Part shown: one piece after another, positions 1 through 64,000 of the stretch
Layout: each line of letters opens with the position of its first letter
Numbering within the stretch: the first letter of the stretch is position 1
Source of the DNA: a virus
Taxonomy: Duplodnaviria; Heunggongvirae; Uroviricota; Caudoviricetes
Length of the DNA stretch: 64,000 nucleotides
Reading direction: 5' to 3' (one strand)
IMG/VR virus record: IMGVR_UViG_2974644367_000001
Location: 10,237-74,236 of that record
The notes under the pieces: model-generated
What the model was told of the DNA's origin: nothing
Databases searched by the model: none
Seen by the model: only the letters and a program-made list of their open reading frames with translations
Made by a program: the position numbers and the translations under genes

Positions 1-953
1 TGAACCCCGAAAGAGACCACTTCGTATATGCTTGGGTAGAGCCATTCCTTGATGAAGAGGGTTATCCTAATAATGAACTTTGTGGTAAGACTCGCTGGTT
101 TGTTATTCAGGAAGGTGTCATGTATTCTGATTGGGACAGAGATGTTATTCTTCGCCAATTCCCATTAGAAATTCCACAGACATATACCTTTATTTCTGGT
201 ACAATTGATGATAATCCAATTCTGGACTTTATCGAACCGAAATATCGTGGTAGACTTGAAAACAATACACCTATCAACGTTGCAAGACTTCGTTATGGTA
301 ACTGGAAAGCAAGGGCTGAAGGTTCAAGCTATTTTGATAGAAGATGGTGTCAAATCGTAGATTCAGTTGACGAACCAGCCTCACGTGTGAGAGCATGGGA
401 CTTAGCTGCAACACTTCCATCAGAATTGAATCCAGACCCTGACTGGACAGCAGGTGTTAAAATGTCCAAAGGTCAGAAGACCGGAACATTCTACATCGAG
501 CATGTTAAGCGATTCAGAGACCGTCCCGCTGGTGTTGAAGAAGGTATTCAAGAGACTGCCAAGGCTGATACGTCTAAGGTAGAAATCTTTATTCCTCAAG
601 ACCCAGGCGCTGCTGGTAAATCCTACGCTTCAGGTTTAATCAGAAAACTGGCATTAGCCGGATTCCGTGCAAGAGCAAGAACAACAAATAAGGACAAGGT
701 TACACGCTTTGCCCCATTCTCTGCTGTTGCTGAATCAGGACATGTCAAAGTTGTGAGAGGCGATTGGAACGATGCCTATTTCACTGAACTAGAAGGTTTC
801 ACTGGTGACGGTAAACGTAAGGATGACCAAGTGGATGCCACAAGTGATGCTTTCCAGAGTCTGAACAGTCGTGGTGTATTAAAAGTCCCATCAATGGATA
901 ACTCTCTTGATATGCTGAGAGATAATCCGTTCGCAGGTATCAAAACCATTTAG
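1..953 (+). CDS. terL: Terminase large subunit, C-terminal nuclease part. The 5' end lies upstream of the window; the frame is open from nt 3.
   Basis: The frame has no stop back to the window edge. It sits directly upstream of the portal gene. The length and position are typical of a terminase C-terminal nuclease domain. Confidence 0.75.
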   Translation, partial: NPERDHFVYAWVEPFLDEEGYPNNELCGKTRWFVIQEGVMYSDWDRDVILRQFPLEIPQTYTFISGTIDDNPILDFIEPKYRGRLENNTPINVARLRYGNWKARAEGSSYFDRRWCQIVDSVDEPASRVRAWDLAATLPSELNPDPDWTAGVKMSKGQKTGTFYIEHVKRFRDRPAGVEEGIQETAKADTSKVEIFIPQDPGAAGKSYASGLIRKLALAGFRARARTTNKDKVTRFAPFSAVAESGHVKVVRGDWNDAYFTELEGFTGDGKRKDDQVDATSDAFQSLNSRGVLKVPSMDNSLDMLRDNPFAGIKTI

Positions 954-958
954 GAAAT

Positions 959-2407
959 ATGACAATGGCTCAGAACGAAATTAACCCTGAACTGCCAGCT
1001 TTTCAGAAGGACGAGATGGGTTCTCTTGGTCTCAAAGTCATCAGCGGGAGACTCTTTGAAGAGCCTCGTAGAAACTTGAGATTCCCTGAGAGCATCAAGA
1101 CCTTTCAGATTATGATGCGTGACCCTGCTATTGCAGCGTCTATCAATATCCTGAAGACTTTGGTCAGAAGAGTCAACTGGAGATTTGATGCTCCAGACGG
1201 ATTCGATGCAAAAGATTATGAAGAGCGTATCAAGTTCTTCGAAACACTGAAAGGTGATATGGATGTTGAATGGGGAGATTTTATCAACTCAATCATGTCT
1301 ATGTGCGTTTACGGATTCAGTCTTCATGAGAAGGTCTACAAAGTCCGTAAAGGTAAGAAAGGGAAATACCCTTCACGTTACAATGATAAACTCATTGGGT
1401 GGGCTAAACTCCCTGTAAGAAGCCAAACCACGATTGACAAGTGGTACTTCGATGAGAATAATCGTGAGTTGACAGGTGCGCGTCAGAACTTGGGTCTTAT
1501 CCCTCATCTGGCAGGTTCAACTGTTAAGAACTTTATCGAACTCCCACGTTCAAAGTTCATGCTCTTCCGTTATGATGATGAGGTTGGCAACCCTGAAGGT
1601 CGCTCACCACTTCTGAATGCTTACGTTCCTTGGAAGTACAAGGTTCAGATTGAAGAGTTTGAAGCAATGGGCGTGAGTCGAGATTTGGTTGGTATGCCTA
1701 TGATTGGTCTCCCACCAGAATATCTTGACCGTGACGCAGACCCTGAAAAGAAAGCCTTTGCCGCTTACTGTCAGAACATCATCAATGACATCAACGCAAA
1801 CAACCGTGCTGGACTTCTGTTCCCACGTATGATTGACCCTGAGTCAAAGATGGACATGTTCGAGTTCAAGCTGGTGAGCAAGCAGGGTGCGAAGTCTTAC
1901 AATACCGATGAAATCATTGACAGATATTCTAAACAGATTATGATGTCATTCATGTCAGACGTATTGGCAATGGGTCAGAGCAAGTATGGCTCTTACAGTC
2001 TCGCAGACTCTAAGACAAGTCTTCTTGCAATGTCCGTTGAAACCATTCTTCGTCAGATTCAAAACGTCATCAACAAAGACCTGATTCCTCAGACTTACTC
2101 ACTGAACCAGTGGGATGATGAAGAGCATGTCAGAATCGTGTTTGAAGACATTGAGAAGCCTGACCTTGAAAACATCGCAGCATTCATCCAACGTTGTATT
2201 TCTGTTGGTGCAATGGAAGTTGACAAGAACATGTCTAACTATCTGCGTAGTCTGCTTGGTCTTCCTGAAGCCGATGAGACTGCACCAGTATCTGAAAAGC
2301 TGTCACCGAATAGCCAATCAAAAGCTGGTGAAGGGTACAAAACATCAGGTGAAGGGACTGCTAAGTCTCCATCAGGACGTGACGAAAACGTTCAGCGAAA
2401 AGGGTAA
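959..2407 (+). CDS. Portal protein
   Basis: A 482 aa ORF immediately after the terminase, preceded by an AGGA ribosome-binding site. The size and the acidic C-terminus fit a portal protein. Confidence 0.75.
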   Translation: MTMAQNEINPELPAFQKDEMGSLGLKVISGRLFEEPRRNLRFPESIKTFQIMMRDPAIAASINILKTLVRRVNWRFDAPDGFDAKDYEERIKFFETLKGDMDVEWGDFINSIMSMCVYGFSLHEKVYKVRKGKKGKYPSRYNDKLIGWAKLPVRSQTTIDKWYFDENNRELTGARQNLGLIPHLAGSTVKNFIELPRSKFMLFRYDDEVGNPEGRSPLLNAYVPWKYKVQIEEFEAMGVSRDLVGMPMIGLPPEYLDRDADPEKKAFAAYCQNIINDINANNRAGLLFPRMIDPESKMDMFEFKLVSKQGAKSYNTDEIIDRYSKQIMMSFMSDVLAMGQSKYGSYSLADSKTSLLAMSVETILRQIQNVINKDLIPQTYSLNQWDDEEHVRIVFEDIEKPDLENIAAFIQRCISVGAMEVDKNMSNYLRSLLGLPEADETAPVSEKLSPNSQSKAGEGYKTSGEGTAKSPSGRDENVQRKG

Positions 2408-2410
2408 GTA

Positions 2411-2905
2411 ATGGCAGAAGATACCTTGACACTCAGCTACAAAGTTCGTGTGTCAGATTATCGCCAAGACCAATCATCCGAATCCGGTACGTTGACTGTG
2501 AGTCAGGGAGTTAAAATCTCTGGCTCCGGTCAGACTGATGGTAAGAGTGGACAGATTACTTTATGCAGACATACTGATGTTTCACTGGCTGGAGAGGACT
2601 TTATCAGAGGTTCTTATCAGCCAGTTATCAGTTTCCCTTTTGGGAGTGCTATGAAGCTGTCTTACCAACTCTATGATTGTCAAGGCAAAAAGTTGGATGC
2701 AACAGAGCTATCCGCTGCATACATCGCAATTGGTGAGTTATCACACCCCGCATCTATTAACTCAGATGGAACAGTATCTTACTTATTTTTGAAAAGTGAC
2801 TATAAAGTGCTTGTCAAAGGTCAGATTTATGATACAGTGTTATCTGTAGTGGATAGCCAAGGGAACAACTCAATCGTTTCCAAGCAACTTTTAAGGTTGG
2901 ATTAA
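2411..2905 (+). CDS. Hypothetical beta-rich head-module protein
   Basis: ORF with a ribosome-binding site. It is translationally coupled between the portal and protease genes. Confidence 0.4.
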   Translation: MAEDTLTLSYKVRVSDYRQDQSSESGTLTVSQGVKISGSGQTDGKSGQITLCRHTDVSLAGEDFIRGSYQPVISFPFGSAMKLSYQLYDCQGKKLDATELSAAYIAIGELSHPASINSDGTVSYLFLKSDYKVLVKGQIYDTVLSVVDSQGNNSIVSKQLLRLD

Positions 2906-3237
2906 TGGCATTAACCACTTTCACGAAAAATCTCATGTTGAGCGCACTACCATCTCAGATGAAAGTTGCTCTTCATTCCTCAGACCCTTCGCCTGACCCT
3001 ACAGCAAATATGGTCACTTCGAAAATGGCAATCGTCTTTGGAACTCCACAAAACGGTCTGGTTGCATCACAGGATTCAGTTATTTTTCAAATTCCTGCAA
3101 ATTCTACGATTTCCCACTTTACAATCTGGGATTCAAGTGATAGACTTGTTTTAAATGGTGAGTTAAACACTCCTGAGTTCTACGTTCAGGCTGGTGTGTA
3201 CACTCTTAACGCTATCTCAATTGATTTGAACACATGA
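2905..3237 (+). CDS. Hypothetical head-module protein
   Basis: ORF whose ATGA start overlaps the preceding stop. Confidence 0.4.
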   Translation: MALTTFTKNLMLSALPSQMKVALHSSDPSPDPTANMVTSKMAIVFGTPQNGLVASQDSVIFQIPANSTISHFTIWDSSDRLVLNGELNTPEFYVQAGVYTLNAISIDLNT

Positions 3238-3244
3238 GGTCTGA

Positions 3245-4615
3245 ATGTCACATCAACTATTCAGACTAGCGGCTCAAATTCAAAATAAACCCCTGTTAGC
3301 CACTGAGGATTTGGCTGCATCTGTTATGCTGTATATTAATCAGCGTATGGCAGGTGCAATTGACCCTATGGCTGCTGTCAATATCAAACCTGTTACAGGT
3401 CAAGCAGAAAACTATGTATCAACTGTCCAAGACGGTGTAGCATTCCTGAATGTATTCGGGGCGCTCTCTCATCGTATGTCTGGCATTGATGCAATGTGTA
3501 CTGGTGGTCTGTCATCTTATCAGGGATTGACCAGAGCATTTGATGAAGCTGTTGCTGACGCATCAGTTGAAAAGATTGTTCTGATGATTGATTCAGGTGG
3601 TGGTGAAGCTGCTGGTTGTTTCGAACTTGCAAGACACATGAAAGAACACTCTAACGGTAAACCCGTTATCGCTTATGTCGATGAAAGAGCCTGTTCAGCC
3701 GCTTATGCGCTGGCTTGTGCTGCAAGTGAAATCTATGCCTCTCCAAATGCTGATGTAGGCTCAATTGGTGTGATTGTTATCCATCAAGAGTTCTCTAAAG
3801 CAATGGAGAAAGCGGGAATCCAAACCAACATCATCAAAGCTGGTGAAGTTAAAGGTATGGGAAACCCGTATGAACCACTTTCTGACCAAGCTAAAGACTT
3901 GATTCAGAAGTCGGTCGATAATTCTTACACATCTTTTGTCAACCTTGTATCAAGTTCTCGCGGTATCTCTGCGGAAGCTGTTAAAGATACTGGTGCAAGA
4001 GTTTATGGGGCTGACGAGGCTCTTTCACTCAAGCTGATTGACGGCATTAAAAGCACTGACGAATTCAAAGATTTCATCTTTGGTGGAGCCAATGCAAATG
4101 TTAATGTTCCAAATCAACCAGCGATTCAACAGGCTAACTCCGAGGAACTTGAAATGGATGCCGAAAAAGAAAAGGCTTATCAGGAACAGATTGCGCTGCT
4201 TCAGGCTCAGATTAATCAGGGCGCAGATGCAAAACTGCTTGACACCATGAAGCCTCATGCTGAAGCAATCGGTATTGATGCTCAGATGGCTGTAGACACT
4301 ATTAAGGCTCTTGGGTCTGAAAGTGATGCTGCTAAATTCATGACTTCTGTTATCCACACAGCGTCTGCCAAGATTGAAAGCGTTCAGGCTGAAGCCTCAG
4401 AGCGTATTGCAACTCTTGAAGCGGAAGTTGAACAGACCCACGCTAAAGCACTGGAAGCACTGGAAACAAGCGCATCTATGCAGGAAGCTGGTCAGGGTGG
4501 TGAAGCTCCCGTTCAGGAACCTGAACAGAACGCTGAAGAAGCTGAAGCTCAGTCAAAGGCTGAACTCCGCTCAAAGGCTCTCGCAGATGCGATTGCTCAA
4601 CTTAACAAAAACTGA
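3245..4615 (+). CDS. Prohead protease (S49/SppA-ClpP-like) fused to a C-terminal Ala/Glu-rich coiled-coil scaffold domain
   Basis: S49-like motifs are present: IVLMIDSGGGEAAG and ACSAAYALACAASEIYASPNADVGSIGV. The C-terminal 150 aa are EAxAK-rich and helical, as in the lambda C/Nu3 arrangement. Confidence 0.8.
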   Translation: MSHQLFRLAAQIQNKPLLATEDLAASVMLYINQRMAGAIDPMAAVNIKPVTGQAENYVSTVQDGVAFLNVFGALSHRMSGIDAMCTGGLSSYQGLTRAFDEAVADASVEKIVLMIDSGGGEAAGCFELARHMKEHSNGKPVIAYVDERACSAAYALACAASEIYASPNADVGSIGVIVIHQEFSKAMEKAGIQTNIIKAGEVKGMGNPYEPLSDQAKDLIQKSVDNSYTSFVNLVSSSRGISAEAVKDTGARVYGADEALSLKLIDGIKSTDEFKDFIFGGANANVNVPNQPAIQQANSEELEMDAEKEKAYQEQIALLQAQINQGADAKLLDTMKPHAEAIGIDAQMAVDTIKALGSESDAAKFMTSVIHTASAKIESVQAEASERIATLEAEVEQTHAKALEALETSASMQEAGQGGEAPVQEPEQNAEEAEAQSKAELRSKALADAIAQLNKN

Positions 4616-4626
4616 GGAATACAATA

Positions 4627-4998
4627 ATGGCTTACGCTGGCTACATTAAAACAGGTACACGTGAAAAGCTGATGGACATCGTACTGTGGGAACAGATTTC
4701 TTCAAACGGTTTTAGCCGTGAATCTGTAGCCCCTGCTGCTGGTCTTGATTACGAAATTGGCGACCTGTTAAAGGCTGATGGTACTAAAGCTACCGCTGCC
4801 GCTGACATCTACGGTGTCTGCCTGAACAACTTCAAAGCTGCTGTTGGTCTGACTACTTCAGGTCAGGTGAACATCACCATGATTGTTCGTGAAGCAGAAC
4901 TGAAAGCAGGTGGAATCAATCTGGCTGGTATGACCGAAGCTGCTGTGGCAACTGCCCTGAAAGCTAAAGGTATCATCCTTGTTCCAACTGGTAAATAA
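4627..4998 (+). CDS. Putative head decoration protein (gpD-like)
   Basis: A 123 aa Ala/Gly-rich protein located between the protease-scaffold and the major capsid gene, the same position as lambda D. Confidence 0.45.
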   Translation: MAYAGYIKTGTREKLMDIVLWEQISSNGFSRESVAPAAGLDYEIGDLLKADGTKATAAADIYGVCLNNFKAAVGLTTSGQVNITMIVREAELKAGGINLAGMTEAAVATALKAKGIILVPTGK

Positions 4999-5020
4999 TT
5001 CTTTTTAGAAGGAAATCTAA

Positions 5021-6127
5021 ATGTCTTTAACTCTTGCAAATGGCTCACGTTTCCTGTTGGCTGACCTGACAGGCGATATTGCTAACATCCCTAACACTTA
5101 CGGTTATGTCAACCAGCTTGACCTGTTCCGTTCAGTCCCAACTTCACAGACCTCTGTACTGTTGGACATCACTGATTACGGTATCAGCTTGCTTGACCCT
5201 GTTGACCGCGATACTCGTAACGCTGAGTCAAGTGCTCCTGAATCTCTTCGTCAGGTTGCGTTCCCACTGATTTACTTCAAGCACATTGAGTCAATCACAC
5301 CTGAACAGGTGCAGGGTATTCGTCAGGCTGGTACTGCTGCTGAACTGACTACTGAAGCTATGGTTCGTGCTCGTAAGCTCCAGAAGATTCGTATGACTCA
5401 CGACATTACTAAAGAGTTCCTGCTTATGCAAGCTCTGAAAGGTAAAGTTGTCGATTCTAAAGGTTTCCTTTGGGCTGACATGTACCAGACCTTCGGCGTT
5501 GAGAAGAAGACTGTGTACTTCGACCTTGACAATCCTGATGCAGACATCGACGGTGCTGTTGACGAACTGGTTGAGCACATGGAAGACACCGCGAACACTG
5601 GTGGTCTGACTAACGGCGAACAGATTATCGTACTGGTTGACCGTGCGTTCTTCCGTAAGCTGACTGGTCATGCTAAAGTACGTGAAGCGTACATGGCTCA
5701 ACAGGCAGTAACCTCTTACGGTCTGATTACTGGTTCTCTGAAGACTGGTCGTTCAGATGGTGTTGCTACAGCGACTAACGAGTTCCCTTATCGTGGTCTG
5801 GTGTTCCGTCAGTACAACGGTAAGTTCACTGACAAGCGTAACACTGTTCACAAGCTGGTTGGTATCAACGGCGTTGAGGACTCTGTAGGTGTTGGTCATG
5901 CGTTCCCTAACACTGCGATGTTGGGTGAAGCGAACGACCTGTACCAGATTTCTTATGGCCCTGCTAACAAGATGGGTTATGTGAATACTCTTGGTCAGGA
6001 CTTGTACGTGTTTGAATACGCGAAAGACCGTGACGAAGGTACTGACTTCGAGGCTCATTCTTACATGATGCCAATCTGTACTCGTCCTCAGTTGCTGGTT
6101 GACGTTCGCGCTGACAAGGCTTCATAA
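5021..6127 (+). CDS. Major capsid protein (lambda gpE-like)
   Basis: A 368 aa ORF with a strong ribosome-binding site. Its position after the protease and decoration genes and its length match the phage capsid E family. Confidence 0.75.
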   Translation: MSLTLANGSRFLLADLTGDIANIPNTYGYVNQLDLFRSVPTSQTSVLLDITDYGISLLDPVDRDTRNAESSAPESLRQVAFPLIYFKHIESITPEQVQGIRQAGTAAELTTEAMVRARKLQKIRMTHDITKEFLLMQALKGKVVDSKGFLWADMYQTFGVEKKTVYFDLDNPDADIDGAVDELVEHMEDTANTGGLTNGEQIIVLVDRAFFRKLTGHAKVREAYMAQQAVTSYGLITGSLKTGRSDGVATATNEFPYRGLVFRQYNGKFTDKRNTVHKLVGINGVEDSVGVGHAFPNTAMLGEANDLYQISYGPANKMGYVNTLGQDLYVFEYAKDRDEGTDFEAHSYMMPICTRPQLLVDVRADKAS

Positions 6128-6146
6128 GACTCTTCAGGAGGGTTAA

Positions 6147-6611
6147 ATGTATACGGGAAACCCAAGCACTAACCCTCTTGACAGAATCAGAATTCTTTGC
6201 ACAGACACCGATAATGATGACCTCATGATTGATGATTCTGTGCTTGAATTCTTCTATGTTTCGAACGATAAGAACGAACGTAGAGCGGCTATTCAGGCAC
6301 TTCGCTACATCTTAATGCAGTTTGCTAAGATGGCTGATGAGAAGGTTGGTGGGGTCTATGAGCGCAACTCAGACCGCTTCGCCAACTTCAAATCTGCCCT
6401 TGACGACTTGATTAAGAATGGTATTGTTGGAACACCTTATGCGGGTGGTATCAGCAAATGTGACATTGAATTGAGAAAATGTAATCCCGATTCTGTGAAC
6501 AAGAGTGTTGAGTACGGTGATGCTTTCAGCTATCATGACAACCGTTGCCAAGGTGATTTTAACGGGAGTCCTAACCGTATGGTTATTGCTTTCGTAGATA
6601 AGGAATCATAA
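6147..6611 (+). CDS. Head-tail connector or head completion protein (putative)
   Basis: Position after the capsid gene and a GGAGG ribosome-binding site. Confidence 0.35.
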   Translation: MYTGNPSTNPLDRIRILCTDTDNDDLMIDDSVLEFFYVSNDKNERRAAIQALRYILMQFAKMADEKVGGVYERNSDRFANFKSALDDLIKNGIVGTPYAGGISKCDIELRKCNPDSVNKSVEYGDAFSYHDNRCQGDFNGSPNRMVIAFVDKES

Positions 6612-7096
6612 TGGTAAAACGTGTTATCGGTGAGGGGCGAAACGTCCTAATGAAAGCCGTCAAAAACATTGCAAAGTCAACTGTAAAGGTTGGCTTTTTT
6701 GCTGAACAAGGTAAGCACTACTCAGGTTTCTCTTATCCTGCGTTAATGTATCTTCATGAAGTAAACGGTATTCCAGCAGCCAACGGTAAAGTCTACCGCA
6801 GGGCGTTTGAAACCGCTATGCAGATTGACAGAAAACTTTTGATAGCGCAAGCTCAGAAGAATCTAAAACGTATGCTCTCAACAGGGCAGACAAACCCCGA
6901 CCTCGTACTTTCCCAATTCGGACAAGGCACTATCAAGTCCCTTAAAAAGGTCTTTGGTAATCCAAGCCTGTTACCACCGAACACACCTTCAACTATTAAA
7001 TCGAAGGGTGGAAGAAATACGCCTCTGGTTGATACATCTGACCTCGTTGATAAACTGGCGTACAAGACTTCTAATCGTGGAGGATTGAGGAAATGA
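6611..7096 (+). CDS. Head-tail joining protein (putative)
   Basis: Overlapping TAATG start in the structural operon. Confidence 0.35.
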   Translation: MVKRVIGEGRNVLMKAVKNIAKSTVKVGFFAEQGKHYSGFSYPALMYLHEVNGIPAANGKVYRRAFETAMQIDRKLLIAQAQKNLKRMLSTGQTNPDLVLSQFGQGTIKSLKKVFGNPSLLPPNTPSTIKSKGGRNTPLVDTSDLVDKLAYKTSNRGGLRK

Positions 7097-7479
7097 GGCT
7101 ATTAAGAAGACACACTCTTCAGATTGTGAGAAAAACCTCTGAAGGGTACTACAACGAGAGCGGTCGTTGGGTATCTGGAGAGAATTCAGTAACTGTCCCT
7201 ATTCGTGGTAATTTACAGCCATACAATAACAGTCTGACTCAAAAGGTTCTTCCAAAAGGTGTTGTAGCAACTGATGTGAGAATCCTCTACACTGTTGCCA
7301 AGCTGAGAACTTCTGATGAAGTCTCTTGGACTGAATCTGACATCCTCTTACTGGACAACGTTGAATACGAATGTTTCAGTGTGATGGATTGGTCGATGCA
7401 GTTAGCCAGAACATCCCATTACGAATACCTTTTCATCCGAAGAGATAAGATTAACACAGTCCGTAATGCGAGTGAATAA
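7093..7479 (+). CDS. Head-tail joining or tail completion protein (putative)
   Basis: Position in the operon; its start overlaps the preceding stop. Confidence 0.35.
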   Translation: MRLLRRHTLQIVRKTSEGYYNESGRWVSGENSVTVPIRGNLQPYNNSLTQKVLPKGVVATDVRILYTVAKLRTSDEVSWTESDILLLDNVEYECFSVMDWSMQLARTSHYEYLFIRRDKINTVRNASE

Positions 7480-8087
7480 TGTCTCTATTAAATCTTGAAA
7501 GTATTGAAGATGGTGTTGTGAAATACACTTTAGAGTCTGTTGGTCAACTCCTTGCTAAAGACAAGAACAAGAGACCTTTCGTCATTATTGAGAATCCATC
7601 GGATAACTCAAATGACAAGGGTTTGAAACCTGATATGCCGTTCATTTCCATTCGTTCAGTTGGGGTAACGACACCTTATGGATTCTTACTCGATGTTTTT
7701 GTTGACGATGAGGGAAGAACGTGCTATCGTATTCCTTTCAAAGTGCAAATAAGAGTTACAGCAACTGGAAAGAACTCTTTTGGCATCATTTCAGAATTCA
7801 AGCAACGCCTTGAAATCTCTTCACTTCGCGCACGTCTTACAGATTATACTGGTGGAGCAATCCTCGTAGACTCTGGACAGATGCCGCAAAACTTTGACAT
7901 GCTTCAAACAGACTATGAGCCGTCTACTCCGCTGATTCTTGAATTAGCTGTGGATTCGATTCTGGTTGACTATGATTCCAGTGTCATTGAAAGAGTTATT
8001 GCAGACGGTATTCTTCATTATGGTGAAGGTGATACCCAAGCTGTAGCTATCCATTTAGACGAACATACCCAAGATTATCGGGAGTAA
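7479..8087 (+). CDS. Tail completion or neck protein (putative)
   Basis: Position immediately upstream of the sheath gene. Confidence 0.35.
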   Translation: MSLLNLESIEDGVVKYTLESVGQLLAKDKNKRPFVIIENPSDNSNDKGLKPDMPFISIRSVGVTTPYGFLLDVFVDDEGRTCYRIPFKVQIRVTATGKNSFGIISEFKQRLEISSLRARLTDYTGGAILVDSGQMPQNFDMLQTDYEPSTPLILELAVDSILVDYDSSVIERVIADGILHYGEGDTQAVAIHLDEHTQDYRE

Positions 8088-8091
8088 CAAA

Positions 8092-9450
8092 ATGGCTTAC
8101 ACTCCAATTGTAAACGTGGATATTACACTGAACACAACTGGCTCTACACGTGAAGGTTTCGGTCTTCCATTGTTCCTTGCGGGACATGATGCGTTTGAAG
8201 AGCGTGTTCGTGGCTATACCTCTCTGAGTGAACTCTCTGAAGACTTCACAACAGACTCAGCAGTATACGGTGCTGCACAGGCTCTTTGGGCGCAAACTCC
8301 AAAGGTAACTCAACTGTACATTGGTCGTCGTAACTTGCAGTATTCTCTTGCAATCCCTACTATTGGGTCTGCTGGTGATAACTACCTGTTAACTGTGACC
8401 ACAAACAACGGTGTGGTTGGTTCATACTCTGCTACTGGTGCTTCTAACAGTACCGCTCAGACGATTCTACAGTCTCTGAAGACAAGCATTGATACGGACA
8501 CAACTGTTTCACCAACTGTGACTACAACTCTGTCAGGTACTGGTGCTAACGCCACGTTGCTGATTACTGCAAAAGATGCTGATGTAGACTTTGCACGTGT
8601 CACAAGTTCTGGAACCAACATTGTTATCTCTTCTACAGCTTCTGACTCTGCTGAACAGGCAGTGAAGCGTATTGAAGATTATACAAACGATTGGTACTTC
8701 ATTGCAACAGATGAACGTAACGAAACCTTTGTACAGGCAATGGCAGCGGCTATTCAGTCTCGTACTAAGATTTTCTTCACAGCTACTGACTCTGCGGCGT
8801 CATTATCTGGAACGAACATCAGTGCAGCAACTGATATTGGTGCTTATCTTGCTACTAACAAAATGACTCGTACAGTCGTTGTGTGGCATGATGATGCAGA
8901 AAGCCAGTACCCTGAAATGGCCTATATCGCTTACGGTGCTCCGTATGATGCAGGTTCTATCGCATGGGGTAACGCAGTCTTGACAGGTATTGACTATTCA
9001 CGTCAGCCTACCAACAATCGCCCTCTGAACTCAACTCAGAAAGCGGCTCTGGAAGCACGTAACATGAACTATGTTGACTACGAAGGTGGTAACAGTGTGA
9101 TGCGTAGCGGTAAGACAGTTGGTGGTGAGTGGATTGACATCATCCGTGGTACAGACTGGCTTGAATCTGACTTGAAATCTTCTCTGAGAGACTTGCTTAT
9201 CAATCAGAAGGGTGGTAAGATTACTTATGATGACCGTGGTATCACACGTGTTCGTCAGGTTATTGAATCATCACTTCAGAGAGCAGTTAACCGTGAGTTC
9301 TTGTCTAGCTTCACAGTTACTATGCCAAAAGCTGCTGACGTTTCTGTTGGCGACAAACGTGCTCGTCTGCTTCAGGGTGTTAAGTTCACTGGTATCATCG
9401 CTGGTGCAATCCTGACTGTAAACTTGCAGGGTACTCTCTCTTATGAATAA
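8092..9450 (+). CDS. Tail sheath protein
   Basis: A 452 aa protein followed by a 151 aa tube, a frameshifted chaperone and the tape measure. This is the canonical contractile-tail gene order of P2 and Mu. Confidence 0.6.
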   Translation: MAYTPIVNVDITLNTTGSTREGFGLPLFLAGHDAFEERVRGYTSLSELSEDFTTDSAVYGAAQALWAQTPKVTQLYIGRRNLQYSLAIPTIGSAGDNYLLTVTTNNGVVGSYSATGASNSTAQTILQSLKTSIDTDTTVSPTVTTTLSGTGANATLLITAKDADVDFARVTSSGTNIVISSTASDSAEQAVKRIEDYTNDWYFIATDERNETFVQAMAAAIQSRTKIFFTATDSAASLSGTNISAATDIGAYLATNKMTRTVVVWHDDAESQYPEMAYIAYGAPYDAGSIAWGNAVLTGIDYSRQPTNNRPLNSTQKAALEARNMNYVDYEGGNSVMRSGKTVGGEWIDIIRGTDWLESDLKSSLRDLLINQKGGKITYDDRGITRVRQVIESSLQRAVNREFLSSFTVTMPKAADVSVGDKRARLLQGVKFTGIIAGAILTVNLQGTLSYE

Positions 9451-9465
9451 TGGTGGTAATATATA

Positions 9466-9921
9466 ATGTCTCTTTTCCAACAGTATTCACCGAAGGATGT
9501 TATTTGTAGCTGGAATGGTATTGCAATCACGGGGTTCGCCCCTGATTCTTTCCTTCGACTGCAAAGAACATCTGCACTGGTTACTCCAGTTGTAGGTGCA
9601 GGTGGTGACGTAGCCCTGACACGAAACGCTGATAAAACAGGTACAATTGAAATTGAACTGATGCAGACAGCGACTTCGAATTTACGTCTTGCAGCAATCT
9701 ATGCAGAACAGCAGTTGATGGAACTTGAAGAAAACATTTCTTCTAACTTCGTCATCTATGACCCATCAGGTTCTGTTCTTGCAACTGGTCGTAACGCATG
9801 GCTTCAGGAACTTCCACAGGTTGAACTTGGTGCTGACCAGAACAGTAAAACTTGGACGTTCGGTTGTGAGAATCTTGATTACACCGTAGCGATTCCAGCT
9901 TCAGGCTTAACGTCTGTATAA
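9466..9921 (+). CDS. Tail tube protein
   Basis: A 151 aa protein between the sheath and chaperone genes. Confidence 0.55.
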   Translation: MSLFQQYSPKDVICSWNGIAITGFAPDSFLRLQRTSALVTPVVGAGGDVALTRNADKTGTIEIELMQTATSNLRLAAIYAEQQLMELEENISSNFVIYDPSGSVLATGRNAWLQELPQVELGADQNSKTWTFGCENLDYTVAIPASGLTSV

Positions 9922-9979
9922 CCTTCAAGGGGTCTCTATGGAGGCTCCTTTTTTATTTCTGTATAAGGAAACTTTCACA

Positions 9980-10390
9980 ATGAAAACCGTTAAAAAGTCT
10001 ATCGCTGACCGCGAAGTCAGTATTACCTTACTTGGCCTGAAAGATGGTGTCAACATCTCTCTGAAGATTGCGCGTGTTGCTGCACCTGCTTATGGTCAGC
10101 TTATTGAAGCGTTCAGTAAGATTAAAGAAGGTAATAAAGACATCCCGATTAAAGATATTGTCTTGAACTGTCTGGACGCTATGGACGAGATGGATGTTAA
10201 CTCCGTTCTGGAAAAACTGTTCGATGGTATGCTGGTTGATGACCGACCAATGACCCTTGACCAAGCGTTTGCTGGTAACTATGGATTCATGATGGATTGC
10301 GTAATCTTCGCTATTGAAAAGAACTTCTCAAGTTTTTTCGAAGCAAGCATTTTCAAAAACCTGTTTTCAGAGTCGGAGACGGAGCAGTAA
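9980..10390 (+). CDS. Tail assembly chaperone (G-like), short product. An alternative start at 9938 is possible.
   Basis: An acidic protein of about 136 aa directly upstream of the tape measure. The ATG at 9980 has an AAGGAAA ribosome-binding site. Confidence 0.55.
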   Translation: MKTVKKSIADREVSITLLGLKDGVNISLKIARVAAPAYGQLIEAFSKIKEGNKDIPIKDIVLNCLDAMDEMDVNSVLEKLFDGMLVDDRPMTLDQAFAGNYGFMMDCVIFAIEKNFSSFFEASIFKNLFSESETEQ

Positions 10391-10620
10391 AATGCCCTCA
10401 GACTGAAGCCGCTGTAGATGAAGGGTACAAACCTGATGAGGCGACTAAGTTCGCCTTATATCTTTATGGTAATGACGACTGTAAAGAGACCTACAGCGAA
10501 CTCTTGGAAATGGCGTTCGTTGATGCGTGTGACCTGAGAGAATTCCTCGAAGTGAAATCTTCTTACAAAGAAGAACAAGCCTATTATGAATACGTCAGAA
10601 GTAAAAACAAATCTCCGAGG
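9980..10620 (+). CDS. Tail assembly chaperone, -1 frameshift extended product (GT-like). The shift is at 10333..10339.
   Basis: The -1 frame is open from 10318 to the TAG at 10621, with no ATG until 10510. It ends 6 nt before the tape measure ATG. A canonical X XXY YYZ heptamer, T TTT TTC, lies in the overlap. Confidence 0.55.
10333..10339 (+). promoter_or_regulatory. Slippery heptanucleotide TTTTTTC for a programmed -1 ribosomal frameshift
   Basis: In the zero frame this reads agT TTT TTC. It lies inside the overlap of the two chaperone reading frames. Confidence 0.55.
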
Positions 10621-10626
10621 TAGTGA

Positions 10627-12846
10627 ATGGCTAAATACACAGTTGATGAATTCGTAATTGAGCTAGGTTTCAATGAGAAGGTCATCAAAGGTTTACAAAG
10701 GGTTGAAAAGACTGCTATGGCAGCAGCAACCCGAATTGAAAACCGCCTCAACAAAGCCGTATCAATCGACGGGAACAAGTCTAAAGCTGGTTTCGATAAG
10801 ATTGTACGAAACGCTCAAACCGCTGCTAACAGTGTTAACAGGGCTTTCTCCAAGAGTATGGATTTTGGGAATGCTGGTAAGGCTTCCGTGAAGGGCGTAG
10901 AAACGGCTGCAAGAGCCTCTGCAAAGCGTATTAAGAAAGAGATGCAGGATGCCTTTAACGTTCGTGGTAATGGGCGTGGAGGCGGTTCTGGAGGCTCTGG
11001 AGGGGGTAGACCTCCGAGAGGTGGTAGCGGTAGTGGTGGAGGTTCTTCTAACTCTGCTGCACGTTCAATTGAAAGAACCTACTCAAACAACTACTATTCT
11101 GGTCTGACACGTAAACTGGAAAGTATGGGTGTTCGTGGTCAGGGTCTTGCTGGTAAGTTCCGTTCAGATATTACAGGTCTTCGTGATGAAGCACTGAAAA
11201 ACCCTGCAACGAACTTAGCAAACTATAACATGCAAGTCAAGGCATCTATCGACGCTATGAAGCGTTGGATTTCTGCTGAGAATGCTGAGGCTAAGGCTCG
11301 TCGTGAACAGACATGGCTTCTGGACAGAGCTAACTCATCACTGACACAATGGATTGGTGGATTCGCTTCACTGTACACGGTGATTGAGGGTATCAAGAAA
11401 GTTGTAGATGCTGGTGTGGCTCGTCAGGGTCAGATGCTTTCTGCACAGGCTGTCTTCAAGGGTCAAGCTGGTGATGCTAAAACGTTCGCTGCTGGTTTCT
11501 CACAGCAGATTGGACAGGGCTTCACAGAGACTATGAAACAGTATACAGGGTTCGCTGCGGGTGCTCAAAACGCACTTGGTTATCAGGGTACACAGGACTT
11601 CTATAAGAACGCTGCAACGTTTGGTCGTATTCGTGGTCTGGATGCTGAACAGTTGAAAGGTATCATGGTTGCGTTCACTCAGATGGCTTCTAAGGGTCGT
11701 GTACAGGCTGAAGAACTTCGTGGACAGTTGGGCGACCGTTTGCCCGGTGCTGAACAGATGTTCGCTGATGCTTTAGGTGTTAACACTCAGCAGCTTGACG
11801 CATTGATGAAAAATGGTAAACTGCTTGCTAAAGATGTCCTTCCACGTGTCTCATTGCAGATGAAGAAGATGTCTGATGAGGTTGGTGGTCTTGACCGTGT
11901 TTCTGAAATGGCGGTTACTGGTATCGGTCGTGTTAACGCTGCTATCGAGAACAACCTTGTAAAAGCCTTTGACGGTGCTGAAGGTGGTCTTGGAAGATTC
12001 ACAAGTTCCCTTGCAAACATGCTTTCAGACTCATCAGCAATCAGTGAAGCGATGGGTGGTATCTTCGGTGAAGTCCTGACAGTCGCTGCTAAGGGTATTG
12101 ACTATGCAGATGAGTGGGTTCGTCATATCTCTGCGGCTCTTCTGAGAGTGTCAGCTTGGTACGATGAATTGGACGATGGACAGAAGAAGCTGATTAAGTC
12201 AGCAGCCGACTTTGCAATTGCTGTTGGTGAAGTTCTTGTGGTTGTCAAGGCTCTTCGCGGTGTAACTGGAATCATCTCAGCAGTTCTTGGTCTCAAGCAA
12301 CTTGCTACAGGTGGAGCAGCAGCCGGAGCGGGTGCAGGAGCGGCAGGGGCTGGCGCAGCAGGTGGTGGCATCATGGCAAGAATCTTAGGATTCGCTAAAG
12401 GTGCTCCAAAGGCAGCAGGGCCGATTGGTTGGGCGCTTATGGCTAAAGCTGGTGTAGATGCTTCTGGCGTTGAACAGTCTTATCCAAACGCTTTAGGTAC
12501 TGGAAATCCAATTGCTCAGGCTCTTAACTGGCTGACAAACCCCTCTAAGGTTCTCGGAACATCTGACCAAGATTCAATCACGAACAGCCCGTTCACTCGT
12601 ATGATGGGTTCACTTGGTGATTGGCTTCAGGGTAACAATGCACTGAGTCCTCAGAATGGTTACAACCCACAGAACATGTTCGCTGTACCAAGTATGTTCA
12701 ACCCTGCACAGCAGACGGTTCAGAACAATCAGCGTATGACGTTCAATATCAACCTTGACAGTCGTAAGATTGGTGAATACCAAACAGATGTTGTTACACA
12801 CAACAACGAAGATGTCAACATTAACACTGAGCACATGGGGGATTAA
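10627..12846 (+). CDS. Tail tape measure protein
   Basis: A 739 aa helical protein with Gly-rich (GGGSGGSGGG) and Ala-Gly-rich tracts. It follows the frameshifted chaperone. Confidence 0.8.
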   Translation: MAKYTVDEFVIELGFNEKVIKGLQRVEKTAMAAATRIENRLNKAVSIDGNKSKAGFDKIVRNAQTAANSVNRAFSKSMDFGNAGKASVKGVETAARASAKRIKKEMQDAFNVRGNGRGGGSGGSGGGRPPRGGSGSGGGSSNSAARSIERTYSNNYYSGLTRKLESMGVRGQGLAGKFRSDITGLRDEALKNPATNLANYNMQVKASIDAMKRWISAENAEAKARREQTWLLDRANSSLTQWIGGFASLYTVIEGIKKVVDAGVARQGQMLSAQAVFKGQAGDAKTFAAGFSQQIGQGFTETMKQYTGFAAGAQNALGYQGTQDFYKNAATFGRIRGLDAEQLKGIMVAFTQMASKGRVQAEELRGQLGDRLPGAEQMFADALGVNTQQLDALMKNGKLLAKDVLPRVSLQMKKMSDEVGGLDRVSEMAVTGIGRVNAAIENNLVKAFDGAEGGLGRFTSSLANMLSDSSAISEAMGGIFGEVLTVAAKGIDYADEWVRHISAALLRVSAWYDELDDGQKKLIKSAADFAIAVGEVLVVVKALRGVTGIISAVLGLKQLATGGAAAGAGAGAAGAGAAGGGIMARILGFAKGAPKAAGPIGWALMAKAGVDASGVEQSYPNALGTGNPIAQALNWLTNPSKVLGTSDQDSITNSPFTRMMGSLGDWLQGNNALSPQNGYNPQNMFAVPSMFNPAQQTVQNNQRMTFNINLDSRKIGEYQTDVVTHNNEDVNINTEHMGD

Positions 12847-12848
12847 CA

Positions 12849-13676
12849 ATGGCTGGTGCTATCACTACAGATAATTCGGCAACGTCTTATAAGTCAGATG
12901 GCACACCTATCTATGATAACGCTACAGGTAAATCGGCTCGTTATGCGAAGAAGGATGGGGTCTATTTTCATATTAAAGATGACCTCAGACTTCTCCTTTA
13001 CCTTACAGCTAACACAGATATTGATATTGACAGTTCGATGAGCGTTACAGTTCAGCCTATGCAGTCAGGTGAGACAATCACAGATAACTATCTGAGAAGT
13101 CCTCGAATTGCCACTATCACAGGTGTTGTCGTTTCAACGGTTGAAGGTACAATTCTGACTCAGACCTACAACAAAAATGCTGAAGCCTTTACAGCGATTG
13201 CTGAACGCTGGAGAGACCAGAAAAGAATCTTAACACTGGTTTGTCCTCATAAGCAAAGACTCCAAAACTGTGTAATCACCAAACTCAGCATGAAGAAGGA
13301 CTCTTCTATTGCCAACGGTTTGAAGATTGTTGCAACTTTCCAAGAAGTCATCTTGAAGACCAACATTGGCAAGACATCAATCAGTGCTTCTGGTAAGAGG
13401 GCTTCCAAGGCTGGTACAGCAGCTAAGAAACAGGTTGGTAACACAGCAACCACAACGGGTTCAAGCCCAAGTGCTTGTCAGGGTCTGAAGACTGCGTATG
13501 ACAATGGACTTGAAAAACTCAATTCAACTCAGAAGAGATTACTGGCAAACTGTATCGACAACAAGTCATTCGGTGTGAAAGGGACTTACTCGAAGACTGA
13601 TGATACGGCTGTATCTGACTATTACAAACGTCATGCTGGAAATCCAAACTCTGAAAAAGGTGTTGGAACAAGATAA
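12849..13676 (+). CDS. Tail protein (Mu gpN/DNA-circulation-like position)
   Basis: Position after the tape measure, as in Mu-like tails. Confidence 0.35.
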   Translation: MAGAITTDNSATSYKSDGTPIYDNATGKSARYAKKDGVYFHIKDDLRLLLYLTANTDIDIDSSMSVTVQPMQSGETITDNYLRSPRIATITGVVVSTVEGTILTQTYNKNAEAFTAIAERWRDQKRILTLVCPHKQRLQNCVITKLSMKKDSSIANGLKIVATFQEVILKTNIGKTSISASGKRASKAGTAAKKQVGNTATTTGSSPSACQGLKTAYDNGLEKLNSTQKRLLANCIDNKSFGVKGTYSKTDDTAVSDYYKRHAGNPNSEKGVGTR

Positions 13677-13999
13677 TGTCAAATTATATTCCCGTACCCG
13701 ATAACGAATGGTCAACACAAACTGTGACCCTTGATAAAATCCCGTTCCTGCTTGAACTCAGATTTAAGAGCCGTCAGGAACGTTGGTATTTGACAATCAA
13801 GGATACTGATGGTAACATTTTAATCAGTGAAGTTAAGTGTGTACCAAATACCACCTTAACAGGCCGTTACGGACTTCCTGAAATCTATGGAGACATCTTC
13901 GTAGAACGTTTTTACGGAAGTTCGGAGTACCCTACCAGAAACAACTTTGGTATTGGTAAAGAGTTCGGTCTCGTCTATCAACCTCTTGATGAACAATAA
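13676..13999 (+). CDS. Small tail or baseplate protein
   Basis: A 107 aa ORF with an overlapping ATGA start in the tail operon. Confidence 0.3.
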   Translation: MSNYIPVPDNEWSTQTVTLDKIPFLLELRFKSRQERWYLTIKDTDGNILISEVKCVPNTTLTGRYGLPEIYGDIFVERFYGSSEYPTRNNFGIGKEFGLVYQPLDEQ

Positions 14000-14008
14000 G
14001 GCTCTGAA

Positions 14009-15091
14009 ATGGCTGAGAAAAATACTTCAGCCTTTCGTGTCTACCAGTTAGCTGTTGGTGCTGAATCAGTTGGATTCAACAATCAACCTACTGGTCATGC
14101 GAAAGACACAGAAAACCTTGTATTCTTTACAGAGTTGCAATTCACAGCCAATATCTCGTATACTGACCAGAAGTCAAAAACTGGTACAGATGACACTACG
14201 ATTGAAATGTACAACCTTGCTCCAGAAATGAGGGCGAGGTTTAAAGCTGTTGGTGCTACTGTAATGATTCGTGCAGGGTACGATGACATTTTCCCACGAA
14301 ATGAAGACACAGGTTTTGTTGAAGTCGATTACGACTCTCTACCTATTGTTTATCTTGGGACAGTGTTGTACAGTTACACTTACAAGAAGGGTGCAGATTT
14401 AATCACAAAATTAATCTGTTCCAATGACAAACTCGAAAGAGCAACCACAAAGACCAGTATTGCGTTCCCTGCTGGAGTTGCTAAAAAGACTGTCATCTCT
14501 AACCTGATGAAGACTCTTGACCTCGCGGTTATTGAATCTGATTTGGCAAACGTGACAGGAATCTACCACAATGGATTTACCGTTTACGGTTCTGTGTCGG
14601 ATGCACTGACAAGAGTTTGTGAAGAGAATGGTTTGAAGTGGTTTGCTTTCAATAAACAGATTCGTGTTATCCCTGCTGAACCTACCGGAAGCGGTGAGGG
14701 TTGGGCTATTGGGGCAAGTAACATCATCGGTTCTGTTGAGGGTTACTACAGAAGAACTAAAAAGGCTCTTAAAACGACTACAACGCCAACAAGCATCGGT
14801 GCAGCATCTGATACTCAGGTTACTGAGTCTTCTGGTTCCGTAGACTTTGCAGCAATGGCATCGGCATCTTCTTCCGGTGGTTCAGGTGGTAAAAGACCTA
14901 AAGTTATCGTGGTGAAGACAGGTGTTCGAATCACTGTGCATCTTGACGGAAGAATCCGTTTGGGTGACACTGTTCAACTTTCTGACTCAATTGACTTTGA
15001 CGGTACTTACCGTGTTAAAGGGATTGCTCACAATCTTGATTACACTGGCGACCGCTGGACAACAGAGTTGGACTTAGAGAAGGTTACTTAA
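14009..15091 (+). CDS. Baseplate hub or tail protein (Mu gpP-like)
   Basis: A 360 aa protein lying before the spike, W and J homologues. Confidence 0.45.
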   Translation: MAEKNTSAFRVYQLAVGAESVGFNNQPTGHAKDTENLVFFTELQFTANISYTDQKSKTGTDDTTIEMYNLAPEMRARFKAVGATVMIRAGYDDIFPRNEDTGFVEVDYDSLPIVYLGTVLYSYTYKKGADLITKLICSNDKLERATTKTSIAFPAGVAKKTVISNLMKTLDLAVIESDLANVTGIYHNGFTVYGSVSDALTRVCEENGLKWFAFNKQIRVIPAEPTGSGEGWAIGASNIIGSVEGYYRRTKKALKTTTTPTSIGAASDTQVTESSGSVDFAAMASASSSGGSGGKRPKVIVVKTGVRITVHLDGRIRLGDTVQLSDSIDFDGTYRVKGIAHNLDYTGDRWTTELDLEKVT

Positions 15092-15735
15092 TGGCTTATG
15101 CAAGTCCTACTTCAAGGCTTGCGAACGTTATTTCCGGCTATCTGGACGAGTTTAAAAAGGAGATGTACACAGCCTTACCCGCTGTCATCGAATTCTATGA
15201 CTCAAAGACTCAAGCCGCTTCTGTAAGACCTCTCATCCAAGTTGATGAGCTTCCTAACCCGCTTATTCATGGTGTGCCTATCCAGTTTCCCTCTGGTGGT
15301 GGTGCATCACTGACTTTCCCTGTTAAAGCTGGCGACCAATGCTTGCTAATCTTTTCAATGCTCCCAATGGATGCTTGGATGGCAGGTGACGGCTCTATGA
15401 AGAAGGTCAATAACAGACGTTCGCACGACATCACAGATGCCTTCGCTATTGTCGGTATCGGTACAAACTCTAAAAACTTCAACCCCGACCCTGACAAAGT
15501 ACGCCTCCAGTATGGTGAATTAGTTTTCACTTTTGCAGAGGACGGTACAGCCAGATTAGAAGGTAGTCTGCATGTTACCAAAGACATCACCTCTGATGCA
15601 AACATTAGAGCAGAAAAAGAGATGTTCGCAAGTAACATTACAATGCACGACTCAGGTGTAGACTTCAACAGTCACGTTCACCACTATTACTGGACAGATG
15701 GTTCAGGTGAAGCTAACTCTCAAAAGGCACAGTAA
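15091..15735 (+). CDS. Baseplate spike (gpV/Mu gp45-like)
   Basis: A 214 aa protein. The C-terminal SHVHHYYW HxH motif is typical of the iron-binding spike apex. Confidence 0.55.
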   Translation: MAYASPTSRLANVISGYLDEFKKEMYTALPAVIEFYDSKTQAASVRPLIQVDELPNPLIHGVPIQFPSGGGASLTFPVKAGDQCLLIFSMLPMDAWMAGDGSMKKVNNRRSHDITDAFAIVGIGTNSKNFNPDPDKVRLQYGELVFTFAEDGTARLEGSLHVTKDITSDANIRAEKEMFASNITMHDSGVDFNSHVHHYYWTDGSGEANSQKAQ

Positions 15736-16151
15736 TGTCAACAGATTTCAAATTAAATCTCGGTGCTGGTTATATGAGAAAACTTGGTAACGATGTCATC
15801 TATATTGCTCATGGAGACCTTGACATTGACGCTTCAGGGAATATCAAAATTATTCCAGAGGACGATAACGTTACTCAGGTTGCTCAAAAGATTCACATCA
15901 GATGTTACCTTAAACGTGGGGAACTTTTCTTCAACCTTGATGCAGGTTTCCCGTACATTCAAATTTCCAAGTATAAGAACGCAAAGTCAATCTTTGATAA
16001 TTACATGGAAGAATACTTATTAGAAACTGAAGGTGTCGCAAGTCTGACATCTTACAATTCTACACTTGATAACTTTACCAGACAGATTTCTGTACAGTTC
16101 GCTGCTACAACATTGTCTGGTGAAACAGCAGAGGGCGAGGTTAACATTTAA
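15735..16151 (+). CDS. Baseplate wedge protein (gpW/gp25-like)
   Basis: A 138 aa protein lying between the spike and J homologues. Confidence 0.5.
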   Translation: MSTDFKLNLGAGYMRKLGNDVIYIAHGDLDIDASGNIKIIPEDDNVTQVAQKIHIRCYLKRGELFFNLDAGFPYIQISKYKNAKSIFDNYMEEYLLETEGVASLTSYNSTLDNFTRQISVQFAATTLSGETAEGEVNI

Positions 16152-17635
16152 TGGCTGGATTAACAAGTAGAGGTTTGGTATCTTTGAGATACAGTGAGGT
16201 GGTTGACAACATCAGTCAATACCTGTTTCAGAACCTTTCACAGAAACTCAACATTTCTGAAGATAGTGACTTGGGTATTTTACTTGCTGCAATCTGTACA
16301 GAAATTGCCGACCTGTGGGAAGCAACCAGTGCTGTTAACGACTCTACACGAATTGACAAAGCTGAAGGGTTCAGTCTTGATGATTTGGTTGGCCTGAACG
16401 GTATCTATCGTTACATCGCTATGCCAACTTCAGGTGTTGCAGAGTTCACTGGTGATGTGGGTACTGAAGTGCCATCAACAACAACTTTGAGAACCACAAC
16501 AGGTGCTATCTATTATCCGAAAGCAACCTTTACAATTTCTACAACGTCTTGTGTAGAAACCAATGTATCAATCAACAACCTGAGAGCTGGTGAATCTTAT
16601 ATTATCATCATTGATAACGTCGAGTACAGCTACACTGCATTGGCAGGTGACACCAAATTAGTTGTCCTTCAGAAGTTGACAAATCTGATTAATAGTGGTC
16701 TAATTGCTGTTGCTACATTGGATTCGGCTAACCTCAGTATGAATATCGCTAAAGATAAAGGCGACATCAACAAACGTACTCAGTCAATGGTCGTTACTAC
16801 AACAACCTACATGTCATTTGGCAAGACGACTGTGTTGCAATCTGTGGAGTCTGAAGATAATGGTTCTATTGCTGGATTCGCTGAAACTCTTCTTTATATT
16901 GACTCTCCTGTATCGGGTCTGGACTCTGTTTACAACAGATATGACTTTACATTGGGGCGTGGTCGTGAAACAGATGAAGAGCTTCGTGAGAGATACTACG
17001 GGTCACTGACTGTAACGGGTATCGGTACACTTGACGCTATCGTTGCTTCTGTCAAGAAGTTGAGCGGTGTTTCTGCATGTCAAGGTGTCGAGAACGATAC
17101 AGAAGTCATGGACAACGTTACAGGTCTTCCGGCTAAATCTTTCCAAATCGTCGTAGTTGGTGGTAACAACAATGAAGTGGCTCAAGCTATTTGGGACACA
17201 AAACCTGCTGGTATTCGTGCTTTCGGGACAGTTGTTGGTACAGCATACGATGACAATGGTTACGACCACAAAGTGTACTTCTCAAGACCTGACCCACGTT
17301 ACGTGTTCGTTAAAGTCTCTTACTACATCGACTCTGAGGAAACTCTTTCTGTTCAGGAAACAGCCCTTCCAGATGCGATTAAGAGTGCTATCCTGAAATA
17401 TGGTGCTACTCTGTCAGTAGGTGGTGACGTTGTTCCTAACCGTATCTTGCGTTACATCTATGAGAACGTTACAGGTATTGTTGTCGAGTCTATCACGGTA
17501 GCTCTTGCTGTAAACCAGCAGACACCTCCAGCAGCAGGTTCTTACACCTCTGAAAGATTGAAGATTAGCTCAACACAGTACACTGTTTGGGAAACTAACC
17601 AGTTCACTACAACTGCGATGGACGAACCTGATTAA
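16151..17635 (+). CDS. Baseplate J-like protein
   Basis: A 494 aa protein in the canonical position and of the canonical size for gpJ/Mu gp47. Confidence 0.6.
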   Translation: MAGLTSRGLVSLRYSEVVDNISQYLFQNLSQKLNISEDSDLGILLAAICTEIADLWEATSAVNDSTRIDKAEGFSLDDLVGLNGIYRYIAMPTSGVAEFTGDVGTEVPSTTTLRTTTGAIYYPKATFTISTTSCVETNVSINNLRAGESYIIIIDNVEYSYTALAGDTKLVVLQKLTNLINSGLIAVATLDSANLSMNIAKDKGDINKRTQSMVVTTTTYMSFGKTTVLQSVESEDNGSIAGFAETLLYIDSPVSGLDSVYNRYDFTLGRGRETDEELRERYYGSLTVTGIGTLDAIVASVKKLSGVSACQGVENDTEVMDNVTGLPAKSFQIVVVGGNNNEVAQAIWDTKPAGIRAFGTVVGTAYDDNGYDHKVYFSRPDPRYVFVKVSYYIDSEETLSVQETALPDAIKSAILKYGATLSVGGDVVPNRILRYIYENVTGIVVESITVALAVNQQTPPAAGSYTSERLKISSTQYTVWETNQFTTTAMDEPD

Positions 17636-17644
17636 GGTATATAA

Positions 17645-18493
17645 ATGGCTTACGAGAAAATTGAAAGCCTGACGACCAAAGCCCTTGACGACTATACACC
17701 CTCTCAATTTAAAGAGAAGAACGTGTATAGTCAAGTCCTTTCAGCAGTCACCACAGAGCTTCAGAAGGTTGAAGATACTCTGTGGGATATGTATAAAAAG
17801 AAGGGGCTTGATACAGCCGAGGGTATTCAGCTTGACTATATCGGGGCGTTACTAAATGTCCCTCGTCAGGTTGGTTTGTCAGATGCAGCATACCGCTTAG
17901 TAATCTACTCTCAGATTCTTATTCGTCGTGCTGATACAACAGCCGATAGCATCATGAAAGCTATGCAAGCCGTACACTCAGTTGATACTTCCCAATTATG
18001 GGAGCATTACTCTGGAGTGATGACAGGTGGAATCGTGGTTAAAGTTGTAACCAATGACCCTGTTGATGACGCTGCAAGAATTCTGAATAACATTTCAGCG
18101 GCTACAATCGGTTCAGCGGTGATTCTTCGTGATGAGAACAACGGCCTTGCTTGGACTCCTGTTGAGATTCAGTCAGATGAACTTTTCCTGACCGATGAAG
18201 ACGAAAACCGATTCATCACTAACGGTGCTCAAAACATCACTGTAACAACTAAATCTGGCTCAACTGAAGAGAACCTTATCGGGTCTCTGGCTGACGAAGG
18301 TATGAAGCAATACAACCTTGCAGTCGAAGTTGAGAATGATTCGAAGATTGTAACAGGTGATTTTATTGTTCGCAAGAACACTACAGACGGAACCCTGAAG
18401 ATTGAACAACCAGCCGCTTTAGGTGGTATTTACGGTTACTTCGCAGAGGTCAGTCAACTCCGTAGTGGTCAATCAAAAATTGAAGGAACTTAA
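17645..18493 (+). CDS. Baseplate or tail protein I-like (Mu gp48-like)
   Basis: A 282 aa protein after the J-like gene. Confidence 0.45.
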
Positions 18494-18495
18494 TA

Positions 18496-18849
18496 ATGGC
18501 AAGACCTAATGATGCAGTGGTCTCATGGGCTACAGCAGACGTTGATAATGAAGGTTCACAGCTTAAAGTTGCACCACCATCTGAGATTCAGGCAAGTGGT
18601 CTTTTAAGAGGTGAGCCGATGGGTAGACAGTGGTTTAACTACGTGTTGAACAACCTGTCACAGTATGTCAAGTATCTTGATGAGTCTGTAAACCCTGCAA
18701 AAGGTGCTTCTACCGCAACACACGAAATCCGTATGAGCGCAGTGCAGCGTACTGATTGGGTTGCAAGAGGTTGGAATTTGATTAAAACAGTAACTGATTC
18801 AACAACCTCAACAGGTTCTATCTATTACTATGAACATACTGGAGCGTAA
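18496..18849 (+). CDS. Small tail fibre-associated protein
   Basis: A 117 aa ORF in the fibre cluster. Confidence 0.3.
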
Positions 18850-18852
18850 TGA

Positions 18853-19926
18853 ATGGCTGAAAGTAACATTCAGATTAACGCCTTGCCACAAGCAACGACA
18901 CCATTATCTGATGCTGACATTTTCCACTGTAAGCAAGGTATCGTTGATAAGCGTGTCTCATTAGCTGACTTACTGTTCCCTCACACAAGCCTGACCAATA
19001 ACCCACACAATGTGACAAAGGCTCAGGTTGGTTTGGGCAATGTAACGAATGATGAACAGCTTGTCAAGGCTCAGAACTTGGGTGATATTCCTAACGTGGA
19101 GATTGCTCAGAGTAACCTTAACGTTTATTCTAAAGAGGCTGTAGATGCTGTTGTCCAGACCCACATCAATAACAAGAACAACCCGCACAACACAACCAAA
19201 GCCCAAGTCGGTTTGGGAAACGTTGAGAACTACACGGTTGCCCTTTCGTACACTGATGCGTCAGCCAACAAGTATGTTACAGCGAAAGTTGTAAACGACC
19301 TGTACAAAATGATTCAGGGTATGTACCCGATTGGTCACAGAATCTATACTGATAACGCTACCAACCCATCTAACTACATCCCTGTTGGTACTTGGGCTTT
19401 AGCTGGGCAGGGGCGTGTGTCAGTTGGTTATGACCCTGCCGTGTCTTCTCGTCCTGCGGGAACGAAGTATGGTTCATCATCTGTGACAATTGATGTAGCT
19501 AACTTGCCAGCACACAGCCACGCAGTTACTGTATCAGGTGCTAACCACAGTCACGGTGCGTCTGGTTCAACAACTGGTGCGGGTGCTCACAACCACGTTG
19601 CTTCTGGTAACACTGGTTACGCCGGAGACCACAACCACACCTACACGACAACTCGTCAGGGTGGGGGGAGTCCCGGAAACCACGTTGGACATGGTTCTAA
19701 TGAAATCCACTACACCAACGAGGCTACAGGTGTCGCGGGTGGACACACCCACTATGTCTCATTGGCAACTAACACTGTTGGCGACCATGCTCACGGATTG
19801 AACATCAACATCAACGCATCAGGCAACCTGTCAATGTCTGGTACAACAAACCCTACAGGTTCTGGTCAGGCTCTGACTATCGAACAGCCCTCAGAAGTTG
19901 TTTACATCTGGAAAAGGGTTTCTTAA
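18853..19926 (+). CDS. Tail fibre protein with a tandem NNPHNxTKAQVGLGNV repeat and a C-terminal HxH-rich tip
   Basis: The motif NNPHNVTKAQVGLGNVTN is followed by a second copy, NNPHNTTKAQVGLGNVEN, as in the phage tail-fibre repeat. The C-terminal third carries at least six H-x-H triplets, HSH, HNH, HNH, HTH, HAH and others, as at the gp37 and gp12 tips. Confidence 0.65.
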   Translation: MAESNIQINALPQATTPLSDADIFHCKQGIVDKRVSLADLLFPHTSLTNNPHNVTKAQVGLGNVTNDEQLVKAQNLGDIPNVEIAQSNLNVYSKEAVDAVVQTHINNKNNPHNTTKAQVGLGNVENYTVALSYTDASANKYVTAKVVNDLYKMIQGMYPIGHRIYTDNATNPSNYIPVGTWALAGQGRVSVGYDPAVSSRPAGTKYGSSSVTIDVANLPAHSHAVTVSGANHSHGASGSTTGAGAHNHVASGNTGYAGDHNHTYTTTRQGGGSPGNHVGHGSNEIHYTNEATGVAGGHTHYVSLATNTVGDHAHGLNININASGNLSMSGTTNPTGSGQALTIEQPSEVVYIWKRVS

Positions 19927-19930
19927 CATA

Positions 19931-19955
19931 GGGACTCTTCGGAGTCCTTTTTATT
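19931..19955 (+). terminator. Intrinsic terminator (GGACTC-UUCG-GAGTCC followed by T5)
   Basis: A perfect 6 bp stem, a UUCG tetraloop and a T-tract. Confidence 0.7.
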
Positions 19956-20012
19956 TGCATTTTTAAGATTGCGTGAGATAATTATTTATTGACCATGCAA
20001 GAGGATTATAAA

Positions 20013-21521
20013 ATGGCAACTTATAGACTTCAAGACTTGCCGGAATTCACAGGAACTATTTTAGGTACTGACCTTGTTCTTGTTAAGATTCTGGCGAGAG
20101 ATAGCACAGGCACTGATACTGATGCTAAAATGACAGTCACCAATTTCTTGAAAGGTGTCAGCTTCGATACGTCCAAGTTCCTGTTGAAAGGTGGAGACAT
20201 CTTCGCTGGTGATATGACGATGAACAACACCGTATCACTCAAAGGTCTGATGACAGGCTCTAAAGGGGCTGTAGGAATCGCTGTAGTCAATTCTAACGAC
20301 CAGTTGGTTGTAGGTGATGATAAGCTGCCACTTATTCTGAAGTCCCTTGAGAACCCCGCATATTTGCGTACAGACGGTACTCAGTTTTACCTGTACCATA
20401 CAGGGAATAAACCTTCTGCAACAGATATTGGTGCTGTCCCTACAACAAGAACTGTAAACGGTCATGCACTGAATACTAACGTGACTCTGGCAGCTTCTGA
20501 ACTTTCTGGTATTGACCTGTACATGCTCAAAGCAGACGGCTATACAAAAGTTTCTGGAGTTATGCAGGAACCATTGACTGTTAAGAACAACTCTTACTTG
20601 TCTGCACAGAAAGCTGATGGCTCTGCAAACGTTGGACTGATTAAGCTGAATGGTAGTAATAACCTTGAGATTGGTCAGACAGATACTTTCATGATTCTGT
20701 ACAGTAACAGTGACATTCAGGCTCAAATCAAAGGCTACAATCAGACCCTTCTCCACGATGGTAACTTCAGAACTTACATTAACCCTAATGAAAAGCTGAA
20801 AGCCTATGTGACCATGCAGGTGTTTGACACTGCGGGAACTTATACCATCACACCAGATGATTTATCAACAATGTTGAAATTCCGTGTGGAAGGTGAGAAT
20901 AAGTATGACTTCGAGGTTTCACTGTCAGCAATTACTGGTCACTACCAGACTGCGGCTGTTGCAAACACTTCAAGCTACGGTAATATCGTCGTTAGTGAAG
21001 CGCAAGAGTCAAATATTCTGGATGACAGGACAGGTAACGTTGTTAAGGCTGTTATTGCAGATGACGATGCAGGGTTCATTATTGGTTTCTGGAATGAGAC
21101 ATCTAAGAAGTCAGCGTTCAATTCAATTGCTTACCGTGCAGATGGTGACTTTAACGCAAGGATTGAAGATGCTGATGGTTGGTTGTGGTGGTGGATGCTG
21201 GACAACACGAACGGTACATGGGTGAACAAAACTATCACGCCAAGTGAAGGTACTTTGTCAGGCTACCAGCCAAACCATGAGAGTTCTGAAACCAGACCAA
21301 CTGCACCGAACTTAACAGGTGGTGTCTCTCAGGTCAACATCCTGTTTGACAGCAGTTCATCAACCAACTTGACATTCTCTTATTACTGTGTAAACACCCT
21401 TCCACCGAAGGATGCTACAAAGATTGAAGTCGTTGTTGGTGCATCTGGTTCAGTGTCTGCAAACAGTAATGTTACCGGACGTGTTGACCGTATCGTTGTA
21501 GAAGAGTTCGCAAGAATCTAA
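20013..21521 (+). CDS. Tail fibre protein (N-terminal anchor shared with the 21533 gene; C-terminal domain shared with the 22267 gene)
   Basis: It starts at MATYRLQDLPEFTG with a GAGGA ribosome-binding site. See the findings for the shared domains. Confidence 0.6.
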   Translation: MATYRLQDLPEFTGTILGTDLVLVKILARDSTGTDTDAKMTVTNFLKGVSFDTSKFLLKGGDIFAGDMTMNNTVSLKGLMTGSKGAVGIAVVNSNDQLVVGDDKLPLILKSLENPAYLRTDGTQFYLYHTGNKPSATDIGAVPTTRTVNGHALNTNVTLAASELSGIDLYMLKADGYTKVSGVMQEPLTVKNNSYLSAQKADGSANVGLIKLNGSNNLEIGQTDTFMILYSNSDIQAQIKGYNQTLLHDGNFRTYINPNEKLKAYVTMQVFDTAGTYTITPDDLSTMLKFRVEGENKYDFEVSLSAITGHYQTAAVANTSSYGNIVVSEAQESNILDDRTGNVVKAVIADDDAGFIIGFWNETSKKSAFNSIAYRADGDFNARIEDADGWLWWWMLDNTNGTWVNKTITPSEGTLSGYQPNHESSETRPTAPNLTGGVSQVNILFDSSSSTNLTFSYYCVNTLPPKDATKIEVVVGASGSVSANSNVTGRVDRIVVEEFARI

Positions 21522-21532
21522 GGAAAACTAAA

Positions 21533-22267
21533 ATGGCTACTACAAGTTACAGAATTCAAGACTTGAAGCAGTATACTGGCTCATTGTCAACTTCTGATTT
21601 CTTGTTAGTCAAGATTAAGAAGCGTACAGGTATGATTGGGGATGAGGATATGAAAATCTCCATGAACCTGTTCCTTGACCAACTGGCACAAGGGTTCTTC
21701 CCGATTACTGGTGGGGTTCTTAAAGGGAACCTCACTATTGCAAATGGTTATCTTCTTTCTCTTGCTGATAAGAATGATGTTGCAGTTTCTGTTGGTGGCT
21801 TCACCGCTGATAACAGACTTCAACTCGGTAACATCAACCGTGGATTGACTCTGGTGACAATCTCTGATGTCCAGATTAAACGTGGTGCTAACAGCTATGA
21901 AGTTTATCATGCTGGCAACCTCCCAAATGTTACCAAGATTGACAGTTATTACAATGCTGGATTTGTTGGGACAAGCCACTCAATCAACATGGGTCAGTAC
22001 ACTGATTACCAGATGACTTTACAGAATCCTACAACTGCGTTAGACTTCTCTTCAGGCTTTGTTAAAAGGGCTGTTGAGACAATCACAATGTTGATTACTC
22101 AGGGTTCTGGTTCAAACAAGGTCACTTGGCCTAGTAACATCAAATGGGCTAACGGATATGCACCCACCCTTTCATATAAGGCTGGTAAGACCGACATTAT
22201 CACATTCATCTCTTACGATTTGGGTGAGTCATGGTTAGGTCTGATGACAGCCGCTGGAGTAAGTTAA
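21533..22267 (+). CDS. Short tail fibre paralogue
   Basis: The N-terminus MATTSYRIQDLKQYTGSLSTSDFLLVKIKK is paralogous to the 20013 gene. Confidence 0.55.
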   Translation: MATTSYRIQDLKQYTGSLSTSDFLLVKIKKRTGMIGDEDMKISMNLFLDQLAQGFFPITGGVLKGNLTIANGYLLSLADKNDVAVSVGGFTADNRLQLGNINRGLTLVTISDVQIKRGANSYEVYHAGNLPNVTKIDSYYNAGFVGTSHSINMGQYTDYQMTLQNPTTALDFSSGFVKRAVETITMLITQGSGSNKVTWPSNIKWANGYAPTLSYKAGKTDIITFISYDLGESWLGLMTAAGVS

Positions 22268-25200
22268 TGACGCAAGTTAAACAGACGGCAGCACAGAGTG
22301 CTGTCAATCAAGCTGTGAATTTGCTGAACGGTCATGAAGATTTTGTAGAGCGTAGTACGGGTCTCACTGTAGACCCACATACTGACCACTACCTGCAAAA
22401 CCCTGATTTCGTTCTGTCAAACAACAGACATTTCATTGCAGACACTATGGCAGAATATCAGCCCAATGGTGACGCAACCACTGAGGGTCAGGCATTACAT
22501 GTCCTCGGTTACTGCCACGCATATATCGCAACAAAGAATCCTGTATTCCTTGACAAAGCGAAAAAGGCTTGGGATGCCTATATCAATTATTTCTACAAGG
22601 GTCAACCTGTACCAGATTTTCCATCTCGTTACATTTGTAACTGGATTATTAACGGTAAAGAGCCTGTCCTTGCGGATTATCCAGTAAACCCCGAAGAACC
22701 TACTCAGGGTGGCTATAAGTGTGTCCCTATCCAGTTCACTAACGGTGTTGGTCAGATTCCTCATGGTGCTCCTTTTTGGGGTGAATATCTCGACTCTTGT
22801 ACATTTGCTCACCGTGGTCACATGACATGGGATGCGATTAACGGCTCTGTTCAGGAGATTCAAGAGAACCTTGACGGGAAGATTGATTGGCAAACTGTTT
22901 TCGACCAGTACAGAATCCTTGGGACTCCAACCTATTCAGATTTGTTCTTAGACAACTTCACAGATGGACGTAATACTTGGACAGGCTTTACAAGCACGTC
23001 AGTTATCCCGACCGTTACAGGTGGTTGGATTAAACCTCCACGTGTTGATGACACAAACCCTGTTGGTATTCGTAAAGACGGTCTCTCTTTTGCAGGTGGA
23101 GATTATGAAACAGTTCGTCTGAGAGTTAAGAAGACGGGTTCTCCTGTTTGGGCTGGTGCTGTATGGTGGGTTCCTACTGATGGCAGAGGTTGGGATGTAA
23201 CCCGCAAGTTCTCTATCCCTGAGCCTAAGTTTGACTCATCCGGTGTTGCTGAGATTGCTGTGACTACTGGTTGGAACGTCAACATCCGTACAATGCGTAT
23301 TGACACTGGCGCACCATTGACTGCTGAAGAGTATGAGAAGAACTTCTTCGAGATTGACTACATCGGTGTAAGTCACAAAACTGGTGAAGGTATCGCAGAA
23401 CCTTGGTCATCTCTTGCGTGGATTGATTGGAAAGCGTATCTTGGTGACACTTACACTGTTAAATGGGGTGAGTCAAATCGAGCAAAAACCCTTCCAGTTC
23501 AATGGCTTGTCGTATGGACAAACAATAAAATTGGTATGGGGAAAGGCCCGAATGACCAGTTATGGGATGGTGACATTATCGAAGAAAATCTTCCAGACTC
23601 TGATAAAGGGATGATTAAACTCGAAGATGAGACTATCAACGGTGTATACTTAGTGAATTATGCTTCTAAAGTTCCTGTTGATTTTGGTGGGTATGAGTTC
23701 AAGAGAAATGAACCGTGGCATAACCGACCTGTACATACACCGTTCTTGGGTGGTATCAACCAGTTAGGTAACGCTGCTGATGCTGAAGTCTGGTTTGTAG
23801 ATGCTTGTTATCTTCTGTACAGAATTACTGGTGATGAGAAGTACAAGACTGCTTTAGAGAGTGTATTCTTCACTGCGAACGAATATACTGAGATTGACTC
23901 AACGGATAAATTCTTCCGTCAAAGTATGTCTGCTGAAACTCCATTTACGGATGCAATCAGCTACGGGTTCTCTTACCCTGCAAGTACGACTATCAACTAC
24001 AGTCGTGACTCTGAAGGTTACATTGTAATCAACACTGACCAAGCCTGTCAGACCTTCTTAGAGCAGCAAGCGGTTATCTTCCGTGTTACTGACAAGTCTA
24101 AGTTGAGATTGACTTATGGTGGTCAGACAGAAACTGGAAAGACTGTTGGCATGTCTGGAATCCTGACAATCGGCTCAACGAAAGGTGACACAGACTCTGA
24201 AAACAGGTACAAGGTAACTCTTCCAAAGACGAGTGATTCTACTCCAAAAGTCTATGACATTCCTCTTAGTCAGCTTGCGAAAGAGACTAATGATGAAACT
24301 GGTGAAGATTATCTGGTAGCCGACTCAAGAGCAGCAACCGACTATGGAAACTGTACTTGGGAAGAAGTCTACGAAGAAAATGTTTTCGATGGCCGTTCAG
24401 CAAACATCATCAAGGCAAAACTCCCAACATCTGATGACGGTTTCATTATCGGATTCTGGTTGACAGAAGAAGGTAAAGCTGACACAAAGTCTATCGTCTA
24501 CCGTGCTGATTCACCAATCACTGTACGCATGACTGATGACAATGAGTGGAACTGGAACTGGATTCTTGGCGAGACTTATGGTAAGTGGGTGAAGAGAACC
24601 CTTGACCCGAAAAACCTTACACTTGCTGAGAGACAGCCTAACCACACAGCAGAAGAGCCTTTACCAACTGAGGTTAAATATACCAAAGTTGAACAGTTGA
24701 ACTTCTCTCTGGAGGATGATACAGCAACTGACAAGGAATTCTCTTACTACTGCATCAACGATGTTCCACCACTGTTTGAAGGTGATGACGGTTGGACAGT
24801 TCTGTTCCGTGCGGCATTGAATGGTAGTGAAGCGTTTACGGCTGTTGTTGGTGATTGTACAATCATTGACTATCGTCACGACTCACTGGCGTACAGTCCC
24901 GGCGTTATTCCGTTCTCTAACATTTATGGTGAAGGTACGAACCAGATTGGTGCTTGGCACGGTATGCCATACCCAGGCTATCAATACCCGTTCATCTACA
25001 CAATTCATGTTTCAGAAAAATATGCAAATGAGCTTTCAAATCAGATTCAGTTCCTGTATGATAGCCAAGAAGCATATTACAATCAGGTCGGAATTTTGGG
25101 GCCAGGCTGTGCTGCATATATCTGGAACCGTTGGGATAACTACAAATATGGTAAGCCTGACACTTGGACAACGTATCATTGGGGTGACGGCAAGCCTTGG

Positions 25201-25740
25201 TCTGGTTATCAGCCAAGAGCCTATAACGCTGCTGCAAGGGCTTGGTATGAGCTTTCTGTAAGAGGGAAGACTGTTCCGAGAATCCTGAAAGAATACGTTG
25301 AACGTTGGTCAACATGGCTTGTATCATTTGCAGAAAGGTTTGATGGTCATTCACCAAATGACTTCCCAATTGCACCAGACCAACCAGTTTGGATTGAGAA
25401 CGACTTCACAGGTCACATGTGCGGCCTTTGGTTAGCAGGTGCTTGTTACTCTAAACTTGCAGGTTCAAAAGTGGAAGGTCTCGACTACTTCATTGATTCC
25501 TGTGCAGGTGAGTTGGCAGAGAACTTTACAATCGTTGATGACCCTACAAAGGCTATTAACGGTGCATGGTCTCCAGACCCAAGAGTATCAGGTGATAATG
25601 GCATGTCTTTTGGATTTTATACTGGTGAAATTTTCCGTGGATTATCACTGTACATTATCTATAAGAATCATGGTGTTGGTTACAACTTCTACCAAGATTG
25701 TGCCATTACAGACCACTACAAAGCGTCTATTGACGTTTAG
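22267..25740 (+). CDS. Large tail-associated protein, a putative tailspike with an enzymatic domain (start at MTQVKQ, 1157 aa)
   Basis: The ATG at 22267 overlaps the preceding stop, and GGAG lies upstream. A central domain is shared with the tail fibre at 20013. The termini are rich in Trp and Tyr. Confidence 0.5.
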   Translation: MTQVKQTAAQSAVNQAVNLLNGHEDFVERSTGLTVDPHTDHYLQNPDFVLSNNRHFIADTMAEYQPNGDATTEGQALHVLGYCHAYIATKNPVFLDKAKKAWDAYINYFYKGQPVPDFPSRYICNWIINGKEPVLADYPVNPEEPTQGGYKCVPIQFTNGVGQIPHGAPFWGEYLDSCTFAHRGHMTWDAINGSVQEIQENLDGKIDWQTVFDQYRILGTPTYSDLFLDNFTDGRNTWTGFTSTSVIPTVTGGWIKPPRVDDTNPVGIRKDGLSFAGGDYETVRLRVKKTGSPVWAGAVWWVPTDGRGWDVTRKFSIPEPKFDSSGVAEIAVTTGWNVNIRTMRIDTGAPLTAEEYEKNFFEIDYIGVSHKTGEGIAEPWSSLAWIDWKAYLGDTYTVKWGESNRAKTLPVQWLVVWTNNKIGMGKGPNDQLWDGDIIEENLPDSDKGMIKLEDETINGVYLVNYASKVPVDFGGYEFKRNEPWHNRPVHTPFLGGINQLGNAADAEVWFVDACYLLYRITGDEKYKTALESVFFTANEYTEIDSTDKFFRQSMSAETPFTDAISYGFSYPASTTINYSRDSEGYIVINTDQACQTFLEQQAVIFRVTDKSKLRLTYGGQTETGKTVGMSGILTIGSTKGDTDSENRYKVTLPKTSDSTPKVYDIPLSQLAKETNDETGEDYLVADSRAATDYGNCTWEEVYEENVFDGRSANIIKAKLPTSDDGFIIGFWLTEEGKADTKSIVYRADSPITVRMTDDNEWNWNWILGETYGKWVKRTLDPKNLTLAERQPNHTAEEPLPTEVKYTKVEQLNFSLEDDTATDKEFSYYCINDVPPLFEGDDGWTVLFRAALNGSEAFTAVVGDCTIIDYRHDSLAYSPGVIPFSNIYGEGTNQIGAWHGMPYPGYQYPFIYTIHVSEKYANELSNQIQFLYDSQEAYYNQVGILGPGCAAYIWNRWDNYKYGKPDTWTTYHWGDGKPWSGYQPRAYNAAARAWYELSVRGKTVPRILKEYVERWSTWLVSFAERFDGHSPNDFPIAPDQPVWIENDFTGHMCGLWLAGACYSKLAGSKVEGLDYFIDSCAGELAENFTIVDDPTKAINGAWSPDPRVSGDNGMSFGFYTGEIFRGLSLYIIYKNHGVGYNFYQDCAITDHYKASIDV

Positions 25741-25788
25741 TGAGGTTGACAGAATAGACCTTCAATGTTAGTTTATTAAATGATGGAT

Positions 25789-25826
25789 AGCCCACTGAGA
25801 GTTTTCTTAGTGGGTTTTTTGTTATA
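25789..25826 (+). terminator. Intrinsic terminator after the tail fibre operon
   Basis: CCCACT..AGTGGG stem followed by TTTTTTG. Confidence 0.5.
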
Positions 25827-25851
25827 TCTAACCAACAACGAGGTAACGGTA

Positions 25852-26061
25852 ATGCCCTTCATCTTCGCGTTGCTTGGTAAAGGACTCGCCAGTTTCGGGG
25901 CAAAGCTACTTATCGCACTCTTCACAGAGCGTATGATTAAGCACGTTTTCTTCACACTGGCTAAGTATATTGCCAAGCGCACACAAACAACTAAGGATGA
26001 TGAGTTCTTGGATAAACTTGAAGATACTTATGATAACCCTGATAGCGGAGGGAATCCATAA
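25852..26061 (+). CDS. Small membrane protein (holin-like topology; alternative start at 25780)
   Basis: A hydrophobic N-terminal helix and a charged C-terminus. It lies downstream of the terminator. Confidence 0.35.
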   Translation: MPFIFALLGKGLASFGAKLLIALFTERMIKHVFFTLAKYIAKRTQTTKDDEFLDKLEDTYDNPDSGGNP

Positions 26062-26396
26062 TGGAAATCAAGAGACTCATTGAGAACAACATTGCTGCAA
26101 TCATTGTAGGGTGTTCGTCAGTGTTTGCTTCTTATCTGGCTGTTAATGTCAGACTCACTCAGATTGAAACGGTACAGGTTGCTGACCATCAGAGAGTAAG
26201 TCAACTGGAGACTAAGGTTAACCAGTTAGAGATTAATCAGGAGAGTATGAAGGCTTATGCAGACGCTTCTCAGAAGAACATTGACAAGATGGCTAATTCA
26301 GTTGACAAACTCACAGAGTCTGTTAATAACCTGTTCGGTATCGTTTCGAGATGGCAGGGGAAATTTGAAGACGGCAATCATGCCAATGGTAGGTAA
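26061..26396 (+). CDS. Signal-anchor plus coiled-coil protein (spanin or lysis-regulator-like topology)
   Basis: An N-terminal TM segment, then a long coiled coil. Confidence 0.35.
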   Translation: MEIKRLIENNIAAIIVGCSSVFASYLAVNVRLTQIETVQVADHQRVSQLETKVNQLEINQESMKAYADASQKNIDKMANSVDKLTESVNNLFGIVSRWQGKFEDGNHANGR

Positions 26397-26401
26397 TTAA
26401 T

Positions 26402-26430
26402 AGGCTCCTTTTTACGGGAGCCTTTTTTGT
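26402..26430. terminator. Bidirectional intrinsic terminator between convergent operons
   Basis: AGGCTCC..GGAGCCT stem flanked by A- and T-tracts. Confidence 0.55.
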
Positions 26431-26435
26431 ATCTG

Positions 26436-27371
26436 TTAACCAACAGAAAGAGGGGCTTTCACTACTCCAGCGTTTTGATAACCCTGAAGAGCATTTTTAA
26501 AGGTATTACCATTCAAGGCTAACACCTTATCCAGAGAACTCAAATCCAAGTTATTCAGATTCAAGGTAGGGGCTTCAAACTCTGGATTATCCAGAACCTG
26601 CATAACAGCCGGAACATGGTTCTCATAAATATGAGCGTCACCGAAAGTTCCAATCACATAACGAGGTGTGTAGCCTGTCATTTGTGCCAGAATACGAAGC
26701 AGGAGCGCGTATGAGGCGATATTGAACGGCAACCCTAAGAATGTATCAACAGAACGCTGATACCAGCGTAAGTCCATATAGCCACCCTCAGAGGCATACA
26801 CTTGGAAGAACATATGGCAAGGTGGTAATGCCCCAAGGTTATTCGCAACAGCTACAGGGTTCCATGCTGATACAATGTGATAACGACTCGCAGGATTCTC
26901 ACGAATACCAGTGATTAAACGTTCAATCTGGTCACAGGTCATCTCACAAGATTCAAACTCACGCCACTGACTACCATAAATCATACCCAAATCTTCTTGA
27001 GCTTTGATTTTGGCAACAGTCTTATCCAGCAAATCACCAGTCTGAACTTTACGAACCATCTTCAGGACTGACTCAAGATAACGTTCATAGTCAGCAGTCC
27101 AGATTGTGTTCTGACCTTCATCAGAACCGAACTGATACATTCTCAGAGAGTGTAAGTCAGTCTTACCAGCCAAGAACCAAAGTAACTCACCTGCAACCAG
27201 TGACATAGGGACGGACTTACAGGTCAGTAATGGGAACTCTTTGCGAATGTCGATACGCAGGTCTTCTGGAAAAGGAACACTGATAGTGTTACCTGAACGA
27301 GATTTTCTCAGTTCGCCATTAGACAGAATGTTTGCCATGAAACCTTTATATTGTTGGTCGATAGTGCTCAT
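26436..27371 (-). CDS. thyA: Thymidylate synthase
   Basis: LPPCHMFFQVY active-site motif. The whole sequence aligns to ThyA. Confidence 0.9.
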   Translation of the reverse strand: MSTIDQQYKGFMANILSNGELRKSRSGNTISVPFPEDLRIDIRKEFPLLTCKSVPMSLVAGELLWFLAGKTDLHSLRMYQFGSDEGQNTIWTADYERYLESVLKMVRKVQTGDLLDKTVAKIKAQEDLGMIYGSQWREFESCEMTCDQIERLITGIRENPASRYHIVSAWNPVAVANNLGALPPCHMFFQVYASEGGYMDLRWYQRSVDTFLGLPFNIASYALLLRILAQMTGYTPRYVIGTFGDAHIYENHVPAVMQVLDNPEFEAPTLNLNNLDLSSLDKVLALNGNTFKNALQGYQNAGVVKAPLSVG

Positions 27372-27928
27372 AGTAATCCCTCAATGTAGTGGAAAGTTTT
27401 GCCAGTGCTATTTCTCAGCCTTTCAAAATACGCAAGCTGTAGATGGATAGGCACTTCGAAGTCCACCATTATATCAGCCTGTTCATTGCTGTCAAGGACA
27501 GTCAGGTAGAGTTGGTCAGTTAGTGGTAAAGCCTCTGCAATGATACTTGAGCCACCGATTACAGCTACGTTACCGAAGAACTTCTCTGCGAGTTTGATAG
27601 CTGTTGTGGTCTCATGGCAGATGAAATGAACCTCTTTACCATCAACCTTATAAGACACAACCTCACCGAATTCGAGTTTAGTACCACACGGTAACTCACT
27701 CGTCAGGATGATAGCGTTACGTTCTGGAAGTGGTAAATGGATGTCAAGCTGATTTTCTTTTCTTGCAACCAGAGACTTGTAAGTTGACTTACCCATCAGG
27801 ACGGAACCGATGTTCTTTGTAATCTCTGAGAAACGCATCAGGTCTTCAGAGTTCTTAGGCCACGGAAGGGAACCGTCATAGTTCCCAAACGCACCTACGC
27901 TGTTTATAGCATAGACTGTAGCAATCAT
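27368..27928 (-). CDS. frd: Dihydrofolate reductase
   Basis: The N-terminal IxAxxxNxxIG pattern, and the LPW and VLMGKSTYKSL motifs. Confidence 0.8.
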   Translation of the reverse strand: MIATVYAINSVGAFGNYDGSLPWPKNSEDLMRFSEITKNIGSVLMGKSTYKSLVARKENQLDIHLPLPERNAIILTSELPCGTKLEFGEVVSYKVDGKEVHFICHETTTAIKLAEKFFGNVAVIGGSSIIAEALPLTDQLYLTVLDSNEQADIMVDFEVPIHLQLAYFERLRNSTGKTFHYIEGLL

Positions 27929-28482
27929 TTAAATTCTAACCCCTTAACTTCAAGAATTTCAATAGACTTCAGCTTTTCCCACTTGTAAGCCTTTTTCGGA
28001 ATCGGTTGCACCTCAACCAACTCTTTGCAGACTTCTCGGAAAGCCACTAAATCCTTCAGCACATTGACGACAAGCTGACTGTCAGAGAGTTTATGATTCT
28101 CTCTAATCTCACGCTCAAATCGCTCAATAATCTGGAGAAGACCATATACCACACCAACATTCAAACGTTCACGGAGACCCTTTGACAGCTTCTGCCATTC
28201 GTGTTCATAACGCTGGTTGATAACATCAACAGCACGGTCATACCCGATACCAACAGCATCAAGTTTCACCATGAACATATCGAACTCTTTACGGTCTTCA
28301 AGGGTCTGGTAAAGGTTCTCATTAGACCACACCTCATTACGGTGATAGCTGGTGATATTCTTTTTAGTGGTTGTCAGGTCACTCGTCAGCGTACTGTGCT
28401 GGAAAGGCCGTCCAGAGAATTTGTCGATGATTAAATAGTGGGCGTAAACGCCCAACTCTTTCAGTGTTTTATTCATAGTCAC
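27925..28482 (-). CDS. Hypothetical protein (track start codon is GTG; ATG at 28476)
   Basis: ORF coupled to the frd and ligase genes. Confidence 0.45.
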   Translation of the reverse strand: MTMNKTLKELGVYAHYLIIDKFSGRPFQHSTLTSDLTTTKKNITSYHRNEVWSNENLYQTLEDRKEFDMFMVKLDAVGIGYDRAVDVINQRYEHEWQKLSKGLRERLNVGVVYGLLQIIERFEREIRENHKLSDSQLVVNVLKDLVAFREVCKELVEVQPIPKKAYKWEKLKSIEILEVKGLEFK

Positions 28483-29572
28483 GTACCGTTAATCCTACAG
28501 GGAATTGAACACGACCCTTGCGAGTCTCTTTTTGATACTGAACAGTCAGCGGCTTACCAATGAACTCTTCTGGATGGTCAGCAAGATACTGACGTTTCTC
28601 ATGAGTCGTCTTCCAAGCACAACTGAACTTCTTACCCTTCGATGATAAACAAACAAACTTACCATGTCCACGTTTATCTTTCTCAACACCAACAATCATG
28701 AATTCACTGGTCAGCATCTTTTTATGCTTAATCAGGAAGTATGAACGCTCATTACAGCCGTAGAAAGAATCAGCAGCAATTGAACGGTACATAGCACCTT
28801 CAAACTTCTCAACAACCCACTTGTCATGCAGCTTGTCAAACTCTTCAAAGCTGTTAACACGTGTGGACTCTACGACTACAATACGGAGATTGAAATCGGA
28901 TTCCAGCAGTGGGCTTGAGTTGATGATTGCACTACGCTCAGGCCAGTTCAGGGTTGTGTCAATGATGTCATACCAATAGAACATCAGAGTATCACGCTCA
29001 GGGTTCTCAGCGTCCTTAATCATGCTTACGATGTCTTCAAGGTCGTAGCCATGTGCATAGATTTCACCATCAAACTGTTGCACGTCAGGGTGTGACTTGA
29101 GCATGAACTGGATAGAAGGAATCAGAAGATTCGGCATCACATACTCGGTGTTCTCACGTGAATAGGCTGTGAAACCATTTTCAGCCAGAGTATCACGTTT
29201 GATTCGGCAGCGTACACCATCCAGCTTAGGTTGTGCATCAGCAGGGAAGATGAGGTATTTCTTATGAGAAATCTTGACAGCATCATGAGCCAACATAACA
29301 CCATCTTTAACGACTGTCTCAGCCGCATCAAGATTCTCAGCATAACCTTTACGGTCAATCTGGTGACGATACTTTGATTCGACTTCCAGAATAGCTTGTT
29401 GTTCAGGCGTGGTTTCGTTCTTCTTACCGATGTTTTTAGCTTCAGCCGTATAACGCTCGGTCATCATCTTACCATCAACCTTACCGTACACAGTGACCAC
29501 TTCAGCACCTTCAGCAAAGCATTGCCACTGGTTCACAGATTTGTTCTTGTTGCGTTTGAAGAGAGTTTTCAT
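28469..29572 (-). CDS. ATP-dependent DNA ligase
   Basis: The adenylation motif KLDGVR. Size is 367 aa, like T7-type ligases. Confidence 0.85.
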   Translation of the reverse strand: MKTLFKRNKNKSVNQWQCFAEGAEVVTVYGKVDGKMMTERYTAEAKNIGKKNETTPEQQAILEVESKYRHQIDRKGYAENLDAAETVVKDGVMLAHDAVKISHKKYLIFPADAQPKLDGVRCRIKRDTLAENGFTAYSRENTEYVMPNLLIPSIQFMLKSHPDVQQFDGEIYAHGYDLEDIVSMIKDAENPERDTLMFYWYDIIDTTLNWPERSAIINSSPLLESDFNLRIVVVESTRVNSFEEFDKLHDKWVVEKFEGAMYRSIAADSFYGCNERSYFLIKHKKMLTSEFMIVGVEKDKRGHGKFVCLSSKGKKFSCAWKTTHEKRQYLADHPEEFIGKPLTVQYQKETRKGRVQFPVGLTVRDYE

Positions 29573-29587
29573 CTTGTTTCCTTAGAG

Positions 29588-29612
29588 AAATAAAAGGACT
29601 CCGAAGAGTCCA
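29588..29612 (-). terminator. Intrinsic terminator (UUCG hairpin family), minus strand
   Basis: On the + strand this reads AAAAGGACTCCGAAGAGTCC, and on the minus strand it is GGACTC-TTCG-GAGTCC-TTTT. Confidence 0.65.
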
Positions 29613-29618
29613 GTAAGA

Positions 29619-29828
29619 TTAGAAGAAGAATGCTCGGAACAGCTTGTACAGGAATAGAACCATGTAACCTGCTGCGAGACCTTCAACGATACCGACAAGG
29701 ATAATAACCGTGTCTGATACGAAACGCAAGGGTCTTTCCGTTGCAAATTTCAGAATTTTAAAGCTATCGACAATGAGCCATAAAATACCGATAGCGATTG
29801 TTAGGCAAACCAGAATAGCACTAAGCAT
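29619..29828 (-). CDS. Small membrane protein (2 TM)
   Basis: A hydrophobic 69 aa ORF. Confidence 0.4.
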   Translation of the reverse strand: MLSAILVCLTIAIGILWLIVDSFKILKFATERPLRFVSDTVIILVGIVEGLAAGYMVLFLYKLFRAFFF

Positions 29829-31089
29829 TTGATTCCTTTAAAATATTCAAGTAGCGGTCAAGAATCTGACCAACTTTATAAGTGTTTGACTTGTGAATTA
29901 GCTGCTTTTTAGTCTGAATATTATCAGTCTCTTTGATAGCCTCAACAACCTCTGGAGAGAGCTTTCTTGTTTGACTTACAATTTCAGCAAGCATGTTCAT
30001 CTGAAGGTACAAGACTTTCTGTAGTCTGGCGTTGGCATCAGAAATACATGTCATACAAAGAGCATTCACGATAGTTGGGTTATTGAACTCTTTATGTTCT
30101 TCTAACCATACCGCAAGTCTATTAGCGCGACGTACAAACATACCATGAACACGATGATGTTGTTCCGCACAGAACTTAGCAGCACTTCTGACATTCTTTG
30201 GAGCACCAATTCTGTCCAAGAAAGACTCCAAGTCCCGAATGTCAGACTCATGTCCGTGAAGATTTCCACGCTCCTTGAGAGTAATCCTCTTACCCATGTC
30301 GTGACATAAGATACACAGGGACTGCATGACCCGATTACTATTATCCCATCCATATTTAGGTAGCTCCACTTCTTCATAATGTTGTAATGCAAGAACGGTA
30401 TGGTTCAGAACGTCACCTTCAGGGTGATACTTCTTAGGCTGTCTTACGCCACGCATACCGGAGATTTCAGCGAACAAGTTGAACTTACCACAAAGACTTA
30501 CAAACTTCCAGAAGTTATCAGAAGATGCAGCCTTTTCAATCTCTTTCCAGATACGCTCCTTCGGAAGATGAGCAAGACAACCAGCCTCAACCATCTCACG
30601 GAAAAGAGCCTTAGTCTCTGGCTCAATGAACAGATTGTGACGTGCTGCAAAGCGTAGCCCTCTAAGGATTCGCAAAGGGTCTTCTTTGAAACGCTCTGCA
30701 TCAACCACACGAAGGATTCTGTTTGCCAAGTCATAGCGACTCATCGGGTGAGCACAAATCAACTCATCAGTGTTTGCACCACCCGCTCTTACAGGAGAAG
30801 CACAGGCATTGATAGTGAAGTCACGGCGAAGCAAATCTTCATCCAGTGTGACACCATTTGTATCAACTTCGAAGTCATTGTAACCTTCACCTGTAGAGCT
30901 TTCACGACGAGCCATAGCAATCTCTGTACCGTCATCGGTGATGAATACAGGGAAAGACTTACCAACCTTTTTCAGACCCAATGCAAGAAGCTGTTCTTCA
31001 GTAGCGTTCACAACCACGAAGTCATGGTCTGATGATTGCTTACCGAAAGCTGCATCCCTGATTGAACCACCTACTAAAAAGAAATCCAT
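29821..31089 (-). CDS. CCA-adding tRNA nucleotidyltransferase / poly(A) polymerase family with a C-terminal HD domain (start at MDFFLVGG; track ORF extends to 31173)
   Basis: The GGSIRD and DHDF head motifs and the HD motif LCHDMGK. A GAGG ribosome-binding site lies 7 nt before the ATG at 31089. Confidence 0.7.
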   Translation of the reverse strand: MDFFLVGGSIRDAAFGKQSSDHDFVVVNATEEQLLALGLKKVGKSFPVFITDDGTEIAMARRESSTGEGYNDFEVDTNGVTLDEDLLRRDFTINACASPVRAGGANTDELICAHPMSRYDLANRILRVVDAERFKEDPLRILRGLRFAARHNLFIEPETKALFREMVEAGCLAHLPKERIWKEIEKAASSDNFWKFVSLCGKFNLFAEISGMRGVRQPKKYHPEGDVLNHTVLALQHYEEVELPKYGWDNSNRVMQSLCILCHDMGKRITLKERGNLHGHESDIRDLESFLDRIGAPKNVRSAAKFCAEQHHRVHGMFVRRANRLAVWLEEHKEFNNPTIVNALCMTCISDANARLQKVLYLQMNMLAEIVSQTRKLSPEVVEAIKETDNIQTKKQLIHKSNTYKVGQILDRYLNILKESNA

Positions 31090-31096
31090 ATCAACC

Positions 31097-31447
31097 TCAC
31101 TCAAAAAGGATGCGCATGTCGTCTTTAGAGATTGCGAAGGTCGGGTAGATAGTCCCGTCAACTTCAATCTCAATCTCGATGAAGGTCAGACCGTGACGCT
31201 CACGGAACAGTGTGTTAGCGATTTCATCACGGGCTTCTTGTGATTTCTTACCAGAGGCCAACTTGAAGTTGGAGTAAGCTGAACCAACCTGCATGTAGCC
31301 ATTTTTACGAGTTGCCTTGTAGACAGGATGACCCTTACCTTCAAAGAACTTCAATAGGTTCTCACCCATCTTCTTTTCATTTGCAGTAGGTTTCCCGTAG
31401 AAACACATCGCATAGTTGTTATGGAAAATCACGTTTTCTTTCTTCAT
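31097..31447 (-). CDS. Hypothetical protein
   Basis: A 116 aa protein and the first gene after the minus-strand promoter. Confidence 0.45.
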   Translation of the reverse strand: MKKENVIFHNNYAMCFYGKPTANEKKMGENLLKFFEGKGHPVYKATRKNGYMQVGSAYSNFKLASGKKSQEARDEIANTLFRERHGLTFIEIEIEVDGTIYPTFAISKDDMRILFE

Positions 31448-31479
31448 CTTAAAGCCCTCTGTGTTGTTAATGTGTGTGT

Positions 31480-31508
31480 AATTTAACAGTAATGGATTCT
31501 AAGGTCAA
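31480..31508 (-). promoter_or_regulatory. Sigma70-like promoter, minus strand (TTGACC-N17-TAAATT)
   Basis: Read on the reverse complement; it lies 25 nt upstream of the start at 31447. Confidence 0.4.
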
Positions 31509-31521
31509 GAAAAATATGCAA

Positions 31522-31546
31522 TAAAAAAGGACTCCGAAGAGTCCCT
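31522..31546 (-). terminator. Intrinsic terminator (UUCG hairpin family), minus strand
   Basis: AAAAAAGGACTCCGAAGAGTCCC on the + strand. Confidence 0.65.
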
Positions 31547-31553
31547 CTGTAAG

Positions 31554-32429
31554 TTACTGATTTTGTTGCTTAATCAGGGCTGACATGTCAATAATCTGAC
31601 CTTGAGATTGACCCTGTACCAGTGGCAGATTACCAGACCACTTCTCAACCAGACGAAGTTGAATAACTGTTGGGTTCTGACGGAGAGCTTCACCCTGAAT
31701 ACGGATGGCTTCTGCTTCACCTTGAGCTTTCAGGATTGCAGCGTCTTTCTCACCCTGAGCCGCATTCTTACGAGCATCAGCAGTTTGTACCGCTGTCAGT
31801 GCAGCCTGTTTCTGGCGCTCTGTATGTTGCTGTTCAGAAATCTTCTGGTTCATTGATTCAACAACCGCTTTAGGTGGCAGAGGGCTACTTGTAAAGTAGA
31901 TGTTCTCAATGATGATGCCGTAACCTGCAACCTGATTTGCAACATCGGCTTTGACATCAATCAGAAGCTGAGTCTTACCGGAGCCATACAGTTCTTCAAC
32001 ACTCAACTTAGAAGCATGACGGATAAATGCGTCACGAATCATGTTGTGCAGGTAGTTGTCTGTAATCTCATCAATACCCTGACGGTATTTCTGGAACAGG
32101 TCAACAGCCTTGTTAGGGTCTACATGGTAAGCCAGACCAACGTTAACTGTCCACTCATCACCACCCTCTGAAGGTTGGATTTTGAAAGCCTGAGAGCCAG
32201 ACCATTCTTTGTTCTGAGTAGTTGTTGGGAACAGATACAGGTCATGACCCCAAGCAGTGAATTTCCAGCCAAGACCGACACGCTGGATAGCGTCTTTATC
32301 GGTATCTGAACCAGTCGTCTTCACGTACACACCGACATTGCCGGGAGTGACCTTGTTACAAGCGGTTAGTGACGTTGCACCGATAACCATTGCAGCAGCG
32401 ATTACGATATTCTTGATTAGCTTCTTCAT
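31554..32429 (-). CDS. SPFH/band-7 (prohibitin/flotillin/HflKC-like) lipoprotein
   Basis: A signal peptide with the lipobox SLTAC. The C-terminus carries an Ala/Glu-rich AEAIRIQGEA band-7 coiled-coil signature. Confidence 0.65.
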   Translation of the reverse strand: MKKLIKNIVIAAAMVIGATSLTACNKVTPGNVGVYVKTTGSDTDKDAIQRVGLGWKFTAWGHDLYLFPTTTQNKEWSGSQAFKIQPSEGGDEWTVNVGLAYHVDPNKAVDLFQKYRQGIDEITDNYLHNMIRDAFIRHASKLSVEELYGSGKTQLLIDVKADVANQVAGYGIIIENIYFTSSPLPPKAVVESMNQKISEQQHTERQKQAALTAVQTADARKNAAQGEKDAAILKAQGEAEAIRIQGEALRQNPTVIQLRLVEKWSGNLPLVQGQSQGQIIDMSALIKQQNQ

Positions 32430-32431
32430 TT

Positions 32432-32674
32432 TTACAGTTTCCTTTTAGAGGCGATTTCGCCAAGTCGTACCATGTTCTCTTCCATCTTTTCAATGGCAGG
32501 TTCAATGGCAACCATTAAGTTATGCAACTCTACGAGAGTCTTCAAACCATCTGACACTTTACCAGTGTTGATGTCCTGTATCGCGTCGAGTAGGTGTATC
32601 TTAATGTTGCTGGTCAGGGATGTCAACGCTTTTTCTTTCATTTCTTGACTCATTTTTATAATACTCAATATCAA
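32432..32674 (-). CDS. Hypothetical small protein (start uncertain; overlaps the next ORF)
   Basis: ORF only. Confidence 0.3.
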   Translation of the reverse strand: MILSIIKMSQEMKEKALTSLTSNIKIHLLDAIQDINTGKVSDGLKTLVELHNLMVAIEPAIEKMEENMVRLGEIASKRKL

Positions 32675-32864
32675 TCAGTTCATGAATAACACCTTTGATG
32701 GTTCCCTTCAAGAAAACCTTCTCAGATGCTGGCAAAGTTGCGTTATCAATCAACGAGTTAAGACGTGCATAGAGTTTCTTTCTACGATTCTTAATCGTTG
32801 ATTCACTCGCATTCCTTTGTGTTGCTGCATGGTTTCTTCCACGATGAGTCATGACTTTTTCCAC
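32601..32864 (-). CDS. Hypothetical small basic protein
   Basis: ORF only. It overlaps the 32432 ORF out of frame. Confidence 0.3.
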   Translation of the reverse strand: MEKVMTHRGRNHAATQRNASESTIKNRRKKLYARLNSLIDNATLPASEKVFLKGTIKGVIHELIDIEYYKNESRNERKSVDIPDQQH

Positions 32865-33055
32865 ACGTCTTTTGTGACTTTGTACATGTTATAAGAAAAC
32901 AGCCCTAGTAAGGCAATCAGGAAAAGCCCAACAAAGAACTCTGCTGTATAAACACGTGACATGAAGTCTGGTAAGTCAGTCACAACCAGAGTCCACAGCC
33001 AAAGGATAAAGAGCCAGATAGCCCCGATAATAAACTTAAAGATAGTCTTCATCAT
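32849..33055 (-). CDS. Small membrane protein (2 TM)
   Basis: Hydrophobic profile. Confidence 0.4.
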   Translation of the reverse strand: MMKTIFKFIIGAIWLFILWLWTLVVTDLPDFMSRVYTAEFFVGLFLIALLGLFSYNMYKVTKDVWKKS

Positions 33056-33380
33056 TGTCAGATTCCTCTAAAAGGTGTAGTGGGTGATAACCTCGAATAT
33101 CATCACCAATGTTGTGATTCATCTCTGCGATACTTTTCTCAGAGAATCCATCAAGAATATTGAAGTCCTGACGACGAAGCACTTTGGATTTACCTGCCTC
33201 AAAATAGACACGTTTACCCATCATACGACGAAACAGTTCTTCATTGATTATAAAGATTGAGTCATGACCGAAGCAGTCCCATGAAACGACAATATCACGT
33301 GCCATTTCAACGTCACTCGGTACATCATCAGGGTCAATCACACTGTTCATCATTTTGCCATTAGTTGTGCTCTGAAACAA
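33036..33380 (-). CDS. Hypothetical acidic protein
   Basis: ORF in the operon. Confidence 0.4.
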   Translation of the reverse strand: MFQSTTNGKMMNSVIDPDDVPSDVEMARDIVVSWDCFGHDSIFIINEELFRRMMGKRVYFEAGKSKVLRRQDFNILDGFSEKSIAEMNHNIGDDIRGYHPLHLLEESDNDEDYL

Positions 33381-33658
33381 CGGTTCTCATCAGCGAAGTT
33401 CCAGAATCGGTCTTTACAGTTAACCTTACCATGAGTCTTAGCATTTGAGCAAAAGATTTTATGGTAAGTCCTTTTCACAATGAGTTTACCACAGAAAGGG
33501 CAAGAGATGGTAGCGCCAGTTTCAGCCGTCTTAGCACGGTTATAGCGCACCTTCATCTTGTTTCTGGTTCGTTCGGTATCTTCCCAACGTTCTTGCCTTT
33601 CTTCCTCAGCAATCTCATCAGCATAATCCCAAACTTCATCATCCATCCCGTAACCCAT
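33350..33658 (-). CDS. Zinc-ribbon protein
   Basis: CPFCG ... CSNAKTHGKVNC cysteine pairs. Confidence 0.45.
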   Translation of the reverse strand: MGYGMDDEVWDYADEIAEEERQERWEDTERTRNKMKVRYNRAKTAETGATISCPFCGKLIVKRTYHKIFCSNAKTHGKVNCKDRFWNFADENRCFRAQLMAK

Positions 33659-33659
33659 A

Positions 33660-33914
33660 TCACAGACCCCTTTTCATCTCAGCTAAAGCCATTCGACCCT
33701 GTGGAGTCTTTAATAGTTCGGCTTCATCTGTTTCATCAAACTCTTGGGATTTCATGAAGGAATCATACTCAGAATCAGAGATTAGAATCCAGCGATAATC
33801 ATCACTCTTCCAAGTGTATTCTTCCAGTTCTGACCGGAAGCACCATGAGTCATCAGGCCAGACCACAATATCATCTGGACTCAAGGGTTGAAACATAGCA
33901 TTTTTCCGTTCCAT
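33660..33914 (-). CDS. Hypothetical protein
   Basis: ORF in the operon. Confidence 0.4.
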   Translation of the reverse strand: MERKNAMFQPLSPDDIVVWPDDSWCFRSELEEYTWKSDDYRWILISDSEYDSFMKSQEFDETDEAELLKTPQGRMALAEMKRGL

Positions 33915-34147
33915 TGAACGACCTCCATAAATTGCATTTCATCCATAGCCAGAGCGATAGTACCCTCAAGAGTCTCAACACTCGTTCTGACCATATCTAC
34001 ACCACCATGCTTCTCAAGACAAATCAACTTGAAAGATGGTTTTGCACAGAGAATTGCTGCCATACGGATTGCCATACGACCAGCATTTTTATTGTGACGG
34101 ATAAAACCTTCACGGTCTTTTACCCTAACTTCAAAAATCTTTTCCAT
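33881..34147 (-). CDS. Hypothetical protein (first gene of the leftward small-gene operon)
   Basis: GAGG ribosome-binding site. A promoter lies just upstream. Confidence 0.4.
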   Translation of the reverse strand: MEKIFEVRVKDREGFIRHNKNAGRMAIRMAAILCAKPSFKLICLEKHGGVDMVRTSVETLEGTIALAMDEMQFMEVVQWNGKMLCFNP

Positions 34148-34167
34148 CGGCTACCTCTTTGTGTGTG

Positions 34168-34196
34168 AAGATACACATCCTTGTGCATCATGTCAA
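34168..34196 (-). promoter_or_regulatory. Sigma70-like promoter, minus strand (TTGACA-N17-TATCTT)
   Basis: Read on the reverse complement; it lies 13 nt upstream of the start at 34147. Confidence 0.45.
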
Positions 34197-34199
34197 CTG

Positions 34200-36890
34200 T
34201 TAGTGAACATCCAACCAGTTTTTACCAACTTTACCAGTACCTGTTACCAGTGTGTCCGGTAAGAGTTTCAGAGCTTTAGATGCTGTACCGTACATTGCAT
34301 CAATAACCTCTTTAGCCTCATGAATCATCTCGTTAGGAACTTCCCAAGAGTTTTCATCGTGGTATGCGCAAAGCAGTCTTGCACCGATAGCTGGCTTACG
34401 ACCATTCAGTTTCATCAAGCCCTTGTCAAGCATCTGACGACAAGCCCAATTCACTGCCTCATTTTGAACCTGAGCTTCGGAACCCATCAAAAGATAGTTC
34501 AGAATCTTATGAGGGCTGTTACACCACAGATAAGCACCTGCAACACTGATAAAGCCACCTTTACAGATTGGGTGAGTTTTACCAAACACCTGACCAAGAG
34601 CTTTCTTAGTAGCCTTGAACTCATCTTCAAGACGGTCAAGCAGAGCCTTAATCTTAGGGAGGCGTGTGAAGTATGTCTGTTTGATTCGAGCACCTTCATC
34701 TGTAGTCTTCACTTTGATGGTCTTAGCAAACTTCTCATCACCACCACCGAACAGCAGACAGTAGATACCGTTCTTCGCTTTCTTACGACCGTTGCTAATC
34801 TTATGAATCAGGTCTTCATCCTGCGTTGCACGTGCAGTGATAATATCTGACTCTTCATTCAGGGTAAACTGAATTGAGTTAAACGAGTGAGCATCAGTAC
34901 CAGTGTAGACAACGTACAAGTCGTTCTCTTCATCATAGTTCAGGTATTTGTCAATCGTCGGGTCAAGGTACTTGTCCAGTTTAGAACAGTAGTAACGACC
35001 ATCTTCTGTACGCTTGAACTCCACATCCTCTTTACCTTTCGTTACAGCGTAGGTGAAGTCAGGGTCTCCCATGAAGTTACAAAGCAGCACAAGCTGTGCA
35101 GAGTTCATATCTACAGAGATAACGCTTGTACCCTCTTCACAGCCCCACACTTCACGCATCTGAGCGCCATACACCGCAGCAGATGAAGGTGTGTTTACGA
35201 TGCCCCACTGAGTCATACGACCAGTAGATGTCCCGAAGACTGTAGCACCTGCACTCATACGCCCATCAGCACGAACCATGTTCAGCCAACCCTTCTCATC
35301 ATGTTTAGGGTTTTCGAGTGTACGGCGACGATGCTGTAACGTGTTGTACTTCGCAATGCTCTGTCCAAGTGAACCGTTGATGGTGTCGTATGAACTTTCA
35401 GTCAGCTTAGGAGAAGTGCGTAAACGTGCATTATCCCATTCTGGCATAGAGCGGCGAAGTGTGTAAGTGTACATCAGATACTTGATACCGTCATGCTCAA
35501 TCACATCAAGACCAAATTCATCTTTCCACTTACGGGTGAACTTGTTCAGTCGGATAAGACGACCAGATTGTTTATCACGACAAATCTTAGCATCTTTACC
35601 GTCCTTATCTTTCTTGTAGTTGTAGTCATCAGGAACCCAACCACACTTGTTCAGAAGATAACCCTTCACTACGTCATGTTGTGACATGGTTGACTTCTCA
35701 AAGCTGATTCGTGTATGAGGTGCAGCAATCACACCATCGTAACGGTTAGACTCAAGCCCGAAGTGGTTCACAGTATGCGTGTCATACTCAAGACCTTCTG
35801 ACTCACGCTTCAGAGCTTTCCACTGACAATCTTTTGGTTTAGCTGTGCCGTTCAACTCTTTACAAGCATCACGTGCTTCTTTCAGACTGCCAAAGATGGT
35901 CTTCACAACTTCACCTGTTACAACGTTCTCAACAGAGTAAGTCTTGATAACCTTCTTATTGGTTGAACTGAAGGTAGGTTTAGCCAACGGTTTAATCTCA
36001 ACACGTTTAGTCTCACCCTTACGCTTCATCATCCGATACTTCGTTGGCGGGTACTGTGTAATCTTACGAACAGATTCATCACCTAACTCATCGGCATACG
36101 CTGACCAACCTTTAGCAAAGTCCTCATAAGTGACTTTACCTTTGTTCTTGATAGTTGGTGGTAGGTTTGGCTCGATGGTTTCAGCCAACTCTGTAATAGT
36201 TACATCAAGTTCATCAGCATACTTTCGCATCAGTTCAACATTTGCTTTCCAGCCGTTGATACCCTGTTGACCCATCCAGAAAGATGTTTGTTTGGCACGT
36301 TCATAGGTTTCTGTAGTGTCTACACCACACTCCTTGAGCATACGCTTTTCTTTATCAAGCATACGTTTGGTACGGGCGTTGATTCGAATATCTTCAACGA
36401 CACGTGTAAGCATCCGTCCATCCCAAGTTGTCCAATCCTCAATCTCAGGTTTATGAACACCACAACGAGCACCCCATGCAGCCAGACCATGAGCACCCTT
36501 ATAACCACGTGGAGTCGGACGGTCATGCCACTGAACACGCGACTGTACAAGGGAGTCTTGCCATTTGGCATCCCAAGGTTTTGCAGTGTTAATGTTGAAC
36601 AGGTCAGGTGCAATATGGTTGAACACCCACCAGTCATATTGACAGAGGTTATGAATAACAACTTCTGCACAACGGTTCATCATGAACTCAATACCCTCAC
36701 GAAGACCACCTTTGATGTACTTAGTGTACGGGTGTCCAATCGGTACAGGTTTATCAGTGAATACAAAGATTTGGTCATCAGTCTTAGACTTGTACTCACA
36801 GAACGCCATAACGTGAACGTCATCAAACTCCATTAACAGGCCGTTTGTTTCCGAGTCACCCACAACGTGTAACAATTCTTGCTCAGGCAT
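34200..36890 (-). CDS. DNA polymerase, family A (T7 gp5-like, with 3'-5' exonuclease; start at MPEQELL; track ORF extends to 36941)
   Basis: Exo motif DSETNGL, motif B RKKAKNGIYCLLFGG and motif C YHDE. AGGAG ribosome-binding site. Confidence 0.9.
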   Translation of the reverse strand: MPEQELLHVVGDSETNGLLMEFDDVHVMAFCEYKSKTDDQIFVFTDKPVPIGHPYTKYIKGGLREGIEFMMNRCAEVVIHNLCQYDWWVFNHIAPDLFNINTAKPWDAKWQDSLVQSRVQWHDRPTPRGYKGAHGLAAWGARCGVHKPEIEDWTTWDGRMLTRVVEDIRINARTKRMLDKEKRMLKECGVDTTETYERAKQTSFWMGQQGINGWKANVELMRKYADELDVTITELAETIEPNLPPTIKNKGKVTYEDFAKGWSAYADELGDESVRKITQYPPTKYRMMKRKGETKRVEIKPLAKPTFSSTNKKVIKTYSVENVVTGEVVKTIFGSLKEARDACKELNGTAKPKDCQWKALKRESEGLEYDTHTVNHFGLESNRYDGVIAAPHTRISFEKSTMSQHDVVKGYLLNKCGWVPDDYNYKKDKDGKDAKICRDKQSGRLIRLNKFTRKWKDEFGLDVIEHDGIKYLMYTYTLRRSMPEWDNARLRTSPKLTESSYDTINGSLGQSIAKYNTLQHRRRTLENPKHDEKGWLNMVRADGRMSAGATVFGTSTGRMTQWGIVNTPSSAAVYGAQMREVWGCEEGTSVISVDMNSAQLVLLCNFMGDPDFTYAVTKGKEDVEFKRTEDGRYYCSKLDKYLDPTIDKYLNYDEENDLYVVYTGTDAHSFNSIQFTLNEESDIITARATQDEDLIHKISNGRKKAKNGIYCLLFGGGDEKFAKTIKVKTTDEGARIKQTYFTRLPKIKALLDRLEDEFKATKKALGQVFGKTHPICKGGFISVAGAYLWCNSPHKILNYLLMGSEAQVQNEAVNWACRQMLDKGLMKLNGRKPAIGARLLCAYHDENSWEVPNEMIHEAKEVIDAMYGTASKALKLLPDTLVTGTGKVGKNWLDVH

Positions 36891-36928
36891 TTTCAACTCC
36901 TTATTTAGATACGAGCATGATACATGGT

Positions 36929-37405
36929 TTACCCATGACAAGCAAACTCACCGTGCAACTCTTCACGACGAGTTCTTACAGCCGCCTCAGCAGCCCTCTT
37001 AGACGCATGGTAGCCACAGCCATAGGTTTTCCCGAAGACACACACTCTGGCTCTCCAGCGGCCTGTACGTTCATCGTAACAGACACCCTTCACACCAGAC
37101 TTGCTATCCGACCGCAGAGAAGTGTTCCAGCTATTCATAGCGTGTGTAGCCTCTCTAAGATTCTTCCAGCGGTTGTCATACCTCTTGTGGTTCTTATGGT
37201 CAATTATCTTAATCGGGTATTCACCAGTGACATAGTACCAAGCCAGTAAGTGTGCGCGGTAAGTTTTACTGTTCACCTTAATCTGGATGTAACCCGACTT
37301 AGATAAATGTCCAGCAACCTCACCGGAATCTTTCCAAATGAATTCACCAGTTGTCTTTCGGTATTTCAATAAACTTCTTAATTCTGAATGAGTTAATTCA
37401 CACAT
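36929..37405 (-). CDS. HNH homing endonuclease with an AP2 DNA-binding domain
   Basis: HNH core IDHKNHKRYDNRWKNL and AP2-like SGVKGVCYDERTGRWRARV. It is free-standing between the promoter and the polymerase gene. Confidence 0.7.
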   Translation of the reverse strand: MCELTHSELRSLLKYRKTTGEFIWKDSGEVAGHLSKSGYIQIKVNSKTYRAHLLAWYYVTGEYPIKIIDHKNHKRYDNRWKNLREATHAMNSWNTSLRSDSKSGVKGVCYDERTGRWRARVCVFGKTYGCGYHASKRAAEAAVRTRREELHGEFACHG

Positions 37406-37644
37406 GCCCCTATCCTCTGATTAATAACACACCCATCATATCACAAGTGTATGGTGAAATACAACTTGACATGGCTAAAAATTAGCTGTACATTCTTTTT
37501 GCCGTTCCTCTTAACAGATTCTTTAAAGTAAACTTCTTTAGAAAACAATAAGTAACAATTAGATATAATAAGAGTCTTTATAGATTGACTTTAAAGATGC
37601 CGATATGGTAAGATTAGCTATTGGTTAATTTACGGTGTAAGGCT
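37406..37644. promoter_or_regulatory. AT-rich divergent promoter region and candidate replication origin
   Basis: Leftward extended -10 promoter (TGaTATGAT on the reverse complement, -10 at 37435..37440). Rightward promoters are TTGACA 37467 and TTGACT 37585 with TGGTAAGAT. There are four CTTTA[AT]AG-like repeats. Confidence 0.45.
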
Positions 37645-38052
37645 ATGAACAAATTAAATATTCATCCAGTCTTCCAAAACTTTATCGAAAGTCTGGAAGC
37701 TGTTTTAGCTCTGGAAAAAGAATCTCAAAAGGCTTATTCACATAGCCATGCTCGTATGGTCGATGTCCAGCATGAGATTGAATTGTCAGAGGACTATGAA
37801 GATGTCTTGAAAGTTTTGGTCTTCGACCAGATGAAAGAAATCTCTAAAGAGCGTAGACGCCACAAAGATACCTTGCTCATCATGGATATGTTGCGTAAGA
37901 TGCTTCGTACAGGTATCGAGGTAGAAGACCTTTCCAGATTCTTAGAAGAATCCGGTAAAGAGTGGAGTCGCCACTATACCCCACGTGCTGAGAAGTCTTT
38001 GAACTTTCAGTCTCCTGAAAAATTAAGAGAGAGTCGTATCAACCATGACTAA
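37645..38052 (+). CDS. Early hypothetical protein (track start is TTG at 37621)
   Basis: First ORF after the early promoter. Confidence 0.5.
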   Translation: MNKLNIHPVFQNFIESLEAVLALEKESQKAYSHSHARMVDVQHEIELSEDYEDVLKVLVFDQMKEISKERRRHKDTLLIMDMLRKMLRTGIEVEDLSRFLEESGKEWSRHYTPRAEKSLNFQSPEKLRESRINHD

Positions 38053-38659
38053 ATTGAGAAACCCTTTACTGATTCCCTGTCTGATATTGAGTCAGATGGA
38101 TGTCTTGCAAGAAGCTAATGAAATGTTGGAGTTACCGCCACTGTCTAAGCCGAACAGATACTTAGATTACTTCATAGACCCCTCGAAAGGGTTGCGCTAT
38201 TTCATGGCCTGTATGTATGGGATGACTGAATCAATCCGTACAGATGATAAGGAACAGTTCTGGAAAGAGTTTGCAAAGGTGATGAAGTCGCCAGCCTCTT
38301 ATGATGTTCCTGATGTCAAAACTCTTAATGGTCTGATTGAAGAGTCCATGAAAGATTTCTTTGACATTGCACCTAAAATTATTGGTGATTCCCCTGCAAA
38401 GGCTTTCACTGAAACGTGGTTCGATTCAGAGTCTGCCCCTGATTCTTACGTGACTAAAGCGTATACTATTGAGAGGATTACACCTTTCTTATTCACTGCG
38501 ATTTATTGGTTGACAGACACTTCAGAGTCGCGTAGTCTTAGTGACTATCAAGAGGCAGTCGGAAAATCTGACTTACTCGATAAGATTTACACCAATATGG
38601 AAAACTCAAAAGGGTTCTCCTTAAAATACATCCAGAAAAAGGAAAAGTCTCATGACTAA
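38045..38659 (+). CDS. Early hypothetical protein
   Basis: ORF coupled by an overlapping start. Confidence 0.5.
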   Translation: MTKLRNPLLIPCLILSQMDVLQEANEMLELPPLSKPNRYLDYFIDPSKGLRYFMACMYGMTESIRTDDKEQFWKEFAKVMKSPASYDVPDVKTLNGLIEESMKDFFDIAPKIIGDSPAKAFTETWFDSESAPDSYVTKAYTIERITPFLFTAIYWLTDTSESRSLSDYQEAVGKSDLLDKIYTNMENSKGFSLKYIQKKEKSHD

Positions 38660-39506
38660 AGAACAACAGCTTGACCAGACCATGAACCAACTTCAGGTAG
38701 AGTTCAAACAAGAACTTAAAACTCTGACTGATAAGTTTGGTATCAAGCCAACTGGCAACCCTGAAGTTCCGTTTATGGTTGCGCTGTCTGCATCAGGTCT
38801 TCTGGAGATTATCTCAAAAGGTACAACTGAGAAGATTCAGAACACCGACACCGATACAGCCGCTGATTTGGAAAACGCTTACGGTGAGGTTGAGGTTGCT
38901 GGTGCTCGTAAACTGATGATTGCAACCTGTCAAACGCTGATGGCTGCATGGGGTCTGTGGGTTGCTGGTCAGCCTTACAACTACCCTGAACTGTTCGCCA
39001 AATACTCTGAAGCCCTGAAAGGTCTGGATGAGTCTGACGATGCACAGTATCAGACGCTGGTACGCGAGACCTTAGCGAAAGCCAATGAGTCCACTGCTGC
39101 GTTTGTTGAAAAGACAGGTGCAGGTGACTATGACAAGACCTTGCAGGAACTGAATGAATCTATGCAGGTGTTCTTTGCTCAGACTCAAGGTACTGAAGTC
39201 TACACAGTCAGCCTCTCTGCTGCACTGGTTCAGGTTTCTACCGAAGTTCTGGTTCACAGTCACTATCTGATGAAAGAAGGTATTGCACCGGACTTTGACA
39301 CCTTCTGTCAGCAGGTCGCTCCAATGACTGCATTCCTGTTCAGTCAGCTTCTGGAGCAAGTTATGGATTTCTGCATCAAGAAAGATATGGTGCAAAAACT
39401 TGGTCAGGCTGGTGCTGATGAGTTCGAAGCAGAGTTGGCTACTCTCTCGAAGCGTTATAGCGAGAAAGCCCGATTCGAAGTTCAAAATGCTGGACTTGAC
39501 CAGTAA
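38652..39506 (+). CDS. Early hypothetical acidic protein
   Basis: ORF coupled by an overlapping start. Net acidic. Confidence 0.5.
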   Translation: MTKEQQLDQTMNQLQVEFKQELKTLTDKFGIKPTGNPEVPFMVALSASGLLEIISKGTTEKIQNTDTDTAADLENAYGEVEVAGARKLMIATCQTLMAAWGLWVAGQPYNYPELFAKYSEALKGLDESDDAQYQTLVRETLAKANESTAAFVEKTGAGDYDKTLQELNESMQVFFAQTQGTEVYTVSLSAALVQVSTEVLVHSHYLMKEGIAPDFDTFCQQVAPMTAFLFSQLLEQVMDFCIKKDMVQKLGQAGADEFEAELATLSKRYSEKARFEVQNAGLDQ

Positions 39507-39526
39507 CTGATGTTATCTTACTAGCC

Positions 39527-39552
39527 CCTTAATTGGGGCTTTTTAGCCTATA
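39527..39552 (+). terminator. Intrinsic terminator
   Basis: AGCCCC-TTAATT-GGGGCT followed by TTTTT. Confidence 0.5.
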
Positions 39553-39565
39553 AGGAAAACTATAA

Positions 39566-40552
39566 ATGGTTGATTTAATTCTGTTAAATGGCGCTGCACG
39601 TTCCGGTAAAGATACGTGTGCATCCCTCATGCAAAAGATTCTCAAAGCCAACGGTCGTGACTCCCATATCATCCACTTCTATGACCCACTCAAAGGTGCT
39701 GTTGATGGTATGTTTGGTTTTGACCAGCGTCACCGTGACGGGTCTTTGAAAGAAACTCCTGTTATGATTCGTATGAATCCTGACCTGATGGCATCTGCTA
39801 TCCTGAAAACTCTCGAACATCCTGATTCACCCTACAAAGAGTTTGAAGACCTGAGCTTCACAAGTCACACACTTGCATGTGATTTCATTGACCTGATTCA
39901 GGAAGATGAGTTCTCAAGCGAGGTTGAAGGTTCTTCAGCATTAATCTCTCCACGCAGACTGTATCAGCTTTACGGCACTGAACTGATGCGCCAGAGCTTT
40001 GATAATGACATCTGGATTAACTTTGCTAAGAAAGCGTATGAGAACGCTGCTAAACTGAACAAAGTCACCATTATCAGTGATTTGCGCTTTGACAATGAAG
40101 CGGAGTTTGGTAAGATGCACAGCGGCTTAATTCTCAAGGTAATCAATCCAGAGGTGACTGCATCTCAAGTGTCTGCTCATGTTTCAGAAGCTGGCATTAG
40201 TAAAGAACATCTGTCAGGGACTATCATCAACAGCCATAGCCGTGGGCTTGATGAACTTGAGAAACTTCTTGTTGAAGTCCTTGATATGTACGGTGTAGTA
40301 TCACACTTCACACGTGTTGTTGACTTCCGTAAAGCAGAGATTGGCTTATTACCAATTTCAGTTATTTGTGGACGGCTCAACATCGCTCGTCAGTGTCGTG
40401 CTGCGATTGAAGATGAGATGGAGAAGTCCATCCGTGAAGGTTGCCACCGTGCTTACTACAATCAACTCCATGAGGATTGGGTTGAGGCTGATAAGATTGT
40501 AAAAGGTCTTCGTGAAGAATACCTGAAGAGAACGAAGAGGATTAATGACTAA
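39566..40552 (+). CDS. Deoxynucleoside monophosphate kinase (T4 gp1-like) with a C-terminal extension
   Basis: The N-terminal P-loop LILLNGAARSGKDT closely matches the T4 dNMP kinase N-terminus. Confidence 0.65.
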   Translation: MVDLILLNGAARSGKDTCASLMQKILKANGRDSHIIHFYDPLKGAVDGMFGFDQRHRDGSLKETPVMIRMNPDLMASAILKTLEHPDSPYKEFEDLSFTSHTLACDFIDLIQEDEFSSEVEGSSALISPRRLYQLYGTELMRQSFDNDIWINFAKKAYENAAKLNKVTIISDLRFDNEAEFGKMHSGLILKVINPEVTASQVSAHVSEAGISKEHLSGTIINSHSRGLDELEKLLVEVLDMYGVVSHFTRVVDFRKAEIGLLPISVICGRLNIARQCRAAIEDEMEKSIREGCHRAYYNQLHEDWVEADKIVKGLREEYLKRTKRIND

Positions 40553-42458
40553 TAAACGCTTCAAAGAGAAAGAGAAGGGTACATTCATCGGGCATACTGC
40601 TTGCCCGAAGTGTGGCTCATCTGATGCAGGTTCGGTTTATCGTCACGATGATGGTAGCCATTCAATGACTTGTTTTGCTTGTGAAAAAGGTTTTCCCGAA
40701 TGGGATGTGGAGAAGAATCAGATGTCAGAAAGAACTTATGAAAAGACTGAAAACACTAAACGTACCTTCGAAGGGTATGATATGGCTGCTGTCAAGGAAG
40801 ACTTGGTTGCTATGGATTTACCAGACCGTGTTCTTCCAGAAGCCCTGTTAGAGTCTTTTGGTGTGAAGGTTGACACTGACGGTAACGGTGATATTTGCGC
40901 TCACTTCTACCCAACGTATAAACTTGATAACGCTGGAGTTCCTTATCATGCTGGTTATCGTGTACGTCACCGATTCCCTGATGACTACAAGAAACCTGAA
41001 CTGCGTGGCAAGCTGAAAGACTTCTCCGGTGGTGTTGGTGATATTTCTGGAGAGTTACAACTCTTCGGTTCACAACGTCATGCCAAAGGTGGTAAGCGTC
41101 TATTCATTTGGGAAGGTGAGATTGAGTCTATGACGGCTGACCTCCTGACCAGTATGATTGTAGAGAAGAATCGCCGTAAGCACTATGCACACACCTCATT
41201 ACCTTCTGGTGCAAACATCAAGGGTATTAAGGATAACTATCAGTACATCACATCGTTTGAAGAGATTTATATCTGTGCAGACAATGATGAAGCTGGTGCT
41301 AAGTTTATGCGTGAGGCTGCTCGTATTCTCCCGATTGAGAAGGTTCGTATCTTCCAATATCCAGAGAATATCAAAGACCTGTCTGATTGGTGGAAAGGTA
41401 GCCAGAAGAAGCGTAAAGTGATGCTGGACGAATTCAAACATCGTCTGTATAACGCTGAACGTTACTGTCCTGCTGGTATCAAGAACTTCGCAGATGGTTA
41501 TGACGCAATGAAGAATCGTGGTAAGGTTCCACTGATTCCATTCCCTGAATCATTCGGTGACTTGAACGCACTGACTTTCGGTGGTTATGGTAAAGGTGAG
41601 ATTACGACGATTGCTGCACCGTCTTCTGTTGGTAAGTCTGCGTTTACACGTGAAATGATTTACACGGCATTCACACAAACTGATGAGAAGATTGGTGTTA
41701 TCCCTTGTGAAGACACCTATGAAGAACTCATGGAAATGCTTTGCTCTGTTCACCTTAGCAAGCAGATTTCTGAGATTCCATACGATGAACGTAATTGGGA
41801 TGAAATCAAGGAAGCACACAAACAGCTTTCTGAAGGTCGTCGTATCAACATCGTTGACCATCAGGGTGCAATTGACCAAGATAACCTTCTTGAGTTTATT
41901 GACTATCTGGTTGGTGCAATGGGCTGTGGAGTTATCATCCTTGACCCTGTAACATTGGCACTGTCCAAAGCTGAGACAGATGAAGAAGAAGTTTTGTCAG
42001 AGATTCTTCGTCGTTGTAAGCGTCTTGGGTATGCTCATGTAAACGTCTGTCACGTTCGTAAGAACAGTGGTGGTCAAAAGGCTAACTCAGAAGGTGGTGA
42101 CGTTGCAGAAGAGGATATTAAGGGTTCTGGTGCATACTTCCAGATTTCTATGAATAACCTCATCCTGACCCGTAACAAGGTTGACTCTGACCGTGTTCGT
42201 AAGAACATCACTAAGATTAAGTTGACCAAATGTCGTCGTCATGGTAAAAGTACAGGCATTGCAGGTTACGCCTATTACGATGGTGAAACAGGTCGTCTTG
42301 TCCGTGCTGCTGGTGCTGGAGAAGAGCTTGACACTGCGATGGAAAACATTAAAATGCAATACGGTATCGAGGATGAAGAGGACGTTTCAAGTTCTGACGC
42401 ATCACAGTTAGGTTTCGATGCACCTGATGATGATGACATTCCATTCCGTACTGAGTAA
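40545..42458 (+). CDS. DNA primase-helicase (T7 gp4-like)
   Basis: Zinc finger CPKCGSSD..CFAC, TOPRIM motifs (EGE, CADNDEAG) and a DnaB-like Walker A GKGEITTIAAPSSVGKS. The C-terminus is acidic. Confidence 0.9.
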   Translation: MTNKRFKEKEKGTFIGHTACPKCGSSDAGSVYRHDDGSHSMTCFACEKGFPEWDVEKNQMSERTYEKTENTKRTFEGYDMAAVKEDLVAMDLPDRVLPEALLESFGVKVDTDGNGDICAHFYPTYKLDNAGVPYHAGYRVRHRFPDDYKKPELRGKLKDFSGGVGDISGELQLFGSQRHAKGGKRLFIWEGEIESMTADLLTSMIVEKNRRKHYAHTSLPSGANIKGIKDNYQYITSFEEIYICADNDEAGAKFMREAARILPIEKVRIFQYPENIKDLSDWWKGSQKKRKVMLDEFKHRLYNAERYCPAGIKNFADGYDAMKNRGKVPLIPFPESFGDLNALTFGGYGKGEITTIAAPSSVGKSAFTREMIYTAFTQTDEKIGVIPCEDTYEELMEMLCSVHLSKQISEIPYDERNWDEIKEAHKQLSEGRRINIVDHQGAIDQDNLLEFIDYLVGAMGCGVIILDPVTLALSKAETDEEEVLSEILRRCKRLGYAHVNVCHVRKNSGGQKANSEGGDVAEEDIKGSGAYFQISMNNLILTRNKVDSDRVRKNITKIKLTKCRRHGKSTGIAGYAYYDGETGRLVRAAGAGEELDTAMENIKMQYGIEDEEDVSSSDASQLGFDAPDDDDIPFRTE

Positions 42459-42476
42459 AATGTTTTAAAATAAGTA

Positions 42477-42505
42477 TTGCAATAGGTGGGTAGGCTTGGT
42501 AAGAT
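42477..42505 (+). promoter_or_regulatory. Sigma70-like promoter with an extended -10 (TTGCAA-N17-TGGTAAGAT)
   Basis: Same TGGTAAGAT element as the promoter at 37585. Confidence 0.5.
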
Positions 42506-42557
42506 ACTCACCTCGTTTGAGAAGACAAACTAATAACCCATAGAAGGAAACTGACTA

Positions 42558-43418
42558 ATGTCTAAAGCTGAATCTAAACTTGTTGTTCTGAAGCCTCTGT
42601 CTGTAAAAGGCAAAGAAGTTCCACGTTATGCTCTGAAAGATGTGTGGTTCTACTTCCTGAACACCATGCCTCAACTGAACAAGGGTAAACGCGAAGACGC
42701 AAGTTTCCCGATGAAGAACCGCACCTTCAGTGTTTCTGTTCTGGCTGACCGTAAGACTGCGGTTGCGTTCAAGAAGAAGTTCTCTGATTGTAAAATCGAG
42801 ACCGTTGACGCTGAAGAGTTTGAAGAGAAGTTCAAGTGTGAGCCACCTTTTGAAGCTGAAACTTACAGCATTATCAAACTGGCTCGTCACGCATCTTACC
42901 CTGACGGCTCGTTCTTCCTCGGTGCTCATGGTCTGGACGTGTTCGTACTGGAAGGTCGTAAACCAGTTGGCGTTCCGATGAAGAAAATCAAAGCCAAGGC
43001 TCACGCTGACCACGAAGAGCGCAAGGATTATGACGGTATCGTTCCTAATCTGGCTATCGGTAACGGTTCATTTGGTACTATCATCTGTGAAGAGTATACT
43101 TATACCTTCGAAGGTGCTCAGAAAACCAAACCGATTCACCAGCAGGTTTACATCTCTGACTTGGTAGCTTACGAAGGTGGTTCTTCTGTTGACCGTAACC
43201 TTGAAGCTGATGAACTGTCAGAACTTGGTTTCGATGAACCTGTACAGAGTGGTGAAATCATCGAAGAAGAAGCGAAAGGTGCATCTTCTGAGAAGTCTTC
43301 AAGCAAACCTTCTAACGATGGTGACGACGATTCTGATGACGGTGACAACGACATCCCTCAGTATGGTGATGACGATGATTCCGACGACGATGATGATGTT
43401 CCGTTCAAAACCGAATAA
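42558..43418 (+). CDS. Putative ssDNA-binding protein (T7 gp2.5-like) with an acidic C-terminal tail
   Basis: Position after the primase-helicase under a strong promoter. The acidic tail ends in DDDDDVPFKTE. Confidence 0.5.
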   Translation: MSKAESKLVVLKPLSVKGKEVPRYALKDVWFYFLNTMPQLNKGKREDASFPMKNRTFSVSVLADRKTAVAFKKKFSDCKIETVDAEEFEEKFKCEPPFEAETYSIIKLARHASYPDGSFFLGAHGLDVFVLEGRKPVGVPMKKIKAKAHADHEERKDYDGIVPNLAIGNGSFGTIICEEYTYTFEGAQKTKPIHQQVYISDLVAYEGGSSVDRNLEADELSELGFDEPVQSGEIIEEEAKGASSEKSSSKPSNDGDDDSDDGDNDIPQYGDDDDSDDDDDVPFKTE

Positions 43419-43436
43419 GACATCTAAGTAATCAAT

Positions 43437-43465
43437 GGGTATGGGGGTTTCCCTGTACCCTTTTT
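43437..43465 (+). terminator. Intrinsic terminator
   Basis: GGGTA..TACCC stem followed by TTTTT. Confidence 0.5.
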
Positions 43466-43484
43466 CGTTTAAGAGGAAATCAAA

Positions 43485-44558
43485 ATGGCTTTAACCGATG
43501 CTGAGAAGCATAGTAAATTCACCCTTTCAAAAATACCTGCCACAGTTAAGCTGGCATACTTTGACTCAGACCCTATCGCTTATCGTGGGGCATTTGCTGT
43601 TGAGAAGACTAAGTATCGCTTCACAAACTCTGAGACGTTTGAAGAGTCTCCACCATTCTTGAGTGCAAAAGATGCTAAGTCTTGGTTGGATGGTCAACAA
43701 GATATTGCAGAGTCAATTGGTATCGAGTTCCGTAAACAAGATTGGGTTCGTTATGATTGGAAAGAACCTTTGTCTGTTGAGGAAGCTATTAAGGCCACTC
43801 AGGATGTTCTACAGGCTTATATCAAGGCTTCTGGTGTCCATGAAGATGACTGGATGGGCTTCTTGACACAACGTGGTGTAGAGAAGACTAAAGACTTGAA
43901 AGGTCTTGAACACCAGTATCAGGGCAACCGTTCAGGCTTCACACCAACTCACCTTGACGCAACCAGACAACATCTGATTGACAAGTCACAGATGCACTTA
44001 CTGTCTGATGGATTTGAGGCTGATGCCGCTGTAATCGCAATGGGTGAACGTAAAGGTAAACGTGCTGTCATCTTATCACTTGACAAAGACCTTCGTCAGT
44101 TGATGGGTGGTTACATGCTTGACATGTCCTATGACAAGGCTCCGCTCATCTTCAATACCGTTGATAACCCACTTGGTGACGTTTGGCGATGCCCTATCAA
44201 GTCAAAACCTAAACAACCTCCGAAGTATGTTGGTTGTGGTTTTAAATGGCTCTGTTATCAGGCTCTGGCTGGAGACCCTTCAGACGGCTACTATGGTATC
44301 TCTGGAGTTGGTGGTGCTGCGATTATCAAACTCCTTGATGAATGTGAGACTATTCACCAGTGCTTAGACGCAATCTATGCCCTCTACAAGAAGAAGTTCC
44401 CTGAAGGGTACACATATACCTCATGGGACGGTGTAGAGACTCACAGGACGCCTGAAGAGCTTATGACACAGCATTTCATGTTGCCTTATCAGGAGCGTAG
44501 CATGGACGATGTATTTACCTTTGAAAAATATGATTGGAGTTTTAACATGAATGGATAA
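43485..44558 (+). CDS. 5'-3' exonuclease / flap endonuclease (FEN, T7 gp6/T5 D15-like)
   Basis: The PIN-like LSLDKDLRQL motif and the H3TH GISGVGGAAIIK motif. Confidence 0.75.
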   Translation: MALTDAEKHSKFTLSKIPATVKLAYFDSDPIAYRGAFAVEKTKYRFTNSETFEESPPFLSAKDAKSWLDGQQDIAESIGIEFRKQDWVRYDWKEPLSVEEAIKATQDVLQAYIKASGVHEDDWMGFLTQRGVEKTKDLKGLEHQYQGNRSGFTPTHLDATRQHLIDKSQMHLLSDGFEADAAVIAMGERKGKRAVILSLDKDLRQLMGGYMLDMSYDKAPLIFNTVDNPLGDVWRCPIKSKPKQPPKYVGCGFKWLCYQALAGDPSDGYYGISGVGGAAIIKLLDECETIHQCLDAIYALYKKKFPEGYTYTSWDGVETHRTPEELMTQHFMLPYQERSMDDVFTFEKYDWSFNMNG

Positions 44559-45066
44559 GCTGCCACGTTACGCACATTGGGTGTCTCTCTGCGGAGAGAT
44601 TAACCCTGAAAAACTTTTCGGTTTTGTCTATGTGGTCTACAATAAAGCCCATAACAGATTTTACATCGGAAAGAAACAATTCTTTTCAGTTACTAAGAAA
44701 AAGATTGTTGGAAAAGTTCGAAGAAAGACTTGCATCAAGGATTCAGATTGGTTAAGATACTTCACATCTTCTGAGTACGTTAAGAAAGATATTGAAGAGC
44801 TTGGGTTAGACAACTTTGAGTTCTATATCATCGAAACGTATGAGACTAAATCGGGTCTGGTCTACGCTGAAGCTAACCTTCAACATAAGTTTGATGTGAT
44901 GCAAAAAAGTGTTGACTCTGATACTCGCAAGTTTTACAATGCAAATGTCGCTGCTATCAAGTTCCTCGTAAAAGAGATTAAGCCTGTAGCAGCAAAACGA
45001 ATTAAACAACTAATTGAATATAAAGAGGCTCACCATGTTCGCAATTCTGAAAAAACTGTTCTCTGA
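44551..45066 (+). CDS. GIY-YIG nuclease
   Basis: GFVYVVYN...RFYIGK GIY-YIG motif. Confidence 0.6.
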   Translation: MDKLPRYAHWVSLCGEINPEKLFGFVYVVYNKAHNRFYIGKKQFFSVTKKKIVGKVRRKTCIKDSDWLRYFTSSEYVKKDIEELGLDNFEFYIIETYETKSGLVYAEANLQHKFDVMQKSVDSDTRKFYNANVAAIKFLVKEIKPVAAKRIKQLIEYKEAHHVRNSEKTVL

Positions 45067-45301
45067 CGCTAAGAAAGTGGAACAACCAATCCATACCCGT
45101 ATCGACAACGCTGTAACCAAGCTGATTGACTCTGTAGGTGAGGAACTGTCCCACGCCAAGCAGGAACTGTCTCAGGTTGACGATGCGATTGCCGCTCTTA
45201 TGTCCCGCCGTGCGAATCTGGCATTCAACCTTGAAGCCGCTAAAGAGAAACACGCAGCCCTGCATCTGGTTACTGGCAAACAGTACGAAGATGTAGAATA
45301 A
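45035..45301 (+). CDS. Small coiled-coil protein
   Basis: ORF with an AGAGG ribosome-binding site. Confidence 0.4.
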   Translation: MFAILKKLFSDAKKVEQPIHTRIDNAVTKLIDSVGEELSHAKQELSQVDDAIAALMSRRANLAFNLEAAKEKHAALHLVTGKQYEDVE

Positions 45302-45310
45302 TAATAAAAT

Positions 45311-45340
45311 GTCGGGGGGTTAACTCCCCCGCTTTCTTTG
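45311..45340 (+). terminator. Intrinsic terminator (weak)
   Basis: CGGGGG..CCCCCG stem followed by a T-rich tail. Confidence 0.4.
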
Positions 45341-45358
45341 AAGAATGTTGAGGTGTGA

Positions 45359-46105
45359 ATGTATGTAACTACTAATAATCCCGTCCATCTTTGGAACATC
45401 CGTGCTGGTCTGAATGCTGCAAAACGCTACTCACCAGAATACTGGAAAGCATTAGAGAACCAAGCTGAACGAATGATGGAAGAGTTGAAAGAAACTATCC
45501 AAGCTATTCGTGAGCGTGATGCGTTAGGTCTGATTGACGGTCAGGTTGACATGGACTTCGTGCTGCAAGGTTTCACCTACCTTTCACAGCTTGACCATGA
45601 AACAGGTCTGAAACGTGTTTGTGACAACAACGATTTGAAAATCACTGAAGATGCTGGTACAGCACTTCGCTGGTTGGATGAGCACAATGAGAAAGACCCT
45701 CAGACTGCTTGTGAAGTTGTTGGTACTGAGGTCAATGGGAAGGTTTACTACACCGTCCATCGTCTGAGCGATAACAAGATTATGAAACCAGTTAACCATC
45801 CAACAGTGACCCTGTATGATTTGGTTGCAGGTAATACAGAAATCTTTGTGCCATCAAAAGAGTCTTGCACACTGTGTAAATCACTGGCAAAAACTCTTGA
45901 GAGCCTTGGCTATTCGTTCACCGTACTTGACCTTGATAACTCTGAAGCTGATATTGAGTTCGCTGAAGAGGTTGGTCTTGATATTGGTTGTGTGGCTTTC
46001 TTTGACGGTGAATCCGTGGTAAGATTGTCAGTCGGTGCAGGTCACGATAAAGAGTTCGTGAGCAATTGGTTGAAAGGAGTAGGTGCTAATGGAAAAGCTG
46101 ATTGA
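45359..46105 (+). CDS. MazG-like NTP pyrophosphohydrolase fused to a glutaredoxin/NrdH-like thioredoxin-fold domain
   Basis: MazG EExxE..D helical motif at the N-terminus. The C-terminal half has a CTLC redox motif in an NrdH-like context. Confidence 0.45.
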   Translation: MYVTTNNPVHLWNIRAGLNAAKRYSPEYWKALENQAERMMEELKETIQAIRERDALGLIDGQVDMDFVLQGFTYLSQLDHETGLKRVCDNNDLKITEDAGTALRWLDEHNEKDPQTACEVVGTEVNGKVYYTVHRLSDNKIMKPVNHPTVTLYDLVAGNTEIFVPSKESCTLCKSLAKTLESLGYSFTVLDLDNSEADIEFAEEVGLDIGCVAFFDGESVVRLSVGAGHDKEFVSNWLKGVGANGKAD

Positions 46106-46424
46106 GGGATTGAAAAACCCTAACCACTGCACTTACAGCGTTTCAATCACTGTACTGATGCGTGACCCTCTGGTCAAAGATGTACCAGACCTGCTTGCAA
46201 GTTATCAGACTGATTTGCTGAAAGCGGTTCTGTTCAAATACGGTTTCGACCTCGACAAAGGCATTGTCTATGAAGAGTGTGAACATCGAAACTGTTATGG
46301 TGAGCGCGTAAATGGTGCTCTTTTCAAAGGTAAAGAAAGGGTTGATGAAAGATGGAAAAGTCTCAAACGTCATCGTCTGACGAAGAAAGCATCCTTGGCA
46401 CTGATAAATTCGGTAACGAACTGA
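46083..46424 (+). CDS. Hypothetical protein
   Basis: ORF. Confidence 0.4.
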   Translation: MLMEKLIEGLKNPNHCTYSVSITVLMRDPLVKDVPDLLASYQTDLLKAVLFKYGFDLDKGIVYEECEHRNCYGERVNGALFKGKERVDERWKSLKRHRLTKKASLALINSVTN

Positions 46425-46627
46425 GAGAGGGTGATTTAGTCTTCTATCCTCTGGTTGTTCACTCGAAAGGTGCTCGTTCAGAAATGGGCTTCAGCACTAT
46501 AAAGGGTAAGAGTCGTGGTTATATCCAACTGACTTCATCTTACCGTGGAATCAGCCCTTCTTCGCTGGTTAAGGTCACAGAGACCTTCCGTCGAGCCTAC
46601 GAAGATGGTACAATCTTCAAATATTAA
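46352..46627 (+). CDS. Hypothetical protein
   Basis: ORF that overlaps the previous one by 73 nt. Confidence 0.3.
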   Translation: MEKSQTSSSDEESILGTDKFGNELREGDLVFYPLVVHSKGARSEMGFSTIKGKSRGYIQLTSSYRGISPSSLVKVTETFRRAYEDGTIFKY

Positions 46628-46633
46628 TCACAA

Positions 46634-46655
46634 GGGACTCTTCGGAGTCCTTTTT
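46634..46655 (+). terminator. Intrinsic terminator (UUCG hairpin family)
   Basis: GGGACTCTTCGGAGTCCTTTTT. Confidence 0.7.
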
Positions 46656-46671
46656 AATCTGGAATGAAATA

Positions 46672-46764
46672 ATGAATAAGACAATCCTCGCTGTAATGGT
46701 TCCCCTCCTGATTCAATATCAGATTCTGAGCAACAAATTCAAAGCACAACTTGAGGCTAAATAA
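46672..46764 (+). CDS. Possible 30 aa hydrophobic leader peptide whose stop overlaps the nrdA start (TAATG)
   Basis: MNKTILAVMVPLLIQYQILSNKFKAQLEAK. The ribosome-binding site is weak. Confidence 0.2.
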   Translation: MNKTILAVMVPLLIQYQILSNKFKAQLEAK

Positions 46765-48998
46765 TGATTCGCAACGTAAAGAAATTTGATGGTACTGTAC
46801 AACCTTTTGACCCGTCACGTCTTAACCGTTGGGCTGAGTGGGCTGCAAACTATGGTGTTGACTGGACTGAGATTGCTGTTGATGCGGTTAAGCGTTGTCA
46901 CGATGGTTGTTCAACTTCTGACCTTCAGTGGGCTATGATTGAAGCCTGTATCGACCGTCAGACTCAGGCACACGCAAACATGGCTGGTCGTCTGCTGATT
47001 GGTAATGTCTACAAAGAAGCCTTTGGTGGGTTCCGTAAAATCCCAACCCTGACAGACTTCTATGACAAAATGCGTACACTGAATCTGTGGGAAGACATGG
47101 GCTACTCTGATTCTGAGCTTGACTATCTCGGTATGCAAATCAACCACTACAAAGACCTGAACTATGGTTATGCGGTTGTCAAACAGTTCCGTGACAAGTA
47201 CGCTATCAAGGATGCCTTGACAAAGCGTGTTTATGAATCACCACAGTTTATGTTCATGGGTATGGCCTTGGCAGTCATGCAGCATCAGCCAACTGAACGC
47301 CGTATTCAGGACGTTATCAAACTCTATGAATACCTGTCAGACCTGAAGATTAACGCACCGACTCCTTACCTGAACGGCCTCCGTTCTAAGAAGAGTGGCT
47401 ATGCCTCATGCTGTGTAATCAAAGGTGACGACACCGCAGAGTCTATCGGTATTGCTGAACATATTGCTTATACGATGACTTGTAAGCAAGCTGGTATCGG
47501 TATTCTTTTACAGACCCGCTCTAAAGGTGATGGTGTCCGTAACAAGACCATTGTCCATCAGGGTAAGACACCTTACTTTGCTTGCATCAACACGGCTGTA
47601 AAGGCTAATAAGCAACAGACACGTGGTGGCTCTGCAACAGTTGGTTTCACCATCCTTGACCCTGAGATTGATGACCTGCTCCGACTGAATAACCCTGTGA
47701 CACCTCCACAGAAACAGTTGAAATTCATGGATTATCAAGTTGGTATCAATGAGTCATTCCTTCGCCGTGTTGATAAGGATGATGAATGGATGCTGGTCTC
47801 TTTCAAAGATGCTCCAGAATTGCACAAACGCATGTACGGCTCTTATGAGTTGTTCGAGGTTGAGTATGACCGTGTGATGCGCAATCCAGACATCAAGAAG
47901 AAGATTGTGAGTGCTCGTAAACTGAGTAAGGTCTTTATCAAGAACCGTTATGAAACTGGACGTGTTTACCCGTTCTTCCCTGATAACATGAACACTCATA
48001 CACCGTTCGAAGACACTATCTGGAACTCCAATCTGTGTATGGAAATCTGCCTACCTACAAAGGGTTTTGAGAGCATGGCAGAACTTTATAACCCGATGGT
48101 CAAGGCTAAGGGAGAAATCGCTCTGTGCTTCCTCTCAAGCATCGTAGCGGGACGTGTCAAACCAGAAGAGTATGAGGAAGTCGCTTACTACACCCTTCTG
48201 ATGATTGATAACGTCATGGACATTATGGACTATCCATACGAAGCCCTGAAAAAGTCTGCACAGTACCGTCGTTCAGTTGGTGTTGGTATCACTAATCTTG
48301 CTCACTATCTGGCAAGCAATTTCACCAACTACTCTTCTAAGAAGGGTAAGAAGTTGATGCACAACTTAGCAGAGCTTCACAGCTATTCTCTACACCGTGC
48401 GAGTCTCCGTCTTGCTAAAGAGCGTGGCGTGTGTGAAGGTATGGAAGTGTCAAAATACCGTAACGGTTGGACACCTCTTGAAGACTATTCACAAGATGTG
48501 GATAATGTTGTAGACTCAACCTTACAGTTTGATTGGGTTCAGCTTCACAAGGACATTAAAGCCAACGGTGGCATCCGTCACAGTGTACTGGAAGCGTTCA
48601 TGCCAAACGAGAGTTCATCTCTGGCAACGAATACAACCAACGGACTTTACCCTGTTCGTGAACTGAAGATGTTCAAGAAGTCACCACAAGGTTCAGTGTT
48701 CTTCCTTGCACCTGATGCTGAAGTGATTGGTGATGTCTACCAGTTTGCTTGGGATGTTCCTGAAAAGGATATGATTGAGTGTTACGCAATCTTCCAGAAG
48801 TTTACTGGTCAGGCCATCTCTGCTGACTTCTACATGGATTATCACAAGACAGGTAATAAGGTGTCTGCTAAGACTGCTCTTCAGAGTTTGATTTATGCTC
48901 ACAGGCTTGGTATGAAGACACAGTATTACATGAACAGTCGTGTTGGTGTCGGTGAGTCTTCATTGAAAGAAATGGCTTGCGAAGGCTGCTCACTTTAA
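46764..48998 (+). CDS. nrdA: Ribonucleotide reductase class Ia alpha subunit
   Basis: ATP-cone N-terminus, the NLCMEI motif and C-terminal CEGC. Confidence 0.9.
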   Translation: MIRNVKKFDGTVQPFDPSRLNRWAEWAANYGVDWTEIAVDAVKRCHDGCSTSDLQWAMIEACIDRQTQAHANMAGRLLIGNVYKEAFGGFRKIPTLTDFYDKMRTLNLWEDMGYSDSELDYLGMQINHYKDLNYGYAVVKQFRDKYAIKDALTKRVYESPQFMFMGMALAVMQHQPTERRIQDVIKLYEYLSDLKINAPTPYLNGLRSKKSGYASCCVIKGDDTAESIGIAEHIAYTMTCKQAGIGILLQTRSKGDGVRNKTIVHQGKTPYFACINTAVKANKQQTRGGSATVGFTILDPEIDDLLRLNNPVTPPQKQLKFMDYQVGINESFLRRVDKDDEWMLVSFKDAPELHKRMYGSYELFEVEYDRVMRNPDIKKKIVSARKLSKVFIKNRYETGRVYPFFPDNMNTHTPFEDTIWNSNLCMEICLPTKGFESMAELYNPMVKAKGEIALCFLSSIVAGRVKPEEYEEVAYYTLLMIDNVMDIMDYPYEALKKSAQYRRSVGVGITNLAHYLASNFTNYSSKKGKKLMHNLAELHSYSLHRASLRLAKERGVCEGMEVSKYRNGWTPLEDYSQDVDNVVDSTLQFDWVQLHKDIKANGGIRHSVLEAFMPNESSSLATNTTNGLYPVRELKMFKKSPQGSVFFLAPDAEVIGDVYQFAWDVPEKDMIECYAIFQKFTGQAISADFYMDYHKTGNKVSAKTALQSLIYAHRLGMKTQYYMNSRVGVGESSLKEMACEGCSL

Positions 48999-49053
48999 TA
49001 TATACTTCAAGGGTCGGTTAAGTCCGACCCAAACTTTTTAAGAGGAAATCAAG

Positions 49054-50151
49054 ATGTCTTCAACTGTATTCAACCACAAGAATGACGCATACCTTACTGC
49101 TGAATACCCGTTGTTTATGGGTCAGCCTCTGGCTATGTATGACTCAATGAACAAGATTTACCCACAACTCTTTGACCTGTATAAGCAGCAGAAAGCACAG
49201 GACTGGTCAGAGGATGAAGTGAACCTTGAGAACTCACGTATTGACTTCCAGACTGCTGCTAAGTCTGAGATTGAGGTCTGTATTGAGAACCTTCTGTGGC
49301 AGTGGGAAGCCGATTCACGTGTATCACGTAACATCATCACTCTGCTTGCTCCATTCATCAGTAACAACGAGTTTGCTGCTATGGTGACTAAGCAGACAGA
49401 GATTGAGAACCTTCACGCTCTGACCTACTCAGAAATTGTTCGTCAGTGTATCAGTGACCCAACTGAGATGATTAAGCGTGTGATGGATAATCAGGCTGTT
49501 CTTGACCGCTCATCCACAATTGATGAAGTCATGGCAGAACTTGAAATCCTCGGTGCTAAAAAGCGTCTTGGTTATGAACTGGACGATGAGCATATTCGCC
49601 AGACACTGATTAAGTTCATGGTCAGCATTCTTGCTCTGGAAGGTCTGGAGTTTATTGCCAGCTTTGCATGTACCTTTGCTCTGGCTCAACGTGGCCTGTT
49701 CATGGGTGTTGCACAGCTTGTTCAGAAAATCATGCTTGATGAAATCCTTCACTCCAAGATGGACTTCGCAGCACTGGACATTCTTCTGAAAGACCCTGTT
49801 TGGTTCCAATCTTACCAGAACTGTAAGGGTGAGGTTCAGCGCATCCTTGATGAAGTGATGGAGAATGAATCCAATTGGGCTGATTACATTTTCAGCGATG
49901 GTCGCTCAGTTGTTGGTCTGAACCCAACTCTGTTGAAAGAATGGGTTTACTATTCAGCTAAACCATTGTATGATTTCTTAAAACTGGATTACAACTATCC
50001 AGTTGTTGTGAAGAACCCACTTCCGTTCATGGATAAGTGGATGAACATTGATTCACAGCAGAATGCAAACCAAGAGCAAGACAACAGTCAGTACCTGTTG
50101 AACACTCTGGTTAACGATGACGAAGACGGAAAAGGCTTAGGGGCTTACTAA
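49054..50151 (+). CDS. nrdB: Ribonucleotide reductase beta subunit
   Basis: Ferritin-like di-iron motifs (EGLEFIASFA). Downstream partner of nrdA. Confidence 0.9.
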   Translation: MSSTVFNHKNDAYLTAEYPLFMGQPLAMYDSMNKIYPQLFDLYKQQKAQDWSEDEVNLENSRIDFQTAAKSEIEVCIENLLWQWEADSRVSRNIITLLAPFISNNEFAAMVTKQTEIENLHALTYSEIVRQCISDPTEMIKRVMDNQAVLDRSSTIDEVMAELEILGAKKRLGYELDDEHIRQTLIKFMVSILALEGLEFIASFACTFALAQRGLFMGVAQLVQKIMLDEILHSKMDFAALDILLKDPVWFQSYQNCKGEVQRILDEVMENESNWADYIFSDGRSVVGLNPTLLKEWVYYSAKPLYDFLKLDYNYPVVVKNPLPFMDKWMNIDSQQNANQEQDNSQYLLNTLVNDDEDGKGLGAY

Positions 50152-50399
50152 TGAGTTTTATTGTATACGGTAAAGATTTGTGTCCGAATTGTGACAAGGC
50201 TGTTGCGATGCTGAATATGCGTGGTCAGCAGTTTGTAATGAAGAAACTTGATAAGGACTATCAGGTGCAGGAACTGTGGGACGTAGCGGGTGAGCCTGTT
50301 CGTATGCTTCCTTATATCGTGGAAGTTGATGAAGGTTCTGGTAATGTAATCAACAAGATTGGCTCTGTGGACAACCTGACCAAACGTCTGATGGAGTAG
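50151..50399 (+). CDS. Glutaredoxin/NrdH-like redoxin
   Basis: CPNC active site. 82 aa, coupled to nrdB. Confidence 0.75.
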   Translation: MSFIVYGKDLCPNCDKAVAMLNMRGQQFVMKKLDKDYQVQELWDVAGEPVRMLPYIVEVDEGSGNVINKIGSVDNLTKRLME

Positions 50400-50417
50400 T
50401 CTTTCTCAGAGGTGTGA

Positions 50418-50636
50418 ATGGAAATTGCTTTCTTTCTGTGGATTGTAGGGGTTGTTGTCCTGTCAGTTGTGGCAGGTATTTCAACCTTTTACGGGAATGT
50501 CAAGTATGGGTTGAAGAAGACCCATGTTGATTCTTCAGATGTAGTTTGCATTGCATTCTGGTACATTGTAGTTGTCATCTATGTAGTGAAGCTGGTCGCA
50601 AGCTGGCTTTACTTATTAAGACGAAAAGGAAATTGA
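50418..50636 (+). CDS. Small membrane protein
   Basis: Two hydrophobic helices. Confidence 0.4.
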   Translation: MEIAFFLWIVGVVVLSVVAGISTFYGNVKYGLKKTHVDSSDVVCIAFWYIVVVIYVVKLVASWLYLLRRKGN

Positions 50637-50638
50637 TA

Positions 50639-50914
50639 ATGGGTAAGACGATTCGCCGTAAGAACTTGAAAGGTAAGGAAGACTGGTTCCAGAATCCAGA
50701 CCGTAAAGAAGGTCATGGTCACGCTGTGTATCATGGTGATAAATTGAAACGCATGAGTGGCATCTCTTCAGGTGTCAAAGACCGTCAGCATGAGATTCAA
50801 CGCCAGACGAATCGTCAACTCTCTGCCAAAGCTATGACAGGTGAAGATGTCGTTCCAGACAACACTGACCGTCACAGCAAACGCTTATCAAACCAGTGCT
50901 ACACGTACTCGTAA
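50639..50914 (+). CDS. Small basic protein
   Basis: ATG with an AAGGA ribosome-binding site. 91 aa, rich in Lys and Arg. Confidence 0.4.
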   Translation: MGKTIRRKNLKGKEDWFQNPDRKEGHGHAVYHGDKLKRMSGISSGVKDRQHEIQRQTNRQLSAKAMTGEDVVPDNTDRHSKRLSNQCYTYS

Positions 50915-50921
50915 TAATCAA

Positions 50922-50944
50922 GGGACTCTTCGGAGTCCTTTTTC
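50922..50944 (+). terminator. Intrinsic terminator (UUCG hairpin family)
   Basis: GGGACTCTTCGGAGTCCTTTTT. Confidence 0.7.
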
Positions 50945-50955
50945 TTTATATAAAA

Positions 50956-51025
50956 CAACAACTTATAAATAAATGAAAAATTATTGAAAATAGTTGTTGA
51001 CCCGAATAACCGATTTCTATACTAT
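50956..51025 (+). promoter_or_regulatory. Sigma70-like promoter (TTGACC 50997 - TATACT) flanked by an 8 bp inverted repeat CAACAACT / AGTTGTTG
   Basis: The right arm of the palindrome overlaps the -35. Confidence 0.5.
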
Positions 51026-51075
51026 TACTCACGTCAACAAGACATACGAAAACAATATATTAAGGAAACCGAGAA

Positions 51076-52185
51076 ATGACTACTGAAAACACTAACGTCG
51101 AAACTGAAGTTAAAGATGCAGCTAACACTCAGACTGATGCAAAAGCCGAAGCACTGCTGAAAGCCGAAGCCCTGAAATCTGCAATCACCGATGCTGTAAC
51201 CGCTCCTAACGGTGCGACTCTTGATGAAATCGTTGTGTCTGCACAGGCGACTCAGAAAGCTATCAAGCCTGTTCTGGCTGGTCTGGTTGAAGATGGCATT
51301 ATCGGTTTTGCAAAGGGTGTTACCCGCGCTACTGATAAGGGTGACGGTAAAGTTGGTAAAGCACAGCCTGTCTACATCGACATCGCACGTGTTAACACCT
51401 TCCTGACGTTCCCTGAACTGCCACAGGTTGTTACTCAGAAACTTGGTAGCATTCTGAAAGTTCGTCCAGCGATTAACCAGCGTGAGACTGAATCACGTCT
51501 GAAGAAAGAGCACTTGAACGGTGTTGCATCTGCTACTCAGCACGTCTTCCGTATCGGTGTATACGATGATAAGACCGCTGTCATTCTGGATGGTAACAGC
51601 CGTATCGCAGCTTACAAAGCTGGCAACCTGTTCTTCGAGAACGATGATGAGACTCCAGTAATTCTGGAAATCTACAAACTTCGTGACGTTGAACACGAAA
51701 AAGAACTGTACCATGAGTTTGACTCCACTTTCTCTGTGATGTCTTCTCGTGACTTGGACTTCCAAGCGAAAGCCGAACTCAATACGTCTGCTGCTCCAAC
51801 CAGCAAGACCATGAACAAATCTATCAAGTCTGCGGTATCATACGCAACTGGTAAAGCTGTGAAGGTCGGTGTAGGTATCTACGATGATGTCAAAGATGAG
51901 ATTTTCTTCCTTGACGGAATCCTGAAAAACTACGAACCAGAGAAAGCAATCGACGGTGCAATCCTGAGTGCGATGCTGAAGCTGACCAAAGAGAAGGGTA
52001 TTGAAGACCCAATGGAAGACTTCATCGGTGATGTTCTGCTGTCACTGACCGAAGGGCAGGGTGTTCTGGTTAAACCTGAAGCGACTCTGGCTGCTGTACT
52101 GCGTGTTAACACTAACCGCACTTACGGTTCAGCACGTGCAACGACCATCTTTGATGCAATGGTTGAAGACTTCGAAGCACGTTAA
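51076..52185 (+). CDS. ParB/Srx-fold (DUF262/DGQHR-like) protein (putative)
   Basis: The VILDGNSRIAAY motif resembles the DGQQR/DGQHR motif. It is a single-gene unit between a strong promoter and a terminator. Confidence 0.35.
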   Translation: MTTENTNVETEVKDAANTQTDAKAEALLKAEALKSAITDAVTAPNGATLDEIVVSAQATQKAIKPVLAGLVEDGIIGFAKGVTRATDKGDGKVGKAQPVYIDIARVNTFLTFPELPQVVTQKLGSILKVRPAINQRETESRLKKEHLNGVASATQHVFRIGVYDDKTAVILDGNSRIAAYKAGNLFFENDDETPVILEIYKLRDVEHEKELYHEFDSTFSVMSSRDLDFQAKAELNTSAAPTSKTMNKSIKSAVSYATGKAVKVGVGIYDDVKDEIFFLDGILKNYEPEKAIDGAILSAMLKLTKEKGIEDPMEDFIGDVLLSLTEGQGVLVKPEATLAAVLRVNTNRTYGSARATTIFDAMVEDFEAR

Positions 52186-52203
52186 TCTGTAGCTATCCTA
52201 ATC

Positions 52204-52227
52204 GGGACTCTTCGGAGTCCCTTTTTA
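52204..52227 (+). terminator. Intrinsic terminator (UUCG hairpin family)
   Basis: GGGACTCTTCGGAGTCCCTTTTT. Confidence 0.7.
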
Positions 52228-52239
52228 TTTGAGGTGAAT

Positions 52240-52500
52240 ATGTCTCGTCAATATCTGTTTTACAAACCACGTGAAAGTCTGTACTATGTCATGTCAGGTG
52301 ATGCCAAGATTAAAGGTGATGATGGTGAATGGTATAACGGTAAAGTCTACGTTGCCATTGACGGTTGCCAGTGCTATTGCCGACCTGACCACATGTTTGA
52401 AAAAGATAAATGGGAGTCACTAACACATGAACAAGCCAGAGAATACTACCGAAAATATTACGGAGACCTCAACACCCCACGTGGTTCAAATATCATCTAA
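52240..52500 (+). CDS. Hypothetical protein (track start is GTG at 52234)
   Basis: ATG with a GAGG ribosome-binding site. It has a CQCYC cysteine cluster. Confidence 0.45.
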   Translation: MSRQYLFYKPRESLYYVMSGDAKIKGDDGEWYNGKVYVAIDGCQCYCRPDHMFEKDKWESLTHEQAREYYRKYYGDLNTPRGSNII

Positions 52501-52618
52501 TGGGCGTGTATGGTTCGAGTACCTTGATGAGATGCGTGAACGGACATACCTTGAATTTGAAAGTGAAAGTTCAGCACGAAGAGGTTTAAGAATCTATTGC
52601 AATTCTCTTGCTGGTTAG
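52427..52618 (+). CDS. Hypothetical small protein overlapping the previous gene out of frame
   Basis: ORF with GGAG upstream. The 74 nt overlap makes it uncertain. Confidence 0.25.
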   Translation: MNKPENTTENITETSTPHVVQISSNGRVWFEYLDEMRERTYLEFESESSARRGLRIYCNSLAG

Positions 52619-52627
52619 TTACTATGA

Positions 52628-52650
52628 GGACTCTTAATTGAGTCCTTTTT
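52628..52650 (+). terminator. Intrinsic terminator (variant of the family: GGACTC-TTAATT-GAGTCC followed by T5)
   Basis: Same stem with a different loop. Confidence 0.65.
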
Positions 52651-52666
52651 AGTTTCTGGAGAATGT

Positions 52667-53179
52667 ATGTACTCAGAGTTCGTTGCAGTAGTGATGTCAG
52701 TTGTCAATCTTGACTTTCAAGACCGTGAGGACTTTCTGTTCAGTCACCAGTATGACCGTGAGAATTCAAACTGGATGAAACTGAACCATGAAGGGTTGAC
52801 CCGTAAAAAGATTATCGCTCGTTATTTTCCTTATTACACAGTTGATAATCTGTATGAACATTGCTTTTTCAAGAACTTTATCACGGTGCTGAATGAAGAG
52901 TTTGGTTTGACCAAGAATCACCAATTCACTTTAGGTCATCATATACCACTTAATAAAGGTGGTGTACATCATGTAAGTAACTGGTTCATCCAGACGAAGA
53001 GTGACAACCAACGTCAAGGAGATAACCTTCCAGACTCTGAACTGATGAGTTATGACGAACAGGTTGATTACCTCTTTGAACACCTTGTGAAGCACTCTAC
53101 AATCAATGGTATGCAGAGTAAACGATTCTGCCAATACGCTTTACGATTCTCAGGAGTGTACAATGAAAGCAGTCTATAA
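52667..53179 (+). CDS. HNH nuclease
   Basis: LGHHIPLNKGGVHHVSNW...N motif. Confidence 0.55.
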   Translation: MYSEFVAVVMSVVNLDFQDREDFLFSHQYDRENSNWMKLNHEGLTRKKIIARYFPYYTVDNLYEHCFFKNFITVLNEEFGLTKNHQFTLGHHIPLNKGGVHHVSNWFIQTKSDNQRQGDNLPDSELMSYDEQVDYLFEHLVKHSTINGMQSKRFCQYALRFSGVYNESSL

Positions 53180-53447
53180 CTTCGTTTGTAAGATTAAGCC
53201 TTGGTGGTTCTTCAACAAAGATGATTTATCACCTAAGCGTTGCCCTGACTGTCTGTCCAAAAGTTTTTACAGTGTTCCAAAGGACGTGTCAGATTATTTA
53301 TTGTTGGAAGAAGAATATCGTTGCAACTGCTGTGATAGTGTCGTACAGTATTGGTCATACGGGAACTTTGACCCCGCTTACCTTCCTCCGAAAGGACGTG
53401 AAGAACACCGTCAAAGACAAGATGAAATGATAACATTTGGAGAGTAA
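53163..53447 (+). CDS. Zinc-ribbon protein
   Basis: CPDC and CNCC pairs. AGGAG ribosome-binding site. Confidence 0.4.
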   Translation: MKAVYNFVCKIKPWWFFNKDDLSPKRCPDCLSKSFYSVPKDVSDYLLLEEEYRCNCCDSVVQYWSYGNFDPAYLPPKGREEHRQRQDEMITFGE

Positions 53448-53448
53448 C

Positions 53449-54294
53449 ATGATTAGTTTAACAGTCAATCATCAGAATGTAGCAATCAGTCGAACTACCT
53501 TCCCTGCTGGAGAGGTTGGTGTGAGTCTGGATGTTATGGGTCTGAAAAAGGCAATCAGCGGTTCAAACACTGTTGAAGTCGCTATTCACACTCAGGGCTA
53601 TGAGCCTAATATGCTGATTACCATCATGCAGTTGAAAGAGGCAATCAACCAGTTCTTCTTGCCATACATGGTCAAGCCTCGTTATATTCTGATGCTGTCA
53701 TACATGCCATTCTCACGCTATGACCGTCACATGTATCATGGTGATGCCTTTGGCCTGAAGGTGTTTGGTCAGGTAATCAACAGCATGAACTTTGACATGG
53801 TTGTGACTATTGATGCTCACAGTGATGTTACTGGTGGTGTTATCAATAACCTGTACAATATTCCTCAAGTTGAGGCTTTGATGACTCACAGATTCTTGCG
53901 TGATTATGATGTCGTCGTCGCTCCAGATGCAGGTGCAGAGAAGAAAGCTACCGCTGCTGCAAAAGCTATGCAGTGTGAACTTGCAACCCTTGTAAAACAC
54001 CGGAACGTCATGACTGGTGAGATTACTGGTATGGGACTGTCAACAGGTATTGTTAAAGACAAGAACTGCTTGATTGTTGATGACCTGTGTGATGGTGGTG
54101 CAACGTTTGTACACGCTGCTGCAAAACTTTTCACTCTCGGTGCAAAATCTGTTGACTTGTACGTTACTCACGGAGTATTCTCTAAGGGTACTGAAGTTCT
54201 GCGAAATGCAGGGATTGAGAACATTTACACCACGAACTCCTTCGAACAGGAAGGTAACGGTGTTAACTTTGTCGGCTACGGCTCATTAATTTAA
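53449..54294 (+). CDS. prs: Ribose-phosphate pyrophosphokinase (PRPP synthetase)-like
   Basis: PRPP-binding motif LIVDDLCDGGATF. Confidence 0.7.
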   Translation: MISLTVNHQNVAISRTTFPAGEVGVSLDVMGLKKAISGSNTVEVAIHTQGYEPNMLITIMQLKEAINQFFLPYMVKPRYILMLSYMPFSRYDRHMYHGDAFGLKVFGQVINSMNFDMVVTIDAHSDVTGGVINNLYNIPQVEALMTHRFLRDYDVVVAPDAGAEKKATAAAKAMQCELATLVKHRNVMTGEITGMGLSTGIVKDKNCLIVDDLCDGGATFVHAAAKLFTLGAKSVDLYVTHGVFSKGTEVLRNAGIENIYTTNSFEQEGNGVNFVGYGSLI

Positions 54295-54307
54295 TAGGGA
54301 ACTGAAC

Positions 54308-56140
54308 ATGAACAATACACTGATTGCTACTCTGGTATGTGACGCTTACAAATCCGGTCATAAATTCCAATACCCTGCGGGTCTGGATTCACTGTTTCTT
54401 AACATTACTCCACGTAATGCGAAGTATTTTCCCGGTGGCACAGAGGTAGTTGCAAACTTCGGTTCAACCTCTTTCCGTGATACTTGGCTTGTCAAGTTCT
54501 GGAATGAAAACTTCTTCAACGTTCCAAAAGATGTTGTCATGGAAATTCATGCAGCTTATATGGATGGTGTACTTGGGAAAGGCACACTGACTCATGACCA
54601 CATTGCAGCACTGCACGACTTAGGTTATCTGCCTATCATTGTTCGTGCTCTGCCAGAGGGTTCTGTGTCACCTGTCAAGGTTCCTGTGATGACTATCGAA
54701 ACTACGCACAAAGACTTTGCATGGGTCGGTGGCTATCTGGAAGACCTGTTCAGTTCTAACCTGTGGAAGGTTATGACCATTGCAACTATCGCAATGAAGT
54801 ATCGTGTTCTTCTGGAGCGTTTCGCTGAAGAAACTGGTGTTGACAAAGGCTTCGTTGACTATCAGGCTCACGACTTTGCATTACGTGGTATGTCTGGTGT
54901 TCACGATGATATTCAGAATAACATTGGTCATCTGGCATTCTTCAAAGGGACTGACTCATTCCCTGCAACGTGGTCTGTGAAACAGTTTTACGGTAACGGT
55001 GTTCAGATTAGTGACATCGCAGGTTCTGTACCAGCAACCGAACACAGTGTTACCTGTGCAAACATCGCAGTAGAAGCAAGTCAGATGGTGTTATCTTCCG
55101 GTGCGTTCGGTGATGGTAATCCTCAGACACAGGCAGCACTGCTTGCAAAAGCTGAACAGAAGTTCTTTGAGCGTCTTCTGACAGAGGTTTACCCAACTGG
55201 CATTCTCTCTATGGTTGGTGACACAAACAACTGGTATGATACCGTCACAACCAAAGTGCGTGAACTGAAAGATGTCATCATGAAACGTGATGGTAAACTG
55301 GTTCTTCGTCCAGATTCCGGTATTCCAGAGCACATCGTTGCTGGCTATCGTTGTATTGAGATTGAGAGTGCAAAAGCAGTCATTGCTGAAGAGTACAAAT
55401 CAGGTCGCCTTGGTTGGGCTTCGGTTCTGGAAAGCAATCTTGCTGACATTAAAGAACTGACCATTGACAAGCTGACTGCAAATGATTGCCAGATTATCAA
55501 GAACGCTGGCTATGAAGTTGTAGTTGATGCTGAAGATTTTGATGGTGCATACTGCGTCTTCCTTGACGAGAAGATTAAAAGCCCATCTGTCAAAGTTGGT
55601 CGCTATGTACAGATTGAAATTCTGGAAGGTGCTATCGAATCACTGTGGAAAATCTTTGGTGGTGATGTAACAACTAAAGGTTACAAGGTTCTGGACGAAC
55701 ACATTGGCCTGATTTACGGTGACTCTATCACACTGGAACGTGCTGAAAATATTCTTCAGCGTCTGAAAGAGCGTGGATTCGCAAGCTGCAACGTGGTGTT
55801 TGGTGTGGGTTCATTCACTTACCAAATGCTGACACGTGATTCACTCAGCTTTGCTATCAAGGCGACTGTGGCAACTGTTGACGGGATTAACTATCCACTG
55901 TCAAAAGACCCAATCACTGATGATGGTACGAAGAAATCAGCTACAGGTTACATCATCGTTCGTGACACTGGAACAGGTGAACCGTTGCACATGATTGATG
56001 GTCTGAGTCGTCAAGCATACGACAACCTGAACCAGCAGGGATTGAATGAACTCCGTGTGATTTTTGCAGACGGCGAGTCAATCAACTATGAAGAGAACAT
56101 TCTCACAATCCGTGACAAGTTCTTGAAAAACATGAAGTAA
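54308..56140 (+). CDS. nadV: Nicotinamide phosphoribosyltransferase
   Basis: Whole-length resemblance to the NAMPT family. Its pairing with prs is typical of phage NAD+ salvage. Confidence 0.8.
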   Translation: MNNTLIATLVCDAYKSGHKFQYPAGLDSLFLNITPRNAKYFPGGTEVVANFGSTSFRDTWLVKFWNENFFNVPKDVVMEIHAAYMDGVLGKGTLTHDHIAALHDLGYLPIIVRALPEGSVSPVKVPVMTIETTHKDFAWVGGYLEDLFSSNLWKVMTIATIAMKYRVLLERFAEETGVDKGFVDYQAHDFALRGMSGVHDDIQNNIGHLAFFKGTDSFPATWSVKQFYGNGVQISDIAGSVPATEHSVTCANIAVEASQMVLSSGAFGDGNPQTQAALLAKAEQKFFERLLTEVYPTGILSMVGDTNNWYDTVTTKVRELKDVIMKRDGKLVLRPDSGIPEHIVAGYRCIEIESAKAVIAEEYKSGRLGWASVLESNLADIKELTIDKLTANDCQIIKNAGYEVVVDAEDFDGAYCVFLDEKIKSPSVKVGRYVQIEILEGAIESLWKIFGGDVTTKGYKVLDEHIGLIYGDSITLERAENILQRLKERGFASCNVVFGVGSFTYQMLTRDSLSFAIKATVATVDGINYPLSKDPITDDGTKKSATGYIIVRDTGTGEPLHMIDGLSRQAYDNLNQQGLNELRVIFADGESINYEENILTIRDKFLKNMK

Positions 56141-56148
56141 TTTATAAA

Positions 56149-56171
56149 GGGACTCTTCGGAGTCCTTTTTT
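56149..56171 (+). terminator. Intrinsic terminator (UUCG hairpin family)
   Basis: GGGACTCTTCGGAGTCCTTTTTT. Confidence 0.7.
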
Positions 56172-56181
56172 ATTTTATCTG

Positions 56182-56210
56182 TTGACATCACCACACCAAA
56201 TGAATTAAAG
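56182..56210 (+). promoter_or_regulatory. Sigma70-like promoter (TTGACA-N17/18-TAAAGT)
   Basis: Strong -35 element. It is followed by the shared leader motif at 56226..56242. Confidence 0.45.
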
Positions 56211-56249
56211 TAATCACATCGAAAGCAAACAACTAACTGAGGAAATATC

Positions 56250-56711
56250 ATGAATCGTCGCATCACTGCCGTATCAAAAGACTTCTACAATCGTCGCATG
56301 GGTGAACTGGTAAAGCAATTCCCTAACGTGTTTAACAAGTCTCTTCCTATGCCGCTGGCGATTGGTGTTCACAAGACTCTGGCAGAGCAGACTGAGTTTT
56401 CTCGCAAAGAAATCAATGCGATGTTATCAGTGTGGACTCGTCGCCATGAGTATGTTTGTGCAGCCGTTACTCACGGTTTCCGTGTAGACCTGAACGGCGA
56501 GTTCGTTGAAGAAATCTCAGAAGAACATCTGTATGGGTTTAGCCGTGCATTTGATAATCTGACCAAGAAGCAAAAGGCTGGCTTTACTCGCCGCTGGAAC
56601 CGTGCTGATACCACTGACCAGTTCGTATGTGAACCATTCGAGTGCTACGTTGAAGCGAAGGTTGAAGAGCCTGTGGAAACCGAAGAGGTATGTCAAGAAT
56701 GCCTGATTTAA
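56250..56711 (+). CDS. FinO/ProQ-domain RNA-binding protein with a C-terminal Cys4 cluster
   Basis: It aligns to the E. coli ProQ N-terminal domain. Shared features are FPxxF, PLAIGV, the SxxEIxxxLxxWT pattern, RVDLNGE and EEHLYG. Confidence 0.7.
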   Translation: MNRRITAVSKDFYNRRMGELVKQFPNVFNKSLPMPLAIGVHKTLAEQTEFSRKEINAMLSVWTRRHEYVCAAVTHGFRVDLNGEFVEEISEEHLYGFSRAFDNLTKKQKAGFTRRWNRADTTDQFVCEPFECYVEAKVEEPVETEEVCQECLI

Positions 56712-57040
56712 AGATGCAGTCGTTCAATATCAATGCTCACTTTGTACTTGAAGAAGCAGAGATTGATAAGGCTATTGAAGCACTGGAGTTACTTGCAGAG
56801 CATCATAGCAACCGTTCAAGTTGGGAGCCTTTATCTGAAGAGTCAACGGTGACAATTGTCATCACAGTTAAGGGTTGTGAAGATACGTTGGGTTGGACTC
56901 AAAAGCTGCAAAAGCAGTCAAGAGGTGCTTTAAAAGCGTATCTGAAAGATGCCCGACAAAAAGACGGTATCAAGTTCGCAAGCACTTCACGAATCCGTGG
57001 GGCGGTTGTATTTGAACCATCAGTAATTTTCTACTCATAA
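56690..57040 (+). CDS. Hypothetical protein
   Basis: ORF coupled to the upstream gene. Confidence 0.4.
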   Translation: MSRMPDLKMQSFNINAHFVLEEAEIDKAIEALELLAEHHSNRSSWEPLSEESTVTIVITVKGCEDTLGWTQKLQKQSRGALKAYLKDARQKDGIKFASTSRIRGAVVFEPSVIFYS

Positions 57041-57050
57041 GGTAAGAAGA

Positions 57051-57215
57051 ATGGACGTTCACACTGGTCTTAACATCTTACTGGTTCTGGTTATTGTGGG
57101 CGGTCTATTAGCTGCCAAGTACCGTGTAGACTCATGCTGCAAGCATTGTGATGGTACAGGCGTTAAAGATGGTTGTGTATGTCCATTCTGTCACGGAACC
57201 GGAGAAGATGATTGA
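57051..57215 (+). CDS. 54 aa membrane-anchored peptide with two DnaJ-type CxxCxGxG zinc-finger motifs
   Basis: The translated ORF (not in the supplied track) is MDVHTGLNILLVLVIVGGLLAAKYRVDSCCKHCDGTGVKDGCVCPFCHGTGEDD. Confidence 0.45.
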   Translation: MDVHTGLNILLVLVIVGGLLAAKYRVDSCCKHCDGTGVKDGCVCPFCHGTGEDD

Positions 57216-57289
57216 CAGTCACCTGTCAACTGTTTTAGAATCTGTTTTGGGGTGAACAACACCCCTTAACTCAAAAGGATAATCCCGAC

Positions 57290-59740
57290 ATGAAAATGAA
57301 TTACGAACATCAAGCAGTCCAGAAAAGTTCTAATACTCTGGAGACTACTCAGGCACAGATTATGATGACACCTGAGATGCTTGACCTGCTTTCTTCTGGT
57401 GTTTATGAGTATAAGGCACGTGCAGTTATCCGTGAATTATCTTGTAATGCACTTGATGGTCACATGGTAAAAGGCAATGTCGATGAACCATTTGACATTC
57501 ACTTACCAACCACCTTCGAACCTTACTTTGAGATTCGTGATAAAGGTGTCGGTCTGTCCCATGAAGCAATCATGAACATGTACCTGAACTATGGTGCTTC
57601 GACGAAGAACAATTCGAATGACTTCATCGGTGCTATGGGTATCGGTTCAAAGTCTCCGTTTGCTATCTCTGATTCGTTCACTGTCCGTTCATACTTTGAG
57701 GGTAAGGTAACGACTTATCAGGCATACAAAGAGAACGGTATCCCTAACCTAACTAAGCTGATGGAAAAGCCAATGGCAGAGGGTGAGGAAACTGGTCTGG
57801 CTGTTCGTGTAGCTGTTCGTCAGGAGTTGACTGATGAGTTTCGTCGTGAAGCTGCTTACGTCTTTGAAACGTTTGCTGTGCGACCTAACATCAACATTGA
57901 CATAAACTATATTGACCGTAACTCTATGGTTATGTCTGAGAAAGCTGGCGTCTACACAGCATTTCACGGCACAGGGAACTCTTACAGTCGTCGTGGTGAC
58001 AACTTCCTATATGTGGTGATGGGGTCTATCCGTTATCCTGTCAAGCTGGAAGCGGTGATGTCTGATGATGAGATGTCAGCTATCAACAACAGTCCTATGA
58101 TTGATTCTATCGGCTGTCTGTGGGTCTACGTCCCAATTGGTTCAGTGTCCATCTCTGCGAGTCGTGAATCACTCCAGATGAATGAGTCAACCAAGAAGTT
58201 TATTCTGGATGCCTTTAAAGACATCTCGTCTGACTTCATGGCAGACCTTCAGAAAGGTTTTGATGACATTGACGACTACTGGAAAGCTGGTCATCATTGG
58301 GTTAACCTGAAAAGCAAGCTGCGTAGTCACAGCCAGATTGCATACTTTGCCAAGAACTTGACTTGGAAAGGTAAGCAGATTTCTCGTCTGGTTGAAGAGG
58401 CTGATGCAGCCCGTCTGGTTCCTCGCCTTGATGAGTTTGGCAATCAGATGTACAAAAAGGATTCTTCCGGTCAGCCTCTGGAACTGAACGGTCAGAAAGT
58501 GCCTTTGATGATGAACTACGAAGCATATTGCTATCGCTGGAACAACCTTACTTCAACATCGTCTTGGGCGAAACGTGAGCGTTGGACTAAGAACAACCTT
58601 GAAACAGACATGGCTAAGGTCTCTCCTTGGAAGACTACCAATGACTTCTTCAATGGTGTATTGTTCTTTGTCTATGACCGTATCACCCGTTCAGGTACTG
58701 AGAAGACAACTGGTAAAGAGCAAGTGTTGCGTGGTATGGGCTTTGCTTTCCAAGAGTCCACTAAAAACAACTTGAACTACCTGTGCATGGTTGACTCTCG
58801 CGCTGAGGCAGAGATTATCTGGAACCGTCACAAAGTACCAGAAGACCAACGTCACTTCGACATGGCTTCTAAGTATGAAGACTGCTACACCCCTGCAAAG
58901 CGTCAGAAAGGTGTGGTGAAGTTATGGGTTCACAGTTATGCAGAGTATCACAAGAAACAAAATATTGGTGATTACCGTAACGGGTTTATCAATACTGGTT
59001 ACGTGAACTCTGAAGAGTTTAAGGTTGACTTGTCTGTTCTTCAGGACGATGAGAATGAACACCTGTACCTTCAGTCAAACAACAACGTAATCACTAACGG
59101 TGTGTTTAACGGTAAAGGTGCAACTGATGTTGCCAAACTGATTGCACCGTTAATCACTGGTAAGATTGTGGTGTTTAACAAGGCCAACTGGAAAAAGATT
59201 CCCGAAGATTGGGAGAATGCCAGTGATGAAAACGTTCTGCGTAAACTGATTGACAAACATCCTCGACTCTGGAAAGCTATGAACCAGTCGATGATTGAGT
59301 CTGCTATGCCAGACCGCTTTAAGCGTCTTGCAGCGATGGGTGTTGCTCTGCCAAACAGTAATGATTACTTTGGTCAGTCTATGCGTGGTCGTGTTCTGAA
59401 GTGGGAAGGTGCAAGACAGGTTCTTGAACAAATCTTGAATAAGCCTTGCTATTCGATTCCACAGATGGTACAGTCTTGCTCAGTCAGTCACAGCAACATC
59501 CTTGGTTCCATTTACAAGATGCTGCCACACTGTAAGCTGCATACTTCCATCAAGAAAGCGCGTCAGCGTATGGAAGCAGATATTGAGAAGAACAAAAACA
59601 ACCTGTTCAACTCTAAATATAAAGTGCTGAAGTTTATTGACTTCAACCGTGTGCAACTGTTAGAATTAGCCGAAGCACTTGACATCAACTTTGACAGAAC
59701 GTATGTTAACGATGATGGTGTAAGATTCTACAACCATTAA
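57290..59740 (+). CDS. rIIA: rIIA-like protein (N-terminal GHKL/Bergerat ATPase domain)
   Basis: GHKL motifs ELSCNALDGH, IRDKGVGL and GAMGIGSKS. 816 aa. It lies immediately upstream of rIIB. Confidence 0.65.
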   Translation: MKMNYEHQAVQKSSNTLETTQAQIMMTPEMLDLLSSGVYEYKARAVIRELSCNALDGHMVKGNVDEPFDIHLPTTFEPYFEIRDKGVGLSHEAIMNMYLNYGASTKNNSNDFIGAMGIGSKSPFAISDSFTVRSYFEGKVTTYQAYKENGIPNLTKLMEKPMAEGEETGLAVRVAVRQELTDEFRREAAYVFETFAVRPNINIDINYIDRNSMVMSEKAGVYTAFHGTGNSYSRRGDNFLYVVMGSIRYPVKLEAVMSDDEMSAINNSPMIDSIGCLWVYVPIGSVSISASRESLQMNESTKKFILDAFKDISSDFMADLQKGFDDIDDYWKAGHHWVNLKSKLRSHSQIAYFAKNLTWKGKQISRLVEEADAARLVPRLDEFGNQMYKKDSSGQPLELNGQKVPLMMNYEAYCYRWNNLTSTSSWAKRERWTKNNLETDMAKVSPWKTTNDFFNGVLFFVYDRITRSGTEKTTGKEQVLRGMGFAFQESTKNNLNYLCMVDSRAEAEIIWNRHKVPEDQRHFDMASKYEDCYTPAKRQKGVVKLWVHSYAEYHKKQNIGDYRNGFINTGYVNSEEFKVDLSVLQDDENEHLYLQSNNNVITNGVFNGKGATDVAKLIAPLITGKIVVFNKANWKKIPEDWENASDENVLRKLIDKHPRLWKAMNQSMIESAMPDRFKRLAAMGVALPNSNDYFGQSMRGRVLKWEGARQVLEQILNKPCYSIPQMVQSCSVSHSNILGSIYKMLPHCKLHTSIKKARQRMEADIEKNKNNLFNSKYKVLKFIDFNRVQLLELAEALDINFDRTYVNDDGVRFYNH

Positions 59741-59748
59741 TACAAACG

Positions 59749-59770
59749 GGGCTGGAAACAGCCCTTCTTA
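59749..59770 (+). terminator. GAAA-tetraloop hairpin (attenuator or weak terminator) between rIIA and rIIB
   Basis: GGGCTG-GAAA-CAGCCC followed by TTCTT. Confidence 0.35.
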
Positions 59771-59792
59771 AACGAAGTGAAGGAAACCTAAA

Positions 59793-60920
59793 ATGACTAT
59801 GACTAAAGCTCAGATTGATGCTCAGATTTTCGCAGATGTTTCTAACGGTATGACCAAAGCAGCAGCCGCTGAAAAATATGGTACGTCTGCCCGTTCCATC
59901 GGTCGTGCGATTGAGCGTCATGAGAAGTCTGGCGGTAAAGCCCCTGCCAAAGCCGCTGTAAAGCCCGCTAAGGCGACTTCTAAGAAGTCTGGTAAGAAGG
60001 CTAAGTCAACTGCCAAAGCCGCTCCTAAGCGTTCTGACGTGGCTAAAGCTGCACCTTACAAGCCAGAAGAAAAGACTCAGGTAGCCAGTACCGTGCTGGA
60101 AGCACTGGAGAAAGGTGATAAAGTTGAGTACATCAACACGTCATCATCTGTTGTTCTGACTCTGAACGGTGAATCAGAGATTGTTGAAGAAACTCATCCG
60201 AACTTCAAAGCAATTCAGATTGCTATTGTTTCAGGCGACTTCAAACAAGCGTTTGCTCTGATGAACATTCGTAAGTCCATTGAGAACTTCACTCAGGGGG
60301 CAATCACCATCAAAGGTGACAAACTGTTCTACGGTACTATTGAAATCCGTTCAACGATTGCACAGCGTATTCTGGAACTGATGCGTCAGGGTGATGATGG
60401 CTTTAAAACTCTGGTCAGCTTCTTCGAAAAACTGATGGAGAACCCATCACGCAACTCTGTTGAACAGCTTTGGGGCTTCATCTCTCACAACGACATTGAG
60501 ATTGACTCTGAAGGTTATATCATCGGTTGGAAGCGTGTTCGTAACAACGGTAACGGTCTGGTTGATAGCCGCACCAGCAAAGTTCCTAACAACATTGGTA
60601 ACATCGTGTCAATGCCTCGCTGGATGGTTGACGCAGACAAAAACGTTACCTGTTCACAGGGTCTGCATGTTGGCGCTTGGGATTACGTCCGTTCATTCTC
60701 TGGCGATACCACTATCAAGGTTCGTGTCCATCCACGTGACGTTGTATCTGTACCAACAGACTACAATGACCAGAAGATGCGTTCTTGCCAGTATGAAGTT
60801 GTCGGTGTGGTTGACAGCAACCGTAAAATCATCGACGTGACCAACCTGAAAGGTCTGGCTACAGAAGTGGTTGTTGTCGGCTCTGCTGGTGAACTGATTT
60901 CCCGTAAACCACGTGTCTAA
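59793..60920 (+). CDS. rIIB: rIIB protein
   Basis: The C-terminal block RVHPRDVVSVPTDYNDQKMRSCQYEVV matches T4 rIIB KVHPRDVVSIPIDYNDAKMRTCQYEVV. The N-terminal HTH and a Lys/Ala-rich linker are also present. Confidence 0.85.
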   Translation: MTMTKAQIDAQIFADVSNGMTKAAAAEKYGTSARSIGRAIERHEKSGGKAPAKAAVKPAKATSKKSGKKAKSTAKAAPKRSDVAKAAPYKPEEKTQVASTVLEALEKGDKVEYINTSSSVVLTLNGESEIVEETHPNFKAIQIAIVSGDFKQAFALMNIRKSIENFTQGAITIKGDKLFYGTIEIRSTIAQRILELMRQGDDGFKTLVSFFEKLMENPSRNSVEQLWGFISHNDIEIDSEGYIIGWKRVRNNGNGLVDSRTSKVPNNIGNIVSMPRWMVDADKNVTCSQGLHVGAWDYVRSFSGDTTIKVRVHPRDVVSVPTDYNDQKMRSCQYEVVGVVDSNRKIIDVTNLKGLATEVVVVGSAGELISRKPRV

Positions 60921-60927
60921 ATGAATT

Positions 60928-60946
60928 GGGGCGAAAGCCCCTCTTC
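60928..60946 (+). terminator. Intrinsic terminator (GGGGC-GAAA-GCCCC followed by TCTTCT)
   Basis: Hairpin right after the rIIB stop codon. Confidence 0.45.
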
Positions 60947-60960
60947 TAAGAGGAATTGAA

Positions 60961-61203
60961 ATGTACTATCTGATTGTTGTGCTGTCCTATCTCGTTGCGA
61001 TACTGACTTGGCCTGTTGCGATTGTCAAGTTCCTGTATGAAATCTTCAAACTCGATGTACCGTTCTGGTCATCACTGATTTCGAATGGCCTTGGTGGTGT
61101 GGTAATCTTCATCATTGCAGTTGTGTTCATCATCCTCTTCGGACGATTGCAATTTGAGAAATCATCAAAGAAACTCTTGTCACGCACTAACCGTTGGCAT
61201 TAA
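60961..61203 (+). CDS. Small membrane protein (2 TM)
   Basis: Hydrophobic 80 aa. Confidence 0.45.
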   Translation: MYYLIVVLSYLVAILTWPVAIVKFLYEIFKLDVPFWSSLISNGLGGVVIFIIAVVFIILFGRLQFEKSSKKLLSRTNRWH

Positions 61204-61208
61204 ACTAT

Positions 61209-61232
61209 AGGGACTCTTCGGAGTCCTTTTTT
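61209..61232 (+). terminator. Intrinsic terminator (UUCG hairpin family)
   Basis: GGGACTCTTCGGAGTCCTTTTTT. Confidence 0.7.
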
Positions 61233-61246
61233 ATTTGGAGGAAAGT

Positions 61247-61816
61247 ATGATTGAGTTTAGAGAGGGTAAGCCAAAAGCGATGGGGCTTTACCTTTGCAAA
61301 GTTAACCCTGAACCTATAACGCTTCCGGTTGCTGATAACCAGATTCTGTTCTTTCAGGAAGGTGATTGGTGGTGGCCTCGTTCAGATGCACGTTACCGTG
61401 ACCATGTTTATCTTTGGGCTGGCCCGATTCAGGTTTTGAAACTGGAAGAAACCATTCAGGAAACAACTGTGCATAACTTCTACCACATTGGCAAGAAGAT
61501 TCCAGATGGTTACGTGTACATTGGAAGGGCTGGACAGGGCTTGAAAGAACACCCGCTACATAACCCTTTCAAGATAACAGATAAGTGTGACCGTGATACT
61601 GTGATACGGAAGTATGAAAGTTATCTCTGGCGTGGTATGAACAATGGGACTATTGACCCTGCACTAATTCTTTCTCTTGACGGAAAGAAACTGGTCTGTT
61701 ACTGTTCACCTCACAAATGCCACGGTGATGTTATCGTTAAAGCTATCGAGTGGCTTAAAACAGACGACAACTACCAAAAGATGAAGGAGAAGTACGATGC
61801 GAATAGACAAAGATAA
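61247..61816 (+). CDS. DUF4326-like protein (HNP motif and CYCxPxxCHGD cluster); track start is TTG at 61235
   Basis: EHPLHNPF and LVCYCSPHKCHGD in the C-terminal half. GGAGGAAAG ribosome-binding site. Confidence 0.5.
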   Translation: MIEFREGKPKAMGLYLCKVNPEPITLPVADNQILFFQEGDWWWPRSDARYRDHVYLWAGPIQVLKLEETIQETTVHNFYHIGKKIPDGYVYIGRAGQGLKEHPLHNPFKITDKCDRDTVIRKYESYLWRGMNNGTIDPALILSLDGKKLVCYCSPHKCHGDVIVKAIEWLKTDDNYQKMKEKYDANRQR

Positions 61817-62000
61817 AGCAGTCCTTGATGACGAAGGTTGTGTGAAATCATTCACCCTCTTAGTCGGTGGTAAAGACTTCTTCTGTAACTGTGGCTGCAA
61901 CTGTTTCCACAAACCTGACAGGAATGACTTGTCTGTTTACTCATGCAATGGTTGCCACAAAACGTACAAGAGGGTAGACCAACCACGAAAAGTGTGTTAG
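61797..62000 (+). CDS. Cys-rich zinc-binding small protein
   Basis: CNCGCNC ... CNGCH. Confidence 0.4.
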   Translation: MRIDKDKAVLDDEGCVKSFTLLVGGKDFFCNCGCNCFHKPDRNDLSVYSCNGCHKTYKRVDQPRKVC

Positions 62001-62039
62001 CATGTGTCTTCGTTTAACTATAAACAGGCAAGAAAGAGA

Positions 62040-62552
62040 ATGCTGAAACAACTTATCCTTGTTGGGGCGCTCTGTATTACACCGTTTGGAGTTAAAGCAG
62101 TAGACTGTCCAGAGTTCTCTCAGGGTCAGGTTGCAGTTTTAAAAAAGGCTCACGCCTATGGTTCACATAACATGGGTGGTAATTGGGGAGTGGTCTTAGC
62201 GGCCATTTCCTATCAAGAATCCAGTGCTGGCGATAAGGTTGTCAATCACAAAGGTTCTTATGGTGTTTTCCAGAATAAGCTCACAACGGTAACTAACAGG
62301 ACTGGTGAAAAACCAGCAGTTGCCAAAAAGAAACTTATTCATAGTTTCGATTATTCCGCTGAACAAGCCAAGAATGAACTTGACTATTGGAACGGCAGAT
62401 ATTACCTTAAAACAGGACAATCAAACAACCTAACACGTGTTCTGGCTTCGTACAATGCAGGTTACAATGTATCGGCTGGCAAAGGCTATGCCAAACAGGT
62501 AAAGCAAAAGATGAAGATTGTAGAGCACTGTATCATTAACAAAGAGGATTAA
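62040..62552 (+). CDS. Lytic transglycosylase (SLT-domain) lysin with an N-terminal signal/SAR sequence (track start is GTG at 62004)
   Basis: A signal peptide MLKQLILVGALCITPFGVKA, then SYQESSAG...GSYGVFQ in an SLT catalytic-Glu context. Confidence 0.6.
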   Translation: MLKQLILVGALCITPFGVKAVDCPEFSQGQVAVLKKAHAYGSHNMGGNWGVVLAAISYQESSAGDKVVNHKGSYGVFQNKLTTVTNRTGEKPAVAKKKLIHSFDYSAEQAKNELDYWNGRYYLKTGQSNNLTRVLASYNAGYNVSAGKGYAKQVKQKMKIVEHCIINKED

Positions 62553-62554
62553 TC

Positions 62555-63208
62555 ATGATTCAGCAGACTTGTAAAGTCGCAGTACGTTCACGTCTTGATT
62601 CAGTATATCAAGCGGCAATCTGTGATATTCACCACAGCAACTTATCTGGAAAGGTTCGTATCTGGAAAGAGGGTGAAGCTCCAGAGTTGTCAGAGGAAGA
62701 GGTGTTCATGAACCAGTTGGCTATCCTTCCTGAAAAGATGCCAGAAGGTTATGACAAGAAGCCTAAAGCAATCGTTGTTGATATTGATGGTGTTGTCACC
62801 CATTTTGACGATGAAGGCACTCTGCTTATTACTGGTGAACGGGAACCATATTGGCAGAATCACATGACCATTGCAGAGATGGCTCATGAGCAAGGTATTA
62901 TTGTAGACCTCGTTAAGGGTCGTGTTGAGAAAGGTGATACCTTAATCTTCCTGACTGCACGTGGAGAGTCACAACGTATCTCAACAACGATGACACTGAA
63001 CAATGTGTTCAATCCATACAAGTATCACCTGTTCATGCGTGGCTTGTTTGATAACCTGACACCTGCACACATTCTGAAGCGTGACATCTTGCACACCTGC
63101 ATTATGCCATACTATGATGTGGAATTGTTTATTGATGATACTGCCTTGAATATCCAGCAGATTAATCAGGATTTTCCTGAAATCAAAACAATGCTGTATC
63201 ATTCGTAA
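62555..63208 (+). CDS. HAD-superfamily phosphatase (nucleotidase-like)
   Basis: HAD motif I VVDIDGVVT, motif II LTARGE and motif IV FIDDT. Confidence 0.5.
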   Translation: MIQQTCKVAVRSRLDSVYQAAICDIHHSNLSGKVRIWKEGEAPELSEEEVFMNQLAILPEKMPEGYDKKPKAIVVDIDGVVTHFDDEGTLLITGEREPYWQNHMTIAEMAHEQGIIVDLVKGRVEKGDTLIFLTARGESQRISTTMTLNNVFNPYKYHLFMRGLFDNLTPAHILKRDILHTCIMPYYDVELFIDDTALNIQQINQDFPEIKTMLYHS

Positions 63209-63215
63209 AAAGTAG

Positions 63216-63245
63216 TTGACGCCACTCTGAGAAGGGTGGCATAAT
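63216..63245 (+). promoter_or_regulatory. Sigma70-like promoter (TTGACG-N17/18-TGgCATAAT) with an internal GCCAC..GTGGC dyad
   Basis: It is followed by the shared leader motif at 63264..63282. Confidence 0.5.
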
Positions 63246-63288
63246 CTCTCCTGTCAAGACGACAAACAACTAACTAAGAGGCTTTATC

Positions 63289-63756
63289 ATGATTCAGGAA
63301 ACTATCGTAGTAAACATCAATGACCTGTCAAGCAAAGTGGCATACGTTGCTGATGTTGTAAAAGCTCAGTTCTCAGGCCGTATTTTCCGTGCTGTCAACG
63401 TAAAGAAAGATGGTGCGCTCCGTGAATACCGTGCTCTGACTGGTGTTTCCAAGCATGTAAAAGGTGCTGGTTCAACAACCGCACACAAACCTGAACTGCT
63501 GACCATCTATGACATGGGTCTGGCTTCAACTCTCGGTGCAGAGGGTATTCAGGCCGCTGGCGCTCCTTACCGTTCATTCAACATGGAAACAACTCTGATG
63601 CTGGAGTTTGTAAAGGGCGACAAGAAAACTACTTACGTCTTCATCGACGAAGCAACTAAATCTGAAATTGCTGATGCGAAAATCAAAGCTGCTGTTGACG
63701 CAAGCTCAAGCATTACCAATCAGTCTGTTGCAATCCTGCTTGGTGCTCTGAAATGA
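63289..63756 (+). CDS. Hypothetical protein
   Basis: First ORF after the promoter. Confidence 0.45.
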   Translation: MIQETIVVNINDLSSKVAYVADVVKAQFSGRIFRAVNVKKDGALREYRALTGVSKHVKGAGSTTAHKPELLTIYDMGLASTLGAEGIQAAGAPYRSFNMETTLMLEFVKGDKKTTYVFIDEATKSEIADAKIKAAVDASSSITNQSVAILLGALK

Positions 63757-63947
63757 GTAGCCTGATTCAGGACTTTGACGACCTTCTGTCTCATCTCAAC
63801 TCTGAAGAGAATGACATGGCCTTGGCATTACGCCAAAAGTTGTGTGACCATCTTGAAGAGCAGGATGAAAGACTTGAAAAGTTGGATGCACTGGAAGCAC
63901 ACGGTGTTGACAATTGGGAAGGTTACGATTTGGCGATGAGCAGCTAA
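63753..63947 (+). CDS. Small acidic protein
   Basis: ORF coupled to the previous gene. Confidence 0.4.
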   Translation: MSSLIQDFDDLLSHLNSEENDMALALRQKLCDHLEEQDERLEKLDALEAHGVDNWEGYDLAMSS

Positions 63948-63955
63948 TCAATCAA

Positions 63956-63978
63956 GGGACTCTTCGGAGTCCTTTTTA
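63956..63978 (+). terminator. Intrinsic terminator (UUCG hairpin family)
   Basis: GGGACTCTTCGGAGTCCTTTTT. Confidence 0.7.
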
Positions 63979-64000
63979 GTAAGGAATAAATATGAAGTGT

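What the first reader, a model, noticed from the sequence alone, without database searches (positions are those of the whole stretch)
18853..25740. Tail fibre cluster built by domain shuffling
The genes 20013 and 21533 share a 35 aa N-terminal anchor. The first reads MATYRLQDLPEFTGTILGTDLVLVKI. The second reads MATTSYRIQDLKQYTGSLSTSDFLLVKIKK.

The C-terminal 130 aa of the 20013 product reappear as an internal domain of the 1157 aa protein at 22267. In the 20013 protein the block reads AGFIIGFWNETSKK...WLWWWMLDNTNGTWVNKTITP...GYQPNHE...FSYYCVNTLPP. In the 22267 protein it reads DGFIIGFWLTEEGKAD...WNWNWILGETYGKWVKRTLDP...ERQPNHT...FSYYCINDVPP.

The 1157 aa protein lacks the anchor. So either it attaches through this shared domain, or the domain is a receptor-binding or carbohydrate-binding module swapped between fibres.
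Basis: seen in the sequence. Interest (0 to 1): 0.55.

Follow-up and report, generated by a model that had tools for sequence, protein, structure and literature searches.

The report
Modular phage tail fibres with enzyme adaptor
In Erwinia phage M7 three neighbouring tail genes really do share swapped modules. The large protein without an anchor has the fold of a sugar-cutting enzyme and most likely rides on the small neighbouring adaptor protein, a two-gene cassette reused by many unrelated phages.

Summary
The window is Erwinia amylovora phage vB_EamM-M7 (Kolesnikvirus, Ounavirinae). Both similarities are real. gp040 and gp041 share about 150 N-terminal residues (29% identity, E 3e-13). gp040 residues 311-465 match gp042 residues 682-835 (40% identity, E 1e-33).

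The shared anchor is the Felix-O1-type fibre N-terminus. gp038 is the fibre platform known from phage Bas63.

The missing anchor of gp042 is best explained by gp041. Its C-terminal ~100 aa domain precedes every gp042-family gene I inspected (12 of 12, in about ten phage lineages), always with overlapping stop and start codons. Its N-terminus is a lineage-specific anchor, for example the T7 gp17 N-domain in phiR8-01.

Docking through the shared domain is not supported. Carbohydrate binding by that domain is plausible but untested. M7 is reported to depend on cellulose, which makes gp042 a candidate glucanase.

This is ordinary fibre mosaicism plus a moderately novel adaptor-enzyme cassette.

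The parts
18496..18849 (+). gp038, the long-tail-fibre platform protein (T4 gp9-like docking trimer)
   Evidence: phmmer against PDB finds 9ndy_S, 'LTF platform protein (gp025)' of phage Bas63, at E 1.4e-28. PHROG 4141 also matches.
18853..19926 (+). gp039, a short-tail-fibre-like protein: N-terminal anchor motif, Gp10_C-like collar, and His-x-His repeats in the C-terminal part
   Evidence: Pfam Gp10_C at E 2.2e-14 and PHROG 2097 tail fibre at E 4e-83. PDB hits to T4 gp10. N-terminal motif alignment. 39% identical to P778 ORF061.
19930..19949 (+). Terminator-like hairpin followed by a promoter-like site (19954-19982) and an AAGAGGA ribosome-binding site. It separates gp039 from the gp040-gp042 unit.
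   Evidence: phiEa21-4 carries an annotated terminator at the same place.
20013..21521 (+). gp040, a chimeric fibre: Felix-O1-type anchor, two shaft modules, and a distal beta domain borrowed from the gp042 family
   Evidence: Full-length relatives were found only in Kolesnikvirus.
20013..20459 (+). gp040 aa 1-149: shared N-terminal anchor plus the first shaft module
   Evidence: 29% identity to gp041 1-152, E 3e-13. 31-35% identity to fibre N-termini of P778, Hafnia phage SarahDanielle and Mooglevirus. The phiEa21-4 annotation reads 'similar to Felix O1 tail fiber NP_944923'.
20532..20768 (+). gp040 aa 174-252: second copy of the shaft module
   Evidence: Matches gp041 52-130, E 6e-5.
20943..21407 (+). 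[quoted passage not shown]
   Evidence: E 1e-33 against gp042. All 18 family positions that are at least 90% conserved are retained. It contains one of gp040's two most divergent stretches between M7 and phiEa21-4 (aa 401-450, 74%; the shaft, aa 151-250, is equally divergent).
21533..22267 (+). gp041, the proposed adaptor: same anchor, one shaft module, and a C-terminal docking domain
   Evidence: 97% conserved between M7 and phiEa21-4.
21947..22264 (+). gp041 aa 139-244: conserved C-terminal all-beta domain, the 'socket' of the cassette
   Evidence: pLDDT about 95. 4231 cluster representatives at E<=1e-3. C-terminal in 139 of the 150 best. Directly precedes gp042-family genes in 12 of 12 loci.
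22267..25740 (+). gp042, a tail-associated protein with the fold of an (alpha/alpha)6-barrel glycoside hydrolase and inserted beta domains
22267..22917 (+). gp042 aa 1-217: the most conserved part of the family (N-terminal helix plus the first barrel hairpins); proposed contact with the adaptor
   Evidence: 49-69% identity across nearly all cassette pairs, against 38-60% for the C-terminal part (Vibrio D504 pairs are lower on both). Invariant N45, N52, N53, R54, H55, D69, E73, Q75.
22918..23397 (+). gp042 aa 218-377: insertion, mostly beta strands in the model, found only in the closest relatives (P0001-P0003)
   Evidence: Coverage map. Lower model confidence. PHROG 2589 match at 271-372.
24310..24771 (+). 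gp042 aa 682-835: the shared all-beta domain, native to the family
   Evidence: Homologues align continuously across it. Strands 690-867 have pLDDT above 90. The 751-800 window is 74% identical between M7 and phiEa21-4, the lowest full 50-aa window in gp042.
25789..25816 (+). Terminator-like hairpin that closes the gp040-gp042 unit

Best explanation
The cluster encodes the side appendages of a Felix-O1-like baseplate, assembled from interchangeable modules.

Components:
- gp038 is the fibre platform.
- gp039 is a short fibre.
- gp040 and gp041 carry the same N-terminal baseplate-binding anchor, so two different appendages can be mounted on one kind of site.
- gp040 is a plain fibre. Its distal ~200 aa is a beta domain copied from the gp042 enzyme family.
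- gp041 is a short adaptor. Its C-terminal ~100 aa domain acts as a socket for the conserved N-terminus of gp042. The two genes are translationally coupled by overlapping stop and start codons.
- gp042 has the fold of an (alpha/alpha)6-barrel glycoside hydrolase with accessory beta domains.

Inferred function: gp040 binds a surface polysaccharide reversibly through the borrowed domain. gp041-gp042 binds the same or a related polymer through the same domain and cleaves it, bringing the baseplate to the outer membrane. Bacterial cellulose is a candidate substrate, because M7 is reported to need it.

Shown here: the homologies, the enzyme fold, the conservation of the cassette and the variety of anchors.

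Inferred only: physical docking of gp042 on gp041, catalytic activity, substrate, and glycan binding by the shared domain.
For: Identity and homologies. The window is phage M7 at 100% identity. Pairwise E-values are 3e-13 and 1e-33. gp038 matches the Bas63 LTF platform at E 1.4e-28. The Bas63 cryo-EM paper shows that both STF and LTF attach through N-terminal baseplate-binding domains (PMC12609058).

Cassette. Every gp042-family gene inspected is directly preceded by a gene that ends in the gp041 C-domain. In 9 of the 9 junctions checked the stop and start overlap by 1-8 nt. The loci are M7, Rosemountvirus zoltan, Phapecoctavirus ESCO5, Pienvirus phiR8-01, Brenneria, a Pseudomonas P2-like prophage, Spongiibacter, metagenomic locus L010, Vibrio phage D504, Schitoviridae phage Philippe, the Erwinia jumbo phage Asesino and Cronobacter phage GAP52. 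The tblastn host distributions of the two modules mirror each other.

Anchors. The adaptor N-termini are unrelated and lineage-specific. In the podovirus phiR8-01, g043 is Phage_T7_tail (E 5.6e-9) followed by the adaptor domain, and no other fibre gene lies in the late-gene stretch examined, so g044 can only be mounted through it. In P0095 a P2 gpI baseplate domain is fused directly to the enzyme's N-terminus.

Fold of the adaptor domain. The gp041 C-domain model (pLDDT ~95) gives its best structural hits to anchor or branching parts of phage fibres: CBA120 TSP4 N-terminus, gp9, gp10, gp34 and the Solidus tailspike.

Divergence. gp041 is 97% conserved between M7 and phiEa21-4, whereas gp040 (85%) and gp042 (89%) are the most divergent virion proteins in the stretch compared. 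The minima include the centre of the shared domain in both proteins.

Literature. M7 requires cellulose (PMC13101476). phiEa21-4 particles alter host LPS and amylovoran glycan profiles (PMC12540986). A family member is a virion protein by mass spectrometry in phage S144 (PMC7432712).
Against: The adaptor domain is much broader than this partnership. It has 4231 cluster representatives and tandem copies in 30 of the best 150. At least one protein ending in it (P0192, locus L008) is not followed by a gp042-like gene. It may therefore be a general terminal domain.

There is no co-divergence signal between adaptor C-domains and partner N-termini (Mantel r -0.01, p 0.56).

No GH family can be assigned by sequence: Pfam and PDB profile searches were empty, and there is no similarity to the S6 GH48 enzyme.

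The cellulose link is indirect. The pgm mutant, which makes less cellulose, still supports M7. The phiEa21-4 study names LPS and OmpA as receptors.

The fold of the shared domain could not be searched on its own.
Confidence: 0.6

Rival explanations
1. One reading: gp042 is held on the virion through the shared beta domain. For example, it docks on or co-assembles with the tip of gp040, so the domain is an attachment module.
For: The domain is the only similarity between gp042 and an anchored protein. Its 18 signature residues are all kept in gp040, as expected for a conserved interface.
Against: The same domain sits inside gp042-family proteins of phages that have no gp040-like protein: zoltan, ESCO5, phiR8-01, GAP52, Philippe, Asesino and prophages. 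Full-length gp040 relatives exist only in Kolesnikvirus. The domain centre is the most variable stretch between sister phages, which is unusual for an assembly interface. gp040's domain is closer to foreign family members (50-53%) than to gp042 (39.5%). The adjacent, translationally coupled adaptor explains attachment more simply.
Confidence: 0.08
2. gp041 is an independent short fibre, and its C-terminal domain is itself a receptor-binding head. gp042 reaches the virion by another route, for example its N-terminal helix inserting directly into the baseplate. In this reading the gene adjacency reflects co-regulation only.
For: The domain lies at the extreme C-terminus of 139 of 150 diverse proteins, where receptor-binding heads usually sit. 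It is often tandemly repeated. It occurs without a downstream gp042-like gene in L008. There is no co-divergence signal. P0095 shows that the enzyme can be fused directly to a baseplate domain.
Against: Adjacency holds in 12 of 12 loci, with overlapping stop and start in all 9 junctions checked, across about ten lineages with unrelated anchors. In phiR8-01 no other attachment route for g044 is visible. gp041 is the best conserved of the three proteins between sister phages, which is unlike a receptor-binding tip. The structural neighbours are anchor and branching regions, not receptor heads.
Confidence: 0.2
3. The shared domain is a structural spacer or folding unit with no ligand. gp040's resemblance to gp042 is a relic of illegitimate recombination with no functional meaning. 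gp042 is a non-catalytic structural protein that has kept only an enzyme-like fold.
Confidence: 0.12

Closest known systems
Bas63 / Felix O1 (Felixounavirus) fibre network: LTF platform gp25, STF gp26, LTF gp27 (PMC12609058; PDB 9ndy)
   Same: Same subfamily and the same gene order: wedge proteins, platform, short fibre, then long-fibre position. gp038 is a clear platform homologue (E 1.4e-28). gp039 has the Gp10_C collar and His-x-His repeats. The fibres start with an N-terminal baseplate-binding region.
   Different: The single long fibre with a His-x-His needle tip is replaced in M7 by three genes: a chimeric fibre with a borrowed beta domain, and an adaptor plus an (alpha/alpha)6 enzyme-like protein. 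Two proteins carry the LTF-type anchor instead of one. How they share the platform sites is unknown.
Branched tailspike systems with T4 gp10-like docking domains: phage G7C gp66/gp63.1 and CBA120 TSP2/TSP4 (PDB 7rej, 7rfv). The roles of these proteins are from my own knowledge.
   Same: An anchored protein carries a small beta domain onto which a second, enzymatic receptor-binding protein that lacks its own virion anchor is mounted. The gp041 model's best structural hits include the CBA120 TSP4 N-terminal region, gp9 and gp10.
SP6 / K1-5 gp37-type adaptor of T7-like phages: gp17 N-domain plus an adaptor for tailspikes (from my own knowledge)
   Same: In phiR8-01, g043 combines the Phage_T7_tail N-domain with the adaptor domain and is followed by the enzyme gene. 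The logic is the same: a tail-binding N-domain plus a socket.
   Different: The socket domain is different, and a single passenger of a different fold is carried.
Virion-associated cellulases of Erwinia phage S6: gp094 (GH48-like) and gp095 (GH5, experimentally active) (PMC9544554)
   Different: There is no detectable sequence similarity between gp042 and S6 gp094 (BLASTP E 1.3; hhalign probability 0.4%). Activity of gp042 is untested.
(alpha/alpha)6-barrel glycoside hydrolases GH8, GH76, GH105, GH88 and GH48
   Same: Overall barrel fold, with about 320 residues superposed at 2.8-3.3 A.
   Different: Only 7-15% identity. The barrel is split by about 800 residues of inserted beta domains. No family signature was found.

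Membership tests
[quoted passage not shown] | The platform protein that receives the long fibre is present | tested here: met
   gp038 against PDB 9ndy_S, LTF platform gp025, E 1.4e-28.
[quoted passage not shown] | N-terminus homologous to Felix-O1-group fibre N-termini | tested here: met
   gp040 1-149 matches fibre N-termini of P778 (two genes), Hafnia phage SarahDanielle and Mooglevirus at 30-35% identity. phiEa21-4 gp70 and gp71 are both annotated as similar to the Felix O1 fibre NP_944923. There is no direct sequence hit to solved Bas63 fibre chains; the paper itself reports that the domain is conserved in structure but not in sequence.
[quoted passage not shown] | T4 gp37-like receptor-binding tip with a His-x-His needle | tested here: not met
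   gp040, gp041 and gp042 have no His-x-His repeats and no Pfam or PDB match to such tips. Only gp039 has them.
(alpha/alpha)6-barrel glycoside hydrolases (GH8-like and relatives) | (alpha/alpha)6 barrel fold | tested here: met
(alpha/alpha)6-barrel glycoside hydrolases (GH8-like and relatives) | Sequence membership of a defined GH family or signature | tested here: not met
   No Pfam hit at E<=0.01 for the whole protein, or at E<=10 for the accessory beta-domain segments. The PDB profile search was empty. Only insignificant hairpin matches to GH76 and epimerases, E 0.02-1.4.
(alpha/alpha)6-barrel glycoside hydrolases (GH8-like and relatives) | Catalytic acid/base residues in the cleft, and hydrolytic activity | not testable with these tools
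   Invariant D69, E73, D505, D544 and E1121 exist.
Adaptor-mounted (branched) receptor-binding protein systems (G7C, CBA120, SP6 type) | The passenger protein lacks a virion anchor of its own, and an adjacent anchored protein carries a dedicated docking domain | tested here: met
   gp042-family proteins start at the conserved enzyme N-terminus. The upstream gene has a lineage-specific anchor plus the conserved C-domain in 12 of 12 loci.
Adaptor-mounted (branched) receptor-binding protein systems (G7C, CBA120, SP6 type) | The docking domain has the T4 gp10-like / XD fold | tested here: inconclusive
Adaptor-mounted (branched) receptor-binding protein systems (G7C, CBA120, SP6 type) | Physical complex between adaptor and passenger on the virion | not testable with these tools
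   Only single-chain prediction was available, and no experiment was possible.
Carbohydrate-binding modules (reading of the shared domain) | Match to a known CBM family, or a demonstrated beta-sandwich lectin fold | tested here: not met
   No Pfam family for gp040 299-502 or gp042 670-880, even at E<=10. The domain is all-beta in the model, but it could not be searched separately from the barrel.
Carbohydrate-binding modules (reading of the shared domain) | Binds polysaccharide | not testable with these tools
   Needs a binding assay with the isolated domain.

The most novel reading that the evidence does not exclude
The gp041 C-domain and the gp042-family N-terminus form a universal plug-and-socket. 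This lets one uncharacterised family of (alpha/alpha)6 glycanases hop between the baseplates and tails of at least ten unrelated phage lineages (myo-, podo- and jumbo phages, and prophages) simply by swapping the adaptor's N-terminal anchor. In Kolesnikvirus the enzyme is a new-family glucanase acting on bacterial cellulose. Its substrate-binding domain has been transplanted onto a plain fibre (gp040), so that binding and cutting of the same polymer are split between two appendages mounted on the same anchor.
Probability: 0.25. Interest if true: 0.62.

Novelty: new variant of a known kind. Interest (0 to 1): 0.45.

Why it matters
Mosaic tail fibres are routine in phage genomes, so the bare observation is ordinary. 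The work adds three things.

1. It gives a concrete, testable answer to how the anchor-less 1157 aa protein is mounted. The small neighbouring gene is a portable adaptor, and the adaptor-enzyme pair is a cassette found from T7-like podoviruses to jumbo phages. I found no Pfam family, no solved structure and no functional study of the family for either partner.

2. It names a candidate for the glycan-degrading activity of Kolesnikvirus particles. These phages (phiEa21-4 and M7) are used in fire-blight biocontrol. It also suggests a link to the reported cellulose dependence of M7.

3. It marks gp040 as the only observed case where the enzyme's accessory domain became a fibre tip. That offers a natural experiment on how binding modules are recruited. 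It also offers a design rule for retargeting phages: change the adaptor N-terminus and keep the socket.

Tried and rejected
- Sequence searches of gp040, gp041 and gp042 against PDB gave no meaningful hits. A profile of 93 homologues also found nothing.
- Pfam found nothing for the three proteins or for the accessory domains and the gp040 N-terminal part, even at E<=10.
- Homology of gp042 to the S6 GH48-like gp094 is rejected (BLASTP E 1.3; hhalign probability 0.4%).
- I recalled a GH8-like 'SEGQ' acid motif that resembles the family's invariant 'TTEGQ' (residues 71-75). A search with residues 40-115 returned only insignificant GH76 and epimerase hairpin matches, so I do not use it.
- Co-divergence of adaptor C-domains with partner N-termini gave no signal (Mantel r -0.01, p 0.56, nine cassettes). 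This neither supports nor excludes contact.
- I looked for a Rosetta-stone fusion of the adaptor domain to the enzyme and found none among the 150 best representatives. Only a direct Tail_P2_I-enzyme fusion exists (P0095).
- The P0092 N-terminus against the Brenneria adaptor N-terminus is not significant (E 1.0).
- P0123, an apparent second architecture for the shared domain, looks like a chimeric or misassembled gp042-family fragment.
- A recent intragenomic duplication as the origin of gp040's domain is rejected. gp042 ranks 54th of 93 in similarity to it.
- The word-indexed homologue searches for gp040 and gp041 returned few hits (19 and 8). Family sizes therefore rest on tblastn and the exhaustive phmmer run.

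Full report
**Source and gene map.** The region is 100% identical to Erwinia phage vB_EamM-M7 (NC_041978; Kolesnikvirus, Ounavirinae). About 36 relatives carry the same four genes. The gene map is: gp038 18496-18849, gp039 18853-19926, gp040 20013-21521 (502 aa), gp041 21533-22267 (244 aa) and gp042 22267-25740 (1157 aa). A terminator-like hairpin at 19930-19949, a promoter-like site and a good ribosome-binding site precede gp040. Another hairpin at 25789-25816 follows gp042. gp040, gp041 and gp042 therefore look like one transcription unit. phiEa21-4 has an annotated terminator at the first position.

**Checking the observation.** BLASTP aligns gp040 1-149 with gp041 1-152 at 29% identity, E 3e-13. 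A second stretch, gp040 174-252, matches gp041 52-130 at E 6e-5, so gp040 has two copies of a shaft module and gp041 has one. gp040 311-465 aligns with gp042 682-835 at 40% identity, E 1e-33. gp041 and gp042 are unrelated. Both similarities are far beyond chance. The anchor is about 150 aa rather than 35. gp039 shares the first ~45-residue motif weakly.

**What the anchor is.**
- gp038 matches the 'LTF platform protein gp025' of Bas63 (PDB 9ndy_S, E 1.4e-28).
- In Bas63 the short and long fibres both attach through N-terminal baseplate-binding domains. The short fibre binds wedge protein 2 and the long fibre binds the platform (PMC12609058).
- gp039 has the Gp10_C collar and His-x-His repeats of the short fibre.
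- The gp040/gp041 N-terminus matches fibre N-termini in other Ounavirinae-like phages: P778, Hafnia phage SarahDanielle and Mooglevirus.
- In phiEa21-4 both orthologues are annotated as similar to the Felix O1 fibre.
- Yersinia phage P778 likewise has a platform, a short fibre and two anchor-bearing fibres, but with different distal parts.

The anchor is therefore a lineage-wide module under which distal parts are exchanged.

**The shared domain.** It is native to this family, and gp040 acquired it.
- gp040 keeps all 18 positions that are at least 90% conserved between gp042 682 and 834 (Y, A, R, G, Y, D, W, W, W, T, W, L, Q, P, P, Y, N, P). Similarity ends at about residue 838.
- gp040's copy is 39.5% identical to gp042's, which ranks 54th of 93. 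It is 50-53% identical to copies in Salmonella prophages and other members, and 51% identical to the copy in the Erwinia jumbo phage Asesino. It is therefore not a recent duplication within this genome.
- Some family members have the domain in tandem.
- Between M7 and phiEa21-4 the structural proteins are 94-97% identical. gp040 is 85% and gp042 is 89%. The least conserved 50-residue windows include the centre of the shared domain in both proteins (74%). gp040's shaft (aa 151-250) and gp042's insertion (aa 301-350) are about as divergent.

Together with its distal position in gp040, this fits a ligand-binding module. However, there is no match to a known carbohydrate-binding family, and its fold could not be searched on its own.

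**How gp042 is attached.** The C-terminal ~100 residues of gp041 form a confident all-beta domain (pLDDT ~95).
- *Distribution.* In the phage collection, the host distribution of records matching gp041 mirrors that of records matching the shared domain: Escherichia 240 and 242, Salmonella 99 and 100, Erwinia 33 and 33, Campylobacter-labelled 23 and 23.
- *Adjacency.* In every locus where I looked at a gp042-family gene, the gene immediately upstream ends in this domain. Stop and start codons overlap by 1-8 nt in all nine junctions checked. The twelve loci are M7, Rosemountvirus zoltan, Phapecoctavirus ESCO5, Pienvirus phiR8-01, a Brenneria locus, a Pseudomonas P2-like prophage, a Spongiibacter prophage, a metagenomic contig, Vibrio phage D504, the N4-like phage Philippe, jumbo phage Asesino and Cronobacter phage GAP52.
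- *Anchors.* The N-terminal parts of these small proteins are mutually unrelated. Across domain-bearing proteins generally they include Phage_T7_tail, Tail_spike_N, T4_gp9_10_N, collagen and Collar.
- *The clearest case.* In phiR8-01, g043 is the T7 gp17 tail-binding N-domain (E 5.6e-9) followed by the adaptor domain. g044 is the enzyme, and no other fibre gene is annotated in the late-gene stretch examined.
- *A direct fusion.* In one homologue (P0095) the P2 gpI baseplate domain is fused directly to the enzyme's N-terminus. This shows that the N-terminus is the attachment end.
- *Structural neighbours.* The best hits of the gp041 model are anchor or branching regions of phage fibres (CBA120 TSP4 N-terminus, gp9, gp10, gp34, Solidus tailspike), but at modest scores.
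- *Conservation.* gp041 is 97% conserved between the two Kolesnikvirus species, as expected of a connector.

**Caveats on the adaptor model.** The domain is far more widespread than the gp042 partnership. It has 4231 cluster representatives. It is C-terminal in 139 of the best 150 and tandem in 30 of them. Starting from the adaptor side, 5 of 7 informative loci have a gp042-family gene next. One clear case (L008) and one weak case (J2-1) do not. Pairwise divergence of adaptors and partners is uncorrelated. No interaction was modelled or measured. The domain may be a general terminal socket with several kinds of partner, or a binding head that happens to travel with the enzyme.

**Function in infection (inferred).** A recent study of this very phage states that M7, like S6, requires bacterial cellulose. 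It also notes possible dependence on LPS, and that the low-cellulose pgm mutant still supports M7 (PMC13101476). S6 carries GH48-like and GH5 cellulases (PMC9544554), and gp042 is not related to them by sequence. phiEa21-4 particles change the glycan profile of host LPS preparations and release amylovoran-derived sugars. That study names LPS and OmpA as receptors (PMC12540986). A family member is a virion protein in phage S144 and was left unexplained there (PMC7432712). gp042 is thus the obvious candidate for a particle-borne glycanase. Cellulose is one candidate substrate, at roughly one chance in four.

**Comparison with known systems.** The arrangement works like the branched receptor-binding systems of G7C, CBA120 and SP6/K1-5, in which an anchored protein carries a docking domain for an enzyme that has no anchor. 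It differs in three ways: the docking domain is not assignable to those families, the adaptor is a dedicated small protein, and the passenger is an (alpha/alpha)6 barrel rather than a beta-helix tailspike. Relative to Bas63 and Felix O1, the single long fibre is replaced by two differently equipped appendages on the same anchor. How they share the platform sites is open.

**Verdict.** 'Domain shuffling' is right, but it is ordinary for phage fibres. Attachment through the shared domain is not supported. Attachment through gp041 is the best-supported mechanism (about 0.6). The adaptor-enzyme cassette is a moderately novel variant of a known kind.

Noticed in passing
L005 7225-10997 (Brenneria sp. 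4F2 contig JAKMAJ010000009): An adaptor plus gp042-family pair sits among housekeeping genes (cysS, folD, PTS IIA), with no other phage gene within 8 kb upstream or the ~1 kb of contig that remains downstream. It may be a stranded or domesticated cassette.
   Followed up: no
window 22918-23397 (gp042 aa 218-377): An insertion of about 160 aa, mostly beta strands in the model, is present only in Kolesnikvirus and two or three close relatives. Model confidence is lower, and it has a weak PHROG 2589 match to a giant tail protein. Residues 301-350 are among the most variable between M7 and phiEa21-4 (76%).
   Followed up: partly
P0036, P0047, P0049, P0053; L015 4685-7936 (Stenotrophomonas phage Philippe gene 091): Some gp042-family members carry the shared domain twice in tandem.
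   Followed up: partly
P0095 and P0092 (homologues of gp042): P0095 has a complete Tail_P2_I baseplate domain fused to the enzyme's N-terminus. P0092 has an extra ~84 aa N-terminus and a C-terminal 'GP4 fiber-tail adaptor gp77' domain (PF23148).
   Followed up: partly
window 27368-27928 (dihydrofolate reductase, minus strand): This protein is only 72% identical to its phiEa21-4 orthologue, whereas its neighbours are 88-98% identical. It is the most divergent protein in the 30 kb compared.
   Followed up: no
window 22231-22266: The gp042 reading frame opens at an upstream ATG (22231), 12 codons before the annotated start. The homologues and the stop/start overlap with gp041 favour 22267.
   Followed up: partly
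L012 6761-7001 (Yersinia phage P778 ORF063): The annotated start overlaps ORF062 by about 200 nt. Similarity to the gp040 anchor begins at 7001, so the true start is probably there.
   Followed up: no
phage collection hits: About 23 records named 'Campylobacter phage' (MG0656xx) and one 'Listeria phage LPML1' carry Vequintavirus-like or Ounavirinae-like fibre genes typical of enterobacterial phages. The host labels look doubtful.
   Followed up: no
window 1-64000: ARAGORN finds no tRNA gene in the 64 kb window. I recall, without checking, that Felix-O1-like phages usually carry a tRNA cluster; if so, it lies outside this window.
   Followed up: no
L003 5085-5210 (ESCO5 gp238) and window 18853-18975 (gp039): The adaptor of the unrelated Phapecoctavirus ESCO5 begins with an N-terminal motif similar to that of gp039 (40% over 41 aa, E 0.002). 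This hints that this short anchor motif is shared beyond Ounavirinae.
   Followed up: partly

Follow-up and report, generated by a model that had tools for sequence, protein, structure and literature searches.

Hairpins that recur at gene boundaries have been described in several systems. T7 contains ten RNase III sites, and in T7 and T3 these related gene-boundary hairpins leave stable 3′ stem-loops on the phage mRNAs; RNase III needs roughly 20 bp of dsRNA. In Neisseria and Haemophilus, inverted repeats of the DNA uptake sequence double as terminators. The C(UUCG)G hairpins of bacteriophage T4 have heterogeneous stems and were reportedly intercistronic in the 1988 work of Tuerk et al. The discovery of these hairpins in T4 mRNA by Tuerk et al. 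(1988) is recounted in PMC4371310. T4-type phages also carry PeSLs, repeated intergenic terminator-containing cassettes which mediate indels and module exchange; their stem-loop is functional as a terminator, and it has been proposed that recombination homogenises and spreads them and that they bracket exchangeable modules (PMC2839356, PMC4122927). Intrinsic terminators are also bound by FinO domains, which contact the hairpin base, at least four 3′ U residues and an A-rich 5′ flank (PMC7367173, PMC9674577, PMC12001967), and ProQ shields 3′ ends from poly(A) polymerase-dependent decay (PMC12086684).

We analysed a 64-kb window of the genome of Erwinia phage vB_EamM-M7 (Kolesnikvirus; hereafter M7), corresponding to record positions 10237-74236. 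The original prediction was that a single hairpin is re-used ten times in this stretch, and this was confirmed: the 16-mer GGACTCTTCGGAGTCC (GGACTC-TTCG-GAGTCC) has nine exact matches in the window, each with a T-tract, and there is one loop variant, GGACTC-TTAATT-GAGTCC, where none is expected (dinucleotide-preserving shuffles of the window gave 0.00 matches to the 16-mer). The predicted positions indicated the right objects, with offsets of 1-8 nt which were largest for the minus-strand copies. The genome-wide count proposed alongside the prediction gave 12 exact 16-mers plus the TTAATT variant in the complete 84.7-kb M7 genome, i.e. 13 copies, 10 of which lie in the window. A search of the whole M7 genome for near-miss copies with 1-3 mismatches found none.

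All 13 copies are in the sense orientation, running in the same direction as the flanking genes, and the core lies 5-9 nt from the preceding stop codon, except for the copy after gp078 (19 nt). TTTT(T) is found directly 3′ of every copy, with a single C preceding the T run in one of them, and T is present at positions +2 to +4 in 13/13. The 5′ flank is A-rich, with A at position -2 in 10/13 copies and at -4 in 9/13. The core stem of 6 bp becomes 7-10 bp once the flanks are counted, and each copy in the window folds as a predicted hairpin (-9.9 to -16 kcal/mol, z-scores -2.2 to -5.4). The conserved unit is limited to AG, the 16-mer and TTTTT(T)ATTT, ending approximately 10 nt past the stem. The loop had been described as the hyper-stable UUCG tetraloop, which is borne out: 12 of the 13 copies have C(UUCG)G closed by a C-G pair, and the thirteenth has the TTAATT hexaloop. 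In the record of the sister phage phiEa21-4, 11 of 12 copies are already annotated as “terminator”. The exact 20-mer including the T-tract recurs as a single copy in each of more than 120 unrelated bacterial genomes, and is therefore a generic terminator sequence. With a G+C-rich stem, a U-tract, sense orientation and a place just past a stop codon, the 13 M7 hairpins are predicted Rho-independent terminators, as had been claimed. They share with the T4 hairpins an extra-stable tetraloop, a C-G closing pair and a location in the mRNA of a virulent enterobacterial phage; unlike the heterogeneous T4 stems, stem and loop are identical in 12 M7 copies. As in the uptake repeats of Neisseria and Haemophilus, one short exact sequence occupies many terminator stems of one genome. 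However, those sequences are favoured by a process other than termination, whereas none is indicated for M7, and we know of no uptake-like or other sequence-reading process in this phage.

The hairpins could alternatively be endoribonuclease targets of the T7 RNase III type and not terminators. The roughly ten similar gene-boundary hairpins do resemble T7 R-sites, and their 3′ arm contains GGAG, the motif of T4 RegB, with homologues of gp093 labelled “putative RegB” in two records. However, the T7/T3 sites are long irregular duplexes which are cleaved, comprising about two turns of irregular dsRNA, whereas the M7 stems of 6-10 bp are far below the ~20 bp required and are followed by a U-tract which processing leaves unexplained. 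In addition, the GGAG is base-paired, and Pfam gives gp093 a weak SLT match and no RegB domain. We regard this explanation as scarcely credible; the suggestion that an RNase reads the hairpin as a common recognition element likewise gains no support, these stems being much shorter than RNase III requires.

Each copy had been said to sit exactly at an operon boundary. This stands for 5 of the 13 copies, where 63 nt or more separate the hairpin from the next gene and a promoter-like site is present, and fails for the other 8, where the next Shine-Dalgarno sequence and start codon are 17-26 nt downstream. All promoter-like sites given here come from a consensus scan only, and all numbered copies are exact 16-mers. 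Copy 1 (19930..19956, core 19932-19947, + strand; -11.4 kcal/mol) is 5 nt past the stop of the tail-fibre gene gp039, with the next gene 63 nt on and a promoter-like TTTGCA-17-GATAAT with TG on its 3′ side (19954..19982, +); the phiEa21-4 record annotates its orthologue as a terminator, and the Felix O1 junction has a different hairpin, t76. Copy 3 (31519..31546, core 31529-31544, - strand; -13.4 kcal/mol; annotated terminator in phiEa21-4) is 9 nt past the lipoprotein gene gp051, gp050 is 81 nt on, and TTGACC-17-TAAATT with TG follows on the 3′ side (31480..31508, -). Copy 4 (46633..46659, core 46635-46650, +) folds and lies 7 nt past gp072, with nrdA 113 nt on. Copy 5 (50921..50947, core 50923-50938, +) also folds and lies 8 nt past gp077, with gp078 137 nt on and TTGACC-17-TACTAT on its 3′ side (50997..51025, +). 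Copy 7 (56148..56175, core 56150-56165, +; -13.3 kcal/mol) is 9 nt past nadV, and the 84 nt between it and gp085 hold TTGACA-18-TAAAGT (56182..56211, +). The five long-spacer copies, with their sigma-70-like promoters, probably mark true transcription-unit boundaries.

Genes directly behind the eight close-spaced copies include those for endolysin, DNA ligase and spanin. Copy 2 (29586..29613, core 29596-29611, -; -9.9 kcal/mol; annotated terminator in phiEa21-4) is 7 nt past the stop of an unannotated 69-aa ORF, with the DNA ligase start 23 nt downstream. Copy 6 (52203..52230, core 52205-52220, +; -13.4 kcal/mol), which has a 7-bp G-C extended stem, is 19 nt past gp078, with the gp079 start 19 nt downstream. 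The loop variant (52626..52654, core 52628-52645, +; -16 kcal/mol) is 9 nt past gp080 and 21 nt before the gp081 start. Copy 8 (61209..61235, core 61211-61226, +) and copy 9 (63955..63981, core 63957-63972, +) both fold; the former is 7 nt past gp090, with the gp091 start 20 nt downstream, and the latter 9 nt past an unannotated 64-aa ORF, with the gp096 start 19 nt downstream. As the next start is 17-26 nt away and can only be expressed via read-through, these eight copies would have to be leaky; they may act as intra-operon attenuators grading expression along long co-directional gene arrays. In Felix O1, how transcription gets past its many terminators is described by the authors as unknown (PMC3185647).

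We infer termination at the M7 copies, and its efficiency, and the mechanism proposed for each copy draws on its anatomy and on established terminator biology. RNA polymerase would transcribe a G+C-rich stem of 6 bp, lengthened to 7-10 bp where A/G and U residues on either side pair, with the extra-stable C(UUCG)G tetraloop at its tip and 4-6 U behind it. The hairpin would nucleate fast on the tetraloop, with the polymerase on a weak rU:dA hybrid, and the transcript would be released; the hairpin left at the mRNA 3′ end may then shield it against 3′ exonucleases. Read in this manner, the GGACTC hairpin would be the terminator of about half of the M7 transcription units.

We compared the M7 junctions to those of Felix O1 (Table 2 of Whichard et al. 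2010, PMC3185647) and Citrobacter phage Mijalis (annotated terminators in GenBank). These phages have different hairpins downstream of the endolysin gene, rIIB, the glutaredoxin block, the gp098 homologue, the tail fibre gene and nadV, and upstream of spanin, nrdA and the gp081 homologue. As terminators with different stems occupy the same junctions, the positions are old, and they are ancestral to the subfamily Ounavirinae. The Felix O1 and Mijalis terminators also resemble those of M7 in that their G+C stem is short, the loop is often C(UUCG)G and the T-tract comes with ATTT; however, they comprise at least 7 different hairpins at these junctions, with at most 2 identical, whereas M7 has one hairpin throughout. 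The equivalent of copy 5, downstream of the glutaredoxin gene block, is GGTCTC-TTCG-GAGACC in both Felix O1 (t116) and Mijalis, one base-pair flip away. At the loop variant, before the gp081 homologue, both have GGGAAC-TGTAAA-GGTTCCC; at copy 7, after nadV, Mijalis has GGCTCC-TACT-GGAGCC; and at copy 8, after rIIB, Felix O1 (t2) and Mijalis have GGCTGC-TTCG-GC(G/A)GCC. The pre-nrdA junction (copy 4) has GAGCCTC-TTCG-GAGGCTC in the Felix-like phages and GGGTCTC-TTCG-GAGACCC in the Moogle-like phages, so that three genera have three stem alleles, with 100% of cells paired and compensatory changes at 2/7 pairs in a small sample of 7 distinct sequences. Selection on this hairpin acts at the level of structure, with pairing conserved by compensatory change. 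Since relatives use other hairpins at the same junctions, the M7 copies are ordinary terminators and it is their uniformity which is unusual.

That the uniformity is unusual had also been proposed, and it holds when genomes are compared with the same scanner. Four complete Kolesnikvirus genomes have 12 identical cores among 32-38 terminator-like hairpins, versus at most 2 identical cores among 23-30 in Felix O1, Mijalis, Salmonella 7-11, ECBP2 and LAh_8; among these phages, the sequence is uniform only in Kolesnikvirus. Each site may in principle have arrived separately at a single best terminator sequence, and the same 20-mer has indeed arisen many times in unrelated bacteria. However, equally or more stable stems (GGCTCC, -10.8 kcal/mol; GAGCCUC, -12.0 kcal/mol) serve the same junctions in the sister genera, nothing similar is seen in the five other phage genomes, and it would be very improbable for twelve sites to reach, independently, the same 16-mer out of many equivalent ones, which leaves convergence with a very small chance. 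A similarly slight chance attaches to a role at the DNA level, in which the 6-4-6 inverted repeat would serve a dimeric DNA-binding protein as an operator-like or roadblock site, or would be a signal for a nuclease or for packaging, and its terminator-like shape would be secondary. The half-sites GGACTC and GAGTCC are centred 10 bp apart, a typical operator geometry, and the loop variant still has the conserved stem sequence. Yet all 13 copies follow the direction of transcription and have a downstream T-tract, neither of which a symmetric DNA site needs; the UUCG loop, relevant to RNA and not to duplex DNA, is strictly conserved; the orthologous sites of other genera retain pairing and not sequence; and no candidate DNA-binding protein was identified.

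Within the genus, we examined 11 Kolesnikvirus genomes which are 88-100% identical. The 5 completely read genomes agree in copy number and positions (the set of 12 plus 1), and a copy is present at every junction read in the 6 partial genomes. The 107 copies from these 11 genomes contain one change in total, an A-to-G which gives a G·U wobble in the stem, and the TTAATT variant is unchanged in 10/10 genomes where its junction was read. Pairwise, core positions show 0 differences in 1260, versus 14-21% in the 25-nt flanks, and the cores thus appear to be under purifying selection. One G·U change in 107 copies from 11 genomes means that the spread was not recent. The original prediction had offered “recent spread by recombination”, which is at odds with the same set at orthologous junctions in 11 genomes and with the presence of a Felix O1 or Mijalis terminator at most of these junctions.

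A related idea is that the copies are PeSL-like mobile regulatory cassettes, i.e. recombination substrates which still shuffle modules within and between phages and remain identical through repeated copying. PeSLs (Arbiol et al. 2010, PMC2839356; Comeau et al. 2014, PMC4122927) are a precedent, being likewise repeated intergenic elements with a terminator stem-loop in lytic phages, and several genus-specific or relocated blocks of M7 are bracketed by two copies (endolysin; gp050 and the CCA-adding enzyme; gp078; gp079-080; gp096-098). When four genomes are compared, the position of one topology switch coincides exactly with the copy after gp078, and an indel of 206 nt adjoins a copy, being located on the 5′ side of copy 9 in SE5 and SeKF_13. 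However, PeSLs are composites of a strong sigma-70 promoter and a stem-loop, whereas the M7 repeats are hairpin-only: the repeat itself contains no promoter, a promoter-like site is near only 5/13 copies and 8/13 have no room for one. PeSLs also number ~50 per genome, vary in sequence and lie in hyperplastic regions, whereas the M7 repeats are exactly identical and lie at conserved junctions, fixed in number and position in the 5 complete genomes and occupied wherever read in the 6 partial ones. Finally, PeSLs are demonstrably tied to indels between close relatives, whereas indels among four Kolesnikvirus genomes were not preferentially bounded by the repeats. In these four genomes, a sample which limits the power of the test, 2 recombination breakpoint intervals contain a copy (2.0 expected) and 1/14 indels of ≥ 30 nt adjoins one (P = 0.25); neither is enriched, so no ongoing recombination is visible at the copies. 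The insertions that set the genomes apart are homing-endonuclease genes lacking hairpins, homology at the copies stops by ~28 nt and there are no target-site duplications. We therefore consider active cassettes improbable. A transposable, MITE-like or REP-like repeat was rejected, as the copies resemble one another only from position -2 to +10, lack target-site duplications and occupy the same positions in 11 genomes.

The hairpin had further been suggested to be a common recognition element, possibly for a ProQ-like protein. Such a protein does exist: gp085 (56250..56711, +; 153 aa) matches PF04352 (E = 7.7e-19), its nearest solved structure is the FinO domain of RocC (7RGU), and it keeps the TRRxEY and RVDLxG motifs in alignment with RocC. 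M7 thus encodes a FinO-domain protein alongside ligand-like hairpins, since its copies have the terminator hairpin, the tail of at least four U and the A-rich 5′ flank of the FinO/ProQ ligands FinP, RocR, malM-3′ and cspE-3′ (PMC7367173). The protein is a candidate binder of terminator 3′ ends. In a recognition model, a phage factor, with gp085 the obvious candidate, would read the uniform stem and so preserve it; gp085 would bind the hairpin and U-tail, stabilising mRNAs or modulating read-through, and a single standard ligand would have evolved together with it. In addition to the FinO domain with its RocC-aligned motifs and the A-rich flank and U-tail of the copies, this would fit the presence of gp085 in all Kolesnikvirus records and its absence from Felix O1 and Mijalis, where terminators are heterogeneous, as well as the TTAATT variant, which retains the stem and not the loop. 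On the other hand, this association rests on a single lineage. FinO domains recognise structure and flanks and ignore stem sequence in the cited work, and the sole natural variant of the M7 hairpin is a pair-preserving G·U change in the stem. In SeKF_13, gp085 looks frameshifted and the hairpins are intact. Three unrelated phages with ProQ-like proteins (Salmonella 7-11, ECBP2 and LAh_8) have heterogeneous terminators, without any repeated terminator cores, so a ProQ-like protein does not explain the uniformity. Nothing that we found requires a recognition role for the hairpin, and we consider such a model unlikely. Its fullest form, a Kolesnikvirus system of mRNA 3′-end control in which gp085 co-evolved with one standardised terminator (GGACUC stem and U-tail), seems to us less likely still. 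If true, about half of the phage transcription units would end in the same high-affinity gp085 ligand, and the phage could keep its own mRNAs stable, or adjust read-through into genes such as those for endolysin, ligase and spanin, without relying on the ProQ, Hfq, poly(A) polymerase and exonucleases of the host.

In our view, the M7 copies are probably a terminator/attenuator family made uniform by concerted evolution and then held by purifying selection. The uniformity would most likely have arisen in the stem lineage of the genus, through ectopic gene conversion or recombination between cUUCGg terminators which were short and already alike, and terminator duplication upon insertion of gene modules at terminators may have contributed. 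Purifying selection may then have frozen the sequence because a minimal 6-bp stem with a UUCG loop has no spare positions. All five ancestral 6-bp cUUCGg terminators have GGACTC copies as their counterparts in M7. Several other hairpins escaped homogenisation: the bidirectional GGCTCC-TTTTTAC-GGGAGCC, common to M7, Felix O1 and Mijalis, and the structurally different pre-dNMP-kinase TTAATT terminator are recognisably conserved, and the post-tube and pre-exonuclease hairpins are still non-family and have diverged in sequence. A search for an intermediate lineage among the relatives found none; as Kolesnikvirus is the outlier of three genera, parsimony cannot tell a heterogeneous from a uniform ancestor.

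It should be noted that homologous recombination would have an identical unit of 16-28 nt to work with, which is short and counts against concerted evolution, and that in the TTAATT variant a foreign loop of 6 nt sits on an unaltered family stem, which a single simple conversion tract would not give. In favour of module insertion at terminators, the gp097-gp098 pair of M7 lies between two copies, and its weak homologues in Felix O1 (E = 2e-9 and 9e-9) follow the endolysin terminator, whose sequence is identical to that of the pre-spanin terminator in Felix O1.

Within the window, which matches positions 10237-74236 of the record of Erwinia phage vB_EamM-M7 (genus Kolesnikvirus, subfamily Ounavirinae) with 100% identity, the exact 16-nt hairpin core GGACTCTTCGGAGTCC was found nine times, at 19932 (+), 29596 (-), 31529 (-), 46635 (+), 50923 (+), 52205 (+), 56150 (+), 61211 (+) and 63957 (+), compared with 0 occurrences in 100 dinucleotide-preserving shuffles. 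A gapped-pattern search added one variant, GGACTC-TTAATT-GAGTCC (52628-52645), and a T-run directly follows each copy in the window. The original prediction of nine copies plus a TTAATT variant was therefore borne out, apart from coordinates that were displaced by 1-8 nt. The genome-wide count of the 16-mer that it had proposed gave 12 exact copies and the variant in the complete M7 genome (84.7 kb), in which a search for neighbours at 1-3 substitutions found none.

All 13 copies in M7 lie on the coding strand of the neighbouring genes, with 5-9 nt between stop codon and hairpin core (19 nt for the copy behind gp078). The conserved unit is limited to AG, the 16-mer and TTTTT(T)ATTT, with no shared information beyond -3 and +10, and the 6-bp stem is lengthened to 7-10 bp by flanking A/G and U. 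The predicted folds of the ten copies in the window are the expected hairpin (-9.9 to -16 kcal/mol, z-scores -2.2 to -5.4) and the loop of the exact copies is the C(UUCG)G tetraloop, which is exceptionally stable and was first spotted in phage T4 mRNA (PMC4371310). Our own scan identified 27 intergenic terminator-like sites in M7, 13 belonging to the GGACTC family and the remainder being heterogeneous; no Rfam family matched at any position of the window. We consider it very likely that the copies are ordinary intrinsic terminators or attenuators. Terminators as such are not new here, since 11 of 12 copies carry a "terminator" annotation in the GenBank record of phiEa21-4, a sister species (~88% identical to M7) with the same 12 + 1 hairpin copies. 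This annotation is absent from the M7 record, and the 16-mer was not found in the literature searched, which did not include the genome papers of phiEa21-4 (Lehman 2009) and M7 (Born 2011).

Other roles for the sequence were considered. RNase III processing is excluded by the length of the stem, and the strictly kept orientation, the T-tract and the conservation of the UUCG loop make a DNA-level operator unlikely. Avoidance of restriction sites as the reason for a change from GGTCTC to GGACTC was discarded, as GGTCTC, GTCTC, GAGTC and GANTC are neither depleted nor enriched beyond the hairpins. Host origin or mimicry was likewise dismissed: each of at least 120 bacterial genomes, spanning many phyla, has one copy of the 20-mer including the T-tract (no Erwinia entry was among the ~80 matches listed), and it is in at least 119 IMG/VR contigs too, almost always as a single copy. 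This distribution is that of a generic terminator, invented repeatedly, and not of a host-specific hairpin.

Two ORFs which are unannotated in M7 lie directly upstream of hairpin copies. One encodes 69 aa (29619-29828, -) and carries an annotation in the SE5, SeKF_13 and Prophecy records; the other encodes 64 aa (63753-63947, +), goes by the name "putative RecBCD inhibitor" in the phages Pistou and Rouille, and falls in a 206-nt segment absent from SE5, SeKF_13 and Prophecy.

We compared the copies across five complete (M7, phiEa21-4, SE5, SeKF_13 and Prophecy) and six partial (phiEa104, Omen, phi63_307, Coenus, Pistou and Rouille) Kolesnikvirus genomes, and found 107 copies at orthologous junctions. 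Pairwise core differences numbered 0 in 1260 positions, while the 25-nt flanks diverge by 14-21%. The sole substitution in the 107 copies is an A3-to-G change, with G·U replacing an A-U pair, in the Prophecy copy GGGCTCTTCGGAGTCC (PP869456.1, 31039-31054), the orthologue of the post-tail-fibre copy at window 19932. Copy number and location are constant over the genomes examined, indicating that the family was complete in the ancestor of the genus; the suggestion of recent spread by recombination is thus contradicted. Nor do the copies behave as recombination hot spots at which shuffling continues within the genus, a reading we reject: in a four-genome alignment with 22 topology switches, two breakpoint intervals hold a copy against 2.0 expected, and of the 14 indels that are 30 nt or longer, only 1 abuts a copy (P = 0.25). 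It should be noted that these four genomes (M7, phiEa21-4, SE5 and SeKF_13) are strongly mosaic, with the best four-taxon topology switching ~22 times along the whole-genome alignment. M7 and SE5 group together over a ~30 kb replication and nucleotide-metabolism region and not elsewhere, and the insertions that differ are mostly HNH homing-endonuclease genes.

Outside the genus, Felix O1 (PMC3185647, Table 2 and annotation) and Citrobacter phage Mijalis, Ounavirinae phages of other genera, have terminators at the same junctions as M7, but the hairpins are different. Most are common to Felix O1 and Mijalis: GGCTCC-TTCG-GGAGCC after endolysin and before spanin, GGCTGC-TTCG-GC(G/A)GCC after rIIB, GGTCTC-TTCG-GAGACC after the glutaredoxin block, GGGAAC-TGTAAA-GGTTCCC before the gp081 homologue and a 24-nt hairpin after the gp098 homologue. 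Before nrdA, Felix O1 has GAGCCTC-TTCG-GAGGCTC and Mijalis GGGTCTC-TTCG-GAGACCC; the hairpin after the tail fibre gene is GGGGGCTGTACAGCCCTC in Felix O1 and that after nadV is GGCTCC-TACT-GGAGCC in Mijalis. In M7 the GGACTC hairpin occupies all nine junctions, the pre-gp081 one holding its TTAATT variant. Among 38 IMG/VR loci, the pre-nrdA junction shows three stem alleles in which pairing is complete and 2 of 7 pairs are changed on both sides, which is the signature of selection on the hairpin and not on its sequence.

When nine genomes were searched with one scanner, four Kolesnikvirus genomes each had 32-38 candidates, 12 of them with an identical core; at most two of the 24-26 candidates in Felix O1 and Mijalis were identical, and Salmonella phage 7-11, ECBP2 and Aeromonas LAh_8 had no repeated terminator cores. 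The uniformity is therefore unusual in this sample, as had been claimed, and the identity over 12-13 sites is genuine, genus-specific and old. Kolesnikvirus is the outlier among the three genera compared: capsid identity is ≥ 95% inside the genus and ≤ 66% outside it, and NrdA identity is 97% versus 56-57%. No lineage between Kolesnikvirus and the Felix-like phages was found by capsid among GenBank phages or by NrdA in IMG/VR, so parsimony cannot polarise the change. As stems drift by compensatory change in sister lineages over the same time scale, the 12 identical copies do not reflect passive retention. This leaves either active homogenisation on the Kolesnikvirus stem branch or some constraint on the exact sequence.

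Of these, the most likely cause, in which we have about even confidence, is concerted evolution in the Kolesnikvirus ancestor: short, already similar terminators would have been made uniform and would then have come under strong purifying selection. Each of the five ancestral 6-bp cUUCGg terminators has a GGACTC copy as its counterpart, and these ancestral terminators are already alike, with GG...C-TTCG-G...CC-TTTTT in common (20 or more of 26 nt), both favouring homogenisation. Structurally unlike terminators (the bidirectional, post-tube, pre-exonuclease and pre-dNMP-kinase ones) were largely spared. The bidirectional GGCTCC-TTTTTAC-GGGAGCC at the convergent gp044/thymidylate-synthase junction (26402-26423) has almost the same sequence in Felix O1 (t79/t80) and in Mijalis and so appears to have escaped. 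Homogenisation is also favoured by mini-families of two identical terminators in Felix O1 and in Mijalis, and by their pre-nrdA stems, where several pairs differ at once, a pattern more like replacement than gradual drift. The TTAATT variant combines the family stem with a foreign loop, and it alone among the observations is not predicted by a simple model of conversion. The same hexaloop occurs in the otherwise unrelated terminator before the dNMP kinase gene (39523-39540, AGCCCC/GGGGCT stem) and in the Mijalis orthologue of the latter.

Several genus-specific or relocated gene blocks of M7 are flanked by two copies, which again favours homogenisation. For example, gp097-gp098 lies between two copies adjoining the spanin gene. 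We compared gp096-gp098 (63992-65218 in window numbering) with Felix O1 16642-17567, and weak homologues of gp097 and gp098 were identified by direct pairwise BLASTP as ORF31 and ORF30 (E = 2e-9 and 9e-9). In Felix O1 they come after the endolysin terminator, which is identical in sequence to the pre-spanin terminator of that phage, and in Mijalis too they are downstream of endolysin; the block is terminator-bounded in both arrangements. As tblastn searches of Felix O1 and Mijalis with gp096-098 gave no hits and only pairwise BLASTP was positive, the interpretation of gp097-gp098 as a relocated module has no more than moderate support. The comparison with Felix O1 and Mijalis provides a natural example of terminators whose positions were kept and whose sequence was made uniform in one genus, making concerted evolution of terminators testable, and the GGACTC hairpin is a compact, naturally validated candidate terminator part.

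A constraint on the exact sequence could come from recognition by a protein, and the ProQ-like protein invoked in the original prediction does exist: gp085 (56250-56711, +), unnamed in the M7 record, matches PF04352 (E = 7.7e-19) and aligns best with the FinO domain of Legionella RocC (7RGU), whose structure was solved on a bound terminator. FinO domains grip the base of a terminator hairpin and its 3' U-tail, and ProQ ligands have an A-rich 5' flank (PMC7367173, PMC12001967, PMC9674577); ProQ protects 3' ends (PMC12086684). The M7 copies match this description, and gp085 occurs in every Kolesnikvirus record but is missing from Felix O1 and Mijalis, making binding of gp085 to the phage terminators plausible. 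That gp085 reads the terminators and thereby keeps them uniform would be the interesting outcome, but we regard it as an unlikely, minority possibility. Homologues occur in unrelated phages (Salmonella 7-11/SE131, ECBP2/SU7-like, Aeromonas LAh_8 and Shewanella KASIA), and the terminators of 7-11, ECBP2 and LAh_8 are wholly heterogeneous, for which reason a ProQ-like gene was rejected as a general correlate of uniform terminators. Furthermore, FinO domains are not known to read stem sequence, the sole natural variant (Prophecy) changes the stem, and the SeKF_13 hairpins are intact although gp085 is apparently frameshifted there. Binding by gp085 thus does not explain the uniformity, and concerted evolution remains our preferred explanation. 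The presence of a ProQ/FinO-domain protein in the same genomes nevertheless offers a simple experiment on the role of phage-encoded FinO proteins.

Each copy had been placed exactly at an operon boundary. This fits 5 of the 13, after which 63 nt or more of spacer includes a sigma-70-like match (19954, 31508 (-), 46738 (weak), 50997 and 56182). It does not fit the other eight, where a Shine-Dalgarno sequence and start codon follow just 17-26 nt past the stem, leaving no room for a promoter. The genes behind them, which must consequently be reached by read-through, are DNA ligase, gp079, gp081, gp091 and gp096 inside the window and, elsewhere in the genome, endolysin, gp006 and spanin. Predicted unit boundaries and predicted internal attenuators thus both occur in the family. 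How transcription passes the many terminators of Felix O1 was stated to be unknown in its genome paper (PMC3185647), and no transcriptome was found in the literature for the Kolesnikvirus/Felix O1 phage group. The 13 sites and their division into five boundaries and eight attenuators refine the transcription map of a phage group applied against fire blight.

Some gene labels in the window are also worthy of note. Homologues of gp093 (62040-62552, +) in Pistou and Rouille are called "putative T4 endoribonuclease RegB", a label without Pfam support, as the search with gp093 gave a weak match to SLT transglycosylase (E = 1.2e-4) and nothing for RegB. The RefSeq "NAD synthetase" gp068 (44551-45066, +) matches a SegE-type GIY-YIG endonuclease domain (PF19835, E = 2.5e-28) and is probably a misnamed homing endonuclease. 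The "ribonucleotide reductase NrdA-like" gp091 (61247-61816, +) has DUF4326 (PF14216, E = 3.3e-18) as its sole match.

Follow-up and report, generated by a model that had tools for sequence, protein, structure and literature searches.

A prohibitin-like SPFH lipoprotein encoded by an Erwinia phage, with a small two-helix membrane protein as its probable partner

The phage protein gp051 (291 residues; 31554..32429 on the minus strand, as are all the features located below) is an exported, lipobox-bearing protein of the SPFH/prohibitin-like type, whose gene ends a leftward transcription unit. The window, that is, the whole stretch of 64,000 nucleotides that was analysed, is 100% identical to Erwinia phage vB_EamM-M7, where gp051 is annotated as "lipoprotein". 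The gene is likely to be an accessory one for the phage, encoding a scaffold protein of the prohibitin-like SPFH type. The conserved unit seems to be the SPFH gene plus one small protein with two transmembrane (TM) helices, and not the eight-gene operon in which gp051 lies. We hypothesise, with a probability of roughly one half, that gp051 and the nearby gp054 form a two-component SPFH scaffold at the periplasmic face of the inner membrane, which would condition the host membrane.

The SPFH domain proposed in the first-pass annotation is borne out by an HMM search: Pfam Band_7 (PF01145) matches residues 26–210 (31800..32354) with 74.5 bits against a cutoff of 23.6 (E 1.4e-20). PHROGs assigns the protein to phrog_200, labelled 'lipoprotein' (7e-78). 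Sequence matches in the PDB are to prohibitin-2, prohibitin and QmcA; the prohibitin structure 8rrh_B is found at 1.6e-5 by phmmer and at 1.9e-13 by Foldseek, the identity being only about 17%. The AlphaFold2 (AF2) model, which is of the monomer, has a mean pLDDT of 84, and Foldseek aligns it over its full length with PHB, HflK/C, erlin, flotillin, stomatin and QmcA (1e-13 to 1e-8). The Ala/Glu-rich coiled coil, also noticed on first reading, is modelled as helices at residues 187–251 (65 residues) and 253–263 (31641..31871). It is the counterpart of the cage wall and cap in solved SPFH assemblies, and lies within the prohibitin-2 alignment. A C-terminal family motif, EKW-x-G-x-LP (31623..31646), has W264, G266 and P269 invariant in 47 sequences.

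The protein has features that mark the SPFH superfamily, namely the profile, an α/β fold with a long coiled-coil helix, and an N-terminal anchor, which here is a hydrophobic signal sequence and lipobox in place of a TM helix. In sister genomes the gene is already annotated as 'band 7 protein', 'SPFH domain-containing protein' or 'HflK family'. Its match to the NCBIfam HflK equivalog TIGR01933 is weak: at 22.7 bits it falls below the cutoff of that model, 159.4. No second Band_7 protein, and no hflK-hflC pair, was found among the eleven proteins scanned (gp049 to gp058, 29821..34147).

The signal peptide is predicted at residues 1–23, followed by the lipobox Cys24 (32358..32429, with the Cys codon at 32360..32358). 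In the N-terminus, MKKLIKNIVIAAAMVIGATSLTA followed by C24, the n-region contains three Lys, the h-region is free of charged residues, and the lipobox reads L-T-A-C. Written as MKKLIK-NIVIAAAMVIGATS-LTA-C24, it fits the pattern [LVI][ASTVI][GAS]C with the Cys at position 15–35, after a positively charged n-region and a hydrophobic h-region. The Cys is retained in most homologues, and the earlier prediction of a lipoprotein with the lipobox LTAC is upheld. Nothing that could serve as a tether separates the lipobox Cys from the first SPFH β-strand: the strand comes within a few residues of Cys24 (AF2 places it at 23–27), and the Cys lies five residues ahead of the G in GxVGV in 72 of 90 family N-termini.

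By the Lol rule of E. coli, Asn or Ser at +2 predicts sorting to the outer membrane, and Asp there is the classical signal for retention in the inner membrane. In gp051 this residue is Asn; of the 90 N-termini, 49 have Ser and 13 have Asp. Some family members have no canonical lipobox, and several homologues have no Cys in the N-terminal hydrophobic segment and would therefore need an uncleaved TM anchor. Homologues also occur in phages of Gram-positive bacteria and in viruses of archaea, where the host lacks an outer membrane. When outer-membrane lipoproteins are deprived of their linker, they are re-routed to the inner membrane, as published work shows (El Rayes et al., bioRxiv 10.1101/2021.01.05.425367). 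An inner-membrane site is thus favoured by the missing tether, the members with Asp at +2 or without a lipobox, the hosts without an outer membrane and the integral two-TM partner described below; the Asn at +2 in gp051, and Ser in most of the family, speak against it.

Seven small genes (gp058 to gp052) precede gp051 on the same strand, in the order given in RefSeq and as originally described. Ahead of them, just past the DNA polymerase stop codon, is a sigma-70-type promoter-like site, TTGACA-N17-TATCTT (34168..34196), scoring 10/12. Both hexamers are intact in phiEa21-4 and one IMG/VR relative (about 90% identical overall), with variation in the flanking bases. Promoter-like sites are no commoner in the region than in shuffled sequence (12 observed, 13.4 expected), so that the case for this promoter, which the first-pass annotation had also placed here, is one of position and conservation; we describe it as a putative host-type promoter 5' of gp058, by consensus, position and conservation. 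Downstream of gp051, at 31523..31544, is an intrinsic terminator, GGACTC-TTCG-GAGTCC followed by TTTTTT (a GC hairpin and T-run; dG -15.1, z -3.7). It is kept in relatives, and the annotation of phiEa21-4 lists its counterpart as a terminator. The hairpin is repeated at 29611..29596. From promoter-like site to terminator, gp051 is predicted to be transcribed together with replication and nucleotide-metabolism genes.

The remaining genes of the operon are varied. The first, gp058 (88 residues, phrog_26009; 33881..34147), overlaps by 34 nt with gp057 (84 residues, acidic, phrog_28040; 33660..33914). Two small membrane proteins had been suggested here: gp054 has clear TM segments and can be accepted, but gp058 reaches a maximum 19-residue Kyte–Doolittle hydropathy of only 1.43, below the TM threshold. 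The zinc ribbon noticed on first reading corresponds to gp056 (102 residues, CPxC...FC...NCKD; 33350..33658), a zinc-ribbon-like protein whose four Cys do not vary even among distant homologues, and which matches the YacG and AccD zinc ribbons weakly. Next is gp055 (89 residues with the RefSeq start, acidic, phrog_5848; 33036..33305). Between gp054 and gp051 lie two genes, gp053 (83 residues with a basic N-terminus, phrog_5180; 32601..32852) and gp052 (69 residues with the RefSeq start, helical and soluble, phrog_27922; 32432..32641). None of the eight operon proteins matches an anti-phage defence protein in PADLOC-DB.

The most informative of the small proteins is gp054 (68 residues; 32849..33055), in which hydropathy identifies two TM helices joined by a short loop, LPDFMSRVYT, and followed by a basic C-terminal tail. 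In about 24 of 27 viral clusters, an ORF of 50–100 residues with two TM helices lies directly upstream of the SPFH gene and stops 40–55 nt ahead of its lipobox Cys codon. A profile of this partner family (phrog_1130; loop motif P-x-[LF]-[IVLFM]-S, basic tail) also finds the partner immediately ahead of the SPFH gene at 55 of 80 bacterial loci. In Klebsiella phage KB57 one small gene stands between the partner (E 2e-16) and the SPFH gene, an interruption of the kind seen in the present phage. PHROGs places the family under 'moron, auxiliary metabolic gene and host takeover', and no match to Pfam, NCBIfam or NfeD was found for 24 partner proteins or for the fused proteins, nor any NfeD in the operon proteins. 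Partner and SPFH protein are fused in one polypeptide in 17 of the best 150 cluster representatives (about 11%). The lipobox is kept in all 16 of the N-terminal partner–SPFH fusions, four of which have no Met between the two parts. Since the two-TM gene adjoins the SPFH gene in both viral clusters and bacterial loci, and fusions occur, the two appear to be a conserved unit.

In size and topology gp054 agrees with the partner family, and its loop motif is similar. Among 651 ORFs of the window, it is the best match to the partner HMM, but a weak one (E 0.023, 9.6 bits); hhalign gives a probability of 82% (E 1e-5), with LPDFMS aligned to LPxLiS. In the related contig L179, the gene immediately ahead of the SPFH gene encodes a homologue of gp054 (39% identity, E 5e-11), which the partner profile misses. 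Because the profile match is weak and this homologue goes undetected, gp054 may be an analogue and not a homologue of the partner. It is probably the cognate partner of the SPFH lipoprotein, as a divergent copy or an analogue of phrog_1130.

SPFH genes were thought on first reading to be rare in phages. In fact a tblastn search gave homologues in 767 of the 50,697 phage records, which is about 1.5% of sequenced phage genomes; the hosts belong to more than 50 genera. In other phages the SPFH cassette adjoins DNA polymerase, thymidylate synthase or tRNAs. The SPFH–partner cassette is also present in several bacterial phyla and, in many Dyella species, sits at a conserved chromosomal locus that does not look like a prophage. 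This locus counts against a role meaningful only in phage infection, and for a function that would be general rather than phage-specific.

The other operon genes are distributed quite differently. The gp050 family occurs in 299 phage records, mostly Felixounavirus, and the gp056 zinc-ribbon family in 314, mostly T4-like, in a pattern unrelated to that of SPFH; the SPFH carriers are quite different phages from either. Only 36 records have gp054. In Felixounavirus EC6, the 18-kb region from the polymerase to the gp050 homologue contains only small genes and a ligase, with no SPFH match, which favours accessory status for gp051. Given that the distributions differ, the eight genes are not one module, and the view of the whole operon as a single 'takeover' module, most improbable in our estimation, is not sustained by them. 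Co-directional, tightly packed genes running from one promoter-like site to one terminator are what such a module would look like. However, of the eight genes the SPFH locus of L179 keeps only gp055 (32% identity, E 1e-12, adjoining the gp054 homologue), gp054 and SPFH, and is without gp052, gp053, gp056, gp057 and gp058, and the block is interrupted by homing-endonuclease insertions in Coenus and Prophecy.

On the basis of these observations, we envisage the following. After Sec export and lipidation, gp051 would stay at the periplasmic face of the inner membrane, and would build with gp054, at about 1:1, a ring or cage enclosing a patch of membrane. Where TM-anchored SPFH proteins span the bilayer with a fence of their own, gp051 would rely for this on the TM hairpins of its partner. 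The scaffold would be made early or midway through infection and be dispensable for the core lytic programme. The most speculative step is that it conditions or stabilises the host inner membrane in these phases. Possible effects are the preservation of an intact, energised membrane, or the protection of membrane proteins against quality control of the FtsH type. This benefit to the phage is one that we infer from the likeness of gp051 to HflK/C and flotillins.

Several other roles can be considered for gp051. Superinfection exclusion, in which the lipoprotein, with or without gp054, would block DNA entry or tape-measure insertion by incoming phages at the envelope, is unlikely, though by no means far-fetched. 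It has precedents in the lipoproteins Llp of T5 and Ltp of TP-J34 and in the small inner-membrane protein Imm of T4. It would suit a periplasm-facing protein with a small inner-membrane partner, whose placement suggests early or middle expression and whose patchy, accessory distribution is typical of conflict genes; in phiSH19 the SPFH gene adjoins an annotated superinfection-exclusion gene, and the PHROGs category of the partner family points the same way. To our knowledge, however, the known exclusion lipoproteins are small and none is an SPFH scaffold. No likeness to known exclusion proteins was found in Pfam, PHROGs or PADLOC, and the cassette is also found at the Dyella locus, in several bacterial phyla, and in viruses of Gram-negative, Gram-positive and archaeal hosts with differing entry routes. 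That last spread also weighs against a second role, in which gp051 would mimic HflK/C and enclose or bind host FtsH from the periplasm, altering the turnover of phage or host membrane proteins. We consider this distinctly unlikely: the full-length alignment of the model with HflK and HflC in FtsH complexes (7vhq, 7wi3, 9cz2), the shared periplasmic orientation and the partnership of prohibitins with m-AAA proteases are in its favour, but the HflK match that might support it is far below the cutoff, gp051 is a lone gene without an HflK/HflC pair, and its family has a dedicated two-TM partner where HflK/C have none.

The size and topology of the partner resemble those of class II holins, and Staphylococcus phage K has its SPFH gene, mbpS, after a holin-like small membrane gene and next to lysK and tgl. 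The partner might thus be holin-like or pinholin-like, with the SPFH cage corralling it, or the true holin, until the right time. Such a function in lysis timing is very improbable, since in the present phage holin and endolysin lie about 40 kb away in another transcription unit, the cassette is among replication genes in most phages, cellular copies occupy conserved chromosomal loci, and the fusions imply fixed 1:1 subunits, not a cage and its client. Alternatively, gp051 could be sorted by Lol to the outer membrane or surface, independently of gp054, and there alter a receptor, vesicle content or host interaction, for example. The +2 residues (Asn in gp051, Ser in 49 of 90) carry no Lol-avoidance signal in Enterobacterales, and a prophage HflK/C-like protein of Pasteurella multocida, PM0222, is reported in outer-membrane vesicles with TLR1/2 signalling (PMC9872710). 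We nevertheless find this reading very doubtful indeed, in view of the features noted above: the absent tether, the 13 N-termini with Asp, the members without a canonical lipobox, the hosts without an outer membrane, and a partner that is an integral membrane hairpin, whose fusions would start the SPFH part in the inner membrane.

A two-component spanin consists of a small outer-membrane lipoprotein and a one-TM coiled-coil inner-membrane protein, encoded in the lysis cassette. This identity was rejected for gp051 and gp054, given a lipoprotein of 291 residues, a partner with two TM helices and no periplasmic domain, and lysis genes some 40 kb off.

A bolder form of the two-component scaffold, unlikely as a whole, is that it is an undescribed SPFH system captured by many phage families to wall off the host inner membrane. 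The fused form would be a three-TM precursor, which signal peptidase II would cut into a 'fence' and a lipidated cage subunit, a step suggested by retention of the lipobox. If true, the walled-off membrane might block incoming phage DNA, or resist membrane-targeting abortive-infection effectors.

Much structural work is now devoted to SPFH cages (HflK/C, prohibitin, flotillin, erlin, QmcA), and their roles in prokaryotes are mostly unclear; for phage SPFH genes, genome papers call the role unknown (PMC13239085, PMC7150955). The gene for gp051 was already annotated and is an ordinary one, and is not evidence of a special takeover operon. What the analysis shows is a dedicated non-NfeD two-helix partner for this SPFH family, sometimes fused to it. 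This provides a two-gene unit to clone, delete and image, with a topology and a likely site at the periplasmic face of the inner membrane, and turns the question of why phages have SPFH genes into a two-gene experiment.

Comparison with known systems places gp051 as follows. The exclusion lipoproteins Llp of T5, Cor, and Ltp of TP-J34 are likewise phage-encoded lipobox envelope proteins from accessory genes, but each is small, has a single domain and acts on a receptor or tape measure, and none is an oligomeric scaffold; Pfam, PHROGs and Foldseek detect no sequence or fold relation of gp051 to them. MbpS of the Kayviruses (ORF28 of Staphylococcus phage K) is a phage SPFH homologue of about 28% identity, also encoded after a small membrane-protein gene. 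Unlike gp051 it has a TM anchor and lies beside lysis genes, and its neighbour MbpV has one TM helix and no match to the partner profile. The SPFH–NfeD operons (QmcA-YbbJ, 8z5g; FloT-YuaF; PH1511-PH1510) are similar in pairing an SPFH gene with a membrane partner, which is expected within the enclosed membrane patch, and QmcA is among the structural matches. Here, by contrast, the partner has no OB-fold NfeD domain, is encoded upstream and is sometimes fused N-terminally, and the SPFH part would be periplasm-facing and lipid-anchored. HflK and HflC of E. coli, with FtsH, share with gp051 the periplasm-facing cage subunits and the full-length structural likeness; unlike them, gp051 falls short of the HflK equivalog and has no HflC-like paralogue. 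The best matches in both sequence and structure are the prohibitins PHB1/PHB2 and the prokaryotic p-prohibitins (SPFH4; Hinderhofer et al. 2009, PMC2636767). They differ in having a TM helix and not a lipid anchor, in forming a heterodimer pair where gp051 is a single gene, and in lacking the two-TM partner, but have the anchor, SPFH domain, Ala/Glu-rich coiled coil and C-terminal motif in the same order, and likewise on the non-cytoplasmic side of the membrane.

The gene at 31554..32429 on the minus strand, gp051, has the reading frame and translation described for it in the first-pass annotation. The surrounding region (31300..34400) is 100% identical to Erwinia phage vB_EamM-M7 (HQ728263 / NC_041978; Ounavirinae, Kolesnikvirus; record coordinates minus 10236 give those of the window), and about 35 sister phages match it at 89–99.7% identity. 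RefSeq labels the gene gp051 'lipoprotein'. Sister records use 'band 7 protein', 'SPFH domain-containing protein' or 'HflK family protein', and some carry the wrong labels 'transposase', 'tape-measure protein' or 'serine protease'. Since public annotation already includes both the gene and its SPFH identity, the original observation is not new. Neither GC nor GC3 content shows any sign of recent acquisition.

The N-terminus of gp051, MKKLIKNIVIAAAMVIGATSLTA|C24, consists of a basic n-region, an uncharged h-region and a canonical lipobox, in agreement with the lipoprotein signal proposed earlier. The proposed SPFH domain was also recovered, as a Pfam Band_7 match to residues 26–210 (1.4e-20, well over threshold). 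PHROGs assigns the protein to phrog_200 'lipoprotein' (7e-78), and a sequence search of the PDB returned prohibitin-2, prohibitin and QmcA. The AlphaFold2 model (47 homologues; mean pLDDT 84) has a β-rich SPFH domain, a 65-residue helix at 187–251, a further helix at 253–263 and a poorly predicted tail. Over its full length this model matches in Foldseek the cage subunits of prohibitin, HflK/C, erlin, flotillin, stomatin and QmcA, with E values of 1e-13 to 1e-8. gp051 is a member of the SPFH superfamily, with the prohibitins being the closest.

SPFH genes had been described as rare in phages. On the contrary, a homologue is detected by tblastn in 767 of the 50,697 phage records, which cover more than 50 host genera (Staphylococcus, Pseudomonas, Klebsiella, Bacillus and Caulobacter among them) and include haloarchaeal viruses. 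When 1.84 billion cluster representatives were searched exhaustively with phmmer, 709 clusters passed E<=1e-10 and 112 passed E<=1e-30. In the literature searched, phage SPFH proteins appear in genome-annotation remarks only and none has a tested function; the authors either call the role unclear or offer guesses.

In distant phages, the gene directly upstream overlaps the SPFH start and encodes a protein of 65–78 residues with two transmembrane (TM) helices and a basic tail. Examples are found in Stenotrophomonas phage Pokken (where the gene is unannotated), Ochrobactrum phage ORM_20, Vibrio phage CKB-S1 and a P1-like Escherichia phage. A viral sample of 80 IMG/VR loci, found from a 14-sequence alignment, was reduced to 27 clusters by grouping the SPFH proteins at 80% identity, and in approximately 24 of these 27 a two-TM ORF ends 40–55 nt before the lipobox Cys codon. 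Between their helices the viral partners share the motif P-x-[LF]-[IVLFM]-S-[AS]-x-[DS]-[TY], with a conserved Gly after it. The partner is assigned to phrog_1130 'membrane protein' in PHROGs, and has no match in Pfam or NCBIfam, to NfeD in particular.

A profile built from the viral partners also matches directly upstream of the SPFH gene in 55 of 80 bacterial loci, which include nearly all Dyella species, Chitinophaga, Dependentiae and an actinobacterium. In Dyella and other Rhodanobacteraceae (loci L096–L134) the two-gene cassette occupies a conserved chromosomal locus across many species, flanked in Dyella by an M56 BlaR1-type peptidase, two hemerythrin-domain proteins and ribonucleotide reductase. 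As these flanks are conserved between species, the cassette is also a cellular gene pair there, beyond prophage cargo. Some Dyella genomes have a second copy elsewhere (for example locus L138).

The partner and SPFH domains are found in a single polypeptide in 17 of the best 150 cluster representatives (P0061, P0074, P0076, P0080, P0087, P0088, P0093, P0095, P0102, P0106 and others; fusion loci L130, L136 and L141). In 16 of the 17 the partner is N-terminal and is followed by a basic linker and a third hydrophobic segment, with the lipobox kept, and four fusions have no Met between the two parts. P0085 is unlike the others, in that its partner domain is C-terminal. The fusions establish the topology: the N-terminus and tail of the partner are cytoplasmic, and its conserved loop and the SPFH part are periplasmic. 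The arrangement of these sequences suggests a polytopic precursor that would be cut by signal peptidase II into two membrane proteins. Following a search of curated libraries and the literature, the obligate two-TM partner and the lipobox-keeping fusions both appear to be undescribed.

The P1-like example, Escherichia phage vB_EcoM-Ro157c2YLVW (L007), has the cassette in the dmt-tRNA-ban variable region. It is on the ban strand, and would thus presumably come under C1-controlled early expression. The equivalent site in P1 holds plp, upl and tciABC on the other strand. P1 Plp/Upl was considered as a version of the cassette and rejected, plp encoding a 125-residue lipoprotein on that other strand, and no SPFH match is present in the 56–72 kb region of P1 around dmt, the tRNAs and ban (L088).

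Within the window, the partner-type architecture is seen in gp054 (32849..33055, minus strand), which has 68 residues, two TM helices, the loop LPDFMSRVYT and a basic tail. Among 651 stop-to-stop ORFs of the window it is the best match to the partner profile, at a weak score (E 0.023; 9.6 bits), and a profile–profile comparison with the partner family gives 82% probability and E 1e-5, with the loop motifs aligned. gp054 is two genes upstream of gp051 and hence not adjacent to it. Klebsiella phage KB57 has a clear partner (E 2e-16), with one small soluble gene between partner and SPFH gene. In a metagenomic Ounavirinae-like contig (L179), whose SPFH protein is 83% identical to gp051, the gp055 homologue is followed by a gp054 homologue (39% identity, E 5e-11) and then, after a spacer of 67 nt, by the SPFH gene, with gp052 and gp053 missing from that position; the gp054 counterpart in this contig has no match to the partner profile. 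gp054 is probably the cognate partner of gp051, and the two genes between them, gp053 and gp052, were most likely inserted in this lineage specifically. gp054 may be either a divergent phrog_1130 homologue or an analogue.

As described in the first-pass annotation, seven small genes (gp058 to gp052) lie upstream of gp051 on the same strand, and the promoter proposed for them corresponds to a promoter-like site, TTGACA-N17-TATCTT, at 34196..34168. Both of its hexamers are unchanged in relatives that are about 90% identical overall, with bases close by varying. A second strong promoter-like site, TTGACA-N17-TAAGAT (10/12), is found at 32598..32626 (minus strand), within the gp053/gp052 overlap and some 170 nt before gp051. 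It may act as an internal promoter of the SPFH gene; it may also have arisen by chance, given that the region has no excess of promoter-like sites. The spacer immediately 5' of the SPFH gene in L179 contains TTGACA-N16-TATTAT.

The unit ends in a terminator at 31544..31523 (minus strand), a GC hairpin and T-run 3' of gp051, whose equivalent in phiEa21-4 is an annotated terminator. It was missed by the automatic scan, probably because a G-U stem extension uses up the T-run, and was confirmed by folding. The same hairpin, GGACTCTTCGGAGTCC, is common to 31523..31544 and 29596..29611 (minus strand), ending two successive leftward units, gp058–gp051 and gp050–gp049; a third copy is present in a relative (L008, 6821..6840). 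Directly downstream of the gp051 terminator is the promoter-like site TTGACC-N17-TAAATT, with an extended -10 TG (31480..31508, minus strand), which is kept in phiEa21-4 with small changes and would drive gp050 and gp049. The latter (29821..31089), whose transcription unit adjoins the SPFH operon, is a CCA-adding tRNA nucleotidyltransferase with a PolyA_pol head and an RNA-binding domain (phrog_2244).

Of the two small membrane proteins claimed for the operon, gp054 stands, with two clear TM segments, and gp058 is marginal. The claimed zinc ribbon is gp056 (33350..33658), whose four Cys (CPxC..FC..NCKD) are invariant in distant homologues, consistent with such a fold. It has a weak resemblance to the gyrase inhibitor YacG, and is wrongly called 'accD acetyl-CoA carboxylase beta subunit' in several sister records. 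The gp058/gp057 overlap (33881..33914) is 34 nt, compared to 1–20 nt for the others in the operon, and the gp057 start may be mis-assigned.

The view that these genes form one takeover module does not hold, as their distributions across phages differ. gp054 is found in only 36 records, all Kolesnikvirus-type, whereas gp056 homologues occur in 314, mainly T4-like and including KVP40-like and Felixounavirus phages, and gp050 homologues in 299, mainly Felixounavirus. Searches of large databases with gp054 and gp056 returned near-identical proteins only. In Felixounavirus EC6, the 18-kb region from the polymerase to the gp050 homologue contains small genes and a ligase only, with no SPFH match. 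In Coenus, Ea_Tu10 and Prophecy the 3.1-kb region matches in two or three pieces, with HNH endonuclease-annotated insertions between them, and the small-gene block is therefore a homing-endonuclease insertion site. These three observations argue against a single eight-gene module. The block looks like an ordinary run of small early/middle genes in the leftward replication and nucleotide-metabolism cluster, which extends from DNA polymerase to thymidylate synthase.

The location of gp051 can be considered from its N-terminus. The first SPFH strand follows almost directly after the lipidated Cys (C-x-K-V-x-x-G-x-V-G-V), with no tether; in 72 of 90 distinct family N-termini (a survey using lipobox counts alone) the Gly comes 5 residues after the Cys, and in the gp051 model the strand is at 23–27. 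An Asp at +2, the classical inner-membrane retention signal, is present in 13 of the 90. Some members have no canonical lipobox, several have an N-terminal hydrophobic segment without a Cys, and homologues occur in viruses of hosts that have no outer membrane. When outer-membrane lipoproteins lose their disordered linker, they go to the inner membrane instead (El Rayes et al., bioRxiv 10.1101/2021.01.05.425367). An outer-membrane role is possible: the +2 residue is Asn in gp051 and Ser in most members, and a Pasteurella prophage protein described as HflK/C-like was found in outer-membrane vesicles (PMC9872710). Taken with the partner being an integral membrane hairpin, the missing tether, the linker precedent, the +2 Asp and lipobox-less members and the hosts lacking an outer membrane point to the periplasmic face of the cytoplasmic membrane.

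gp051 is a full-length scaffold protein of the SPFH type, exported and with a lipobox, and is linked genetically to a small two-TM protein. From the analogy with SPFH assemblies of solved structure, we infer that the two would co-assemble into a ring or cage delimiting a patch of inner membrane. The fusions imply a 1:1 stoichiometry, which suggests that the partner belongs to the assembly as a subunit and is not its client; it may provide a detachable transmembrane fence where the cage itself is anchored by lipid only. The benefit to the phage is more speculative. We favour a general role during infection, in which the host membrane or its proteins are conditioned or stabilised, because some bacteria have the cassette as a conserved cellular gene pair and because phage cassettes lie among early and middle replication genes. 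Superinfection exclusion is a possible alternative; no operon protein has a PADLOC match to a known defence protein, and gp051 was rejected as a known defence or exclusion protein after profile searches. Control of lysis timing is also possible; holin gp004 and endolysin gp007 are about 40 kb from gp051. Spanin membership was rejected on this distance, on the 291-residue size of the lipoprotein and on the partner having two TM segments and no periplasmic domain. Capture of FtsH is a further possibility.

Comparison with cellular SPFH systems sets gp051 apart from two of them. HflK and HflC are encoded by paired genes, whereas gp051 is single, and it was rejected as either because the paired gene is absent and it scores 22.7 against the equivalog cutoff of 159.4 (the NCBIfam search gave only HflK, YacG and AccD matches, all sub-threshold). 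In SPFH-NfeD operons the neighbour has an NfeD domain, and membership of that group was rejected because the two-TM partners have no NfeD match.
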